Assembly: GCA_964533515.1 (NCBI GenBank)
Contig: CAZHMB010000004.1
Coordinates: forward strand, 1 to 45,062
From: Candidatus Woesearchaeota archaeon
Lineage (GTDB): Archaea; Nanobdellota; Nanobdellia; Pacearchaeales; GW2011-AR1
DNA: 45,062 bases
Reading direction: 5' to 3'
This document shows positions 1-45,062 of this stretch, piece after piece; position 1 is the first letter of the stretch, and every line of letters begins with the position of its first letter. The notes beneath the pieces were generated by a model. That model was not told the origin of the DNA. It searched no databases and worked only from the letters and a program-made list of their open reading frames with translations. The translations under genes were made by a program, and so were the position numbers.

Positions 1-2804
1 GCATCCCACGCTTCGCATGTGAATTGCATAGTGTAATATTGATTTTCATCATATTCATCATCAACGCAGTTTTCGTATACTGTAAATAGAAAAGCAATGA
101 TAACTGCTATGACTGCAGCGGGTCCAGATAAGATTATTACTGCAGCAATTGAACCAACAACCGATCCTCCAAAAGTTGACATCCCTTCTATAAAGACTTT
201 TGTTCTTCCGGGGCTCCAGTCTTGATTTTTTGCAATAGCCTTTCCAAGCTGATAACCTGCGAGGGCCCCGATGGCGGACCAAACAGCAACGGCTATACCT
301 TGTTTTAAAGAAGTTACAAAATTAGAATTAAGAATTCCTGGACCTCCAGGGTTAACAATTGTCCCTGACTGGGCTGCCGGAGTTCCAACAACATTTTCTA
401 TAACTGCCCCTTGGGGCACAGGTAAATTTACCAATTCCTTCCCTAACGGAAGCGTCTGTTTCCCACTAATAGATAAAAGACCCTGACCGTCTAATCCAAT
501 TGAAGTGCTAACCCCATTGAGATTATATGTTAGTGAGTCTCCCAATCGTAGAACTATTCTTGCTTCACCACCAACAGCCATCATCCCATTTGCTAGTGAA
601 GTTCCCGAACTTACAATTGGTGAGAAGGCTTGCCCCGCACCGCCCAAGCCAGAAATCCGGCCAGCACCAGATAATAATCCAGCTCCTGAAGTTACAGTTT
701 GAGCAAGCTCCATTATGGCATCCAGGTTTTCTGTATTCCCCGTACCTGCAATACTTGCCCGAGTTCTTTGGGTTATAGTATCAATATCTGCCTGATCTTC
801 TTGGGCTATAGTATTTCCAGTCAAGCCCCTTACAATGTTTCCGGTTAAACTTGTCATACTTCCAGCAGGAATCAACCCAATGCCAGATAAACTTTCTAAA
901 TATTCTGAAGAAAGATTATATCCTTCTACGCTTGCATTTTTATCATCTCCTTCAGCATCAATGTGGCCTCTTGTGATTGTAAAGCCCCCATCATAACCTA
1001 ATTCGCCAACAACATTTATTTTTGTTCCACATGAACCTATGGCCTGACACCTTTGGTTCAACGCCCCAAGAAAATTAGGAAGATCAACTGTTTTTATCGT
1101 TGAAGTCATACCGTTATAATTACATTCCCAATTCGCCTTATCATTCCAGGGATTACAATCAACATCTTTATCAATTAATTCAGAACTTCCCGCGCTAGCC
1201 ACACAAAGAGTGGTTTTCAACCAACTTTCAGGATCTTCTATGTCCTCGTCTTCTAATTCACATTTCCTTTTCATTTTACTCACGCATGTGAAACTTCCCA
1301 TGCTACACAAGGCCGTACTTTCTCCTTCACTTCCACCATAGCCCATACTACTACTTGTATTAGTATTTCCGACTACAGACAAATCATTCCAAAACTGAAA
1401 ACCGGGGGTGTATTTTGGAATACACCATGGAATAACTTTATTACTATCTTCCCCAATTGTCCCAACAGCACCTTGTTCCGAATTCAATTTTTCAGAATCA
1501 AAACCCGTAAAATATTCTCCATCACTTTTTTTCAATTTTTCCTCCCCGTATGCTTCATCAATCATAACACATTGTTGATATTTATCACATTCTGCTTTGA
1601 CAAGAGTATAACTTGTCTTGTCATTTGCTTGCAAGCAACTTTTCCAATTATTTACAAAACATTTTGCTTGTGTAAAACCAGAACTATTGTCTGATTGCTG
1701 AAAGCAAACTTCTTGATTGAAATCTGCACAACCTTCAATTGTTGTTTTTCCGTCGAGGCAAGTTGCTACTGAACTTCTCGCTCCAACCGGAGCTTGCCCA
1801 AAGATTTCGAGATTGTAATCATTAATACACCAATTTTCCCCGTGATCTTTACTCCCCCACCGAGTTTCACAACTTAAATCTCTACAAACATTATCTCCAA
1901 AAGTCGGCCGAATATCCATATTTGAATCATACTCTTGGCAAAAACTTCCCAAAAGGTAATCACAATTTCCGCAATCTTTACTTGCTGGAGAACATATACT
2001 TAAACTATTAGGAGAAATTATCTTATTCCAGTATTGGCTGTCATTTTGTTTTGAAGCATCGTATATATTAGCGATATTATCACAGGTATCCAAAAAGTAA
2101 ACTTGGTCTCTTCCTTCGACACATGTTGTTGTTTGTCCGGGAAGGCAGATAGTATTTAGATCGGTAGCAGTACACAAATAATCTTGATTGAAAACCCCCC
2201 CAAGAGATGAACATGATTCTTTAGTTGCAAAAGTACAATCTTTTTTTGGATAATAATCAATAGAGTCCAAAGTACATGCTCCTTTCTTTTGTAAATCACT
2301 ATAAGCATGGCAAGTTCCAGCAGAATCGAGAGGTCTCCAGTCTTTTTCAAGTTCATAAAGGTTAGATAATTGTAGACATTCTCTCGAAGTTGATTCTTTA
2401 GCTTGGTTTCCGATTATGCAACAACCAACTTGACAATACGGGACATCGCAACTTGCACTATCAAACCATTCCCCGCCTGAATCCACACAACCAGATTTCG
2501 GAGAATTCAAACTACATAGCCCTTCATCTGGATTGAAACAACAACCTTTTTGGCATTCATCAACTTCCTCGCATGAAGTTGCAACTATTCCCCCTTCACA
2601 TAATCCAGAATCCGCAGCCAGCATCTGCTGGCACGTTGCCCCAGAAGTTGTTTCTGGACAACAGCCCGTCGGTAAAAACTGGCTTGCTTCAACTTCAGGA
2701 AGGGTCAAAGAAACCATGTATGTAAAAGCTACAACAGACATTATCATTAGACCAACTTCAAACAAACTAACATTCCTCCATTTTTTGCTCATTTTTTTAA
2801 TCAT
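1..2804 (-). CDS. Giant Cys-rich secreted/membrane surface protein, truncated by the left window edge (>930 aa)
   Basis: Absent from the ORF track because no stop falls inside the window. Manual translation from ATG 2804: MIKKMSKKWRNVSLFEVGLMIMSVVAFTYMVSLTLPEVEASQFLPTGCCPETTSGATCQQM...CQKGCCFNPDEGLCSLNSPKSGCVDSGGEW...CQVGCC. The same frame is open at the edge (...GPAAVIAVIIAFLFTVYENCVDDEYDENQYYTMQFTCEAWD). N-terminal signal/TM segment. Start abuts the stop of the upstream gene. Confidence 0.85.
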   Translation of the reverse strand, partial: MIKKMSKKWRNVSLFEVGLMIMSVVAFTYMVSLTLPEVEASQFLPTGCCPETTSGATCQQMLAADSGLCEGGIVATSCEEVDECQKGCCFNPDEGLCSLNSPKSGCVDSGGEWFDSASCDVPYCQVGCCIIGNQAKESTSRECLQLSNLYELEKDWRPLDSAGTCHAYSDLQKKGACTLDSIDYYPKKDCTFATKESCSSLGGVFNQDYLCTATDLNTICLPGQTTTCVEGRDQVYFLDTCDNIANIYDASKQNDSQYWNKIISPNSLSICSPASKDCGNCDYLLGSFCQEYDSNMDIRPTFGDNVCRDLSCETRWGSKDHGENWCINDYNLEIFGQAPVGARSSVATCLDGKTTIEGCADFNQEVCFQQSDNSSGFTQAKCFVNNWKSCLQANDKTSYTLVKAECDKYQQCVMIDEAYGEEKLKKSDGEYFTGFDSEKLNSEQGAVGTIGEDSNKVIPWCIPKYTPGFQFWNDLSVVGNTNTSSSMGYGGSEGESTALCSMGSFTCVSKMKRKCELEDEDIEDPESWLKTTLCVASAGSSELIDKDVDCNPWNDKANWECNYNGMTSTIKTVDLPNFLGALNQRCQAIGSCGTKINVVGELGYDGGFTITRGHIDAEGDDKNASVEGYNLSSEYLESLSGIGLIPAGSMTSLTGNIVRGLTGNTIAQEDQADIDTITQRTRASIAGTGNTENLDAIMELAQTVTSGAGLLSGAGRISGLGGAGQAFSPIVSSGTSLANGMMAVGGEARIVLRLGDSLTYNLNGVSTSIGLDGQGLLSISGKQTLPLGKELVNLPVPQGAVIENVVGTPAAQSGTIVNPGGPGILNSNFVTSLKQGIAVAVWSAIGALAGYQLGKAIAKNQDWSPGRTKVFIEGMSTFGGSVVGSIAAVIILSGPAAVIAVIIAFLFTVYENCVDDEYDENQYYTMQFTCEAWD

Positions 2805-3566
2805 TTAAATCCCCGCAGGCAATACACATGTTTTAACTGCAAACTTTAATTCTTCCTCAGTATCTAAATCTTTTATAGTATAGACTTTAGTCTGGTCACT
2901 TGCCCGGAACCTTTCAATTTTGACATCTGTATGAAGTGCCTGCCATTTCAATTTGTCAAATTCACATAAAGTAGATTCATAATTCACAATGGTTTGCGCA
3001 AGACTAATCAACTTGTAAAAAGAGCTTTTGATCTCAACATTAAATTCATCATAAACCTCAGTTGTCTCGCCTTTCGTTATAACAAAATTCCCATTGACTT
3101 TTGCTAGAACCTCTTCTTCCTTAAAACTAACTTCGACCTCAGGATTTTGAAAAGAGACCTTGTAGCCTCGAGATTCCAAATCTTTTTTGATGTCTGAGAA
3201 TTCATCTTCAATGAGGGGTTGCAAATAGTTTTCCAAATCAGTTTTTATCTTTCCCACAAACATCGGTTCTTGGGGCATACAGGGGGTATAAAATTCAGAG
3301 ACGGTACATAGGTAAGGGACCCTTTCACCATAATAAACAATAAAGTTGTCTTCTATGGGATTTATGTAACCATTATTCTCCAGGGCCGTGACAGTTATAG
3401 TTTCAAGCTCTCCATAAACCAAACTTTCGACCCTTTCTTTTGGATTTTCATCCCCAACAAATCTCTCAAAAGGATTTCCCACAAAAATAAAAACAATGAT
3501 CGCAGCAACAACTATCACGATCCCCACAACCACAAATAGGCTAATTTGTCCGGATTTACTTTCCAT
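2805..3566 (-). CDS. Pilin-like protein with class III signal peptide
   Basis: N-terminus MESKSG|QISLFVVVGIVIVVAAIIVFIF matches the archaeal class III (prepilin) signal pattern. Conserved-looking Cys motif VPYLC...PC. Confidence 0.75.
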   Translation of the reverse strand: MESKSGQISLFVVVGIVIVVAAIIVFIFVGNPFERFVGDENPKERVESLVYGELETITVTALENNGYINPIEDNFIVYYGERVPYLCTVSEFYTPCMPQEPMFVGKIKTDLENYLQPLIEDEFSDIKKDLESRGYKVSFQNPEVEVSFKEEEVLAKVNGNFVITKGETTEVYDEFNVEIKSSFYKLISLAQTIVNYESTLCEFDKLKWQALHTDVKIERFRASDQTKVYTIKDLDTEEELKFAVKTCVLPAGI

Positions 3567-3771
3567 TGTTACCCCAATAATTTAATTTTGCTTTTCCAAT
3601 AGGCCTAACCCAGATTTTCCCTTCTCCTTTAAGTTCAGCAAGAGCGACAGCGACAGTATTCCTTGACATTTTACCCAGTTTAGAAATCTCCACAATGGTC
3701 AAACCCTCTTTATGATTTTTCAAAACTTCAGAAACAATATCTTTTTTTGACTCTTCTTTTCTTTTAAACAT
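3556..3771 (-). CDS. Small winged-HTH DNA-binding protein
   Basis: GLTIVEISKLGKMSRNTVAVALAELKGEGKIWVRPIGKAKLNY is a typical wHTH pattern. Overlaps the downstream gene start. Confidence 0.75.
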   Translation of the reverse strand: MFKRKEESKKDIVSEVLKNHKEGLTIVEISKLGKMSRNTVAVALAELKGEGKIWVRPIGKAKLNYWGNNGK

Positions 3772-3859
3772 TTTATCTCTTTCTTATGCGTTAATGCACA
3801 GCACTAAAAGTTAGCATAGATACTATCCCTTAAGACTAATTGTTAATGTTCAAAGAAGT

Positions 3860-4522
3860 TTATAAATCTTTTGTATATTTTTTCAAAAGCCAGAACAAAA
3901 TTAAATTTGTTACACCCACAGTTAGAAATATCATTAAAAACCAAAACAGTTCATAGGGAATTGTTGCAAATATTCCCAAAGGAATACAGCTTTCAAAGAC
4001 ACAATTCATATTTACATCAATAGGAGTTAACAATCTTCCAAATACAAACAATATAACCGCTTCAAGTAAACTAAGTTTCCAGGCGTTCTTCAATCTTTTA
4101 TGGTCTTTTTCTTTTTTTAATCTTCTCTTCCCGTTTTTTGCAATTAAATAAATACAGAATATAACAAGCGGAAGAAAATAAACATGCTGTAAACTTATAA
4201 ATCTTGAGGTATTAGCGAATCCTTCTACGAAAAAATAACTTGTTACACCCCAAAGAGGCCTTCTGGTTAGAAACTCATGAAAAAAATCAATATTCCAAAA
4301 TATCAGCGGAAGAAAAGAGATATTAAGTTGTCCGACAATCAAAAAGATATTCCTAAAAAAGATTCCCAGACCAGACAAAACCAGGGCGATATAACAAAAC
4401 CACAAGACCTGGTAAGTTCTTCCAACGGCAAGTGAATAAATAATCGCAATTAGGCCTGTGGCGAATAGAAACAGCCCAGCAATATCTAAAAATATTTCCT
4501 TCCAACCTCTTTCTTTTTCCAT
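3860..4522 (-). CDS. Multi-pass membrane protein, unknown function
   Basis: 220 aa with about 6 hydrophobic segments; WFCY, QH and NMNC motifs. Confidence 0.7.
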   Translation of the reverse strand: MEKERGWKEIFLDIAGLFLFATGLIAIIYSLAVGRTYQVLWFCYIALVLSGLGIFFRNIFLIVGQLNISFLPLIFWNIDFFHEFLTRRPLWGVTSYFFVEGFANTSRFISLQHVYFLPLVIFCIYLIAKNGKRRLKKEKDHKRLKNAWKLSLLEAVILFVFGRLLTPIDVNMNCVFESCIPLGIFATIPYELFWFLMIFLTVGVTNLILFWLLKKYTKDL

Positions 4523-4713
4523 AAACTAAGAAACAAAACAGAATTTTTAATGTTTCCGGTTTTTCCCACTTTCTAGTAAAACACGAAATAGCAAGCTTTT
4601 TAAGGCAAAATCAAGTATTTGAGACATGGCAAATGCCAAGAAAAACGAAGATGATGAAGACTCTTCAAGTTTAGAAGCGAAAATAAATCTATCAAATTGC
4701 TAATTAAAACAAA

Positions 4714-5988
4714 ATGTTAACAAAGATATTAAGTAAAATAAGATTTGAGCTAAAAAGCCTGGTCCATAGGCCATTGAAGGTGGGAATGATAACTACCCAA
4801 TACCCCGAAAAATCAGGGACAACGAAAGGGGTAGCGATACATGTGCACAACCTTTCAGAATGTCTTGCAAAGCTGGGCTGCGAAGTACACATTTTCACCG
4901 TTGGAAAAAAAGAAACTACATCTACAGAGTATCTCGGAGATGGAAAGAGAATAGTGCATAAGATTAACACAGACATAGGATTCCGCAACAAAGATTTTAT
5001 GGTTGAGAAAAGACTTTCCCGTATGATTTTTGATACAAAGATAATAAACGAAGTAATGAAAGAAAGTGCGAAGGAAAAGTTTGACATTATTCATTCTCAC
5101 ATAACCATGACAGGGGCATTAATGTCCAAATATTTTGCAAATACAAAATGGGTGCATACTTTTCATTCTCTAGAAAAAAACAGCCTTGAATTTATGTCAA
5201 AGGAAGAGAAAAAATATCAAAAGATCAGTCGTTGGATGGAAGACATCGCTAACTATGCGGATTCTTTAATCACTGTTTCAGAAAGATTGAAGGAGGAAGT
5301 ATCTGAGGAGTATTCTATACCGAAGGAAAAAATATTCGCTATAAACAACGGGGTTAACTTAGAATTATTCCAACCCACAGAAGAAATAAGAGAGAAAAAC
5401 ATTTTATATGTGGGAAGATTTAGTTCTGAAAAAGGGATAGATTTGCTTATAGATATAATCAAAGAGACATTAAAAGAAGACAATAAATTAAAGTTTACTA
5501 TTGTGGCCAGACCATATGAAAAAATGCCAAGTGCAATGGAAAAAACCCAGGGGGAACTAGAACAGCTGGCCGAAAAATATCCAGAGAATGTTTTCTGGAT
5601 AAAAGATATTTTAACTCCAGAGTCTCTGAAGAAATTATACAACCAATCAATAATTTACATTCAACCTTCGAGGTATGATTCTTTTCCCACAACAGTATTA
5701 GAAGCAATGGCTTGCGGCAATGCTGTTATCTGTTCTTCAAAAGGAGGGATGCCCGAGATGGTGGATAACGCCGGAAGCATTGTAGATCTTGACAAGAAAG
5801 CATTTTCTTCAGAAATTTTGAAATTGGTGAAAGATTATCGTCTTAGAGAGAGATATTCTCGTAGGGCCCTCAAGAGGGTAGAACTATTCAGTTGGGAAGA
5901 CATAGCCCAAAAAACGCTTCTTGTCTACAAAAAAATTATAGGAATATTAAAGAAAGGAGAAGATAAATATGGAATCACCCAAACCTAA
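4714..5988 (+). CDS. Glycosyltransferase family 4 (GT-B)
   Basis: FDIIHSH, NGVN, YVGRFSSEKG and PSRYDSFPTTVLEAMACG motifs. Confidence 0.92.
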   Translation: MLTKILSKIRFELKSLVHRPLKVGMITTQYPEKSGTTKGVAIHVHNLSECLAKLGCEVHIFTVGKKETTSTEYLGDGKRIVHKINTDIGFRNKDFMVEKRLSRMIFDTKIINEVMKESAKEKFDIIHSHITMTGALMSKYFANTKWVHTFHSLEKNSLEFMSKEEKKYQKISRWMEDIANYADSLITVSERLKEEVSEEYSIPKEKIFAINNGVNLELFQPTEEIREKNILYVGRFSSEKGIDLLIDIIKETLKEDNKLKFTIVARPYEKMPSAMEKTQGELEQLAEKYPENVFWIKDILTPESLKKLYNQSIIYIQPSRYDSFPTTVLEAMACGNAVICSSKGGMPEMVDNAGSIVDLDKKAFSSEILKLVKDYRLRERYSRRALKRVELFSWEDIAQKTLLVYKKIIGILKKGEDKYGITQT

Positions 5989-6742
5989 AGTTTCTGTATT
6001 AATGCCTGTATGGAACGAGGAAGAACATATCGCAGAAGCTATAGAATCAATTATAAACCAAACCTTCAAGAACTGGGAATTAATTATCATAGACGACATC
6101 TCTGAGGACGATACTATTAATATCGCAAGGCAGTATTCAAAGAAGGACAAAAGAATAAGAGTTGTTAAATTAGAAAATAAAGGTTATCGCACAGGAGCTT
6201 TAAATGCAGGATTAAAAAATGCAAGGGGAAAGTATATTGCCTTTTTAGACGGGGACGACCTATATCTTCCAAAAAAACTAGAGTTACAAGTAGATTTCAT
6301 AGAAAAAAATTTTGATGTTGGTGTGGTGTATTCAGATATAGAGACTTTTGGGGAAATAGATAAGTTAATTATAGGGATAGATTTCAAGGAAAATCCCCTA
6401 GAGACGTTAAAAGAGTTATCAATAAAAGATAAAAAAGAATTGACTAAAAGGTCTATTGGAAAGCTCATGGACGAAAAAGAAGGGAAATATATCCCCGGTG
6501 CAACGGCAATGATTCGTAAGAGCATAATAGGAAAAAACAGATTTGATGAGAATCTTCAAACAATTCAGGATTATGATTTTTGGTTCCAATTAATTGGAAA
6601 AGGGGTTATTTTTAAAAGAGTTCCATTGAAATCCTACAAATATCGGGTTCACTCCGGACAGATATCAAAAAATAGAAAAAGAGGAGAGAAATCAGCGAGA
6701 TACATTATAAAAAAGCTAAGATCGGGAGCATATTTTAAATAA
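5969..6742 (+). CDS. Glycosyltransferase family 2 (GT-A)
   Basis: PKVSVLMPVWNEE, IIIDDISED, ARGKYIAFLDGDD and QDYDFW motifs. Confidence 0.93.
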   Translation: MESPKPKVSVLMPVWNEEEHIAEAIESIINQTFKNWELIIIDDISEDDTINIARQYSKKDKRIRVVKLENKGYRTGALNAGLKNARGKYIAFLDGDDLYLPKKLELQVDFIEKNFDVGVVYSDIETFGEIDKLIIGIDFKENPLETLKELSIKDKKELTKRSIGKLMDEKEGKYIPGATAMIRKSIIGKNRFDENLQTIQDYDFWFQLIGKGVIFKRVPLKSYKYRVHSGQISKNRKRGEKSARYIIKKLRSGAYFK

Positions 6743-7774
6743 ATGAGAATTCTTATTTGTTCAGATAGATTTCCCTCGCTGGGGGGGATTGCGAAACATA
6801 TGGGGGACATTGCAAAAGAACTGAAGAGCAGAGGACATTCCGTAACAATATTGACTAGGAAAGAAAAAGGCCCTAAAGTTATTGAAGGAATAAAAATAGA
6901 ACGGGTTGCTTGGAGCAATTTGAATAGTTACATGTGCAAAAATGGGAATAATTTTGATATGGTAATCGTGGGGTGGTATATTTATTTAAATTCTGCCCTA
7001 GATTTCTTTAATGAAGTAATTTATATTTTACCTTCCTCTAGAAAAAGAACCCTCGGTGTCTTAAAAAAGTATGGCACTGTTATCGAGAAAATAAGTGATA
7101 GAATCGCCTTGGAAAAAAGAGGTTTAGTTAGATGCAAAAAGATTATCTATCCAAGTAATAATATCCAAAAACAAATCTTGGAAGATTATAAAATAAAAAA
7201 GGGAAAAGTGATTCATCATGGGATAGATTTAAAACCGTTTGGAAAAGGTAATCAGTCTAAGAAAAATTATGCATTAACTGTAGCAAATTTTAGCCCCCAA
7301 AAAGGAATTGATAAACTTATACATGTAGCAAGGGCATCCCAAAATAAATTTATTGTTTTAGGCGATGGAGAAAAAAGGGGAGATTATGAAAAATTAATAA
7401 AAAAATATTCTCTCGGAAAAAGAATTTTTTTAGAGGGACAAAAAAAACCTCTTAAATATTATGCTCAATCAAAAATCTATGTACTTCCCTCAAGATACGA
7501 GGCCTTCGGCCTAGTTCTCCTTGAAGCAATGGCCTCCGGCCTTCCATGTATTGCCTTCAAGCCAGACGGAAAAAAGATAATCACCGCTTCAGATGAAATA
7601 ATAAAAGACAAAAAAACAGGTTTCTTAGTAAAAGATGAAAAAGAAATGGCAGAAAAAATTGATCTTCTTCTGTCTGACGAAAAACTAAGGAAAAAAATGG
7701 GAAAAGCTGCTAGAAAAGAAGCTGAAAAATATTCTATCAAAAAAGAAGTAGAGAAAATCTTGGATTACAAATGA
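6743..7774 (+). CDS. Glycosyltransferase family 4
   Basis: PSLGG, HGID, QKGID and PSRYEAFGLVLLEAMASGLP motifs. Confidence 0.92.
   Translation: MRILICSDRFPSLGGIAKHMGDIAKELKSRGHSVTILTRKEKGPKVIEGIKIERVAWSNLNSYMCKNGNNFDMVIVGWYIYLNSALDFFNEVIYILPSSRKRTLGVLKKYGTVIEKISDRIALEKRGLVRCKKIIYPSNNIQKQILEDYKIKKGKVIHHGIDLKPFGKGNQSKKNYALTVANFSPQKGIDKLIHVARASQNKFIVLGDGEKRGDYEKLIKKYSLGKRIFLEGQKKPLKYYAQSKIYVLPSRYEAFGLVLLEAMASGLPCIAFKPDGKKIITASDEIIKDKKTGFLVKDEKEMAEKIDLLLSDEKLRKKMGKAARKEAEKYSIKKEVEKILDYK
7495..7735 (+). repeat. 241-bp direct repeat, copy 1 (GT4 C-terminal domain)
   Basis: atacgaggccttcggcc...gctgaaaaatattct appears identical by eye to 8598-8838 (offset 1103). Confidence 0.95.
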
Positions 7775-8895
7775 AAATATTAATAGAAGCATTTAATTTC
7801 TATCCGGTCCTAGGGGGAGTTGAAAGAAGCATCCTGGAGATTTCAAAAGAATTTCAGAAAAAAGGTCACGAGGTTTCTGTAATTTGCTCAAATTTAAGTA
7901 ACAAGCTTGCTTCAAAAGAGACATACAAGGGAATTAAAATAATTCGATACCCTATTCCCTACTTAAATAAAAAAATAAAATTTCTTTGGCCATTATTTCA
8001 TAGGAAAGTCATAAGAAAATACCTCAGGGCATTGCCCAATGATTTTGATATTATTTTTTGTTCTAATTTTTTATACGGGGGGTTGAATAAGAAGATTTTT
8101 CGCAATGCCGAGATTATTTATCGTCTCCCGGTCATTATCAAAGAAAATTTAAAATCTAAAATGGAGGTGGGGGTTGGCTTTTTCATATATTCTAAGATAG
8201 TTGAAAGAATAGAAAGAAGGACTGTTAAAGAGAATAAAATAATGGTTTATAGTAGAAATTTAGTAGCTCAAATAAAAAAGGCGCATTCTATCTATTCAGA
8301 TAAAATAAGAGTTATTCGTCCAGGAATTGATATGGATAAGTTCAACCCAGGAAAGGGGGACAAATATCCTGTAATAAGTGTTTGTAGATTTGCCCCAGAA
8401 AAGAATCTCCTTTCATTAGTTAAAGTTTTTCAGAAATCACAAAATAGAATCTATCTTGTTGGAGAAGGGGGGGAAGGGGCAAAATTGATTAAAAGTATCA
8501 AACAAAACAGGTTAGAGAAAAAGATAATTTTGTTGGGAGGAAAGAAAAACCCCGAAGATTATTTAAAAAAATCCAAGATTTTTCTTTTGACTTCTAAATA
8601 CGAGGCCTTCGGCCTAGTTCTCCTTGAAGCAATGGCCTCCGGCCTTCCATGTATTGCCTTCAAGCCAGACGGAAAAAAGATAATCACCGCTTCAGATGAA
8701 ATAATAAAAGACAAAAAAACAGGTTTCTTAGTAAAAGATGAAAAAGAAATGGCAGAAAAAATTGATCTTCTTCTGTCTGACGAAAAACTAAGGAAAAAAA
8801 TGGGAAAAGCTGCTAGAAAAGAAGCTGAAAAATATTCTTGGGAAAAATGTGCAGAAGAGATACTAAAATTCGCAAACAAAAAACCTAAATACTAA
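7771..8895 (+). CDS. Glycosyltransferase family 4
   Basis: PVLGGVE, PGID, RFAPEKN, YEAFGLVLLEAMASGLP and YSWE motifs. ATGA overlap with the previous gene. Confidence 0.92.
   Translation: MKILIEAFNFYPVLGGVERSILEISKEFQKKGHEVSVICSNLSNKLASKETYKGIKIIRYPIPYLNKKIKFLWPLFHRKVIRKYLRALPNDFDIIFCSNFLYGGLNKKIFRNAEIIYRLPVIIKENLKSKMEVGVGFFIYSKIVERIERRTVKENKIMVYSRNLVAQIKKAHSIYSDKIRVIRPGIDMDKFNPGKGDKYPVISVCRFAPEKNLLSLVKVFQKSQNRIYLVGEGGEGAKLIKSIKQNRLEKKIILLGGKKNPEDYLKKSKIFLLTSKYEAFGLVLLEAMASGLPCIAFKPDGKKIITASDEIIKDKKTGFLVKDEKEMAEKIDLLLSDEKLRKKMGKAARKEAEKYSWEKCAEEILKFANKKPKY
8598..8838 (+). repeat. 241-bp direct repeat, copy 2 (GT4 C-terminal domain)
   Basis: Appears identical to 7495-7735; both proteins share YEAFG...KEAEKYS. 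Confidence 0.95.
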
Positions 8896-8931
8896 ACCTT
8901 AAAAACCCCTCAGGCTTATAAAATTTATCAA

Positions 8932-9537
8932 ATGGCAGATTTAAACTCGACTTTGACGGCCGCATCAAAATATAGCTCAGAGATATTTGGGATGGACAGC
9001 AACCAGTTATTTTTGAACATCGCGCTAGCGATTGCAATTTTAATTATAGGAATATTTTTAGGGAAGATAGTTAACTTCCTTCTTAGAAAACTATTCCAAC
9101 AATTCGAGTTAAAAAAGAAAATAAGGAGCAGTTTCATAAGTCTTTTCCTTGTAGTAGTGAGGTGGTCAATATATCTTGTATTCCTCTCCTTAGCTATTAA
9201 TAGGTTAGGGATCCCTGCTTTAGCTCACCTCTTAACGACTGTCCTAATTACAATACCCGCGTTTGTGGCGGCATTAGTTTTGATATCAATAGGTTTCGCA
9301 ATTGCGGTATACCTGAGGGATGTCGTTGAAGACGCAGAAGTAACTGGTTGGGATTTAATATCTAGAATACTTTTCTATTTTGTTCTCTTTGTTTTTGGAG
9401 TTTATGCTTTACGTGTTGCATTGATAGCCTTTGATCCTTTAACAACCAACGCGATAATAGTTGTTTTGACAGCCGTAATAGCTTCTGCAATGGCGTATAT
9501 AATCGCAAAGAAAGAAACTAGAAAGGCTTCCCAATAA
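8932..9537 (+). CDS. Membrane protein with conserved TM-helix repeats (CmpX / MscS N-terminal-like)
   Basis: About 5 TM helices; patterns AILIIGIFLGKIV and IPAFVAALVLISIG. Confidence 0.6.
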   Translation: MADLNSTLTAASKYSSEIFGMDSNQLFLNIALAIAILIIGIFLGKIVNFLLRKLFQQFELKKKIRSSFISLFLVVVRWSIYLVFLSLAINRLGIPALAHLLTTVLITIPAFVAALVLISIGFAIAVYLRDVVEDAEVTGWDLISRILFYFVLFVFGVYALRVALIAFDPLTTNAIIVVLTAVIASAMAYIIAKKETRKASQ

Positions 9538-9560
9538 TTTTAAACCAGTTTTTTTGTTAC

Positions 9561-9597
9561 CAAAACCTTTAAATACTTCTATGAATTATATTTCATA
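9561..9597 (+). promoter_or_regulatory. BRE/TATA promoter plus ArsR/SmtB-type operator
   Basis: caaaaccTTTAAATA (TATA 9568-9575), then the inverted repeat TATGAA-ttatat-TTCATA (9580-9597) overlapping the arsR start codon. Confidence 0.7.
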
Positions 9598-9905
9598 TGT
9601 TAAAAGATTCATGTAGATGCCCAGAAAAGTCGTATCCTATTTTTTTTAGAAATCTTGCAAATTCATTAAAGATAAATATAATTATTTCATTAAGGAAAAA
9701 TCCAAAATCGGTAAATGAAATTGTTGCTGATTTAAAACAAGAACAGAGTAAGATTTCTCACGCGTTAACAACTTTAAGTCATTGCCATATTGTAGAAGTT
9801 GAACAAAAAGGCAAACAGAGAATTTACAGTTTAAACAAAGAGACAATTGTCCCAATTCTAAATATAATCGACAAACACAAGTGCAAGCATTGTCAAGCGA
9901 AGTAA
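9597..9905 (+). CDS. ArsR/SmtB family metalloregulator
   Basis: FFRNLANSLKINII...KSVNEIV...EQSKISHALTTL...GKQRIYSLN; Cys/His-rich termini. Confidence 0.88.
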   Translation: MLKDSCRCPEKSYPIFFRNLANSLKINIIISLRKNPKSVNEIVADLKQEQSKISHALTTLSHCHIVEVEQKGKQRIYSLNKETIVPILNIIDKHKCKHCQAK

Positions 9906-9906
9906 A

Positions 9907-10032
9907 ATGGAGCTCAAGATAATTAAATTTCAGAACTTCCAAGTTTGTGCGATTTCTCAGAAGGCCATTAGAAATCGTTTAACCGCAAAGGAAGGGAAGG
10001 TACTAGGAAACCGCTTAGGTTTCCTCGAATAA
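9907..10032 (+). repeat. Dispersed hairpin element copy A; also a 41-aa ORF filling the arsR-iscS gap
   Basis: Stem GCGATTTCT(9949-9957)/AGAAATCGT(9970-9978) with loop CAGAAGGCCATT; block taaccgcaaaggaagggaaggt; stem AGGAAACC/GGTTTCCT (10005-10025). ORF reads MELKIIKFQNFQVCAISQKAIRNRLTAKEGKVLGNRLGFLE*. Confidence 0.8.
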
Positions 10033-10033
10033 G

Positions 10034-11197
10034 ATGCAAAAACAAATCTACTTAGACAATGCTTCTACAACCCCTATTGATTCGCAAGTTCTGAAAGCAA
10101 TGCAACCTTATCTTACCTCAAAATATGGAAATGCTTCAAGCCAACATGCAAAAGGAAGAGAAGCAAAAGAAGCTTTAGAAAAGTCCAGAAAAATTATTGC
10201 AAAATCCATCGGAGCGAAGTCATCTGAAATCTATTTCACATCGGGAGGAACAGAAAGCAACAACTGGACGACTAAAGGATTATTTTTTAAACAAAAAGAA
10301 TTGCAAACAGGCAAGAACCATATTATAACAACAAAGATTGAACATGATTGTGTTTTGAATTCATGTAAATGGCTTGAGAAAACACAAGCAGCAAAAGTCA
10401 CCTATTTAGATGTTAATAGCGAAGGTTTTATTGATTTACAACAATTAAAGGATTCAATAACAGATAAAACTTTTCTTGTTTCGATAATTCACGGGAACAA
10501 CGAGATCGGAACAATCCAAGATTTGAAAGAAATCGGAAAGATCTGCAGGGAGAAAAAAGTCTTGTTTCACATAGATGCCTGCCAGAGTTATACAAAAACA
10601 GAAGTTAATGTTAAAAAACAAAATCTGGATTTAATAACTTTAAATGCCCATAAAATTCATGGGCCGAAAGGTGTTGGAGTTTTATACATTAGAAAAGGAA
10701 TCCAAATTACTCCTTTACAACACGGTGGAGGCCACGAATCGGGTTTGCGTTCCGGAACAGAAAGCATCTCGGGAATTGTTGGTTTTGCTGAGGCCGTTAA
10801 GATTTCTAACAATAAGGACATAAAAAAAATGAAACAACTTCAAGAAAAAATGATAAATGAAATTTTAAAAATCCCAAATACAAAAATAAATGGTCCAATT
10901 CCTGGAGAAAAAAGACTTTGTAATAATATCAACATCTGTTTTTCAAATATAGAAGGAGAATCAATTGGGGGCTATCTTGAAAGAGAAAATATTTTCACAT
11001 CAACCGGCTCCGCCTGTTCATCGCATGCTCTTGAACCCAGCCACGTTTTAACGGCGATAGGAAGAAGCCACATTGAAACAAATAGTTCAATAAGAGTTTC
11101 AATAAGCAAGTTCACAACAGAAGAAGATATAAGCAAATTCCTAAATCTTCTACCCAAAGTTGTAAATAAATTGAGAAGGCTGAGCCCCTTTGCATGA
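10034..11197 (+). CDS. iscS: Cysteine desulfurase (IscS/NifS)
   Basis: IYLDNASTT, FTSGGTESNN, NNEIGTIQ, AHKIHGPKG (PLP lysine) and STGSACSS (catalytic Cys). Confidence 0.96.
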   Translation: MQKQIYLDNASTTPIDSQVLKAMQPYLTSKYGNASSQHAKGREAKEALEKSRKIIAKSIGAKSSEIYFTSGGTESNNWTTKGLFFKQKELQTGKNHIITTKIEHDCVLNSCKWLEKTQAAKVTYLDVNSEGFIDLQQLKDSITDKTFLVSIIHGNNEIGTIQDLKEIGKICREKKVLFHIDACQSYTKTEVNVKKQNLDLITLNAHKIHGPKGVGVLYIRKGIQITPLQHGGGHESGLRSGTESISGIVGFAEAVKISNNKDIKKMKQLQEKMINEILKIPNTKINGPIPGEKRLCNNINICFSNIEGESIGGYLERENIFTSTGSACSSHALEPSHVLTAIGRSHIETNSSIRVSISKFTTEEDISKFLNLLPKVVNKLRRLSPFA

Positions 11198-11204
11198 ACT
11201 AAAA

Positions 11205-11411
11205 ATGAAAAAAATAACCCCAAAAACAAAGATATCTGAGGCTTTAGAAATGAAAGGGGACGCAGGCGCAGAAATTTTAATGAACTCCGGAATGGGTTGC
11301 GTTTTTTGTCCGATGGCCCAACAAGAAAGTTTAGAAGGGGGTTGCCTCGCTCATGGAATGTCCAAGAAAGATGTTGAAAAAATAGTTGAGGGGTTGAATA
11401 AGTTGAAATGA
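11205..11411 (+). CDS. DUF1858-like small Cys redox / Fe-S associated protein
   Basis: GMGCVFCPMAQQESLEGGCLAHG motif. ATG 11205 preferred over the TTG at 11190. Confidence 0.8.
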   Translation: MKKITPKTKISEALEMKGDAGAEILMNSGMGCVFCPMAQQESLEGGCLAHGMSKKDVEKIVEGLNKLK

Positions 11412-12310
11412 ACTTTAAACAAAAATTTGAGCCGAAAGATGATAAAGTAATTCATGGGGCGGGCCAAAGCATAGAAAGATTCAAAGATTATTGGAATGCT
11501 GTTGGAAAGAATAAGCCCCTCATCTACATGATGTACATAAGAATAAATGAGATTAAAGAAAAACTTCCAAAGAAGTTCAAAGATATGGAAAATTTTAATA
11601 GAAATCTAATCCCTCAGATAGGATTAAATTTTAAGATTAGATCAAAAGGCTCGCAAGTGAAAGAAATTGCCGAGGGACAATATGATCAACACATTGGTGA
11701 TCTATGTGACGTTTTCTCAAAATTCAAAAAACCGATTTTTTTGCGTATAGGTTATGAATTCGATAAAGAAGGGAAATATGATCCAGAGTATTTTCGAAAA
11801 GCATGGAAATACCTGGTCGGCATTATTAGAAAAAAAGGGATCACAAATGTGGCGACAGTTTGGTGTGCCTGCCCTTACAATGGAACTTCACCAGTCGAAC
11901 CATATTATCCCGGTGACAATTATGTTGATTGGTTTGGAATAGATGTTTTTGGTGTTAGACATTTTGAAAAACTATACCCCCCTGTAGAGGGTTTTTTGGA
12001 ATTGGCAAAAAAACATAAGAAACCTGTGATGATAGGGGAATCAAGTGCAATAAGTTCTAGAAGAGAAAATAAAGATGATTGGAAAGAATGGTTTGTTCCA
12101 TATTTTGATTGGATAAAGAAACACCCTGTGATAAAAGCATTTTGCTATATCAATTGGGATTGGGGAGTTGATTGGAAACAACCAGAATGGGGAAACGCAA
12201 GAATAGATAATAAAACAGAACTATTACAGGAATATAAAAAAGAGTTATCTAAAAAGAGTTATCTTCAGAATATTCCCCTAAATAAATTTTTAGAAGAGGT
12301 TAATCTTTAA
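11408..12310 (+). CDS. Glycoside hydrolase family 26-like (mannanase/glucanase)
   Basis: IFLRIGYEFD (acid/base Glu), YYPGDNYVDWFGIDVF and KPVMIGES (nucleophile Glu). Confidence 0.85.
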   Translation: MNFKQKFEPKDDKVIHGAGQSIERFKDYWNAVGKNKPLIYMMYIRINEIKEKLPKKFKDMENFNRNLIPQIGLNFKIRSKGSQVKEIAEGQYDQHIGDLCDVFSKFKKPIFLRIGYEFDKEGKYDPEYFRKAWKYLVGIIRKKGITNVATVWCACPYNGTSPVEPYYPGDNYVDWFGIDVFGVRHFEKLYPPVEGFLELAKKHKKPVMIGESSAISSRRENKDDWKEWFVPYFDWIKKHPVIKAFCYINWDWGVDWKQPEWGNARIDNKTELLQEYKKELSKKSYLQNIPLNKFLEEVNL

Positions 12311-12311
12311 A

Positions 12312-12632
12312 ATGATGCCGAATCTAGAAAATCTAAACTTAGGAAATAAAGAGATTTACATAAAAGCATTTAAAGATTTAATAAATAAAATAAAGAACAA
12401 CCAAGAGATTCAAGAAGAAAAGGATTTCATAATCAAAGACGAGGAGATAAAAGGAGAAAGAATTTTGACAATTGTCCCAAATGAATTATTAAATCAATAT
12501 ACTAATTTCAGAAACGAATACCCCGAAGAATTCCTTGGATTTTCAGTTGTTGTCAAAGGTTTACGTTTGTCATGTTTTGGTGTTCCTTGCGAAGAATTAA
12601 GTAAATGTGTTGTTGGGGGGATTAAAAATTAA
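12312..12632 (+). CDS. Hypothetical protein
   Basis: 106-aa ORF tightly coupled to both neighbours. Confidence 0.65.
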   Translation: MMPNLENLNLGNKEIYIKAFKDLINKIKNNQEIQEEKDFIIKDEEIKGERILTIVPNELLNQYTNFRNEYPEEFLGFSVVVKGLRLSCFGVPCEELSKCVVGGIKN

Positions 12633-13189
12633 TGGTAAGAAAAGGATTTGTTTCATTAGAAAAATATGGTTTCATAATTAATCAGAGAACGAGAAAAGAT
12701 TGGGCAAGTTCTAAAAAAATTTGGACTAGGAAGAAAGTTGCAGATGCTTTAGTTCAAGCCAAAAACCTGTTGCCCCCAGGATTTAATCTTTTGATTTTGG
12801 ATGGAAAGAGATCCATTGAGGATCAAAGGAGAATAATCAAGATTTGCGAAAAAGATTTTAAGAATAGGGATCCTCAAAATTGGAGACAAATGCTAAAGGA
12901 CTTTACCGGCGGTTATGAAATACTAAAACAAAGAAAATTCTCTCCAATGAGTCATCTTGGAGGGGGCGCAGTTGATTTAACTATTGTAGATGACAGAGGT
13001 AAGGAGTTGGATATGGGTGGAGATACATTTGATGAAAGAGAGGCCTTAAATTACTATGAAAAAAAGAAAAGACTCAGCAAGAGAGAGAAAGAGATTAAAG
13101 AAAACCGTAGACTCCTAAAGAAGGTTATGGTTAAAGCAGGTTTTAAGCCATATCCAAAAGAATGGATTCATTGGGGGTATAAAAAATGA
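12632..13189 (+). CDS. D-Ala-D-Ala dipeptidase (VanX/DdpX, peptidase M15)
   Basis: ILDGKRS, SHLGGGAVDLT (SxHxxxxAxD-like), LDMGG and EWIHW (ExxH). Confidence 0.85.
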   Translation: MVRKGFVSLEKYGFIINQRTRKDWASSKKIWTRKKVADALVQAKNLLPPGFNLLILDGKRSIEDQRRIIKICEKDFKNRDPQNWRQMLKDFTGGYEILKQRKFSPMSHLGGGAVDLTIVDDRGKELDMGGDTFDEREALNYYEKKKRLSKREKEIKENRRLLKKVMVKAGFKPYPKEWIHWGYKK

Positions 13190-13668
13190 CCTACATTCTC
13201 CCGTTCAAGAAACACCCCGTGAAAATCGGTCAAGGTTTTAATACTGGAAGTCACAAAAAATGGCCTGAAGACAAAGAGGACATGACTTACTCTGTAGATT
13301 TTCTTTTAAGACAAGGAACAAGAATAATCGCTTCTCGCGAAGGAAAAATTGTTAAAGTTAAGACCAACGGGAAGAAAAACTATTCTGGAAAGAATCCAAA
13401 AAAAGGGGAAAAAGCTTACAAGGAACACATGAATGAAATAGTAATCAAACATAAAGATGGAACTTATGCAGCTTATTCGCACTTGAAAAATCAAAAACCA
13501 AGAGTGAAGCTCGGACAAATTATCAAGCAAGGACAAGTTATTGGATTAAGTGGAAATACGGGTTGGTCCTCAAAACCACATTTAGATTTTAATATCTTCA
13601 AGAAGAATATCGGAAACTGGAAAATAAAGACAATTAAAATTAAATTTGAAGATTATAAATTGAAATGA
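13186..13668 (+). CDS. Peptidase M23 family protein (no signal peptide evident)
   Basis: SH...YSVDF, GTRIIASREGKI, YSHL and GQVIGLSGNTGWSSKPHLDF. Confidence 0.88.
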   Translation: MTYILPFKKHPVKIGQGFNTGSHKKWPEDKEDMTYSVDFLLRQGTRIIASREGKIVKVKTNGKKNYSGKNPKKGEKAYKEHMNEIVIKHKDGTYAAYSHLKNQKPRVKLGQIIKQGQVIGLSGNTGWSSKPHLDFNIFKKNIGNWKIKTIKIKFEDYKLK

Positions 13669-14057
13669 CCCCCCAACCATTTGGCTACACAAAAGAACTC
13701 CTGAAACATTTTCAAAATCCAAAATATGTCAAAAAATTAAAGGACCCTGATGCTATTGGGGAAATAGGGAATATAAAATGCGGAGATGTCATGCGCCTTG
13801 GAATCAAAGTTGATAAAAAAACAAACAAAATCTCGGATATCGGTTTCCAAACATTTGGCTGTCCAGCAGCGGTCGCCAGTAGCGACGTTGTTTGCGAACT
13901 TGCAAAAGGAAAAACATTGGACCAAGCAAAGAAACTTTCAAAGAATGATATCGTGAAAAAACTGGGTGGAATGCCTCCGATAAAAATTCATTGTTCAATT
14001 CTTGGAATTGAAGCGTTAAACAAAGCTATAAAAAGCTACGAGGACAAAAATAAATAA
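13665..14057 (+). CDS. iscU: Fe-S cluster scaffold IscU/NifU
   Basis: HFQNP, GNIKCGDVM, FQTFGCPAAVASS and MPPIKIHCS. Confidence 0.95.
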   Translation: MTPQPFGYTKELLKHFQNPKYVKKLKDPDAIGEIGNIKCGDVMRLGIKVDKKTNKISDIGFQTFGCPAAVASSDVVCELAKGKTLDQAKKLSKNDIVKKLGGMPPIKIHCSILGIEALNKAIKSYEDKNK

Positions 14058-14058
14058 A

Positions 14059-14299
14059 ATGAAATTCAATAAATTAAATTTGGAAATCCTTGAATTTGTG
14101 CGACTTGGAAGAAGGCAAATGAAAAGTCGCTTACTCGTGCCCTTCAGGGTAACCGCAAAGGAAGGGAAGGTGCGAGAGTTTACGCGAGATTTTATCCTAA
14201 AAGTAAATTTAAAAAACCCGAGCGTGGGCTCGAGGTTAGGAAACCGTTTATGCCCTTTCCTCTGGACCTACTTGGCAGGGTACTTAGGTTTCTTCGAAT
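14059..14299 (+). repeat. Dispersed hairpin element copy B (expanded); carries ORF 14059-14310 bridging iscU to the next gene
   Basis: Stem GCGACTT(14100-14106)/AAGTCGC(14124-14130) with a GAAGGC loop. Shares taaccgcaaaggaagggaaggt and taggaaaccg...cttaggtttc with copy A. Contains nested TGCCCT...AGGGTA hairpins. Confidence 0.8.
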
Positions 14300-14776
14300 A
14301 TGGAAAATAAATATGCGGGTTGGCTAGTTGTAGGAATCTCTGTAATAATGGCCGTATTCGTGGGAATTTTTAATTACACTTTGAAAAATCTTGTTGGAGA
14401 GACCTGTACTCACGGAGCAACGTGTTCAATGTACGACACCATAGCAATTCAGACATGGATTTCCTTAGCCGTTGTTGCTGTTATCTTAGTTATAGGAATT
14501 GTAATTATGTTCACAAAACCAAAAGAAAGAATCATCATAAGAACAAAAAAGCAACAGATCAAAAAAATAGACAAATCCAAATTAGATTCCAAAGAGAAAC
14601 AAGTTGTTGAAATTTTGGAAAGAGAAAATGGGGCAATATTTCAAAAAACATTGATGGAAGAACTTGGAATTGGAAAAGTTGGTATAACCCGTCTGCTTGA
14701 CAAACTCGAAGCTAAACAGATTCTCGAAAGAAAAAGGCGAGGAATGAATAATATTGTTGTTCTAAAAAGAGATTAA
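14300..14776 (+). CDS. Membrane-anchored wHTH (MarR-like) regulator with two TM helices and a Cys/His loop
   Basis: TM - CTHGATCSM - TM, then LDSKEKQVVEIL...GAIFQKTLMEELGIGKVGITRLLDKLEAKQILERKRRGMNNIV. Confidence 0.8.
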   Translation: MENKYAGWLVVGISVIMAVFVGIFNYTLKNLVGETCTHGATCSMYDTIAIQTWISLAVVAVILVIGIVIMFTKPKERIIIRTKKQQIKKIDKSKLDSKEKQVVEILERENGAIFQKTLMEELGIGKVGITRLLDKLEAKQILERKRRGMNNIVVLKRD

Positions 14777-14783
14777 AAAATAA

Positions 14784-16958
14784 TCAATTGTAATAATCTA
14801 AAAATCTATTATTAATAACTCCCCCAGTCATTGAACCCCCACCCCCAGAACTCTCGCTAATATCTTCTTCGCCACCATTTTCATCGCCGTCTGATCCAGA
14901 ATCGTCTTCTGAATCTCTTGAAGAATCATCCGTGCTTGAATCTTCATCTGAACTCGAATCTTCATCATTAGAATCATCAGCTTCATCATCACCAGGGCTC
15001 TCGCCTTCGCTATATTCTGGTTCATCTGATTCGTAATAACATTCACAGCCACCAGATCCACAGCCAGTTCCTCTCAACCTCTGACCTGAACGACTTTCAC
15101 ATTGACTTTGACAATCATCACATTCGGCACCACCGCCCTCTCCTCCAGATTGACCTTCTTCAGGTTCTCCGCCCCAAGAATAACATTTACAATTTCCCCC
15201 AGAAAAGTCCCACGCTTGTTCTTTCTCTTCGCACTCAGAAGCACATTCCTTCTCTTCCTTTTTTATTTCATCCCAGTCTTCTTCATAGTTACCAACACCT
15301 GTAGCAGCACCATCGTAGCAGTCTAGTCTTTCAAGTGGATCTTCGATTTCTTTACAACCAAAGTTCACACCCTGGCCATACTTTTCAGGTTTCTCGTTTC
15401 CTCCCCCTTCCATAAATTTCTTGCAATCTCTATAATCATGTATTTGATTTTCCTTACATTCCTCTGGACGGTTTTCGATATTCCACATAAAATCTTTACA
15501 TTCTTCAGAATCAGTTATCCCTTGCTCTGCGCATTCTGGAGCATGTTGTTGCATCATAATATCATCACAGATCTTTCGTCCTTCAGATTCACTTTGAACA
15601 TCCGCTTCAAGCAAAGCTTCTTTACATTCTTCAGGAGCATGGGCCGTTACCATAATTTTACTACATTCTTCAGGAGTTGTAGCTCCCGCTTCTTCACATT
15701 CAGAAGGCATGTGTAAATCATATTTCTCCTCCATCATTCCAGAATCAAGTTCATCCATAATTTCTTGCAGATGCGGAGGTAACCCGGGCATTTCCAAATT
15801 ATCTAACGCCTCGCATGCAGCTTCGTCTTCATTAACATCACAAGCAGTTGCTAAAGGTGCTGCCTCAGTACAAGCCTCTGCAAAATCGGGATAAGGAATG
15901 TCCTGACAAGCACAATCTTGCCCTGAAGTTTTAAAACATTGCTTCATTATGCCCGCAAATTTCTTTGCCTCCTCCTTTTGTTCTTTAGTCAATTCTTTAT
16001 GCAATCTTTTTTGCCAGTCAGCAGAATCATCACCGGCCTTACATACAGAATAATATTCATTTGGATCCAACTCAGATAAACTTCTACAAAGTTCTTTAAT
16101 CTTTGAAGAGATCTCAATAGCGGTTATAAGACTTCCCTCGCTGTCAATTATATCCTCATAAAACTCCTCTTGATCCTCTTCTGGGATTTTGTCTTTAATC
16201 TCCTTTAACATTTTTTGAATTCCCGCGGCCGCTCTTCTTGCCTCTTCCCTTTTATCGGGATCTGGATCTTCTGAAAATTTCTCAGCGTATTCTTTATATT
16301 TCAACAGGGCTTTTCTAGCAGAATCGTAATCTCCCTTTTCTATCATAGCGTGAACCTCTGCTATTTTTTCTTCCCTGCTATCTCCGAAAAGGCCATCAAG
16401 AAAATAAAAAAAACTGTCGGGGGTTATTCCAGGGTCGATGTCTTCTTCATCAGCATATTCCTCCTCTAGCTCATCAAAGGTATCACCGTATTTATATTTA
16501 CAACCTTCCCAAGTGGTATCAGCAGTACAAGTTTCACCTTCACAATAGCTAGGACCACCCCATATACTTAAACAATCTTCTGCATTCTCACAATCTTCTT
16601 GAGTCATATCCTCACAAAAGTAATCAATATCATCTTCAAGCTTCAAATCTTCACAATCCCATCCACATTCACAGTCAGGATATTCTCCGGAAACAATTTT
16701 TCCAGCATCTTTACAACCGGGCGTTGAAACACTAAAAAAATCCAGACAGGTTTCATCACAGCTTTTATCTTGAAAACCATAGTTCTCTTTACAGCTTTGT
16801 ATGCACGGACTTTTGCAAGTTTCATTATTCCCACAATCTGCCTTACAGCCGGAGACACATTTGTCCAATTCGTTTTCACTCTCTTCAGCAATCACAAATC
16901 CAGATATTAAAATAAGAGAAACTAACAAAAAACCAACAAATACTAAACCTCTTTTCAT
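14784..16958 (-). CDS. Large acidic Cys-rich secreted protein with a PGITPDS (DUF5667-like) motif and internal repeats
   Basis: Signal peptide; PGITPDSFFYFLD; PxEC...C repeats; D/S/E-rich low-complexity tail ending MTGGVINNRFLDYYN. Confidence 0.8.
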   Translation of the reverse strand: MKRGLVFVGFLLVSLILISGFVIAEESENELDKCVSGCKADCGNNETCKSPCIQSCKENYGFQDKSCDETCLDFFSVSTPGCKDAGKIVSGEYPDCECGWDCEDLKLEDDIDYFCEDMTQEDCENAEDCLSIWGGPSYCEGETCTADTTWEGCKYKYGDTFDELEEEYADEEDIDPGITPDSFFYFLDGLFGDSREEKIAEVHAMIEKGDYDSARKALLKYKEYAEKFSEDPDPDKREEARRAAAGIQKMLKEIKDKIPEEDQEEFYEDIIDSEGSLITAIEISSKIKELCRSLSELDPNEYYSVCKAGDDSADWQKRLHKELTKEQKEEAKKFAGIMKQCFKTSGQDCACQDIPYPDFAEACTEAAPLATACDVNEDEAACEALDNLEMPGLPPHLQEIMDELDSGMMEEKYDLHMPSECEEAGATTPEECSKIMVTAHAPEECKEALLEADVQSESEGRKICDDIMMQQHAPECAEQGITDSEECKDFMWNIENRPEECKENQIHDYRDCKKFMEGGGNEKPEKYGQGVNFGCKEIEDPLERLDCYDGAATGVGNYEEDWDEIKKEEKECASECEEKEQAWDFSGGNCKCYSWGGEPEEGQSGGEGGGAECDDCQSQCESRSGQRLRGTGCGSGGCECYYESDEPEYSEGESPGDDEADDSNDEDSSSDEDSSTDDSSRDSEDDSGSDGDENGGEEDISESSGGGGSMTGGVINNRFLDYYN

Positions 16959-17002
16959 AATTTGTTTAGAAGAAAGGGCTTTATAAGTTTTTTGTAAATT
17001 CT

Positions 17003-17109
17003 TAGGTTTCCTATGCGATTCTCCAGGAGGCTATTAAGAATCGCCCTCTCGTGCCCTATAGGGTATCCGTATTTCGAGGAGGGTAGAAGGGAACCCGGGG
17101 GTTCCCTTC
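17003..17109 (+). repeat. Dispersed hairpin element copy C
   Basis: GCGATTCT(17015-17022)/AGAATCGC(17037-17044) with a GGAGGC loop; ctcgTGCCCT-at-AGGGTA; terminal stem GAAGGGAACC/GGTTCCCTTC (17086-17109). Confidence 0.8.
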
Positions 17110-17111
17110 AT

Positions 17112-17141
17112 GAAACTAGTTTCTCCAAACCGCATATATAA
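17112..17141 (+). promoter_or_regulatory. Palindrome plus TATA upstream of the copper locus
   Basis: Perfect palindrome GAAACTAGTTTC (17112-17123), then catatataa about 25 nt before ATG 17162. Confidence 0.4.
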
Positions 17142-17161
17142 TACCTTTTTCTAGTTCTTTC

Positions 17162-18673
17162 ATGAAAAAGATATTCAAAATAAAAGGCATGCATTGCAAC
17201 TCATGTTCGGACAGAATTGAAAAGACTCTAAAAGATAAAGTAAATAAAATTTCTGCTAGCTATTCAAAAGAGGAAGCAGAAATAGATTTCAATCCAGAAA
17301 AAATTTCAGAAGCAGAAATAAAAAAAATTATCGAAGAAGAAGGATATTCTGTTGAAGCAGAAGAAACTCCTGTTGAAGGCGAAAAAAAATCCCATGAAAA
17401 AGAAAACAAAGATAACCAAGATAAACCCAAGAACAAAACAGATTGGATCGGTTGGACAGTATTAATCGGGAGTTGCGCTATTTTACTTTACATTGTCTAT
17501 ACAATGTTTCTTTCAAAGTACGATTTAAGTATTCCGGTATCAGGTGAAGGCGCAAGTTTATTCTTATTATTCTTCGTTGGAGTTTTAACAGGATTCCATT
17601 GTATTTCAATGTGCGGGGGTTTTGTCGTATCCTACACAACAAAAAACGCAATCAATGGCCACAAGAGTTTCAAACAACATTTAGTTTACGGGGGGGCAAA
17701 AGTCTTTTCATACGCTTTCTTCGGAGCAATATTTGGTTTAATCGGGGGGGTGTTTGCATTCAGCGTAGGTCTAAGAGGGATTATAGCAATAGTTGCTGGG
17801 GTGTTCATGATTTTCTACTCATTAAGTATGTTAGGTATTGGTTTCTTCAGAAGATTTCAATTTAATCCAAAATTTTTAAGTAAGATCGCCTCGAAAAAAC
17901 ACACCGGGCCTTACAAAGGTCCTTTTTTAACGGGCTTATTCGGGGGTTTGTTCATCGCTTGCGGCCCTTTACAAGCAATGTATCTCTATGCAATGGGAAC
18001 CGGGAACGCAATCATGGGCGCTTTATCTTTAGGAGCATTCGGCTTAGGCACTCTTCCAGTTATGCTCGGATTCGGGAGTTTAACGACAGTCATAAGCCAC
18101 AAATCAACAAGAAAAATCTTGAAAATAGCCGCGATATTAGTTTTAATCCTGGGCCTTGTTATGCTCAACAGAGGTCTAACAGTAATGGGAAGTTCAGTAA
18201 CTTATGACACTATAAAAGATAAGATAATCGGAGTTGAAAGCGCCGCAGTTCTTATGGAGGGCGGATACCAAATAATAAATATGGAAGTAAACAGATACGG
18301 CTGGGAGCCAGATTCTTTCGTTTTGAAAAAAGGCGTCCCGGCGAAATGGAACATAGATGTCAAGGAATTAACTGGCTGTAACAATGAGATAATCGTCAGA
18401 GATTATAATATAGAGATCAAACTGGAAAAAGGCTTAAACGTTGTTGAGTTTACTCCCACTGAAACGGGAACAGTGCGATGGAGTTGTTGGATGGGAATGA
18501 TTCCCGGAAGTTTTATTGTTACTGAAGACGGTTCTGCTAGCCAGGAACAAATCTCCCAAGTTGAAGCCTCAAACGTGGGCGGAAGCTGTAGTAGCGGAGC
18601 AGATGGCGGGAGTTGTGGAAGTCCAACCTGCGGAAGCACAACGGGCACCGGGGGCTGCGGTTGCGGGGGATAG
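17162..18673 (+). CDS. HMA + DsbD/TauE-like membrane domain + cupredoxin-like heavy-metal protein
   Basis: GMHCNSC (HMA), GFHCISMCGG, ACGPLQAM, FGLGTLP, GCNNEI and WSCWMGMIPG; Cys/Gly tail. Confidence 0.88.
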   Translation: MKKIFKIKGMHCNSCSDRIEKTLKDKVNKISASYSKEEAEIDFNPEKISEAEIKKIIEEEGYSVEAEETPVEGEKKSHEKENKDNQDKPKNKTDWIGWTVLIGSCAILLYIVYTMFLSKYDLSIPVSGEGASLFLLFFVGVLTGFHCISMCGGFVVSYTTKNAINGHKSFKQHLVYGGAKVFSYAFFGAIFGLIGGVFAFSVGLRGIIAIVAGVFMIFYSLSMLGIGFFRRFQFNPKFLSKIASKKHTGPYKGPFLTGLFGGLFIACGPLQAMYLYAMGTGNAIMGALSLGAFGLGTLPVMLGFGSLTTVISHKSTRKILKIAAILVLILGLVMLNRGLTVMGSSVTYDTIKDKIIGVESAAVLMEGGYQIINMEVNRYGWEPDSFVLKKGVPAKWNIDVKELTGCNNEIIVRDYNIEIKLEKGLNVVEFTPTETGTVRWSCWMGMIPGSFIVTEDGSASQEQISQVEASNVGGSCSSGADGGSCGSPTCGSTTGTGGCGCGG

Positions 18674-18707
18674 AATTTTAATATAAATGTAAGGGGGTCA
18701 AATAAAA

Positions 18708-19148
18708 ATGAATAAAAAAATAATAGTTGGTATCGGAATAATGGTTTTGATAGTCTTAGCAATCTTTATGTTTAAAGGAAGCTCAACACCAACAGGAGAA
18801 GTAATTACCGAGTTAGACGCGGTGAGAATTCCGGTTTCAGACATCTCAAAAAACGCCCAGTTTTATAGTTACGAGAGAATAGAATATTTTGTTGTTGAAG
18901 ATAAATCAGGGGATGTTAAAACCGCTTTCAATGCTTGTGATGTTTGTTACGGGGCCAAAAAAGGTTACTCGCAGAAAGGAGAAGACATGGTATGCAACAA
19001 TTGCGGAAACCATTACTCTATATCAGGATTGGGAACAAAAAATCTCCGTGGAGGAGGATGTTGGCCAGGTTATTTACCAAGCAAAGTTGAAGGAGATTAT
19101 CTAGTAATTGAAAAGTCTGATCTAGAAACAGGGAGGTATAGATTTTAA
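18708..19148 (+). CDS. DUF2318 membrane-anchored Fe-S protein
   Basis: AFNACDVCY, GY.Q.GE.MVCNNCG and GGCWPG motifs. Confidence 0.85.
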   Translation: MNKKIIVGIGIMVLIVLAIFMFKGSSTPTGEVITELDAVRIPVSDISKNAQFYSYERIEYFVVEDKSGDVKTAFNACDVCYGAKKGYSQKGEDMVCNNCGNHYSISGLGTKNLRGGGCWPGYLPSKVEGDYLVIEKSDLETGRYRF

Positions 19149-19149
19149 A

Positions 19150-19305
19150 ATGAAAAATTTAAATTGCCCTTTATGTGAAGAAGAAGTATATTCTGGAATT
19201 GGAGAAGGATGTAAAATGTGCGGTATGGCTTTAGAGGATAAGACAGAGGAATTTTGTTCTATGAAATGCGAGGAACAACATTCAAAAATAAATTCAGGGA
19301 GTTAA
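19150..19305 (+). CDS. Small Cys-rich metal-binding protein (TRASH/YHS-like), below the ORF track cut-off
   Basis: [51 protein letters not shown] (51 aa), 1-nt gaps to both neighbours; CGM...FCSxxC pattern. Confidence 0.8.
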
Positions 19306-19306
19306 A

Positions 19307-21484
19307 ATGAAAAAAGCAAAAATAGATATCGAAGGAATGACGTGCGCGTCGTGCGCGGCGCACGTTGAAAAAGAACTTTCAAGAATGGGCGGAAAGAACA
19401 TTTCCGTTAACCCTGTTGTTGGAAAAGGTTTTGTAGAAGTAGAAGACAATGTAAGTGAAGAACAGCTGAAAGATGCTGTCAAAGAAGCGGGCTATAAGCC
19501 TATCAAAGTTGAGTTTGACTCAGCTTCTGATAATTACGAAGATAAAAAGGAGACAAGCAAAGAGGAAAGAGAAACAAGATCCTGGCTGATTAGACTAATC
19601 GGAACCTGGATTTTTACAATAGAGATTATGGCTCTGATGTATTCTGAATTTCTTTTCGGAAGACAACTTCTCCCAATGCAATATATGACCCTCACAATGT
19701 TAATTCTAAGTTTTCCGGTTATTTTTATATTCGGTTTTCAAACTATTAAATCCGGAATAAAAGGGTTTTTCAAATTATACTTTACAATGAATTCTTTGAT
19801 CGCATTAGGAACCCTACTCGCATATTTGACCGGAATCTTAAGTTTTTATATGGACATAACAAGTTTCGCGGGAGTCTCTGGAATGATCATGACAATTTTT
19901 ATAACCGGAAAATATATAGAATCAAAAGCAAAAGGGAGGGCGACAAAAGAGATCAAAAAACTTTTGGAACTTGGAGCAAAAAAAGCAAGAATATTAAGAA
20001 GAAATAAAGAAATAGAAATAGCGATCTCAGAACTTAATTCCGGGGATATTATGATAATTAAACCTGGAGAAAAAATCCCCTCAGATGGAATTGTTACAAA
20101 AGGACAAAGTTCTGTCGACGAATCGATGGTTACCGGAGAAAGCTTGCCCGTCGACAAAAACCCAAAAGATTTAGTCATAGGAGCAACAATAAATCAGGAT
20201 GGAATTTTGTATGTCAAAGCAACAAAAATTGGAAAGGATACCTTCCTCTCGCACATTATAAAATTAGTTGAAGAGGCCCAAGGAACAAAAGTTCCCATAC
20301 AAGCCGTCGCAGATAAAGTAACAAACATCTTTGTTCCAGTGATTTTAGTAATTGCAGTCCTGACTTTTTTCGGATGGTTTATCTTCTCATCAAAATCCCT
20401 AGGGGAAGTTGTTGGAATAGGGATTTCAGTTTTAGTCATCGCATGCCCTTGCGCTTTAGGTTTAGCAGTTCCAATTTCTTTAACTGTTGGTTCTGGCATG
20501 GGCGCCAAAAAAGGGATTTTAATAAGAAAAGGGGAAGCAATTCAAACAATGAAAGAAGTTAAGACAATCGTTTTTGATAAAACAGGCACGATAACTAAAG
20601 GGGAACCGGAAGTCACAGAATTTTATTTAGCCGGAAAAACTTCTGAAAAAAAATTATGGGAAGTTGCAGGAAGTTTAGAAAAACTTTCAGAACACCCGTT
20701 GTCAAAAGCAATTGTGAAAAAGGCCGATTTGAAAAAATATAAACCTGTTAAAAATTTTAAGATTACACGGGGAAGAGGCTTGGAGGGGATAATTGGGGGA
20801 AAGAAGATAGTAATCGGAAATTCAGAATTAATCAAAGAAAGAAAAATTTCTTTAGTTAAGTTTAAAGAAAAGATAAAAGAATTTGAAGAGAAAGGGCAAA
20901 CAACAATCATGGTTGTTCAAGGCAAAAAGGTTTTAGGCATAGTTGGAATTTCAGATGCTTTGAAAGAAGATTCTATTCAAGCAATCAAACAACTCAATGA
21001 AAAAGGTTACAAGACAGTAATGATAACAGGAGATAACGAGGCAACAGCGAAGGCAATTGCCAAACAGGTAGGCATTGAGGAAGTCATTGCCAGAGTTTTA
21101 CCCGGAGACAAATCCAAAAAAGTAGAAAAACTTCAAGAAGAAGGGATGGTAGCTTTTATCGGAGATGGAATTAATGATGCCCCTGCATTAAAACAAGCAA
21201 ACGTCGGAATAGCTATGGGAAACGGAACAGACATCGCGATCGAAGCAGGAGACATTGTTTTAGCAAATGATAATGTTACGGGTGTTGTTCAAGCAATTAA
21301 TTTATCCAAGGCGACTTTCGGAAAAATCAAGCAAAACTTATTTTGGGCATTTGCATACAATGTTATCGCCATTCCTTTAGCAATTGCAGGATTTCTAAAT
21401 CCCGTTGTAGCAGAAATTGCAATGGCATTGAGCTCTATAACGGTAGTCAGCAATGCAAATTTATTAAGGATGAAAAAGATATAG
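19307..21484 (+). CDS. copA: Cu(I)-translocating P1B-type ATPase
   Basis: [35 protein letters not shown] and MALSS motifs. Confidence 0.96.
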
Positions 21485-21560
21485 GTGATCTTTTCAATGA
21501 GTAAACCGAGTTGTAGCTAGCTCATGAAAGACTTATAAACTGATTTATTTTTATTTTTTC

Positions 21561-22277
21561 ATGTTATATTTGATAGGATTAGGATTAGACGAGAAAGGAC
21601 TTCAACAGCGAAGCCTAGAGATTTTGAAGAGATGCAAGAGAGTATATCTCGAAGGATATACTGTGGATTTTCCTTACAGCTTGAAAAGGTTAGAAGAAGT
21701 TCTTGAAAAAAAGATAAAATTAGTAGATAGGGAATTTATTGAAAATTTTAAATTTCTTGATGAAGCCAAAAAATTAGATGTGGCTTTGTTATTTTACGGA
21801 AGCCCCTTGGTCGCAACAACACATATAACAATTTTGGACGAAGCAAAAAAATCAGAGATAAAAACAAAAGTATTCCATTCGGCCTCAGTCTTTGATGCTG
21901 TGACAGAAACAGGCCTTCAACTTTACAAGTTCGGAAAAGTAGCCTCAATGCCAGATTGGAAAGACAAAGGAAAATCAACAAGTTTCTTAGACGTTGTGAA
22001 ACAAAACCAATCGATAGATGCACACAGTTTAATATTAATTGACATCGGCCTTGAATTTGATGATGCATTAAAGCAGCTTCAAGAAGCATTAAAAGAAAAA
22101 GAGTTGGATGTTAAAGAAATCATCCTCTGTCAAACATTGGGAACAAAGAATTCAAAGATATTTTACAAAAAACTAAAAGACTTTGAAGAATACGACAGCG
22201 TAAGAAAACCTTATTGTATAATCATCCCAGGAAAACTACATTTTTTGGAAGAGGAATTTTTAGAAAACTTTAAATAA
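21561..22277 (+). CDS. dph5: Diphthine synthase
   Basis: MLYLIGLGL, VYLEGYT, GSPLVATTH, GLQLYKFGK, HSLILIDI and IIIPGKLHFLEEEFL. Confidence 0.92.
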   Translation: MLYLIGLGLDEKGLQQRSLEILKRCKRVYLEGYTVDFPYSLKRLEEVLEKKIKLVDREFIENFKFLDEAKKLDVALLFYGSPLVATTHITILDEAKKSEIKTKVFHSASVFDAVTETGLQLYKFGKVASMPDWKDKGKSTSFLDVVKQNQSIDAHSLILIDIGLEFDDALKQLQEALKEKELDVKEIILCQTLGTKNSKIFYKKLKDFEEYDSVRKPYCIIIPGKLHFLEEEFLENFK

Positions 22278-22323
22278 TCTGCTGTTTTAATTTTAACATG
22301 GCTATAAGAGAACAAACAACAAT

Positions 22324-22462
22324 TGCAAGTTCAATCATGTTCGAAATTTTTGGAAAATTTCGAAGCATCCAAAAAACGAGCGCTGAACGCATCGTTTTTC
22401 TGATAGCCGGAATTATATCTATTATAATTATTATCTAAGCAAGTTCCATTTCGGAGCTTGCA
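22324..22462. other. Multi-hairpin intergenic element overlapping a 46-aa ORF (22298-22438, +)
   Basis: Stems TTCGAAATTTT/AAAATTTCGAA, AAAAACGA/TCGTTTTT and GCAAGTTCC/GGAGCTTGC. Confidence 0.5.
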
Positions 22463-22473
22463 GGAATATTACA

Positions 22474-22686
22474 ATGAGTTCAAAATATAATTTGATCGAA
22501 CATACAAGGGAAACATTAGCAAGGCTGGGCCCTTTTGATGAAGAACAAAGGGAAAGCTTTGCAGAGACGACAGAATTTAGAGAGATATATCGCTACCTGA
22601 GGCCTTTTAGCAGAACTCAAGCAGAGGCCTTATTTGGGGCGGAATATTACTGGGTCATGTCTATGGGCAAGCAACTAAATTTATAA
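22474..22686 (+). CDS. Hypothetical protein
   Basis: 70-aa ORF with no recognisable motif. Confidence 0.5.
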   Translation: MSSKYNLIEHTRETLARLGPFDEEQRESFAETTEFREIYRYLRPFSRTQAEALFGAEYYWVMSMGKQLNL

Positions 22687-22714
22687 ATAAACAAAACAAA
22701 CAATAGTTAACAAG

Positions 22715-25519
22715 ATGATAGATTTCAAACACGTTGAAGAAGAAGTAAAAAAAATATGGAAGAAAAATAAAAAAGAGATACAAAATTCTGTTAAAGATAA
22801 TCCAAAGAAACCTCTTTTTAGTTTTCTTGAAGGCCCACCAACGGCAAACGCCCCGCCCGGATTACATCATTTGGAATCAAGAACTTTCAAAGACATAATT
22901 TGCAAATTTAAATTCATGCAAGGATTTTCTGTCCCAAGAAAAGGTGGCTGGGATTGTCACGGCTTGCCCGTTGAAGTTCAAGTTGAAAAAGCCTTAAAAT
23001 TGAAGTCAAAAAAAGACGTCGTAAAATTCGGAATAGATAAATTCACTTGTCAATGTCGAGAAGACGTTTTCTCAAATATTGAAGATTGGAACAGAATAAC
23101 CAAAGAAATTGGTTACTGGGTTGACTTAGAAAATCCATACATAACTTTAAACAACGATTATATAGAAAGCGTTTGGTGGTCATTAAAAGAATTATACAAA
23201 AAGAAGCTTTTATACGAGGGTTACAAGGTCGTTCCATTTTGCACCCGTTGCGGAACCCCTTTTTCAAGTCACGAAGTAGCTCAAGGTTACAAAGATGTTA
23301 CCGAAGATTCAGTTTACATAGCATTCAAGTTAAAAAAATCAAAAGGGGATTATATTCTTGCTTGGACCACAACACCCTGGACTTTACCAGGAAATGTCGG
23401 CCTTGCTGTAAACCCAAAATTCACTTATGTAAAAGTTCAACTTCCAGACAAAGACACTTTAATTTTAGCAAAAGAAAGATTAGAAGTCTTGGATCTAGAT
23501 TACAAAATTCTTGAAGAGATAAAAGGAAAAGATTTAGTTGGCCTAGAATATGAACCTCTCTACGATATCAAAGAAACTCAGAATGAAAAATCGCATAAGA
23601 TCATCCCTGCGGATTTTGTAACAATTGAAGATGGAACGGGTGTCGTCCATACTGCAGTTATGTATGGTGAAGACGACTACAATGTCGGGATGGAAATTGG
23701 ATTACCTGCAGTTCACACCGTAGGAGAAGATGGCAGATTCTTAGATATAGCCCCGGAGTTTTTGAAGGGCAGATACGTCAAAGAAACAGAGAAAGATATA
23801 ATAGAAGACCTAAAGAAAAGACACCTTCTATTAAAAAAAGAAAAAACAACCCACACTTACCCCTTTTGTTGGAGATGTGACACGCCCCTACTTTATTACG
23901 CCATAAATTCATGGTACATCAAAGTAAGTTCAATAAAAGATAAGCTTGTAAAAGCAAATAAAAAAATAAATTGGACTCCCGAGCATATCCGGGATGGAAG
24001 ATTTGGAAAATGGCTCGAGGGTGCAAAAGATTGGGCGCTCTCAAGATTTAAATTCTGGGGTTCTCCCCTTCCAATTTGGAGATGCGAATGCGGACAAGAA
24101 AAGATAATTGGAAGTATAGAAGAGTTAAAAAAAGAGGCCGTAAAGCTTCCGAAAGAAAAAATTGATTTGCATAAGCCCTGGATAGACAAAATAAAACTAA
24201 AATGCTCTTGTGGAAAAGAGATGAAAAGAATCCCTGATGTTATTGATTGTTGGTATGATTCTGGAAGTTCGAGTTTCGCGCAATTTCATTATCCTTTCGA
24301 AAACGAAAAAGAATTTGAGAAAAGATTCCCCTACGATTTCATAGCAGAGGCAATAGACCAAACAAGGGGATGGTTCTACACCTTACATGTTTTAGGAGTT
24401 ACTTTATTCGATAAACCAGCTTACAAAAATGTAATTTCCATGGGCCATGTTGTAGATGAAAAGGGAGAAAAAATGTCAAAATCAAAAGGAAATATAATTA
24501 AGCCAGATGAAATTTTAAACCAGGCCGGAGCAGATGCTGTAAGATTACAATTTTGCACAACAGACATGGGCAAATCAAAAAGATTCTCATTCGATTTAAT
24601 TAAAGAATCAGTGTTACCTTTTTTGACAGTATTATACAATGTAAATAAATATTACAATCAGTTAGAATCAAAGAAAAATAAAAAACAGATCGAAGACAGG
24701 TGGATCCTAAGTAAATTAAATACTTTAGCAAAGGAAGTTACTGCAGACCTAGAAAAATACCTGATAAATAACGCTTACGAAAAAATCCAAAATTTTGTGG
24801 TCAACAGTTTTTCAAGAACTTATATCAAAATGACTCGGGATAGAGAAGACACAAAAGAAATTATAAAAGAAGTTTTACAAACAACAACAAAATTACTTGC
24901 CCCATTTGCACCATACATCTCAGATTATGTCTTTCAGAATTTTTCAAAAGATTCAATACATCTTTCGTCATGGCCGAAATCGAATTCAAAATTAATCGAC
25001 AAAAAGCTCGAGGAAGAATTTGATCTGATTCTTCAAATAATTGAGAAAGGTTTATCTGAAAGAGACAAACAACAAATTGGTTTGAAGTGGCCTCTTGCCT
25101 CGGCGACCATTTCATATTTTAAGCCCATAGGTGAAAAATATTGGGATATTATCAAAGCTCAACTCAATGTCAAAGAATTAGAAGTTTTAACGGGAAGTAT
25201 TAAAGGCGATGATCAAATAGAAGTTGATCTCGATACAAAATTGACCCCAGAACTCGAAGCTGAAGGATATGCCAGAGAGATGTCAAGGAAAATCCAGGCC
25301 TTCAGAAAAGAACTTGGATTACAAAAGACAGATAAAGTGAAAACAACAATCATCACCGACGAAGAATTTAAAGAGACTCTTGCCAAACAATTAGATCTCA
25401 TCAAAGAAAGGACGAACTCCCAAAAGTTGGAAATTGTTACAACTGGTAAGGAAACATTTAAAAACATAAACGACTTCAAGATAAAAGATAAAAGAGGGAG
25501 GATCGCAATTGAGTGCTAA
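22715..25519 (+). CDS. ileS: Isoleucine--tRNA ligase (IleRS2-like)
   Basis: EGPPTANAPPGLHH, GWDCHGLPVE, AWTTTPWTLPGN, GTGVVH, DWALSR, DQTRGWF and KMSKS. Confidence 0.97.
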   Translation: MIDFKHVEEEVKKIWKKNKKEIQNSVKDNPKKPLFSFLEGPPTANAPPGLHHLESRTFKDIICKFKFMQGFSVPRKGGWDCHGLPVEVQVEKALKLKSKKDVVKFGIDKFTCQCREDVFSNIEDWNRITKEIGYWVDLENPYITLNNDYIESVWWSLKELYKKKLLYEGYKVVPFCTRCGTPFSSHEVAQGYKDVTEDSVYIAFKLKKSKGDYILAWTTTPWTLPGNVGLAVNPKFTYVKVQLPDKDTLILAKERLEVLDLDYKILEEIKGKDLVGLEYEPLYDIKETQNEKSHKIIPADFVTIEDGTGVVHTAVMYGEDDYNVGMEIGLPAVHTVGEDGRFLDIAPEFLKGRYVKETEKDIIEDLKKRHLLLKKEKTTHTYPFCWRCDTPLLYYAINSWYIKVSSIKDKLVKANKKINWTPEHIRDGRFGKWLEGAKDWALSRFKFWGSPLPIWRCECGQEKIIGSIEELKKEAVKLPKEKIDLHKPWIDKIKLKCSCGKEMKRIPDVIDCWYDSGSSSFAQFHYPFENEKEFEKRFPYDFIAEAIDQTRGWFYTLHVLGVTLFDKPAYKNVISMGHVVDEKGEKMSKSKGNIIKPDEILNQAGADAVRLQFCTTDMGKSKRFSFDLIKESVLPFLTVLYNVNKYYNQLESKKNKKQIEDRWILSKLNTLAKEVTADLEKYLINNAYEKIQNFVVNSFSRTYIKMTRDREDTKEIIKEVLQTTTKLLAPFAPYISDYVFQNFSKDSIHLSSWPKSNSKLIDKKLEEEFDLILQIIEKGLSERDKQQIGLKWPLASATISYFKPIGEKYWDIIKAQLNVKELEVLTGSIKGDDQIEVDLDTKLTPELEAEGYAREMSRKIQAFRKELGLQKTDKVKTTIITDEEFKETLAKQLDLIKERTNSQKLEIVTTGKETFKNINDFKIKDKRGRIAIEC

Positions 25520-25604
25520 ATTTACCTTGCTTGAGTACTCATATAAGTTCACCCTTTTACCATAATAAACTTTAAAAAGGAGTTTGACTAAATAGATACA
25601 TAAA

Positions 25605-26408
25605 ATGATAGTACAAGATGAATTTTTGAGCAGATTAAGAAAGATTTTTAATTTGAATTTATATGAGGTGAAAGTTTGGACGGCGCTTCTTTCTCGGGGA
25701 ACTTCAACTGCCGGAGAATTAAGTAACATCAGCGACGTTCCGAGATCAAGAACTTATGATATTCTAGAGAGTTTAGAGAAGAAAGGTTTCATTGTGATGA
25801 AGTTAGGAAAGCCAATAAAGTTTGTAGCTCTTAAACCAGAAGAAGTTGTTGAAAGAGTTAAGAAGAATTTGATGAAGTCCGCGCAAGATAGATCAAAGAG
25901 ACTTGAGAAACTTAAAGGCGACGAAGTTTTAGAAGAACTTAATACGTTATTTACCAAAGGAATAAAGTTCGTAGAACCAACAGAACTTTCCGGAAGTATG
26001 AAAGGAAGACAGAACATCTACAATCATTTAGACATGATGGTTCGTGACGCAGAAAAGACAATTACAATTGTAACAACAGCAGAAGGTCTTAACAGAAAAA
26101 TGGAATCTCTTCTTCCAAGTTTGGAAAAAGCAAAAAAGAGAGGAATTATAGTAAGAATCGCTGCTCCGATAGATAAGAATAATATGAAAGTTGCGAAAGA
26201 TTTCCAAAAAGTTGCAGAGGTTAAGAATATGCAGAAGATAAAAGCGAGATTTACAATCATAGACAGCAACCAATTGATGTTCATGCTTCTTGATGACGAA
26301 AAGTTCCATCCCAACTACGACGTTGGAGTTTGGATTAACACCGAATTCTTTGCTCAAGCATTAGAACAGATGTTTGAGTTGGCTTGGAAAGACATGAAAA
26401 AGATTTGA
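25605..26408 (+). CDS. TrmB family transcriptional regulator
   Basis: LNLYEVKVWTALL...TAGELSNISDVPRSRTYDILESLEKKGF; C-terminal TrmB effector domain. Confidence 0.93.
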   Translation: MIVQDEFLSRLRKIFNLNLYEVKVWTALLSRGTSTAGELSNISDVPRSRTYDILESLEKKGFIVMKLGKPIKFVALKPEEVVERVKKNLMKSAQDRSKRLEKLKGDEVLEELNTLFTKGIKFVEPTELSGSMKGRQNIYNHLDMMVRDAEKTITIVTTAEGLNRKMESLLPSLEKAKKRGIIVRIAAPIDKNNMKVAKDFQKVAEVKNMQKIKARFTIIDSNQLMFMLLDDEKFHPNYDVGVWINTEFFAQALEQMFELAWKDMKKI

Positions 26409-26419
26409 AATAATAAAAA

Positions 26420-26623
26420 ATGGAAGAACTAGATAAAAAGGTGAAAAATTTTGATACATGGGATATTGCTCTGACAAAGCTTGCCGTTGCAGCAGGAGTT
26501 TTATTTATTATCGGAATCTGGCCCGCAGCAAGAAATTGGGCATTCACAATTAATCCTTGGTGGTTTTTAGTTGCAGCAGTCGTGTTTGCAATCCGGCCAA
26601 TGATTAGATTTTTCAAGAAGTGA
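26420..26623 (+). CDS. Small two-TM membrane protein
   Basis: WDIALTKL...WWFLV...IRP; two hydrophobic segments. Confidence 0.7.
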   Translation: MEELDKKVKNFDTWDIALTKLAVAAGVLFIIGIWPAARNWAFTINPWWFLVAAVVFAIRPMIRFFKK

Positions 26624-26628
26624 TTTTT

Positions 26629-27180
26629 CTATATCAACCCAAAAACAACAACCCAGAAAAAGAAAACAACAAGGTGCCTTATCAATCTAACGATTAAAGT
26701 TTCAATAAACATATGTCTTGGGCTCATCCTGAAAACACCAGCGATTGTCGGAAGATAAGGAATCGGGCTCACCGCCATGATGACCATCGCCCATAGACCA
26801 TATTTCTTAAAAAGATCTTCATATTTTTTAACATCTTTTTTATCAAAATATCTCAAAATTTTCTTTCCAGAAAAATAACCCAAGTAATAATAAAAGAAAT
26901 TACCCAATATTGCTGACAACAAGAATAAAGACAGCAACAACCAAATATTAAAACCCCCCATAGCCATCAAACTTGCAACAGCAACGCTTCCACCAACAAA
27001 AACCGGAGCTCCCTCGAGTATGAATACAATTAAGACCATGGCTATCAATCCGCCAACCTGCACAGCTCCAACAACCTCATTTTCAAGAAATTTATAATTA
27101 ACGAGACTCCAAACTAATAGCAGTATCACAATTATATTCACAAGCCACAAGATTCCCTTAATCAACTTCTTTTTGTCCAT
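26629..27180 (-). CDS. DedA/VTT family membrane protein
   Basis: SAILGNFFYYYLGYFSG, LFKKYG, SPIPY and AGVFRM patterns. Confidence 0.85.
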   Translation of the reverse strand: MDKKKLIKGILWLVNIIVILLLVWSLVNYKFLENEVVGAVQVGGLIAMVLIVFILEGAPVFVGGSVAVASLMAMGGFNIWLLLSLFLLSAILGNFFYYYLGYFSGKKILRYFDKKDVKKYEDLFKKYGLWAMVIMAVSPIPYLPTIAGVFRMSPRHMFIETLIVRLIRHLVVFFFWVVVFGLI

Positions 27181-27213
27181 TGGAACTTAACGATAAAGGA
27201 ATTTTTAAAGTTT

Positions 27214-27332
27214 GAGTTTCTCTAATTTCGGGAGGTGTTTAATTAGTGAGGGGTTGTCGCATTACTTCGTGATATTTAGCTGAAACGAAGTTTCAGAGAT
27301 TTATAATAAATTTTTCCCCGCCTCAGAGACTC
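27214..27332 (+). repeat. Multibranch hairpin element E with a GGAGG loop (distant relative of copies A-D)
   Basis: Closing stem GAGTTTC/GAGACTC; CTAATT-tcgGGAGGtgttt-AATTAG; TGAGG/CCTCA; CTGAAAC/GTTTCAG. Confidence 0.55.
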
Positions 27333-27340
27333 GCAATTAG

Positions 27341-27958
27341 TCAAAATCTTTGATTTTGATATTTATTTTTTCTTCTCAAAATATCACTATACAACCCTTC
27401 ATGACCAATTCTCTTCATCTCAGCAATAGCAGCCCTTCCACTAAGAATCTTTCCTAATTCTGGAACACAAGCTAGATTAACTCTTGTATTAAGATTGTAA
27501 TCACATCCCAAATAATCATCAATCTCATGTACTTCTAATTCTTCCCCCTCTTCTCCTCTTAAAAAGATCTCTAGTCCACTAAAAGGTTTTGGAATAACAG
27601 AGATATCATTAAAAATATATTCGTCGCCATTATACCCTGCTGGCTCAAGCTTTCTTTTTCCAATATCTCTTGGTGTTGCAGCTCTAAAATGCCTGTCACG
27701 TTCGTAAATAAAACTAGAATCAGAGCCTGTACAAACTCTTAAGTTGGCATCTTCAAAAGGAAGGACTCCCAACTTAAACAAGTAAATTCTGCTAAAATTT
27801 GCATTCTCTTGTTGTAATGGGTTATCAGAAACTACAATTCTCATATAAGGAGGATTCATTTTTTTCACAGCTTCGCGTTTAGAATTAGAAATATAAGCAG
27901 TATCACTATGAAAATTTGTCCATCCTTTTACTAAATAAACATGTTTTCCTTTTTCCAT
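27341..27958 (-). CDS. Hypothetical protein
   Basis: 205-aa ORF with its own TATA upstream; no recognisable motif. Confidence 0.65.
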   Translation of the reverse strand: MEKGKHVYLVKGWTNFHSDTAYISNSKREAVKKMNPPYMRIVVSDNPLQQENANFSRIYLFKLGVLPFEDANLRVCTGSDSSFIYERDRHFRAATPRDIGKRKLEPAGYNGDEYIFNDISVIPKPFSGLEIFLRGEEGEELEVHEIDDYLGCDYNLNTRVNLACVPELGKILSGRAAIAEMKRIGHEGLYSDILRRKNKYQNQRF

Positions 27959-27992
27959 TTTATTTATTCCTTTAGAATAGTAATAGAATTAG

Positions 27993-28023
27993 TATATATT
28001 AAACTTTTACCGACAATTGTCGG
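27993..28023 (-). promoter_or_regulatory. Palindromic operator immediately upstream of BRE/TATA
   Basis: Perfect 14-bp palindrome CCGACAATTGTCGG (28010-28023); on the minus strand it is followed by taaaagTTTAATATA. Confidence 0.6.
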
Positions 28024-28037
28024 ATTTTTACTAAGAA

Positions 28038-28688
28038 TCAGAGTTCTTTATAGATCGAAGGAATAATCTTACCTTCTGCTGTTTTCAAATGTTGCTGATA
28101 AGTAGAATAAGAAATTTTCATTATTTTTGCTAATTTTTCCATCTTTACTTTCTTTGGATAGTCATAATAACCCTGATTAATTGCTATTTCCATCGCCTGT
28201 TTCTGTTTGACAGATAATTTAGGCAATAATCTAGTTATTGAAATATTTGAAATCTTCTCCTCTTTCAATTTCAATAATTCTGCTCCAAGATATTTTTCTG
28301 AGAATTTCAAAATATCTTCCAATATCTTCCTATCAAAACTAGCCAAATCCCAAATGTGTTTTTTTTCTTTACAATTTATTATTGTTGGAGAAGGTCTAAT
28401 TATTCTAGGATCCCAAACAGGTTCTGTGAATAGTGGCTGTTTTGTGACTAAAACTGCAAAATCATTCTTTATTTCCAATTTGACTAATTCCGGTTGTTTC
28501 TTTGCATCTTTAACTAATGATTTTTTATTTTTCTCTTCTCCAAACATAAATCCACAAGTTATCAAATAAAGCCATTTGTTATCTTTATAATAAGAAAGAG
28601 GATAACCAGTCATAGAAACTTTATGTTTAATTGCCATTCTTCCAAGAAACTGATTCTTAGATTCAACTTTTAATTTCATTATCCACAT
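28038..28688 (-). CDS. Bacterio-opsin activator-type (HTH_10) transcription factor
   Basis: C-terminal LSVKQKQAMEIAINQGYYDYPKKVKMEKLAKIMKISYSTYQQHLKTAEGKI. Confidence 0.9.
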   Translation of the reverse strand: MWIMKLKVESKNQFLGRMAIKHKVSMTGYPLSYYKDNKWLYLITCGFMFGEEKNKKSLVKDAKKQPELVKLEIKNDFAVLVTKQPLFTEPVWDPRIIRPSPTIINCKEKKHIWDLASFDRKILEDILKFSEKYLGAELLKLKEEKISNISITRLLPKLSVKQKQAMEIAINQGYYDYPKKVKMEKLAKIMKISYSTYQQHLKTAEGKIIPSIYKEL

Positions 28689-28771
28689 AGATATAATAAC
28701 GCAATAGTTCCTATAAATATCTTTCTAAATAAAATCTTCTTTTTTAGAAAAAGAAGCAAAAGCGACAACCC

Positions 28772-29641
28772 TTAAAGTTTGAGTTTCCTCAATCTCTTCT
28801 CAGTTTTTACTTCAAAAATTTCCAATCTTTTTTCCTTGGCATCTTTTTTACCTTTTGTGAAATTCATTGCCTGAAATTTCAAAAGCCTAAATGGGAATTT
28901 ATACTTTTTTGAAAGTTTCAGATAATCTTTAAAATCTAATCCTGATTTTTTCTTGCCTGAAATATCTGAAAAAATCCCCGGATTTCCTATCGCAGATCTC
29001 CCGACCATAACATAATCAAATTTTTTCAAAAGTTCTTTGTAATTCTTTTCACCAACATTACCAGAATAAACAACTGGAAGTTTTGTCTTATCCCTAAGTT
29101 TCTCAGCAAATTTCTCTTCCGGAATTCCAGAATAGCCTTGCTGTTGTGTTCGCGGATGAACAATTATAGCATCACAATATTTTTCTACGAGTTTCAAGAT
29201 CTTCTTAGCGTAAGCAGATTTCCTAATCTTTACAAAAACAGCTTTTTTCTTTCCGGCGGCTTTCCGAATTTCTTTTAATATTTCTTCGATTGTTTTTAAT
29301 TCGGAAATCATGTAACTTCCAAAACCATGTTTTCTCGCCGTTGTCGCAGGACAACCTAAATTAAAATCCCAACCAGAAACTTTTTTATTGTGTTTTTTAA
29401 CAAATTCTTTAATTCCCTCCGGAGTTTTGCAAAACAATTGACAAATCGGCTTGTCATCAAAATAAGTCTTCTGCTTCGTTCGAGGATGCGTCATGCCAGT
29501 CCAAGTCAAAGAACAACCAGCTTTCTTACACATCAATCTAAAAGCAACATCATTGACTTCTTCCATGGGCGCAAGGAAAACCCGATCTTTCAACGCTTTC
29601 CCAAGTTTCAAGTTTTTTATTGGTCTGAATTTCATATCCAT
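28772..29641 (-). CDS. tRNA-dihydrouridine synthase (Dus family)
   Basis: LAPM, DFNLGCP, VKIR, VHPRT, YSGNV and VMVGRSAIGNP. Confidence 0.92.
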   Translation of the reverse strand: MDMKFRPIKNLKLGKALKDRVFLAPMEEVNDVAFRLMCKKAGCSLTWTGMTHPRTKQKTYFDDKPICQLFCKTPEGIKEFVKKHNKKVSGWDFNLGCPATTARKHGFGSYMISELKTIEEILKEIRKAAGKKKAVFVKIRKSAYAKKILKLVEKYCDAIIVHPRTQQQGYSGIPEEKFAEKLRDKTKLPVVYSGNVGEKNYKELLKKFDYVMVGRSAIGNPGIFSDISGKKKSGLDFKDYLKLSKKYKFPFRLLKFQAMNFTKGKKDAKEKRLEIFEVKTEKRLRKLKL

Positions 29642-29703
29642 CTAAGAATAAAAACAATTAAAAGCCTTGTTGTTTTTATCTTATTGTCAAAAGGGGAATC
29701 AAA

Positions 29704-29846
29704 ATGAACATTCAAGAAATTAAATTAACTCGCGCAAAGTTCAAAGGCACAGAATTTCTTATGCGACATCCTTCGGAGGCAATTAAAGATGTCGCCCTTC
29801 AGTGTTTCGAGGAGAGAGCGCGACAGAAATCAAGGGGTTCTTTCGC
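29704..29846 (+). repeat. Dispersed hairpin element copy D; carries a 52-aa ORF (29704-29862) overlapping the HerA start
   Basis: GCGACATC(29763-29770)/GATGTCGC(29788-29795) with a GGAGGC loop; tttcgaggag shared with copy C; 5' end atgaacattcaagaaattaaatt resembles copies A and B. Confidence 0.75.
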
Positions 29847-31163
29847 ATGTACGACGTTGTAATCGGAAGAAACAAACCAGATAAATTAGCATTAAAAGAA
29901 AAAGGCCTAATCAGCATAGGCAAGGGCTATGTAAAAATGGGCCAATATACTTCTTTAAGCAACAGGATACTTATGGATATAGCAAGGACACATGTCATTC
30001 TAGTAGCCGGGAAAAGAGGTTCAGGAAAATCTTACACCCTCGGAGTTCTCGCTGAAGAACTAACGAACCTTCCAAAAGAAACAAGCCAAAATATAGCTTC
30101 TATAATCTTCGATACAATGGGAATTTATTGGACAATGAAATACAAAAATGAAAAAGACAAAACTCTTTTGGCAGATTGGGATTTAAAATCAAAAGAATTG
30201 CCTGTGAAAATATTTGCCCCCTTTGGACATTATGAAAATTACACCCAACAAGGAATCCCCGTAGATGAAAAATTCGCTTTAGACCCGAGTGAACTTAATG
30301 CTGGGGATTGGTTGATAACTTTCGGATTAGGTTTAACAGATCCAATTTCTGTAATAATTGAGAGAACAATAACAAGATTAAGAGAAAAAGGGGAGTTTAA
30401 CCTAGATGATATAATAAAAAATATCCAAGAGGATGAGACAACAAGTCAAGAAATAAAAAATGCGGGAATTGGTTTATTCGAATCAGCAAAAACTTGGGGG
30501 ATCTTCGCTATCGATTCAGAAGATTCAACAAAAGTTAAAGACCTAATCAACGCAGGAACAACAACAGTTTTAGATTTAAGTGTCTACAATTCTGTCGGAG
30601 CTTTGAATATACGGGCACTTGTTATTAATCTGGTCTCAAGAAAAATTTTCAACTCCAGGATGGCTGCAAGAAAATCAGAAGAGATAAAATCTGTCTCAGC
30701 AGGATTGGATTATCTTTCTTCGATGTCTTCGACAAAAAAGCAAGACCCTCTTGTTTGGATTTTTATAGATGAAGCACATGAATTTCTTCCTTTGAATGGA
30801 AAAACGGCAGCAACCGACGCCCTTGTCCAATTGTTAAGAGAAGGTCGTCAGCCGGGAATTTCTCTTGTTCTTGCAACACAACAGCCGGGACAAATTCATA
30901 GGGACGTCATGACACAATCAGATATTGTAATCAGCCACAGAGTAACAAACCATTACGATTTAGAAGCCCTAAATTTCATAATGCAGAGTTACGTTTTTGA
31001 AGGGTTAAAAAAATACATGGATGAACTTCCAGGACTTAAAGGAAGTGCAATTGTCTTAGATGACAACAGTGAAAGGATTTATCCAATACGAATTCGTCCA
31101 AGATTCACTTGGCACGGAGGTGAAGCACCGACAGCCGTTAAGATAGAAAAAAGTTTAGATTGA
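29847..31163 (+). CDS. HerA/FtsK-like (DUF87) ATPase
   Basis: Walker A GKRGSGKS, Walker B IFIDEAH, LREGRQPG and ATQQP. ATG 29847 preferred over GTG 29802, which lies inside the hairpin element. Confidence 0.9.
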   Translation: MYDVVIGRNKPDKLALKEKGLISIGKGYVKMGQYTSLSNRILMDIARTHVILVAGKRGSGKSYTLGVLAEELTNLPKETSQNIASIIFDTMGIYWTMKYKNEKDKTLLADWDLKSKELPVKIFAPFGHYENYTQQGIPVDEKFALDPSELNAGDWLITFGLGLTDPISVIIERTITRLREKGEFNLDDIIKNIQEDETTSQEIKNAGIGLFESAKTWGIFAIDSEDSTKVKDLINAGTTTVLDLSVYNSVGALNIRALVINLVSRKIFNSRMAARKSEEIKSVSAGLDYLSSMSSTKKQDPLVWIFIDEAHEFLPLNGKTAATDALVQLLREGRQPGISLVLATQQPGQIHRDVMTQSDIVISHRVTNHYDLEALNFIMQSYVFEGLKKYMDELPGLKGSAIVLDDNSERIYPIRIRPRFTWHGGEAPTAVKIEKSLD

Positions 31164-31313
31164 GAAAGAATTATAGATTGCGTGCCAAGTTCTTGGCATG
31201 GGGGTCGAGCGATCTTGCGAAATTATCTTCTGGAAGTTAATTTAGGAAATTTGAGCAAGGTCGGGAGAGAGGAAGCTCCGACAGCTGTTAAGATAGAAAA
31301 AAGTTTGGATTAA
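31164..31313 (+). repeat. Degenerate tandem duplicate of the HerA 3' end with a 66-nt in-frame palindromic insertion
   Basis: In frame after the TGA: ERIIDCVPSSWHGG[RAILRNYLLEVNLGNLSKVGRE]EAPTAVKIEKSLD*, against the gene end ERIYPIRIRPRFTWHGGEAPTAVKIEKSLD*. Confidence 0.85.
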
Positions 31314-31355
31314 TTTCACACCAAACTTTAAAAACAAAATTTTCTTGATATCTCC

Positions 31356-32588
31356 ATGAAAACTCAATATAATCTTTTAGCACCTGCAGGAAATTTTCCA
31401 ATGCTAGTTGCAGCAGTCAAGGCAGGAGCAGATGCAGTTTATCTAGGATTAAAAGAAGGTTTTGGAATGCGAGCAACCGCAAAGAATTTTTCTTTGAAAG
31501 ATTTAGTAAAAGTAAGAAAAATTTGTAATACCAAAAGTCCTTACGGGAAAAAAGTAAAAATATATTTAACTTTAAACACAATAGTCTATGAAAACGAAAT
31601 AAAGAAAGTTGAGAAAATAGTAAAGATATTAGCCAAAGATAAATTAGTAGATGTCATCATTTGTTGGGATCACTCAGTTATGGGATTCTGCAGAAAATAT
31701 AAAATTCCTTTCCATGTTTCAACTCAAGCATCGGCAAGTAACTCCGGGGCGGTTGATTTTTATAAAAAACTTGGAGCAGAAAACATTGTTTTAGCAAGAG
31801 AATTAAGTTTGAAGCAAATAAAGCAAATAAAAAAGAAATCAAAAGGCATAGGTTTAGAAGCGTTCGTTCATGGGGCAATGTGCGTTGCTGTTTCTGGAAG
31901 ATGTTTCACGAGCCAATTTCTTTTTAATAAGTCAGCGAACAGAGGGCAATGCTTACATCCTTGCAGGAGAACCTACATCGTAAAAGATGAAGAAGGAAAC
32001 GAATTAAAACTTGAAAACAACAAAGTCCTGTCCGCAAAAGATCTTTGTACTTTACCCTTCATAGAAAAATTAAAATCCGCAGGAATAACAACTTTCAAGA
32101 TAGAAGGAAGAAACAGAGACGCAAGATATGTAGATACTGTAGTATCAATTTATAGAAAAGCTTTAGACAAAAAATTAACAAAAAAAGAAATAAAAAACGC
32201 AATTGAAAGATTAAAAACAGTTTACAACAGACAATTCTCTTCAGGGTTCTATTTAGGAACTCCGACAAATGACGATTTTTCAGATACCGAAAATTCAAGC
32301 GCAACAGAAAAAAAACATTTTGTTGGAAAACTCTTACATTATTATCCTCAAGTAAAAGTCGCAACCATAAAACTTGTTTCACAACTTAAAGTAGGAGATA
32401 AAATTGCAATAATAGGAAATACAACAGGAATTGAATCTGCAATTATTGAAAGCATGGAGATAAAAAACAAGCCGGTTGAAAAAGCAAAAAAAGGCCAAGA
32501 AGTTGGAATCAAAATAAAGCTAGGAAAAAGGAAAAGCAATTCACGATTAAGAAAAAACGACGAAGTTTATGTTATACTTTCAAGCTAG
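31356..32588 (+). CDS. Peptidase U32 family (TrhP-like Fe-S tRNA hydroxylation protein)
   Basis: LLAPAG, GADAVYLG, HVSTQ, VLARE, EAFVHGAMCVAVSGRC, RGQCLHPCR and FKIEGR. Confidence 0.93.
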   Translation: MKTQYNLLAPAGNFPMLVAAVKAGADAVYLGLKEGFGMRATAKNFSLKDLVKVRKICNTKSPYGKKVKIYLTLNTIVYENEIKKVEKIVKILAKDKLVDVIICWDHSVMGFCRKYKIPFHVSTQASASNSGAVDFYKKLGAENIVLARELSLKQIKQIKKKSKGIGLEAFVHGAMCVAVSGRCFTSQFLFNKSANRGQCLHPCRRTYIVKDEEGNELKLENNKVLSAKDLCTLPFIEKLKSAGITTFKIEGRNRDARYVDTVVSIYRKALDKKLTKKEIKNAIERLKTVYNRQFSSGFYLGTPTNDDFSDTENSSATEKKHFVGKLLHYYPQVKVATIKLVSQLKVGDKIAIIGNTTGIESAIIESMEIKNKPVEKAKKGQEVGIKIKLGKRKSNSRLRKNDEVYVILSS

Positions 32589-33091
32589 GTTCGAGGAAAA
32601 TAGGGATTATCATATTCCCATACAATTGTTTTCCCAGCACAAGTTATATTTTCTTCGTTGATTGTAAAATAAGGGGTGAAAGTAATGTTAGAGATTCCCC
32701 ATAATGGCCCCGAATCAAAATAATCGTGAAGTTCTATTTTTTTCTCGTTTGAGGGGAGAATATTGCCTTCAATAAAGAAAGTTGTTGAGATTATTACTCC
32801 CTTTTCCATTTCGCTTCTTCCTACCCCCCGAACCCCATCAATATCTCCGTTTCCGATGCCTCTTTTTATAATCAGTGTTGAATTTCCCTTAAGACCATCA
32901 AAATCGAAAGGTGGGTCGTCATAAACTTTTGTTAAACTCACTCCAAGGCATTTTTCATTAATAAGAATATCGTCTTTACTACTTTCAATCAAATTTTGAA
33001 TAACAGCCCAAACAATACCAACAGCAATAAGTGCCAAAGCAACTAGAATAACTGTTGTCACGATAGCTGACATACCTCTTTTAGATTTCAT
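32585..33091 (-). CDS. Archaeal type IV pilin-like protein
   Basis: MKSKRG|MSAIVTTVILVALALIAVGIVW class III signal. Confidence 0.9.
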   Translation of the reverse strand: MKSKRGMSAIVTTVILVALALIAVGIVWAVIQNLIESSKDDILINEKCLGVSLTKVYDDPPFDFDGLKGNSTLIIKRGIGNGDIDGVRGVGRSEMEKGVIISTTFFIEGNILPSNEKKIELHDYFDSGPLWGISNITFTPYFTINEENITCAGKTIVWEYDNPYFPRT

Positions 33092-33690
33092 CTTTCTCTA
33101 AGTTTTTAGGGATATTTAAACTTTCTGGTTTAGAGTCTCTTTCGCAAAGCTAGTTCTTAAAAAAAATAAAGAAAATCTCTGATTTTCTAACTTTTCTTTT
33201 AAAAGGCAAAAGCCAGAGAGTAAAAGAAAAATAAAAAAGAATTAAAAAAAATTAAATTTATGCAGCAGGAGACTTCTTAATCGTTCCACTGAAACTTACA
33301 GCATTACAATATTCCCCATCATGCTCAGCCATTACTGTTGCTTGAGAGGGCGTATCTGGTTTACCAACGGTAGTTATTATATCTGTTGAGCCTGGACCGA
33401 GAGCAACACCTAGTTCCCCTTCTGTACTTATCTCGCCTGTAGCACCACCAATAATAGCCTTAACATCTGTTGTAGATTCTGTTCCAGTATTCTTAACAGA
33501 AACCTCACAATCATCCTCACTACAATCTACCGCAGTAATCGTTAATGGAGTCTTGAGACATTTGCCCTGAAGACCAATATCACCAGCCTTGTCTTCAATC
33601 AAATTTTGAATAACAGCCCAAACAATACCAACAGCAATAAGTGCCAAAGCAACTAGAATAACTGTTGTCACGATAGCCGACATACCTCTT
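32984..33690 (-). repeat. 97-bp direct repeat shared by the two pilin 5' ends (32984-33080 and 33594-33690)
   Basis: One mismatch in 97 nt (33068 vs 33678, synonymous); offset 610. Confidence 0.93.
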
Positions 33691-33710
33691 CTACTTTTTA
33701 TTAACATCAT
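33258..33710 (-). CDS. Archaeal type IV pilin-like protein (candidate major pilin)
   Basis: KSRRG|MSAIVTTVILVALALIAVGIVW. A GGAGGT SD at 33716-33721 supports a start at 33710 or 33707 rather than 33755. Confidence 0.9.
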   Translation of the reverse strand: MMLIKSRRGMSAIVTTVILVALALIAVGIVWAVIQNLIEDKAGDIGLQGKCLKTPLTITAVDCSEDDCEVSVKNTGTESTTDVKAIIGGATGEISTEGELGVALGPGSTDIITTVGKPDTPSQATVMAEHDGEYCNAVSFSGTIKKSPAA

Positions 33711-33831
33711 TATTAACCTCCTTTCATCAAAGGTAAACATACCTTTAGATTGCATATGAAAACCCTTATTTAAATGTTTTTATTTCCTATTGAATCCTCG
33801 CTGTTTTTGAAATAGGAAATTTTAAAGAATC

Positions 33832-35070
33832 TCAAAGATTTTTTTTATTCTCGGCGTCAAGCATTTCAAAAAAATCTTTTTCTTCTATAACTTTATCAAC
33901 CTCAGAAATTCCTCTTTTCTCTGCAACTTTCCAAAAAGTCTCGGGTTTGTATTTCTTTTTTTTCAAAGATTGCAACGTTGGTAATTTCGGATCGTCCCAC
34001 CCCGAATACTTCCCCGCCAAAACATCTTTTGTAATCTGTGACGCAGATAATCGCATTCCTTTGATATGCCATCTCCCTAAGAAAGCAGTCCAAGGATATT
34101 TCTTCCCAAGAGTTTTAAATATCATTTCTTGTCTTCTCGCGTTATCTCTATGTTCCTTAGCTCGAATAATATGTGTCATTCCCATTTCGATATCGTCTGC
34201 TGTAACAGAAAGATTCATCAATGGCCAAACTTTAAATTTATTTTTTTGCCGAGGGTGTTCAGTTTCATTTATTCTCACCAAAGGAAAATCCCTCATTGCG
34301 GGATTGGGATTTTCCATACCCTCTTCTGAATCAGGAGTTTTAAATCTCAAGACCGCGTCGCCTTCTTTGTAATCTGTTTCTGCTTTTCCCAACATCATCT
34401 CCCACCTCATCAGATTTTCTTTTTTATCATTATTTCTACAAGGACAGTTTTCTTTTAGTTTAGAATATTCCCTGAATTTATCTCCGGAACAAGTACAAAC
34501 ATAGGCAGAACCTTTCTCGATTAATTTTTTAGCATAACCATAATAGATTTCCATTCTATCCGACTGAATAACAACTTCAACGTTCTTCTTCGCCAGCCAT
34601 TCAATATCTTTTTTAATTAATTTGTATGCCTCAGGAAAAATGTTCTCAGGATTAGTATCTTCTATTCGGCATATAAATTTCCCGCCGTATTTATTCACAT
34701 AAGCAATATTCAGAGAGGCTGTCAAAGCGTGTCCTACATGCAAAGCTCCAGAAGGAGAAGGCGCAAATCGCATGACAACACCGGACTTAGGAACCTTCGG
34801 CAATTCTTCCAAGCCCTCACGAACTTCTCTTTCAGAAATTTCACCTTTATGTTTTTCAAGCAAAACTTTTTGTTCCTCAACAGAAAAAGAATTTACCTCT
34901 TTAATTATTTCTGAAATTTTCTTCGCATAATTTTTAATTTCAGATTTTTCTAGACCCTCGGCAAATAACGAAGATATTACGGCGCCCTGAGCAGCTTTCC
35001 CCCCATGCGCAACAGCATTCTTCAAAGTATAAGATTGAATTTTTGAATCTGAAATCTTTTTCTTCACCAT
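33832..35070 (-). CDS. gltX: Glutamate--tRNA ligase, archaeal type, short (412 aa)
   Basis: YTLKNAVAHGGKA N-domain, VVMRFAPSPSGALHVGH, RIEDTNP, IQSDR, AYVCTC, THIIRAKEH and GWDDPKLPTL. Confidence 0.9.
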   Translation of the reverse strand: MVKKKISDSKIQSYTLKNAVAHGGKAAQGAVISSLFAEGLEKSEIKNYAKKISEIIKEVNSFSVEEQKVLLEKHKGEISEREVREGLEELPKVPKSGVVMRFAPSPSGALHVGHALTASLNIAYVNKYGGKFICRIEDTNPENIFPEAYKLIKKDIEWLAKKNVEVVIQSDRMEIYYGYAKKLIEKGSAYVCTCSGDKFREYSKLKENCPCRNNDKKENLMRWEMMLGKAETDYKEGDAVLRFKTPDSEEGMENPNPAMRDFPLVRINETEHPRQKNKFKVWPLMNLSVTADDIEMGMTHIIRAKEHRDNARRQEMIFKTLGKKYPWTAFLGRWHIKGMRLSASQITKDVLAGKYSGWDDPKLPTLQSLKKKKYKPETFWKVAEKRGISEVDKVIEEKDFFEMLDAENKKNL

Positions 35071-35167
35071 AAAAACATTAAAGAAAGGGGGTTTATATTT
35101 TTAATGTTTGGATAATTATATTCTCAAACACAACTATCTTTAAAAAGATTGAAACATATAATAATAC

Positions 35168-35446
35168 ATGAGCAAAAGAGAATTAAGAAAATTAGAAAAA
35201 AGATTATGGGATGGAATGGGATATTGTCCCGCTTGTCAAAGACAACTTGCTTTGGATGATTATCTGAGCTATCGAAGATTATTGGTAGAGTTAAATAAGG
35301 GAGAGCCCGGAGGAATTTTTGAAATTTATAGCAAGCATGTTGTAGACCAAAGATTTGGTGAAACTGGAAAAAGACCTAAATTAGAACCCATTGTGCCAAA
35401 TGCAGTAAGAGGAATGCCTTTCAATCTTGTTCCAGTCAGGGCATGA
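35168..35446 (+). CDS. Hypothetical protein with CxxC
   Basis: 92 aa; CPAC motif; TATA-like ctttaaaaa upstream. Confidence 0.55.
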   Translation: MSKRELRKLEKRLWDGMGYCPACQRQLALDDYLSYRRLLVELNKGEPGGIFEIYSKHVVDQRFGETGKRPKLEPIVPNAVRGMPFNLVPVRA

Positions 35447-35485
35447 GAAAAAACATTCTTTTTAAGAATAATTATTTTTAATGGA

Positions 35486-37657
35486 TTATTGATTCACAGC
35501 CAAACCTTTTCGATCACGAATCTTCTTGATTATTTCAGCTTGCATTCCTGCAGGAACTCTTTCAAATAACTGATCCTTTAATGAACTAGTTCCCCGACCT
35601 TCTGTCTCCGATCTCAAATCATTACTCCAACCAATCATTTCAGCAACAGGAATTTTAGTCTCCATTTCTGCATTAGTTCCTTCCTGATTTACTTTCAATA
35701 GCTGTCCTCTTTTACCTGAAACAAGTTTTGTAACCCCGCTCAAAAATGAATCGGGCATTTCAATCAAATGAATCTGTATTGGTTCCAACAAACCAGCTGA
35801 ACCTTGTCTCATTGCTTCTTGAATACCTTCACGAACAGCAGGATAAACCTGGGCAGGCCCACGATGAATAGCATCCTCGTGAAGTTTTATATCAACTAGT
35901 GAGACTTTTATCTTTGTGCAAGGTTCTCTCGCCAACGGCCCTTGATCCATAACCATTTCGAAAGCTTCCAATATCATTTCAATAACTTCAAGCATGTGAA
36001 CTTCTCCCCGAGTTTCATCCAAGAAAACATTCCCATTATAAATATCTCTCACCTTTTTAACTTCGTCATTGCTCCAACCTAAAGGAGTCATAGTATCTAC
36101 AAGATCCTGGCTTTTTTTCTTAACTCTTCCAGAAGGCACGTCGCCTCTTTGGATAGCATCAAAGATATTATCCTCCAAGGGAGCAACCTCGATAAAAAAG
36201 CTGTTGTGCTTGTTCGGACTTCTACCTTCTTGCGGAGGCGATTCTTTCGCAACAGTTTCCCTATAAACAATAATCGGAGACGAAGTTTTAACATCGAGAC
36301 CTTTTTCCTTTTTTATTCTCTCTTCTATAATTTCCAAATGCAATTCACCCATACCCGAGATTAAATTCTCACCAGTTTTCTCATTAATCTCAATTCTTAT
36401 CGAAGGATCTTCTTTGTTAACTTGTTTCAAAACTTCAACCAGCTTAGGAAGGTCAGCAGCTTTAGTAGCCTCAATAGACTTTGTAACAACGGGATCGAAT
36501 AAATGTTTGATTGCCTCAAAGGGTTCAATATGTTCTCTTGAAACTGTCTCTCCTGACATAACGTCTTTCAAACCAACAACACCAACGATGTTCCCTGCCG
36601 GAACCTCATCAACAGCAAGTCTTTGAGCTCCTTTGTAAACTGAAACTTGTTGAACTTTAGCATCTCTTTTCGCGAGAGCCATATAAACATCATCTCCTTG
36701 TTTCAAAGTCCCTGAAAATAATCTTCCAGCAGCGACTTCTCCGGCATGCTTGTCAACAACAATTTTTATAGGAACAAAAATGGGTTCACCTTTCGCATCA
36801 CAAGAAATCAAATTTTTCCCAATCTCACTATCCAGATCTCCATGCCATATTCTTGGAATTCTATAAGGCTGAGCTTCTAAAGGATTCGGATGGTGGTCGA
36901 TTGTCATATTCAAAACAACTTCATGCAACGGTGCTTTCTTCGCAAGTTCTTTGTAACCTTCTTCACCAGATTGATAAGCATCTATAACGTCCTTGAAAGT
37001 AATTCCTTTTTTCTTCATGTACGGAATGCTCAAAGCCCAATTGTGGAAAGCACTTCCAAAAGCAACGCTCCCATCGTTCACATTAACTTTCCATTTTTCC
37101 TTATAGCCCTCGGGCGCAATGTTCTCAATTAATTCATTAACATGTTCTATAATAGAAATAAACTTTTTCTGCATTTCTTCAGGAGTTAATTTAACTTCTT
37201 TAATCAAACGATCAACTTTATTGATAAATAAAACCGGTTTAACAAGTTCTTTCAATGCTTGTCTCAAGACAGTTTCAGTTTGTGGCATAACACCTTCAAC
37301 TGCGCAAGCTAAAACAACACAACCGTCAACGGCCCTCATCGCCCGAGTTACGTCTCCGCCGAAGTCAACATGTCCGGGAGTGTCAATTAAATTAATCAAG
37401 AAATCTTTACCCTCTACTGAATGAACCATAGAGACAGAAGCAGAGTCTATTGTAATTCCCCTTTCCGATTCGTCATCATGGAAATCCAAGAATCTTTGTT
37501 TACCTGCAGTCTCTTCACTCAACATACCCGCACCTGCAAGCAAATTGTCCGAGAAAGTAGTTTTTCCGTGATCGATATGAGCAGCAATTGCTATGTTTCT
37601 GATGTTCTCTTGTACATGCATCAATTCCTGAACTTTCTTCGATAAATTTTCAGCCAT
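35486..37657 (-). CDS. fusA: Translation elongation factor 2 (aEF-2)
   Basis: AHIDHGKTT, RGITI, DTPGHVDFGG, NKVD, GMGELHLE and the diphthamide loop HEDAIHRG. Confidence 0.98.
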   Translation of the reverse strand: MAENLSKKVQELMHVQENIRNIAIAAHIDHGKTTFSDNLLAGAGMLSEETAGKQRFLDFHDDESERGITIDSASVSMVHSVEGKDFLINLIDTPGHVDFGGDVTRAMRAVDGCVVLACAVEGVMPQTETVLRQALKELVKPVLFINKVDRLIKEVKLTPEEMQKKFISIIEHVNELIENIAPEGYKEKWKVNVNDGSVAFGSAFHNWALSIPYMKKKGITFKDVIDAYQSGEEGYKELAKKAPLHEVVLNMTIDHHPNPLEAQPYRIPRIWHGDLDSEIGKNLISCDAKGEPIFVPIKIVVDKHAGEVAAGRLFSGTLKQGDDVYMALAKRDAKVQQVSVYKGAQRLAVDEVPAGNIVGVVGLKDVMSGETVSREHIEPFEAIKHLFDPVVTKSIEATKAADLPKLVEVLKQVNKEDPSIRIEINEKTGENLISGMGELHLEIIEERIKKEKGLDVKTSSPIIVYRETVAKESPPQEGRSPNKHNSFFIEVAPLEDNIFDAIQRGDVPSGRVKKKSQDLVDTMTPLGWSNDEVKKVRDIYNGNVFLDETRGEVHMLEVIEMILEAFEMVMDQGPLAREPCTKIKVSLVDIKLHEDAIHRGPAQVYPAVREGIQEAMRQGSAGLLEPIQIHLIEMPDSFLSGVTKLVSGKRGQLLKVNQEGTNAEMETKIPVAEMIGWSNDLRSETEGRGTSSLKDQLFERVPAGMQAEIIKKIRDRKGLAVNQ

Positions 37658-37772
37658 ATTATCTGATGAGAAATTTGGTTTTTAAAGTTTGCGATGTTGA
37701 TAACACAGTCCGATAAGTGTCCGAAAAGTAATCGATAGAAATAATTAAAAACAGCTTTTTTCTTGCTATTAA

Positions 37773-40523
37773 ATGGATAAAGAAAAAGCTAGACAAGAAG
37801 TAGAAGTTATTGTTAAAAAGTTTTTAGCAATCCCAAAAAATGAACAAGATTCTATGCCAGAAGAAGATATTAAATTTCATTTTATAGAACCATTATTTGA
37901 AGCTCTTGGTTGGATGAGAGAGGATATCTCAAAAGAAAAGAGAATATTAAAAGGTCGAGCAGACTATATCTTGAGAATAGGCAACCAAGATAAGTTAGTT
38001 ATAGAGGCAAAGAAAACTAATGTTAATCTTTCTGAAGAAGAAGGAAGACAAGCGGTTTCATACGCCCACCATAAGAACATAAAATTTTCTGTTTTAACCA
38101 ATTTTAAAAAGATAAGAGTTTATCATGCATTATCTAATATAAAAGATATTGATAAGAATCTTTTAAAAGATGATAAGGGATATTTTTGGTTGGATTGTGA
38201 GGATTTTGTTGAACAATTTGATAGGTTGTGGCTTTTGTCTAGAGAAAGTTTTGAAAACGAAGAGATAAATAAACTTCTTAAAAATGTAGATAAACGGCTA
38301 ATAAAACCAATTGATGAATCAATTTTAACAGACTTATTACAATATAGGGAATGGTTATCAAAAGATTTGAAGAGTAAGAGAATGCATTTAGAAGATTCTC
38401 AAATTGATGAGGTTGTTCAAATATTAATTGACAGATTAATATTTATGCGTTCTGTTGAAGATAGGGGTCTTGAAGCAAAAGATTTCTTGCTAAAGATTAT
38501 TAGTGATGTTGAAAAAGGATTAACAGATATGAATCTTTGGGCAGTTCTAAAAGCACAATTTAATAGATTTGATAACACTTATAATTCAAAATTGTTTTCT
38601 GAAGGACTTTTAGAAAAAGAAGGCTTCTTTGATAATAAATCTCTTGCGAAAGTTGTTAGAGGTTTATATTATGGAACACAAGATAATCAAGAGAGATACA
38701 TGTTTGATGAAATTCCTGTTGATTTGTTGGGAAGCATCTATGAGCAATATTTAGGGATTGTTTTGAGGGGAACAGAAAAAAGAGTAAAATTAGATTTGGT
38801 TAGTGGTAAAAGAAAAAAGATGGGAATTTATTATACTCCCTCTTATATTGTAGATTATATAGTAAAGAACACTGTAAGAAAATACACTGAAAACAAAACA
38901 ATTGATGAAATTTTAGAGACAAAAATTGTAGACCCTGCTTGTGGTTCGGGTTCTTTTTTGATTAGAGCATTTCAAGAATTGATTAATATCGTAGAAGAAA
39001 AATTAGAAAAAGGAGAAAAATCAGCAAAGTGGAAAAACACATTCCAACAATGGAATGAAAAATTAAGTCTTGGTGAAAAAGCTACCTTGTTAACTAACTG
39101 CATTTATGGTGTCGACTTGGATGAGAAGGCTGTAGAATTAGCCCAATTAAATCTTTTACTAAAATTACTTGAAGAAGAAACAAGAGAAACTAAAAAAAGA
39201 ATATTACCAACAATGAGAGATAATATAAAGAATGGAAATAGTCTAATCTCTGATTCTAGATTTGATAAGGCATTTAATTGGAATGCACAATTTCCAGAAG
39301 TTTTTAAGGATGGGGGATTTGATATTGTTATTGGAAATCCTCCTTATGTTTTTGCGAGAGAAAAAATGAACCTTGAAGAAAAAAAATTTTATCTGGAGAA
39401 TTTTAATACGGCTAAATATCAATTGAATACTTACCTTCTGTTTATGGAGAAATCTATGTCACTCCTCAAATCTCAAGGATATTTGGGTTTTATAATTCCT
39501 GATGCTTGGTTAAAAGTAGAATCTGCAAGTAGCTTAAGAAAATTTTTGCTTGAAAATAGTTTTTTTGATAGATTAATTCACCTCAGGGGGGAAACTTTTT
39601 CTGGAGTGGGGGTAGAATCATCCATATTAATTTTAGAAAACTCAAATAGGAAAGGGAAAACCAAAGTCTGTAAAGATATTAATCAAATTTCTTACGAAGA
39701 TTTTTCTCAAGAAGAATGGTTGCAAAATAATAATTTTGAAATAGAACTTTTCTCTGGGGGAGAATATAAGGCCCTACTAGATAAGATGGAAAAAGATTCA
39801 AAAAAGCTAAATGAAGTAACAATTATTAGGGCAGGTCTTCAGGCATATGAAAAGGGGAAAGGAAACCCTAAACAAACTGCTTCCGATGTAAAAAAACGGC
39901 CTTACGATTTTAATCTTAAAAAAGATAACACCACTTTTGAATATCTTGAAGGAAAAGATTTGGGAAGATATTTTAATTCTTGGAGGGGTTTGTGGTTGAA
40001 ATATGGTAAATGGTTGGCCGCACCAAGAACATTCGAATTATTTAGTTTACCCCGAATTTTAGTGAGAGAAATCCCTTCAAAGCCTCCGAAAGCAATTGTT
40101 GCTACTTATCTTGAAGAAACATTTTTGAATAATCGAAGTATTATTAATGTCTTAGAAAAACAAGGGGAAATAAAATTAAAATATATTTTAGGTATTTTAA
40201 ATTCAAGAATAATAACTTTTTTCCATCTTCATAAATCGGTTAAAGCACAGAGGGATTTATTTCCTAAGATTACTCTAAATGATTTAAGAAAATTCCCAAT
40301 AAAACTTTCAACTTCAAAATCACAAGAGCAAAAAATTATCTCTCTTGTTGAACAAATGCTTGAACTTCAAAAGAAAATTCACCGAGAGAAAGTTTCTGGA
40401 AATGAAAAAGAACAACTTGAGCAACAAATTAAAAATGTAGATTATGAAATTGACGAAGAGATTTACAAACTCTACGATATAACAGATAAAGAAAGAGAAA
40501 TTATAGAAAAAAGTTTAGAATAA
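37773..40523 (+). CDS. Type IIG restriction-modification enzyme (fused REase + N6-adenine MTase + TRD)
   Basis: N-terminal GRADYIL...VIEAK nuclease; GIYYTP, DPACGSGSFL, IYGVD and GNPPY; TaqI_C-like TRD with terminal helices (EIDEEIYKLYDIT). Confidence 0.93.
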   Translation: MDKEKARQEVEVIVKKFLAIPKNEQDSMPEEDIKFHFIEPLFEALGWMREDISKEKRILKGRADYILRIGNQDKLVIEAKKTNVNLSEEEGRQAVSYAHHKNIKFSVLTNFKKIRVYHALSNIKDIDKNLLKDDKGYFWLDCEDFVEQFDRLWLLSRESFENEEINKLLKNVDKRLIKPIDESILTDLLQYREWLSKDLKSKRMHLEDSQIDEVVQILIDRLIFMRSVEDRGLEAKDFLLKIISDVEKGLTDMNLWAVLKAQFNRFDNTYNSKLFSEGLLEKEGFFDNKSLAKVVRGLYYGTQDNQERYMFDEIPVDLLGSIYEQYLGIVLRGTEKRVKLDLVSGKRKKMGIYYTPSYIVDYIVKNTVRKYTENKTIDEILETKIVDPACGSGSFLIRAFQELINIVEEKLEKGEKSAKWKNTFQQWNEKLSLGEKATLLTNCIYGVDLDEKAVELAQLNLLLKLLEEETRETKKRILPTMRDNIKNGNSLISDSRFDKAFNWNAQFPEVFKDGGFDIVIGNPPYVFAREKMNLEEKKFYLENFNTAKYQLNTYLLFMEKSMSLLKSQGYLGFIIPDAWLKVESASSLRKFLLENSFFDRLIHLRGETFSGVGVESSILILENSNRKGKTKVCKDINQISYEDFSQEEWLQNNNFEIELFSGGEYKALLDKMEKDSKKLNEVTIIRAGLQAYEKGKGNPKQTASDVKKRPYDFNLKKDNTTFEYLEGKDLGRYFNSWRGLWLKYGKWLAAPRTFELFSLPRILVREIPSKPPKAIVATYLEETFLNNRSIINVLEKQGEIKLKYILGILNSRIITFFHLHKSVKAQRDLFPKITLNDLRKFPIKLSTSKSQEQKIISLVEQMLELQKKIHREKVSGNEKEQLEQQIKNVDYEIDEEIYKLYDITDKEREIIEKSLE

Positions 40524-40544
40524 AATTGTATTGTTTTGGATAGC

Positions 40545-40567
40545 ACTTAATTGCTCTGCAATTAAGT
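40545..40567. terminator. Perfect 10-bp hairpin downstream of the R-M gene
   Basis: ACTTAATTGC-tct-GCAATTAAGT; could be a terminator or an operator. Confidence 0.35.
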
Positions 40568-40614
40568 AGTAATCAAGATTAATAAAACCCCCTCTAATCG
40601 CAAAAAACCATAAA

Positions 40615-40630
40615 ACCGAAACATTTAAAT
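40615..40630 (+). promoter_or_regulatory. BRE-TATA promoter with no downstream ORF (candidate ncRNA promoter)
   Basis: accgaaacaTTTAAAT; the expected TSS near 40652-40653 coincides with the 5' end of the structured element. Confidence 0.7.
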
Positions 40631-40652
40631 TACTTAGTTACTTACTTAACAC

Positions 40653-40744
40653 GTACCGATTGCTAGGGCATTCGTCTGGTAAGCTTCGGCTGAGTCCAGA
40701 GGGGTAAACTAGGGTTGCGATACTCTTGTAGTCTCCCTCGGTAC
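40653..40744 (+). ncRNA. Candidate structured ncRNA (~92 nt, three-way junction)
   Basis: GC-rich island in an AT-rich context. P1 GTACCGA/TCGGTAC; arm CTAG...TCTGG..AGC-TTCG-GCT..CCAGA...CTAG; arm GGTTGCGA/TTGTAGTC with G-U pairs. Promoter upstream and oligo-T downstream. Confidence 0.7.
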
Positions 40745-40745
40745 A

Positions 40746-41231
40746 TTATTTTTTTAACCATCTTTCAAAATCTTCTAATTTCAAATTAATATACGTTGGC
40801 ATTTTATTTTTTCTGTCTTCCCTCATTAAAAAAGCATATTTATGCGCATTAGACTCCCTTGATAGCTTAGCGAAATAGACTTCATTTACCTTTAATTTCA
40901 ATTGCTTTTCGAGGAAAAATTTTAAAGTCTTTCTAATATCATCCTCTCTTCCAATAAAATCTCTACAAATCTTTAATGAAACTTCTCTAGAAATTTTAAG
41001 TGATTTAAATAGATGAAAAATTACAATGCAATAAATTCTAATCTTGAGATCAGATTTACCTTTTTTTGATTTTCTATATTTATAAAATTCCTGACCATAT
41101 CTTGAGGATAAAACTCTTGCTGTCTTTTCATCAAACTTAAACCCTTTTATCACCCCGTCTTTATCTGCAATACAAATTGTATAATTTTTGCTCAATAAAT
41201 CTGCTCCTGAAACATCTATTTCAAAGTTCAT
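40746..41231 (-). CDS. Uncharacterised protein, putative RNase H-like fold (DUF3800-like)
   Basis: The ORF itself is clear. The fold is inferred from the N-terminal strand FEIDVSG (cf. YIDESG), a later strand ending in Asp (LKICRDF) and the C-terminal helix SNAHKYA. Confidence 0.6.
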   Translation of the reverse strand: MNFEIDVSGADLLSKNYTICIADKDGVIKGFKFDEKTARVLSSRYGQEFYKYRKSKKGKSDLKIRIYCIVIFHLFKSLKISREVSLKICRDFIGREDDIRKTLKFFLEKQLKLKVNEVYFAKLSRESNAHKYAFLMREDRKNKMPTYINLKLEDFERWLKK

Positions 41232-41240
41232 TTTTGTATT

Positions 41241-42419
41241 TCATTCCCCTTCCCCCTTCAACTTACTCAAACTTATCCTAAAATCTTTAACAATCTCGAT
41301 TAATTTATTTATCTCCTTATCTTTCAACTCTCCTTTAACAACATGCGAATTAAACCTCGCTGAACAAAGCATTGAATAAGTATCATACAAACCTTTTTCT
41401 TTTAGAATTTCAATTAATTTGTCTTTCTTCTCCGGATCAACGTGAACTTTATCAAATTCTTTAACACTCGCTTTCATATTGCTCCCATAAACAACATCTA
41501 CCTTTTTTTGTTTTGCAAATCCAGTTAAATGCAATTTAAGAGTTTCATCTCTTTTCTTTAAATCAGAAAGTAGAGTTTTAACTTCAGCCAATTCATCAAC
41601 CATTTTCAAACCTTCGTCGTCTTTAAATTTCTTAACTTCTTCTTTCTTTTCTAATTCCAATTTATGTTTAAAGCTCGGACAAAGATATTTAAACCCACAA
41701 TAATCACATAAAGGAGTAACATTAGTTGGAAATTCTTTTGCATTTTCAATATCTTTAATTTTTCCAATAACTTCTTTCTGAAGTTTTTCAAGTTGTTCTT
41801 CTGTTCTTTCTGAAACAACTTCTTTATTAAAAGCCAACATGTGCCAAACAAGTTTAACAGACTTAGCGTCTTTGAATTTATCTTTAACCCAAAAAGAATA
41901 CATTGCAAGTTGTCTATCTGAATCAGCTTCTTCTTGATCTTTCATTCTGCTATTAGTCTTATAATCCATAACATAATAATTTCCTTCAGAATCACAAGCA
42001 AACTTATCAATTCTAACATGCCAGAAATTTCCATCAGGCAACATCATCCTGTCTTGAGTTTCCAAACCCAGGATAGTTAATTGTTCAAAAGGTTTATACT
42101 TTTCAAAATAATCTGAAAGAAACTTCTCCCCCATTTTCCTATAATTCTCAGCGGTTAGATTTTCCTTCACAACTTTAATATCTTTAGAATATTCTTTTTC
42201 CCATAAATCCCTATAAAATTTAATCAAAGACGCTTTAGCAATCCTTTTCTTGAACTTTTTCCATTTGTATAATTGCTCCAATGCTTCATGAACAATACTT
42301 CCCATGAATGCTTCAATTGTGTTTTCAATTTCAGGTTTTTCCCTATCTATGTAATGGAGTTTATACTTGTAAGGGCAATTTTCAAATGTTGAGACACGAG
42401 AGTGTGAGTAGACTGTCAT
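41241..42419 (-). CDS. PD-(D/E)XK RecB/AddB/Cas4-like nuclease with probable 4Fe-4S cluster
   Basis: YSHSRVSTFENCPYKY, GSIVHEALE, RIDK...DYKT, QLAMY and CDYCGFKYLCP; C-terminal coiled-coil extension. Confidence 0.9.
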   Translation of the reverse strand: MTVYSHSRVSTFENCPYKYKLHYIDREKPEIENTIEAFMGSIVHEALEQLYKWKKFKKRIAKASLIKFYRDLWEKEYSKDIKVVKENLTAENYRKMGEKFLSDYFEKYKPFEQLTILGLETQDRMMLPDGNFWHVRIDKFACDSEGNYYVMDYKTNSRMKDQEEADSDRQLAMYSFWVKDKFKDAKSVKLVWHMLAFNKEVVSERTEEQLEKLQKEVIGKIKDIENAKEFPTNVTPLCDYCGFKYLCPSFKHKLELEKKEEVKKFKDDEGLKMVDELAEVKTLLSDLKKRDETLKLHLTGFAKQKKVDVVYGSNMKASVKEFDKVHVDPEKKDKLIEILKEKGLYDTYSMLCSARFNSHVVKGELKDKEINKLIEIVKDFRISLSKLKGEGE

Positions 42420-42490
42420 CTTTTTATTTTCCTAGTCATAATATCAAAAAACAATTAATCTATTTAAATTTATTTGTTATAAGAAACTTT

Positions 42491-42970
42491 TCATCTTTTC
42501 CCGTTAAACAAATTTTTCCAATTAGTTTCCTTCTCGCCACTAACTTCTTCACTAAAAATATCCTTTGATGAGTTTCCCCCACTTTTCTCTCTCATAAAAA
42601 TCCGATACATCTTGTCGACATTTTCTTCACAAACAAAATCATGATGTTGAAAACCGCCGCCAAAAGTTTTCGGGATGTGCATCAACTCATGGATAATTGT
42701 TTTAATCTGGTCTTCTTCAGACATTTTGTCAAATCTCTCAGATATAAATTCAATCGCATACCAAGCAGGAGTTCCCATAGCCATTTGCATAACTTTCCCA
42801 ATAGTATGACATCTTGCGATAGTTCCTCGCGAAGCACTTCCAAAACTTCTCAAACATTTTACATTTGAAATTCTAACATGCGGGAATAAAATTCTAGAGA
42901 TTTCATCAGACTTCATTTGCAAATCAGGAGCAGGCTCATAACATATCTTCGATCTCTTTTTTCTAGGCAT
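42491..42970 (-). CDS. Putative zinc metallopeptidase (HExxH)
   Basis: KTIIHELMHIP...GGFQHHD. Confidence 0.8.
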   Translation of the reverse strand: MPRKKRSKICYEPAPDLQMKSDEISRILFPHVRISNVKCLRSFGSASRGTIARCHTIGKVMQMAMGTPAWYAIEFISERFDKMSEEDQIKTIIHELMHIPKTFGGGFQHHDFVCEENVDKMYRIFMREKSGGNSSKDIFSEEVSGEKETNWKNLFNGKR

Positions 42971-43107
42971 GGAATCCCAAACGAGAGGGGGTTTAAATAA
43001 TTATGTAGAGATTTCTTAGTTGAACAGTTCGTGAAAATTTATTTTGCATTAATCTTTTGTATTGAGTGTAGCTCTCTTGACTAAAGTCGAATGCGGAGCG
43101 AATATTC

Positions 43108-43320
43108 TTATTCAATCTCAACCAACTTCTTCCTTCCACTTTTTCCAGAGATAATCTCAACTTTTTCACAAGAAAAATATTTTTTTAAAAATTTAACCAG
43201 AGAAGCATTCGCTTTTCCATCAATTGGTTTTTCTTTCAACCAAACTTCATATTCCATTTCAGAAATCTTCTCAATCTTTTCTTGACTTGAATTCGGGTGC
43301 AGTTTAATTTGAATTTTCAT
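43108..43320 (-). CDS. DUF167 (YggU/UPF0235) protein
   Basis: IKLHPNS, KPIDGKAN and IISGKSGRKK. Confidence 0.88.
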   Translation of the reverse strand: MKIQIKLHPNSSQEKIEKISEMEYEVWLKEKPIDGKANASLVKFLKKYFSCEKVEIISGKSGRKKLVEIE

Positions 43321-44519
43321 TATCTTGCAATAATCTCCAGTCCGTCGCCATCTTTCAATTCATATTCTTTTCCGACGGTTTGTTTTGTCTTAGCGTTTAT
43401 TGCTCGAATAAAATTATCCCCAAGATCTTTATGAACTTTGTAAGCGAAATCCAAAGCCGTACTTCCCTGTGGCATTAAAAAACAATCCGGCAAAATATTT
43501 CCTTTGCTGTCCGCAAGTTTGTTTGCCGAAGCCGGGAAAACAGCAATGTAATTCAATAAACCCAAAACAGCATTATTCAAAATTTGTTGAACCCCTGTTC
43601 CTTCAACATATTTATCCAAGACATTTTCTTTAATCTTATCTAATGCTTGCTTTTGTTTCTCGTTTAAACTTTTCCCTTTCTTAACCGAGAAGGTTTTTTC
43701 ACCAGGAATATAATCAATCAACTCGGCTTTTGAAGCTTCTCTCAATGCAAGCTCAGAATCTGCCGAGCAAGGCATAACAATCATCTTAGGAAAAGTATCT
43801 CTCAAAAGTTGGTAGTTTGCAGCCCCTTTTTCAGTGTCAATCTTGTTGCCTGCAATAATAGTCGGTTTGCTTTTATGTCTCAAAGAAGAAACAAAATTTT
43901 TAATCTGATTCTCAGACCATGCAGTGGGTCTTTCAGGCAAATTCAATTCTCTCAAAACATCTTTAACTTGATCCTCATTAATTTTCAAACCAGAGAATTG
44001 GTTTGCAATGGACTCTGAAAACTTCAAATTTTCCATCTCTGTTTTCCTAGCAAAACTTTTCCATACTTTCATAAAAATATTCAAGAACCATTTGTCCAAC
44101 TCTTCTTCCAAAAAATTAACATCATCTACAACAGAATAGTCTGAACCTTCTTTCAAGGGTTTTCCTTCTGCATCTGTTGTCCCAGACAAATCCACGATAT
44201 GGATAAAAACATCTGCTTCTCTTAAGTCATCAAGAAATTGATTTCCCAAACCTTTTCCTTCTGAAGCTCCGGGAACTAAACCTGCAACGTCCATCAATTC
44301 AACAGGCACAAACCGATTTCCATCAATGCAAAATCCATGAGCAGGGTTACATTTTGTATTAAATTCTTTTTCAAGGCATTCAACTTTCACATAGCCTACG
44401 CCGTGGTTTGCTTTTATGGTTGTAAAAGGATATGAAGCAATTTCAACTTCGGCTAGCGTTGCCGCTTTGAAAAAAGTACTTTTCCCCACTGAAGGTTTTC
44501 CGACGAGTCCAATTAACAT
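43320..44519 (-). CDS. ychF: Obg-family ATPase/GTPase YchF (archaeal type) with TGS domain
   Basis: GKPSVGKST, YPFTT, DVAGLVPGA, NKID and a C-terminal TGS domain (GSTALDFAYKVH). Confidence 0.93.
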   Translation of the reverse strand: MLIGLVGKPSVGKSTFFKAATLAEVEIASYPFTTIKANHGVGYVKVECLEKEFNTKCNPAHGFCIDGNRFVPVELMDVAGLVPGASEGKGLGNQFLDDLREADVFIHIVDLSGTTDAEGKPLKEGSDYSVVDDVNFLEEELDKWFLNIFMKVWKSFARKTEMENLKFSESIANQFSGLKINEDQVKDVLRELNLPERPTAWSENQIKNFVSSLRHKSKPTIIAGNKIDTEKGAANYQLLRDTFPKMIVMPCSADSELALREASKAELIDYIPGEKTFSVKKGKSLNEKQKQALDKIKENVLDKYVEGTGVQQILNNAVLGLLNYIAVFPASANKLADSKGNILPDCFLMPQGSTALDFAYKVHKDLGDNFIRAINAKTKQTVGKEYELKDGDGLEIIAR

Positions 44520-44563
44520 GTCCTAAGAATAAGATTGGGGGTTAAAAGGTTTTTGATTCAAAA

Positions 44564-44848
44564 TTATCTATTAGTTTTGTAAGCCCCTGTTTTTTTATCA
44601 AATATAATAAAATTATTTTCTTCTAAAATTCTAATCGCGTGAGTTATATAAAAAGTATGTTGTCCATCTAATTTTCCAAATAATCTCTCTAAACCAACAC
44701 TTCCTTTATCATAACGTGCAACTTGAGAAATCTGTGGAAGAGTTAGACCCTCTCTACTTGAAAAGACTTCTGAATAAACTTCTCGTACCGCAACACTGTG
44801 CTCGTCATCTGGTTGGTCTTTTAAGAAATCGTTTATTTCTTTTCTCAT
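44564..44848 (-). CDS. Hypothetical protein, possible wHTH
   Basis: 94 aa; GLTLPQIS...HAIRILEENNFI..GAY. Confidence 0.55.
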   Translation of the reverse strand: MRKEINDFLKDQPDDEHSVAVREVYSEVFSSREGLTLPQISQVARYDKGSVGLERLFGKLDGQHTFYITHAIRILEENNFIIFDKKTGAYKTNR

Positions 44849-44900
44849 TCAATTAAAGATTCCCTAATCTTTAAAAATATTTATGTCCTTAAATAGATAA

Positions 44901-45062
44901 TCAAACACCAACAACTCCCAAAACCTTTTCAAATTTTCTCTGTAATTCTTCTAAGGTAGAATCATTAATAATTTTAAAATCTGCAAGTTTCATACATTCC
45001 CCCACTTGCTGTCCAAGAGGATCTTTTTCACCAAGGTCTCTCAAATCAATTTTCAAGAAACC
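44901..45062 (-). CDS. C-terminus of a P-loop nucleotide kinase (dephospho-CoA/dNMP kinase-like), truncated by the right edge
   Basis: Manual translation GFLKIDLRDLGEKDPLGQQVGECMKLADFKIINDSTLEELQRKFEKVLGVVGV*; the ADxxIxNxxxLEEL pattern is typical of this fold. Confidence 0.7.
   Translation of the reverse strand, partial: GFLKIDLRDLGEKDPLGQQVGECMKLADFKIINDSTLEELQRKFEKVLGVVGV

Follow-up and report, generated by a model that had tools for sequence, protein, structure and literature searches.

The window, that is, the whole 45,062-nt stretch of DNA analysed, contains four copies (A to D) of a hairpin-rich element on the forward strand (Table 1). Copies A and D directly abut the ATG of a cysteine desulfurase gene and of a HerA-like ATPase gene respectively, copy B is followed by a gene whose ATG lies at 14300, and copy C ends 45 nt before the start of an HMA/DsbD-like gene (17162). 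An earlier sequence-only reading had placed all copies directly upstream of a gene, which does not hold for C. The four copies were found with the stems and loops that it had described, and the limits it gave for A, B and D coincide with small ORFs, each unit starting at an ATG. The modules that it had reported as shared were also recovered: a 22-nt block (100% identical, 9980-10001 in A) in A and B, a GTGCCCT..AGGGTA hairpin in B and C, and TTTCGAGGAG in C and D. By contrast, the terminal hairpin of D, previously called degenerate, is of a different subtype (29820-29828 pairing with 29838-29846). Near-identical 7-nt strings lie on both sides of the copy A insert in this genome (G000), and copy B has a near-identical long relative on contig C2 (13714-13930). 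The fragment abutting copy C is a nested or tandem remnant; the same junction of fragment and copy was found in a tandem pair on C2.

Table 1. Element copies, their parts and neighbouring genes in the window.
Feature	Position	Strand	Details
Copy A, whole inserted unit	9907..10033	+	Subtype I; model match 9947-10033, E 2.7e-14
Copy A, 5' part	9907-9948	+	Upstream ATG and 39-nt A/T-rich extension
Copy A, upstream ORF	9907-10032		41 codons
Copy A, P1 arms	9949-9957/9970-9978		Loop 9958-9969
Copy A, P2	~9979-9997		
Copy A, P3	10005-10025		Tail 10026-10033
Cysteine desulfurase gene	10034..11197	+	Pfam Aminotran_5, E 2.4e-86
Copy B	14059..14299	+	Long form of subtype I
Copy B, 5' part			ATG and extension homologous to that of copy A
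Copy B, open ORF	14059-14310		83 codons
Copy B, P1 arms	14100-14106/14124-14130		
Copy B, extra hairpin	14137-14152		
Copy B, block common to A	14150-14171		Followed by ~65-nt insert
Copy B, P3 arms	14238-14245/14287-14294		Enclose further hairpin, 14251-14282
Subtype I 3' arm fragment	17001..17012	+	12-nt exact match to 10014-10025; abuts copy C
Copy C	17013..17117	+	Subtype II with extra hairpin; model match E 2.0e-15
Copy C, P1 arms	17015-17022/17037-17044		
Copy C, inner hairpin	17050-17065		
Copy C, P3	17087-17108		
Copy D, whole inserted unit	29704..29846	+	Subtype III
Copy D, 5' part			Upstream ATG and 56-nt extension
Copy D, upstream ORF	29704-29862		52 codons; stops 13 nt beyond the gene's ATG
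Copy D, P1 arms	29763-29770/29788-29795		
Copy D, P3	29820-29846		Loop has GGGGT 8 nt before the gene's ATG
HerA-like ATPase gene	29847..31163	+	Pfam DUF87/HerA

The core of the element (~85 nt) consists of three consecutive hairpins, P1, P2 and P3. Full units measure 125-145 nt, and modular long forms with extra hairpins reach ~250 nt. The P1 loop is purine-rich and conserved (GGAGGCAATT in most copies), and its two commonest forms, GGAGGC and AAGGTG, both resemble a Shine-Dalgarno (SD) motif. The compensatory stem changes seen in the four copies were confirmed by shuffle tests on larger sets. In 17 copies, 88.4% of the cells were paired (38-58% with partners slid) and 24 cells had changed on both sides, compared to 8.2 ± 2.5 in shuffles (0/500). 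In 67 copies from 11 genomes, which are related to each other and were aligned by fitting to the structure, 86.5% of the cells were paired (40-63% with partners slid), 22 of 23 pairs showed changes on both sides, and both-side-changed cells numbered 216 vs. 69 ± 11 in shuffles (0/500). This signal sits in P1 and P3; P2 is weak (72.6% paired) and was not recovered by RNAalifold. Selection on RNA structure, which had been proposed from the compensatory changes, is not specifically supported. Pairing seems to be required on both strands, because G·U cells are as rare as A·C cells (16 vs. 23 in P1, 16 vs. 19 in P3) and copies work in either orientation.

The genome G000 (763 kb) carries about 23 copies, four of them A to D: 22 model matches at E<=0.01 and a further long copy on contig C5, recognised by eye (model E of 0.4 only). 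Model matches were present in 12 of 61 genomes (60 relatives and G000), and a class-wide sample added 4 positives among 17 further genomes of the same family and none among 133 genomes of other families; the element occurs in 13 of the 53 family genomes and is absent from 40 (drafts, 61-98% complete). Among the genomes sampled, the element is restricted to one family of Nanoarchaeota (Pace-/Woesearchaeota-type DPANN archaea). A same-genus genome, G001, gave one weak model match only, and lacks the element except at GINS.

Empty orthologous sites were found in G001 for both A and D. At site A, the two flanking genes overlap by ATGA in G001; at site D, the spacer is 59 nt vs. 188 nt in G000, and the resident start codon of G001 occupies the position of the upstream ATG of G000. 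Insertions inside genes gave the same picture: the insert in the Cbf5 N-terminus was seen in 0/12 relatives and that in an ERCC4 nuclease in 0/11 informative relatives, while tRNA-Lys(CUU) and tRNA-Val(GAC), which bear copies in the anticodon loop, lack an intron in 3/3 relatives each. At orthologous herA loci of other species, the element lies directly upstream in only 1/80, and that copy is of another subtype. Where the same genes carry the element in different genomes (S3Ae, PheT, SMC, herA, GINS), the copies come from different subfamilies; 11 label changes are needed for 16 rows at 6 loci. Subtype III forms a clade (99% support) spanning 4 genomes. Exact direct repeats of at least 12 nt flank 17 of 135 copies, compared to 1 of 135 with mismatched flanks. 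These repeats vary in length (about 7 to 40 nt), with no fixed-length target duplication among the 135 copies, and two of them take in the ATG and first codons of the gene. Patchy spread, empty sites, subfamily differences and flanking repeats suggest that the element behaves as mobile DNA. Together with the many further copies and the lack of a matching Rfam family, they bear out the proposal of an undescribed REP/MITE-like palindromic family. It is not a textbook MITE, because its consensus has no terminal inverted repeats and its target duplications have no fixed length.

As had been noted, no mobilising enzyme was seen in the window: the 42 ORFs scanned gave no transposase, integrase or reverse transcriptase (RT). 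No Y1/RAYT transposase gene was found in G000, the Y1 genes examined have no copy as a neighbour, and no parent insertion sequence was found. Y1 genes occurred in 4/9 element-bearing genomes vs. 12/52 others. RT genes are commoner in element-bearing genomes (7/9 vs. 13/52), but the relatives counted are not independent.

The 3' end of the element is often flush with a gene start, either a protein-gene ATG or base +1 of a tRNA. In 32 of 70 genomic copies (at least 2 doubtful), an ORF of 40 codons or more has its ATG between -7 and +6 nt of the match end, and 22 of these 32 have an SD core of at least 4 nt at -16 to -8. The SD-like motif is in the P3 loop, 7-11 nt before the ATG of the gene, while the old start codon, upstream of the element, now opens a short ORF. 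Among 69 scorable metagenome copies, picked by an exact P1 pattern and overlapping the genome set, 21 had a flush ATG (one merely that of a neighbouring tandem copy), 4 had tRNA +1 at the same offset, 5 lay in tRNA introns, 2 were tail to tail with a tRNA 3' end and 1 with a 16S rRNA 3' end, and 36 were in other contexts. Copies also occur between convergent genes and in tandem arrays. The 5' junction carries a variable filler of 7-40 nt. Open frames are in excess on both strands (sense 1.26 and antisense 1.06 per copy, vs. 0.54 ± 0.07 in shuffles). Genes downstream are enriched for ribosomal proteins (S3Ae, L37Ae, L44e, L24e, S10, S12), EF-1alpha/beta, SRP54, Spt5, TBP, PheT, SMC, RFC and GINS. 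The copies in tRNA introns and in coding sequence go beyond what the sequence-only reading had described.

Copies A to D are probably small non-autonomous mobile elements, members of a family that is confined to one lineage and survives where it is harmless. Such an element would spread within genomes and persist in three ways. At gene starts, the SD-like motif before the ATG would come from the P3 loop and 3' arm. The original ribosome site and start codon would persist upstream and open the short ORF, which would cross the stop-poor element and stop no more than about 20 nt from the ATG of the gene; from this motif and this stop, we infer that the gene is restarted by the ribosome site of the element, through translational coupling or through a combination of the two. 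Copies within coding sequence would be translated in frame with the gene around them, as in the case of Rickettsia palindromic elements. In the tRNA anticodon loop, the element, with a short filler pairing with that loop, would have to be removed as a new intron. The hairpins would be kept because the mobilising machinery or an insertion intermediate needs them on either strand. As the lineage has RNase P RNA (21/25 genomes), the length of a leader would not matter, and exact abutment to tRNA +1 and to tRNA and 16S 3' ends is not explained by selection alone.

The same genes, many of them serving translation or replication, carry the element in 2-4 genera, and at least 4 genomes retain the arrangement at GINS; the element may therefore have a role in the host and not be purely selfish. 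A 5' leader with a cis-regulatory role, that is, a regulon-type RNA motif to which a protein, the ribosome or a small molecule binds and which controls the translation of information-processing genes, would account for this recurrence, the enrichment of downstream genes and the strong covariation, with the remaining copies decayed or incidental. It had been foreseen as an RNA displaying an SD-like loop; a correctly spaced motif exists, but in P3 and not in P1, whose conserved loop is SD-like in its two commonest forms but not in the variant of genome G022. The element is not a conserved regulon, because it is missing from the closest relative. Its absence from G001 outside GINS and from most family genomes, the single herA orthologue bearing it and the different subfamilies at orthologous genes all argue against such a leader, as do copies lying antisense within tRNA introns, copies that keep the frame of an ORF, and those found between convergent genes or in tandem arrays. 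Moreover, G·U is no commoner than A·C, unlike in functional RNAs. We therefore consider a regulatory leader unlikely. That the units encode small proteins (41-83 codons) and form hairpins only incidentally is extremely unlikely: A, B and D are complete ORFs with ATG and stop, one frame gives similar peptides in many copies and stop codons are depleted, but the depletion affects both strands, near-identical copies fall out of frame with each other where a loop differs by 1 nt in length, the stem changes are compensatory and copies lie antisense inside tRNA introns.

Two further explanations start from RNA. An RNA-borne, SINE-like or template-switching retroelement, in which RT copies the RNA from its 3' end and the cDNA is then attached where RNAs naturally end (at the 5' end of a leaderless mRNA or a tRNA, at the 3' end of a tRNA or of 16S rRNA, or at tRNA halves), would yield new tRNA introns as a by-product. 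The precise 3' junction, at the same offset for ATG and tRNA +1, fits this scheme, as do the reversed copies abutting the tRNA discriminator base and the 16S rRNA 3' end, the variable 5' filler, the long and variable flanking duplications, the T-run after P3 in many relatives (as at an archaeal RNA 3' end) and the frequency of RT genes in element-bearing genomes. However, the stems do not favour G·U over A·C, no CCA was seen in the junctions read where a copy and a tRNA meet tail to tail, RT genes have no copy next to them, and G001 has four RT matches yet almost no elements. The resemblance of the G000 RT to group II RTs is weak (153 bits vs. a cut-off of 300), and its gene has two paralogues of each other as neighbours, an arrangement like that of a diversity-generating retroelement. 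Where genomes are compact, survivors can also be driven to gene boundaries by selection. We judge a retroelement to be quite unlikely. Every copy might instead be a bulge-helix-bulge intron, cut from mRNA, tRNA and rRNA precursors by the splicing endonuclease and invisible to the host in RNA. The endonuclease gene is present, at least 10 copies lie in tRNA anticodon-loop introns (mostly antisense to the tRNA), an anticodon-intron helix forms beside the anticodon stem in the tRNA-Lys fold, and a flank-flank helix closes several non-tRNA copies (C37, C24:3869, C2:32660). But no closing helix was found at Cbf5, ERCC4, A or D, the three ORF-embedded copies are all in frame and free of stops, a constraint that splicing would not impose, and no canonical 3-4-3 motif emerged even in the tRNA folds. 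Splicing of every copy is very unlikely.

As a mobile element, the nanoarchaeal family can be compared with several known systems. Rickettsia palindromic elements are described as small, hairpin-forming, non-autonomous repeats with no known transposase, which stay open for translation and lie in frame in unrelated housekeeping genes as well as between genes (PMC10969869). The nanoarchaeal element is likewise small, hairpin-forming, probably non-autonomous, linked to no known transposase and open for translation, with copies in frame in housekeeping genes and between genes. It differs in the domain of its host, with no sequence relation seen or expected, in its three separate hairpins, its location mainly at gene starts, its own ribosome-site motif, its long variable flanking duplications and its entry into tRNA anticodon loops. 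Fungal mitochondrial mobile GC clusters, 'byp' and double-hairpin elements are small hairpins kept by compensatory change that invade spacers, introns and coding regions. They belong to a different genetic system, and nothing in the data on the nanoarchaeal element shows translational bypassing. MITEs, REP/BIME, Correia, ERIC and BOX elements resemble it in being multicopy, short, structured, modular and patchy among relatives, and can alter the expression of neighbouring genes, as it may too. Archaeal MITEs are described from Sulfolobus, Halobacterium, Haloquadratum and Desulfurococcus (PMC10969869), and the literature searched gave no DPANN example of MITE/REP-type elements. Unlike these, the nanoarchaeal family has no terminal inverted repeats, fixed-length target duplication or parent insertion sequence, nor does G000 have a Y1/RAYT gene.

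Related sequences are described as recurring in introns of different tRNA genes of Thermoproteales ('intron transposition'), from which intron gain by copying was concluded (bioRxiv 10.64898/2026.10.13.758758). The nanoarchaeal family also recurs as introns in different tRNA genes, but lies mostly outside them (gene starts, ORFs, spacers), so that the donor pool is visible; most of its copies in introns run antisense to the tRNA, and the orthologous tRNAs of relatives are intronless. In the disruption of tRNA genes by integrative elements, as described for Caldiarchaeum, a 1.9-kb insert carries a recombinase gene and att-like tRNA repeats (PMC3293823). Intron gain is tied to mobile DNA and gene-end direct repeats flank the insert in both cases, whereas the nanoarchaeal insert measures 90-125 nt and contains no gene.

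The four stretches A to D, which the sequence-only reading had grouped as one family, are real: the arms of the first hairpin (P1) vary while pairing is kept, and the loop is purine-rich. The common downstream blocks are also confirmed, for example by 22 identical bases shared at two places in the window. A, B and D had been correctly located, but the extents proposed for them are those of small ORFs (41, 83 and 52 codons respectively). The final hairpin of D, previously taken as degenerate, is another subtype of the third hairpin. The core of the element is approximately 85 nt long and consists of three hairpins, P1, P2 and P3, in series. Three subtypes are distinguished by P2 and P3 (A and B belong to subtype I, C to II and D to III), and long forms carry additional hairpins in the loops of P2 or P3, or in the P1 loop. 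Searches with BLAST, nhmmer and a covariance model based on 17 copies detected 22 copies at E ≤ 0.01 in the source genome (G000; 763 kb, 70 contigs, 34.7% G+C, 85.7% complete), confirming that the family extends beyond the window; an extra long copy on contig C5, scoring only E 0.4 with the model, was spotted by eye. Tandem copies were found on contig C2 of G000 and on metagenome contigs, where two or three copies lie head to tail (see the table). The window harbours no tRNA or tmRNA. Contigs assembled from four DNA runs were compared with positions 9880-29870; they break within the repeats, the joints reported are other copies, and no contig bridges an empty site.

Compensatory stem changes were borne out in two alignments. 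In a MAFFT alignment of 17 copies, 88.4% of the cells were paired (38-58% after sliding), double changes exceeded those in all 500 shuffles, and RNAalifold recovered P1 and P3. In a second set, comprising 67 copies of 11 genomes in an alignment guided by the model and hence biased towards the structure, both sides had changed in 22 of the 23 pairs, and 216 cells showed changes on both sides compared to 69 ± 11 in shuffles. The paired fraction in this set was 93.6% in P1 and 87.4% in P3, but only 72.6% in P2. G·U cells were no commoner than A·C cells (16 vs. 23 in P1 and 16 vs. 19 in P3), indicating that pairing is kept on both strands, unlike the usual signature of a functional RNA read from one strand. 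A mobilising machinery probably recognises the hairpins and the conserved P1 loop, which would be needed on either strand.

Coordinates of element copies and other features in the window and in further sequences
Feature	Sequence	Positions
Copy A (subtype I)	window (contig C4)	9907-10033
Copy D (subtype III)	window	29704-29846
Block of 22 identical bases	window	9980-10001 and 14150-14171
Isoleucyl-tRNA-synthetase-like gene	window	22715-25519
Restriction-modification fusion, nuclease and metallopeptidase	window	37773-42970
tRNA-Val(GAC) with element in intron	G000, contig C12 (L008)	10166-10333
Copy at 3' end of a 390-aa gene	G000, contig C24 (L002)	3869-3955
Cbf5 locus with second insertion	G000, contig C25 (L156)	2850-3995
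tRNA-Thr(UGU) call	G000, contig C61	978-1310
Reverse transcriptase locus	G000, contig C22 (L073)	4885-8181
Tyrosine-recombinase-like ORF	G000, contig C22	2361-3686
Antisense copy upstream of Gins51	G000, contig C37 (L011)	
Three head-to-tail copies	metagenome contig (L240)	139-383
Two head-to-tail copies	metagenome contig (L209)	166-332

Orthologous loci provided empty sites. At site A, the start of a cysteine desulfurase gene, this gene and an ArsR-like gene overlap by four bases in the same-genus relative G001; in G000 they are 126-127 nt apart, and the insert is bounded by near-identical 7-nt strings, each with a stop and an ATG. At site D, the start of a HerA-like ATPase gene, the spacer measures 188 nt in G000 vs. 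59 nt in G001, and the insert directly follows the place of the resident start codon and directly precedes the ATG of the gene. Sites A and D, as well as those in Cbf5, ERCC4 and tRNA-Lys (see below), are empty in G001. Upstream of the herA-like gene, an element is present in only one of 80 orthologues from other species, and its subtype differs. Copies occupying one and the same gene across genomes fail to cluster in a tree built from the 67 (11 label changes for 16 rows at six loci); as the tree rests on 86 columns, only its strong branches count, such as the subtype III clade (99% support, four genomes).

Of 135 copies, 17 are bounded by perfect direct repeats of 12 nt or more, compared to one of 135 with mismatched flanks; several of these 17 represent tandem arrays or the GINS site of different genomes. 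The downstream repeat begins at the 3' end of the element, while 0-29 nt of unrelated filler separate the upstream repeat from P1. Repeat lengths are approximately 0-3 nt (tRNA copies and D), 7 nt (A), 15-22, 28 and 31-40 nt. Target duplications are present, but they have no fixed length. In the case of the copy at the 3' end of the 390-aa gene, the last ~10 codons and the stop appear before as well as after the element; the two versions differ by three synonymous changes and in their stop codon.

Gene starts are a common location. For 32 of the 70 genomic copies, the 3' end is at most a few bases away from an ATG that opens an ORF of 40 codons or more (at least two of these calls are doubtful). 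In 22 of the 32, a Shine-Dalgarno core of at least four bases is located at -16 to -8, and the remainder mostly show GGGGT or GGGT there; this motif corresponds to the P3 loop and 3' arm. The genes behind the element, named from N-terminal reading and partly from Pfam, include translation genes (S3Ae, L37Ae, L44e, L24e, S10, S12, EF-1alpha, EF-1beta, SRP54 and PheT) and others (Spt5, TBP, SMC, RFC, RNase HII, Hjc and herA-like). At least 13 copies are traversed by an ORF whose ATG lies 0-57 nt ahead of the model match and whose stop falls in the interval from 4 nt upstream to 19 nt downstream of the ATG of the gene. At A and D this upstream ATG is the site of the ancestral start codon, and in two metagenome copies it belongs to a duplicated copy of the gene's own start. 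The region from -30 to -23 before the junction, which bears on the question of a promoter inside the element, looked GC-rich by eye in subtypes I and III of G000. On arrival at a gene start, the element would come between the coding sequence and its resident ribosome site and ATG, and would substitute a ribosome-site motif of its own, correctly spaced; from the old start, a short ORF would be translated through the element, unfolding it and bringing ribosomes to the real start.

We also scored metagenome copies (75 distinct, 69 of them uncut by a contig end). An ATG-ORF was present at the junction position in 21 of the 69 (in one this is merely the next tandem copy), four met a tRNA +1 at this offset and on their own strand, five were antisense in a tRNA intron, two lay tail to tail with a tRNA 3' end and one with a 16S 3' end. 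The 36 classified as 'other' include, by eye, more tRNA and GINS cases and copies of G000 itself.

An antisense copy lies upstream of the GINS (Gins51) gene in G000, G001, G006 and G028 (loci L011, L018, L024 and L051). It is flanked by a 31-40-nt duplication of the first codons of the gene, with 0-1 mismatch between the repeats of each genome and divergence between genomes. The filler contains the ribosome site and an inverted copy of the first 8-9 bases of the repeat, which covaries. The resulting 8-9-bp helix would enclose the ribosome site and the start codon and could represent exapted translational control. This copy may have been taken over by the host.

Three copies in G000 are in frame and open within ORFs, where they would be translated. 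One adds 35 aa to the N-terminus of Cbf5, including an 18-nt duplication; this insert is present in none of 12 relatives, and the G001 Cbf5 N-terminus aligns across the gap. Another interrupts the ERCC4 domain of an XPF/Hef-like nuclease (net gain of 25 aa) and is present in none of 11 informative relatives, and the third is read through at the N-terminus of a RIO-type kinase ORF. Open frames per copy were 1.26 (sense) and 1.06 (antisense) vs. 0.54 ± 0.07 in shuffles, a generous test because the copies are mutually related. The element was also considered as a small-protein gene, a reading which we rejected because the frame changes from one near-identical copy to another and both strands show a depletion of stops. 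Cbf5 harbours a second insertion, of 44 low-complexity residues (222-265), between the TruB core and the C-terminal part; it is not an element copy, and it is missing in relatives whose matches span the region.

ARAGORN called 31 tRNAs in G000, 13 of them intron-bearing. The element is antisense in two of these introns, in tRNA-Lys(CUU) (99 nt; orthologues intronless in G001, G002 and G003) and tRNA-Val(GAC) (93 nt; orthologues intronless in G002, G003 and G009). ARAGORN reported the latter as tRNA-Phe(GAA) with an intron at 35/36, but its intronless orthologues identify it as tRNA-Val(GAC). Relatives provided three more intron copies, antisense in Lys UUU and Asp GUC and sense in Ile UAU; a G015 gene called tRNA-Ser is tRNA-Ile(UAU) by eye. 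The interruption is at or next to position 37/38, as in bulge-helix-bulge (BHB) introns. In the tRNA-Lys fold, the filler adjoining the element pairs with the anticodon loop beside the anticodon stem, and the tRNA-Val fold shows only the anticodon stem and an intron-internal helix, with the anticodon loop unpaired. The canonical BHB motif (3-nt/4-bp/3-nt) was seen in neither fold. A splicing endonuclease gene is present, and the element in tRNAs would be spliced. Each interrupted tRNA is the sole one with its anticodon among the 31, and thus both would have to be spliced if their codons are decoded. The tRNA-Thr(UGU) call on contig C61 has a 258-nt intron at 32/33, which is G+C-rich and looks highly structured.

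The model matched in 12 of 61 genomes (G000 and 60 relatives): matches were present in nine of 36 same-family genomes, and single matches occurred in two other families of the order. G001 has one weak match only, the GINS copy. In a class-wide sample, four of 17 further same-family genomes were positive vs. none of 133 from other families. The exact P1 pattern was present in 98 metagenome stretches; two P1 patterns gave no match in viral contigs, and blastn gave none in plasmid and phage collections.

The window encodes no mobilising enzyme, as previously noted: no transposase, integrase or reverse transcriptase was detected in the 42 window ORFs scanned. The survey across genomes covered the Y1 transposase and reverse transcriptase (RT) families, both proposed as partners. 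No Y1 transposase (PF01797) matched in G000 (85.7% complete), G009, G011, G022 or G028, and no model match lies beside the four Y1 loci examined in G006 and G021. Y1 was rejected as partner: G000 has none, its presence does not correlate with the element, and no copy is adjacent. RT genes are present in seven of nine element-bearing genomes vs. 13 of 52 others, a comparison between relatives that are not independent, and no element copy adjoins one of them; the co-occurrence is suggestive only. For the RT of G000 (470 aa), the group II RT model is the best match, but its score of 153 bits does not reach the cut-off of 300. This RT adjoins two paralogous genes of 263 and 270 aa with no family match and similar C-terminal ends, and from its gene arrangement the locus looks like a diversity-generating retroelement. 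The same contig also carries a tyrosine-recombinase-like ORF and two element copies. The only trace of an integrase was a weak tyrosine-recombinase-like ORF on a contig other than that of the window (E 0.001).

The sequence-only reading offered two interpretations, an undescribed mobile palindromic family related to REPs or MITEs and a cis-regulatory RNA. Multiple copies and patchy presence support the former, but the tests that define the known classes failed. Like classical MITEs, the element is short, multicopy and non-coding and is present or absent among relatives; however, the ends of the 17-copy consensus are not reverse complements, its inverted repeats (P1, P2 and P3) are all internal, and there is no target-site duplication of fixed length. 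REP/RAYT systems combine 20-40-nt palindromes with a Y1 gene, while the unit found here has ~85 nt and three hairpins. A PATE derived from IS200/IS605 does not fit either: G000 lacks Y1, P1 and P3 differ in sequence, and the flanking repeats are long. Integron attC was rejected too, as the element has three separate hairpins, flanks core genes (r-proteins, EF-1alpha and tRNAs), and no integrase is present in the window. The cis-regulatory leader would be expected to show strand-specific pairing, a single orientation and conservation at orthologous genes in close relatives. It fails on all three counts: pairing is kept on both strands, copies are antisense upstream of GINS and in tRNA introns, and G001 keeps the GINS copy only. 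Rfam, a match to which would have placed the element in a described family, gave no gathering-score match in the window, none on the copies at E ≤ 10 over 9500-30200, and none at E ≤ 0.1 in seven loci with copies. The closest counterparts in way of working are Rickettsia palindromic elements (RPEs) and MITE/REP-type repeats, as presented in PMC10969869; as in RPEs, insertions are in frame, stop-free and lacking in orthologues, a likeness of behaviour and not of sequence family. The precise 3' junction, variable 5' junction and target duplications of variable length are SINE-like.

Most likely, the element is a selfish, non-autonomous mobile DNA filtered by selection to harmless places; the insertion mechanism itself perhaps also aims it there. 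Its 3' end meets the ATG and the tRNA +1 at one same offset and, in reverse orientation, the tRNA discriminator base and the 16S 3' end. We considered whether RNase P loss had forced leaderless tRNA transcription and rejected it, as 21 of 25 genomes of the lineage have an RNase P RNA (none was found in G000, 85.7% complete). With RNase P present in the lineage, tRNA leaders of any length should be tolerable, and the precision of the junctions consequently goes beyond selection alone. Taken with the variable 5' filler and the long duplications of variable length, the pattern is reminiscent of reverse transcription, target-primed or template-switching, at natural RNA ends; the stems show no G·U excess and the junctions no CCA, which argues against it. 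Beyond selfish mobile DNA, we see some chance, well short of an even one, that a donor family for archaeal tRNA intron gain has here become visible for the first time: a structure-dependent element, also a portable translation-start module, whose 3' end is joined to natural RNA ends or to transcription start or stop points via an RNA or single-strand intermediate. Candidate joining points would be the start codon of leaderless messages, the tRNA +1, the tRNA discriminator base, the 16S 3' end and the anticodon loop.

If true, the element would represent a novel type of mobile DNA in prokaryotes and provide a mechanism for the origin of BHB introns; if the junctions at RNA ends reflect mechanism, they would point to a so far undescribed way of moving in archaea. 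According to a 2026 preprint (bioRxiv 10.64898/2026.10.13.758758), the route by which tRNA introns reach archaeal genes is still open. Near precedents for the tRNA side are the recurrent Thermoproteales intron families of the same preprint and the integrative-element model of tRNA disruption (PMC3293823). A search of main texts, with most matches obtained as listings, revealed no description of such a repeat or mobile intron in DPANN archaea. In the present case, a single repeat family is the source of new anticodon-loop insertions in several tRNAs with intronless orthologues. Because it is found mostly outside tRNA genes, intron gain becomes studyable, with donor, recipient and empty site all in hand. 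The ribosome-site motif, stop avoidance on both strands and landing at gene boundaries bear on how selfish DNA persists in a gene-dense 0.8-Mb genome. The family is also an annotation hazard in DPANN bins, in the form of spurious small ORFs, wrong start codons, miscalled tRNAs and contig breaks.

Two further regions of the window were observed. The isoleucyl-tRNA-synthetase-like gene has a class I catalytic match extending over residues 13-624 for a profile of 414 positions, which suggests large insertions. Towards the end of the window, a type IIG restriction-modification fusion (Eco57I/MmeI-like, 916 aa) is accompanied by a PD-(D/E)XK Cas4-like nuclease and a phage-type metallopeptidase, and this region may be a defence or mobile islet.
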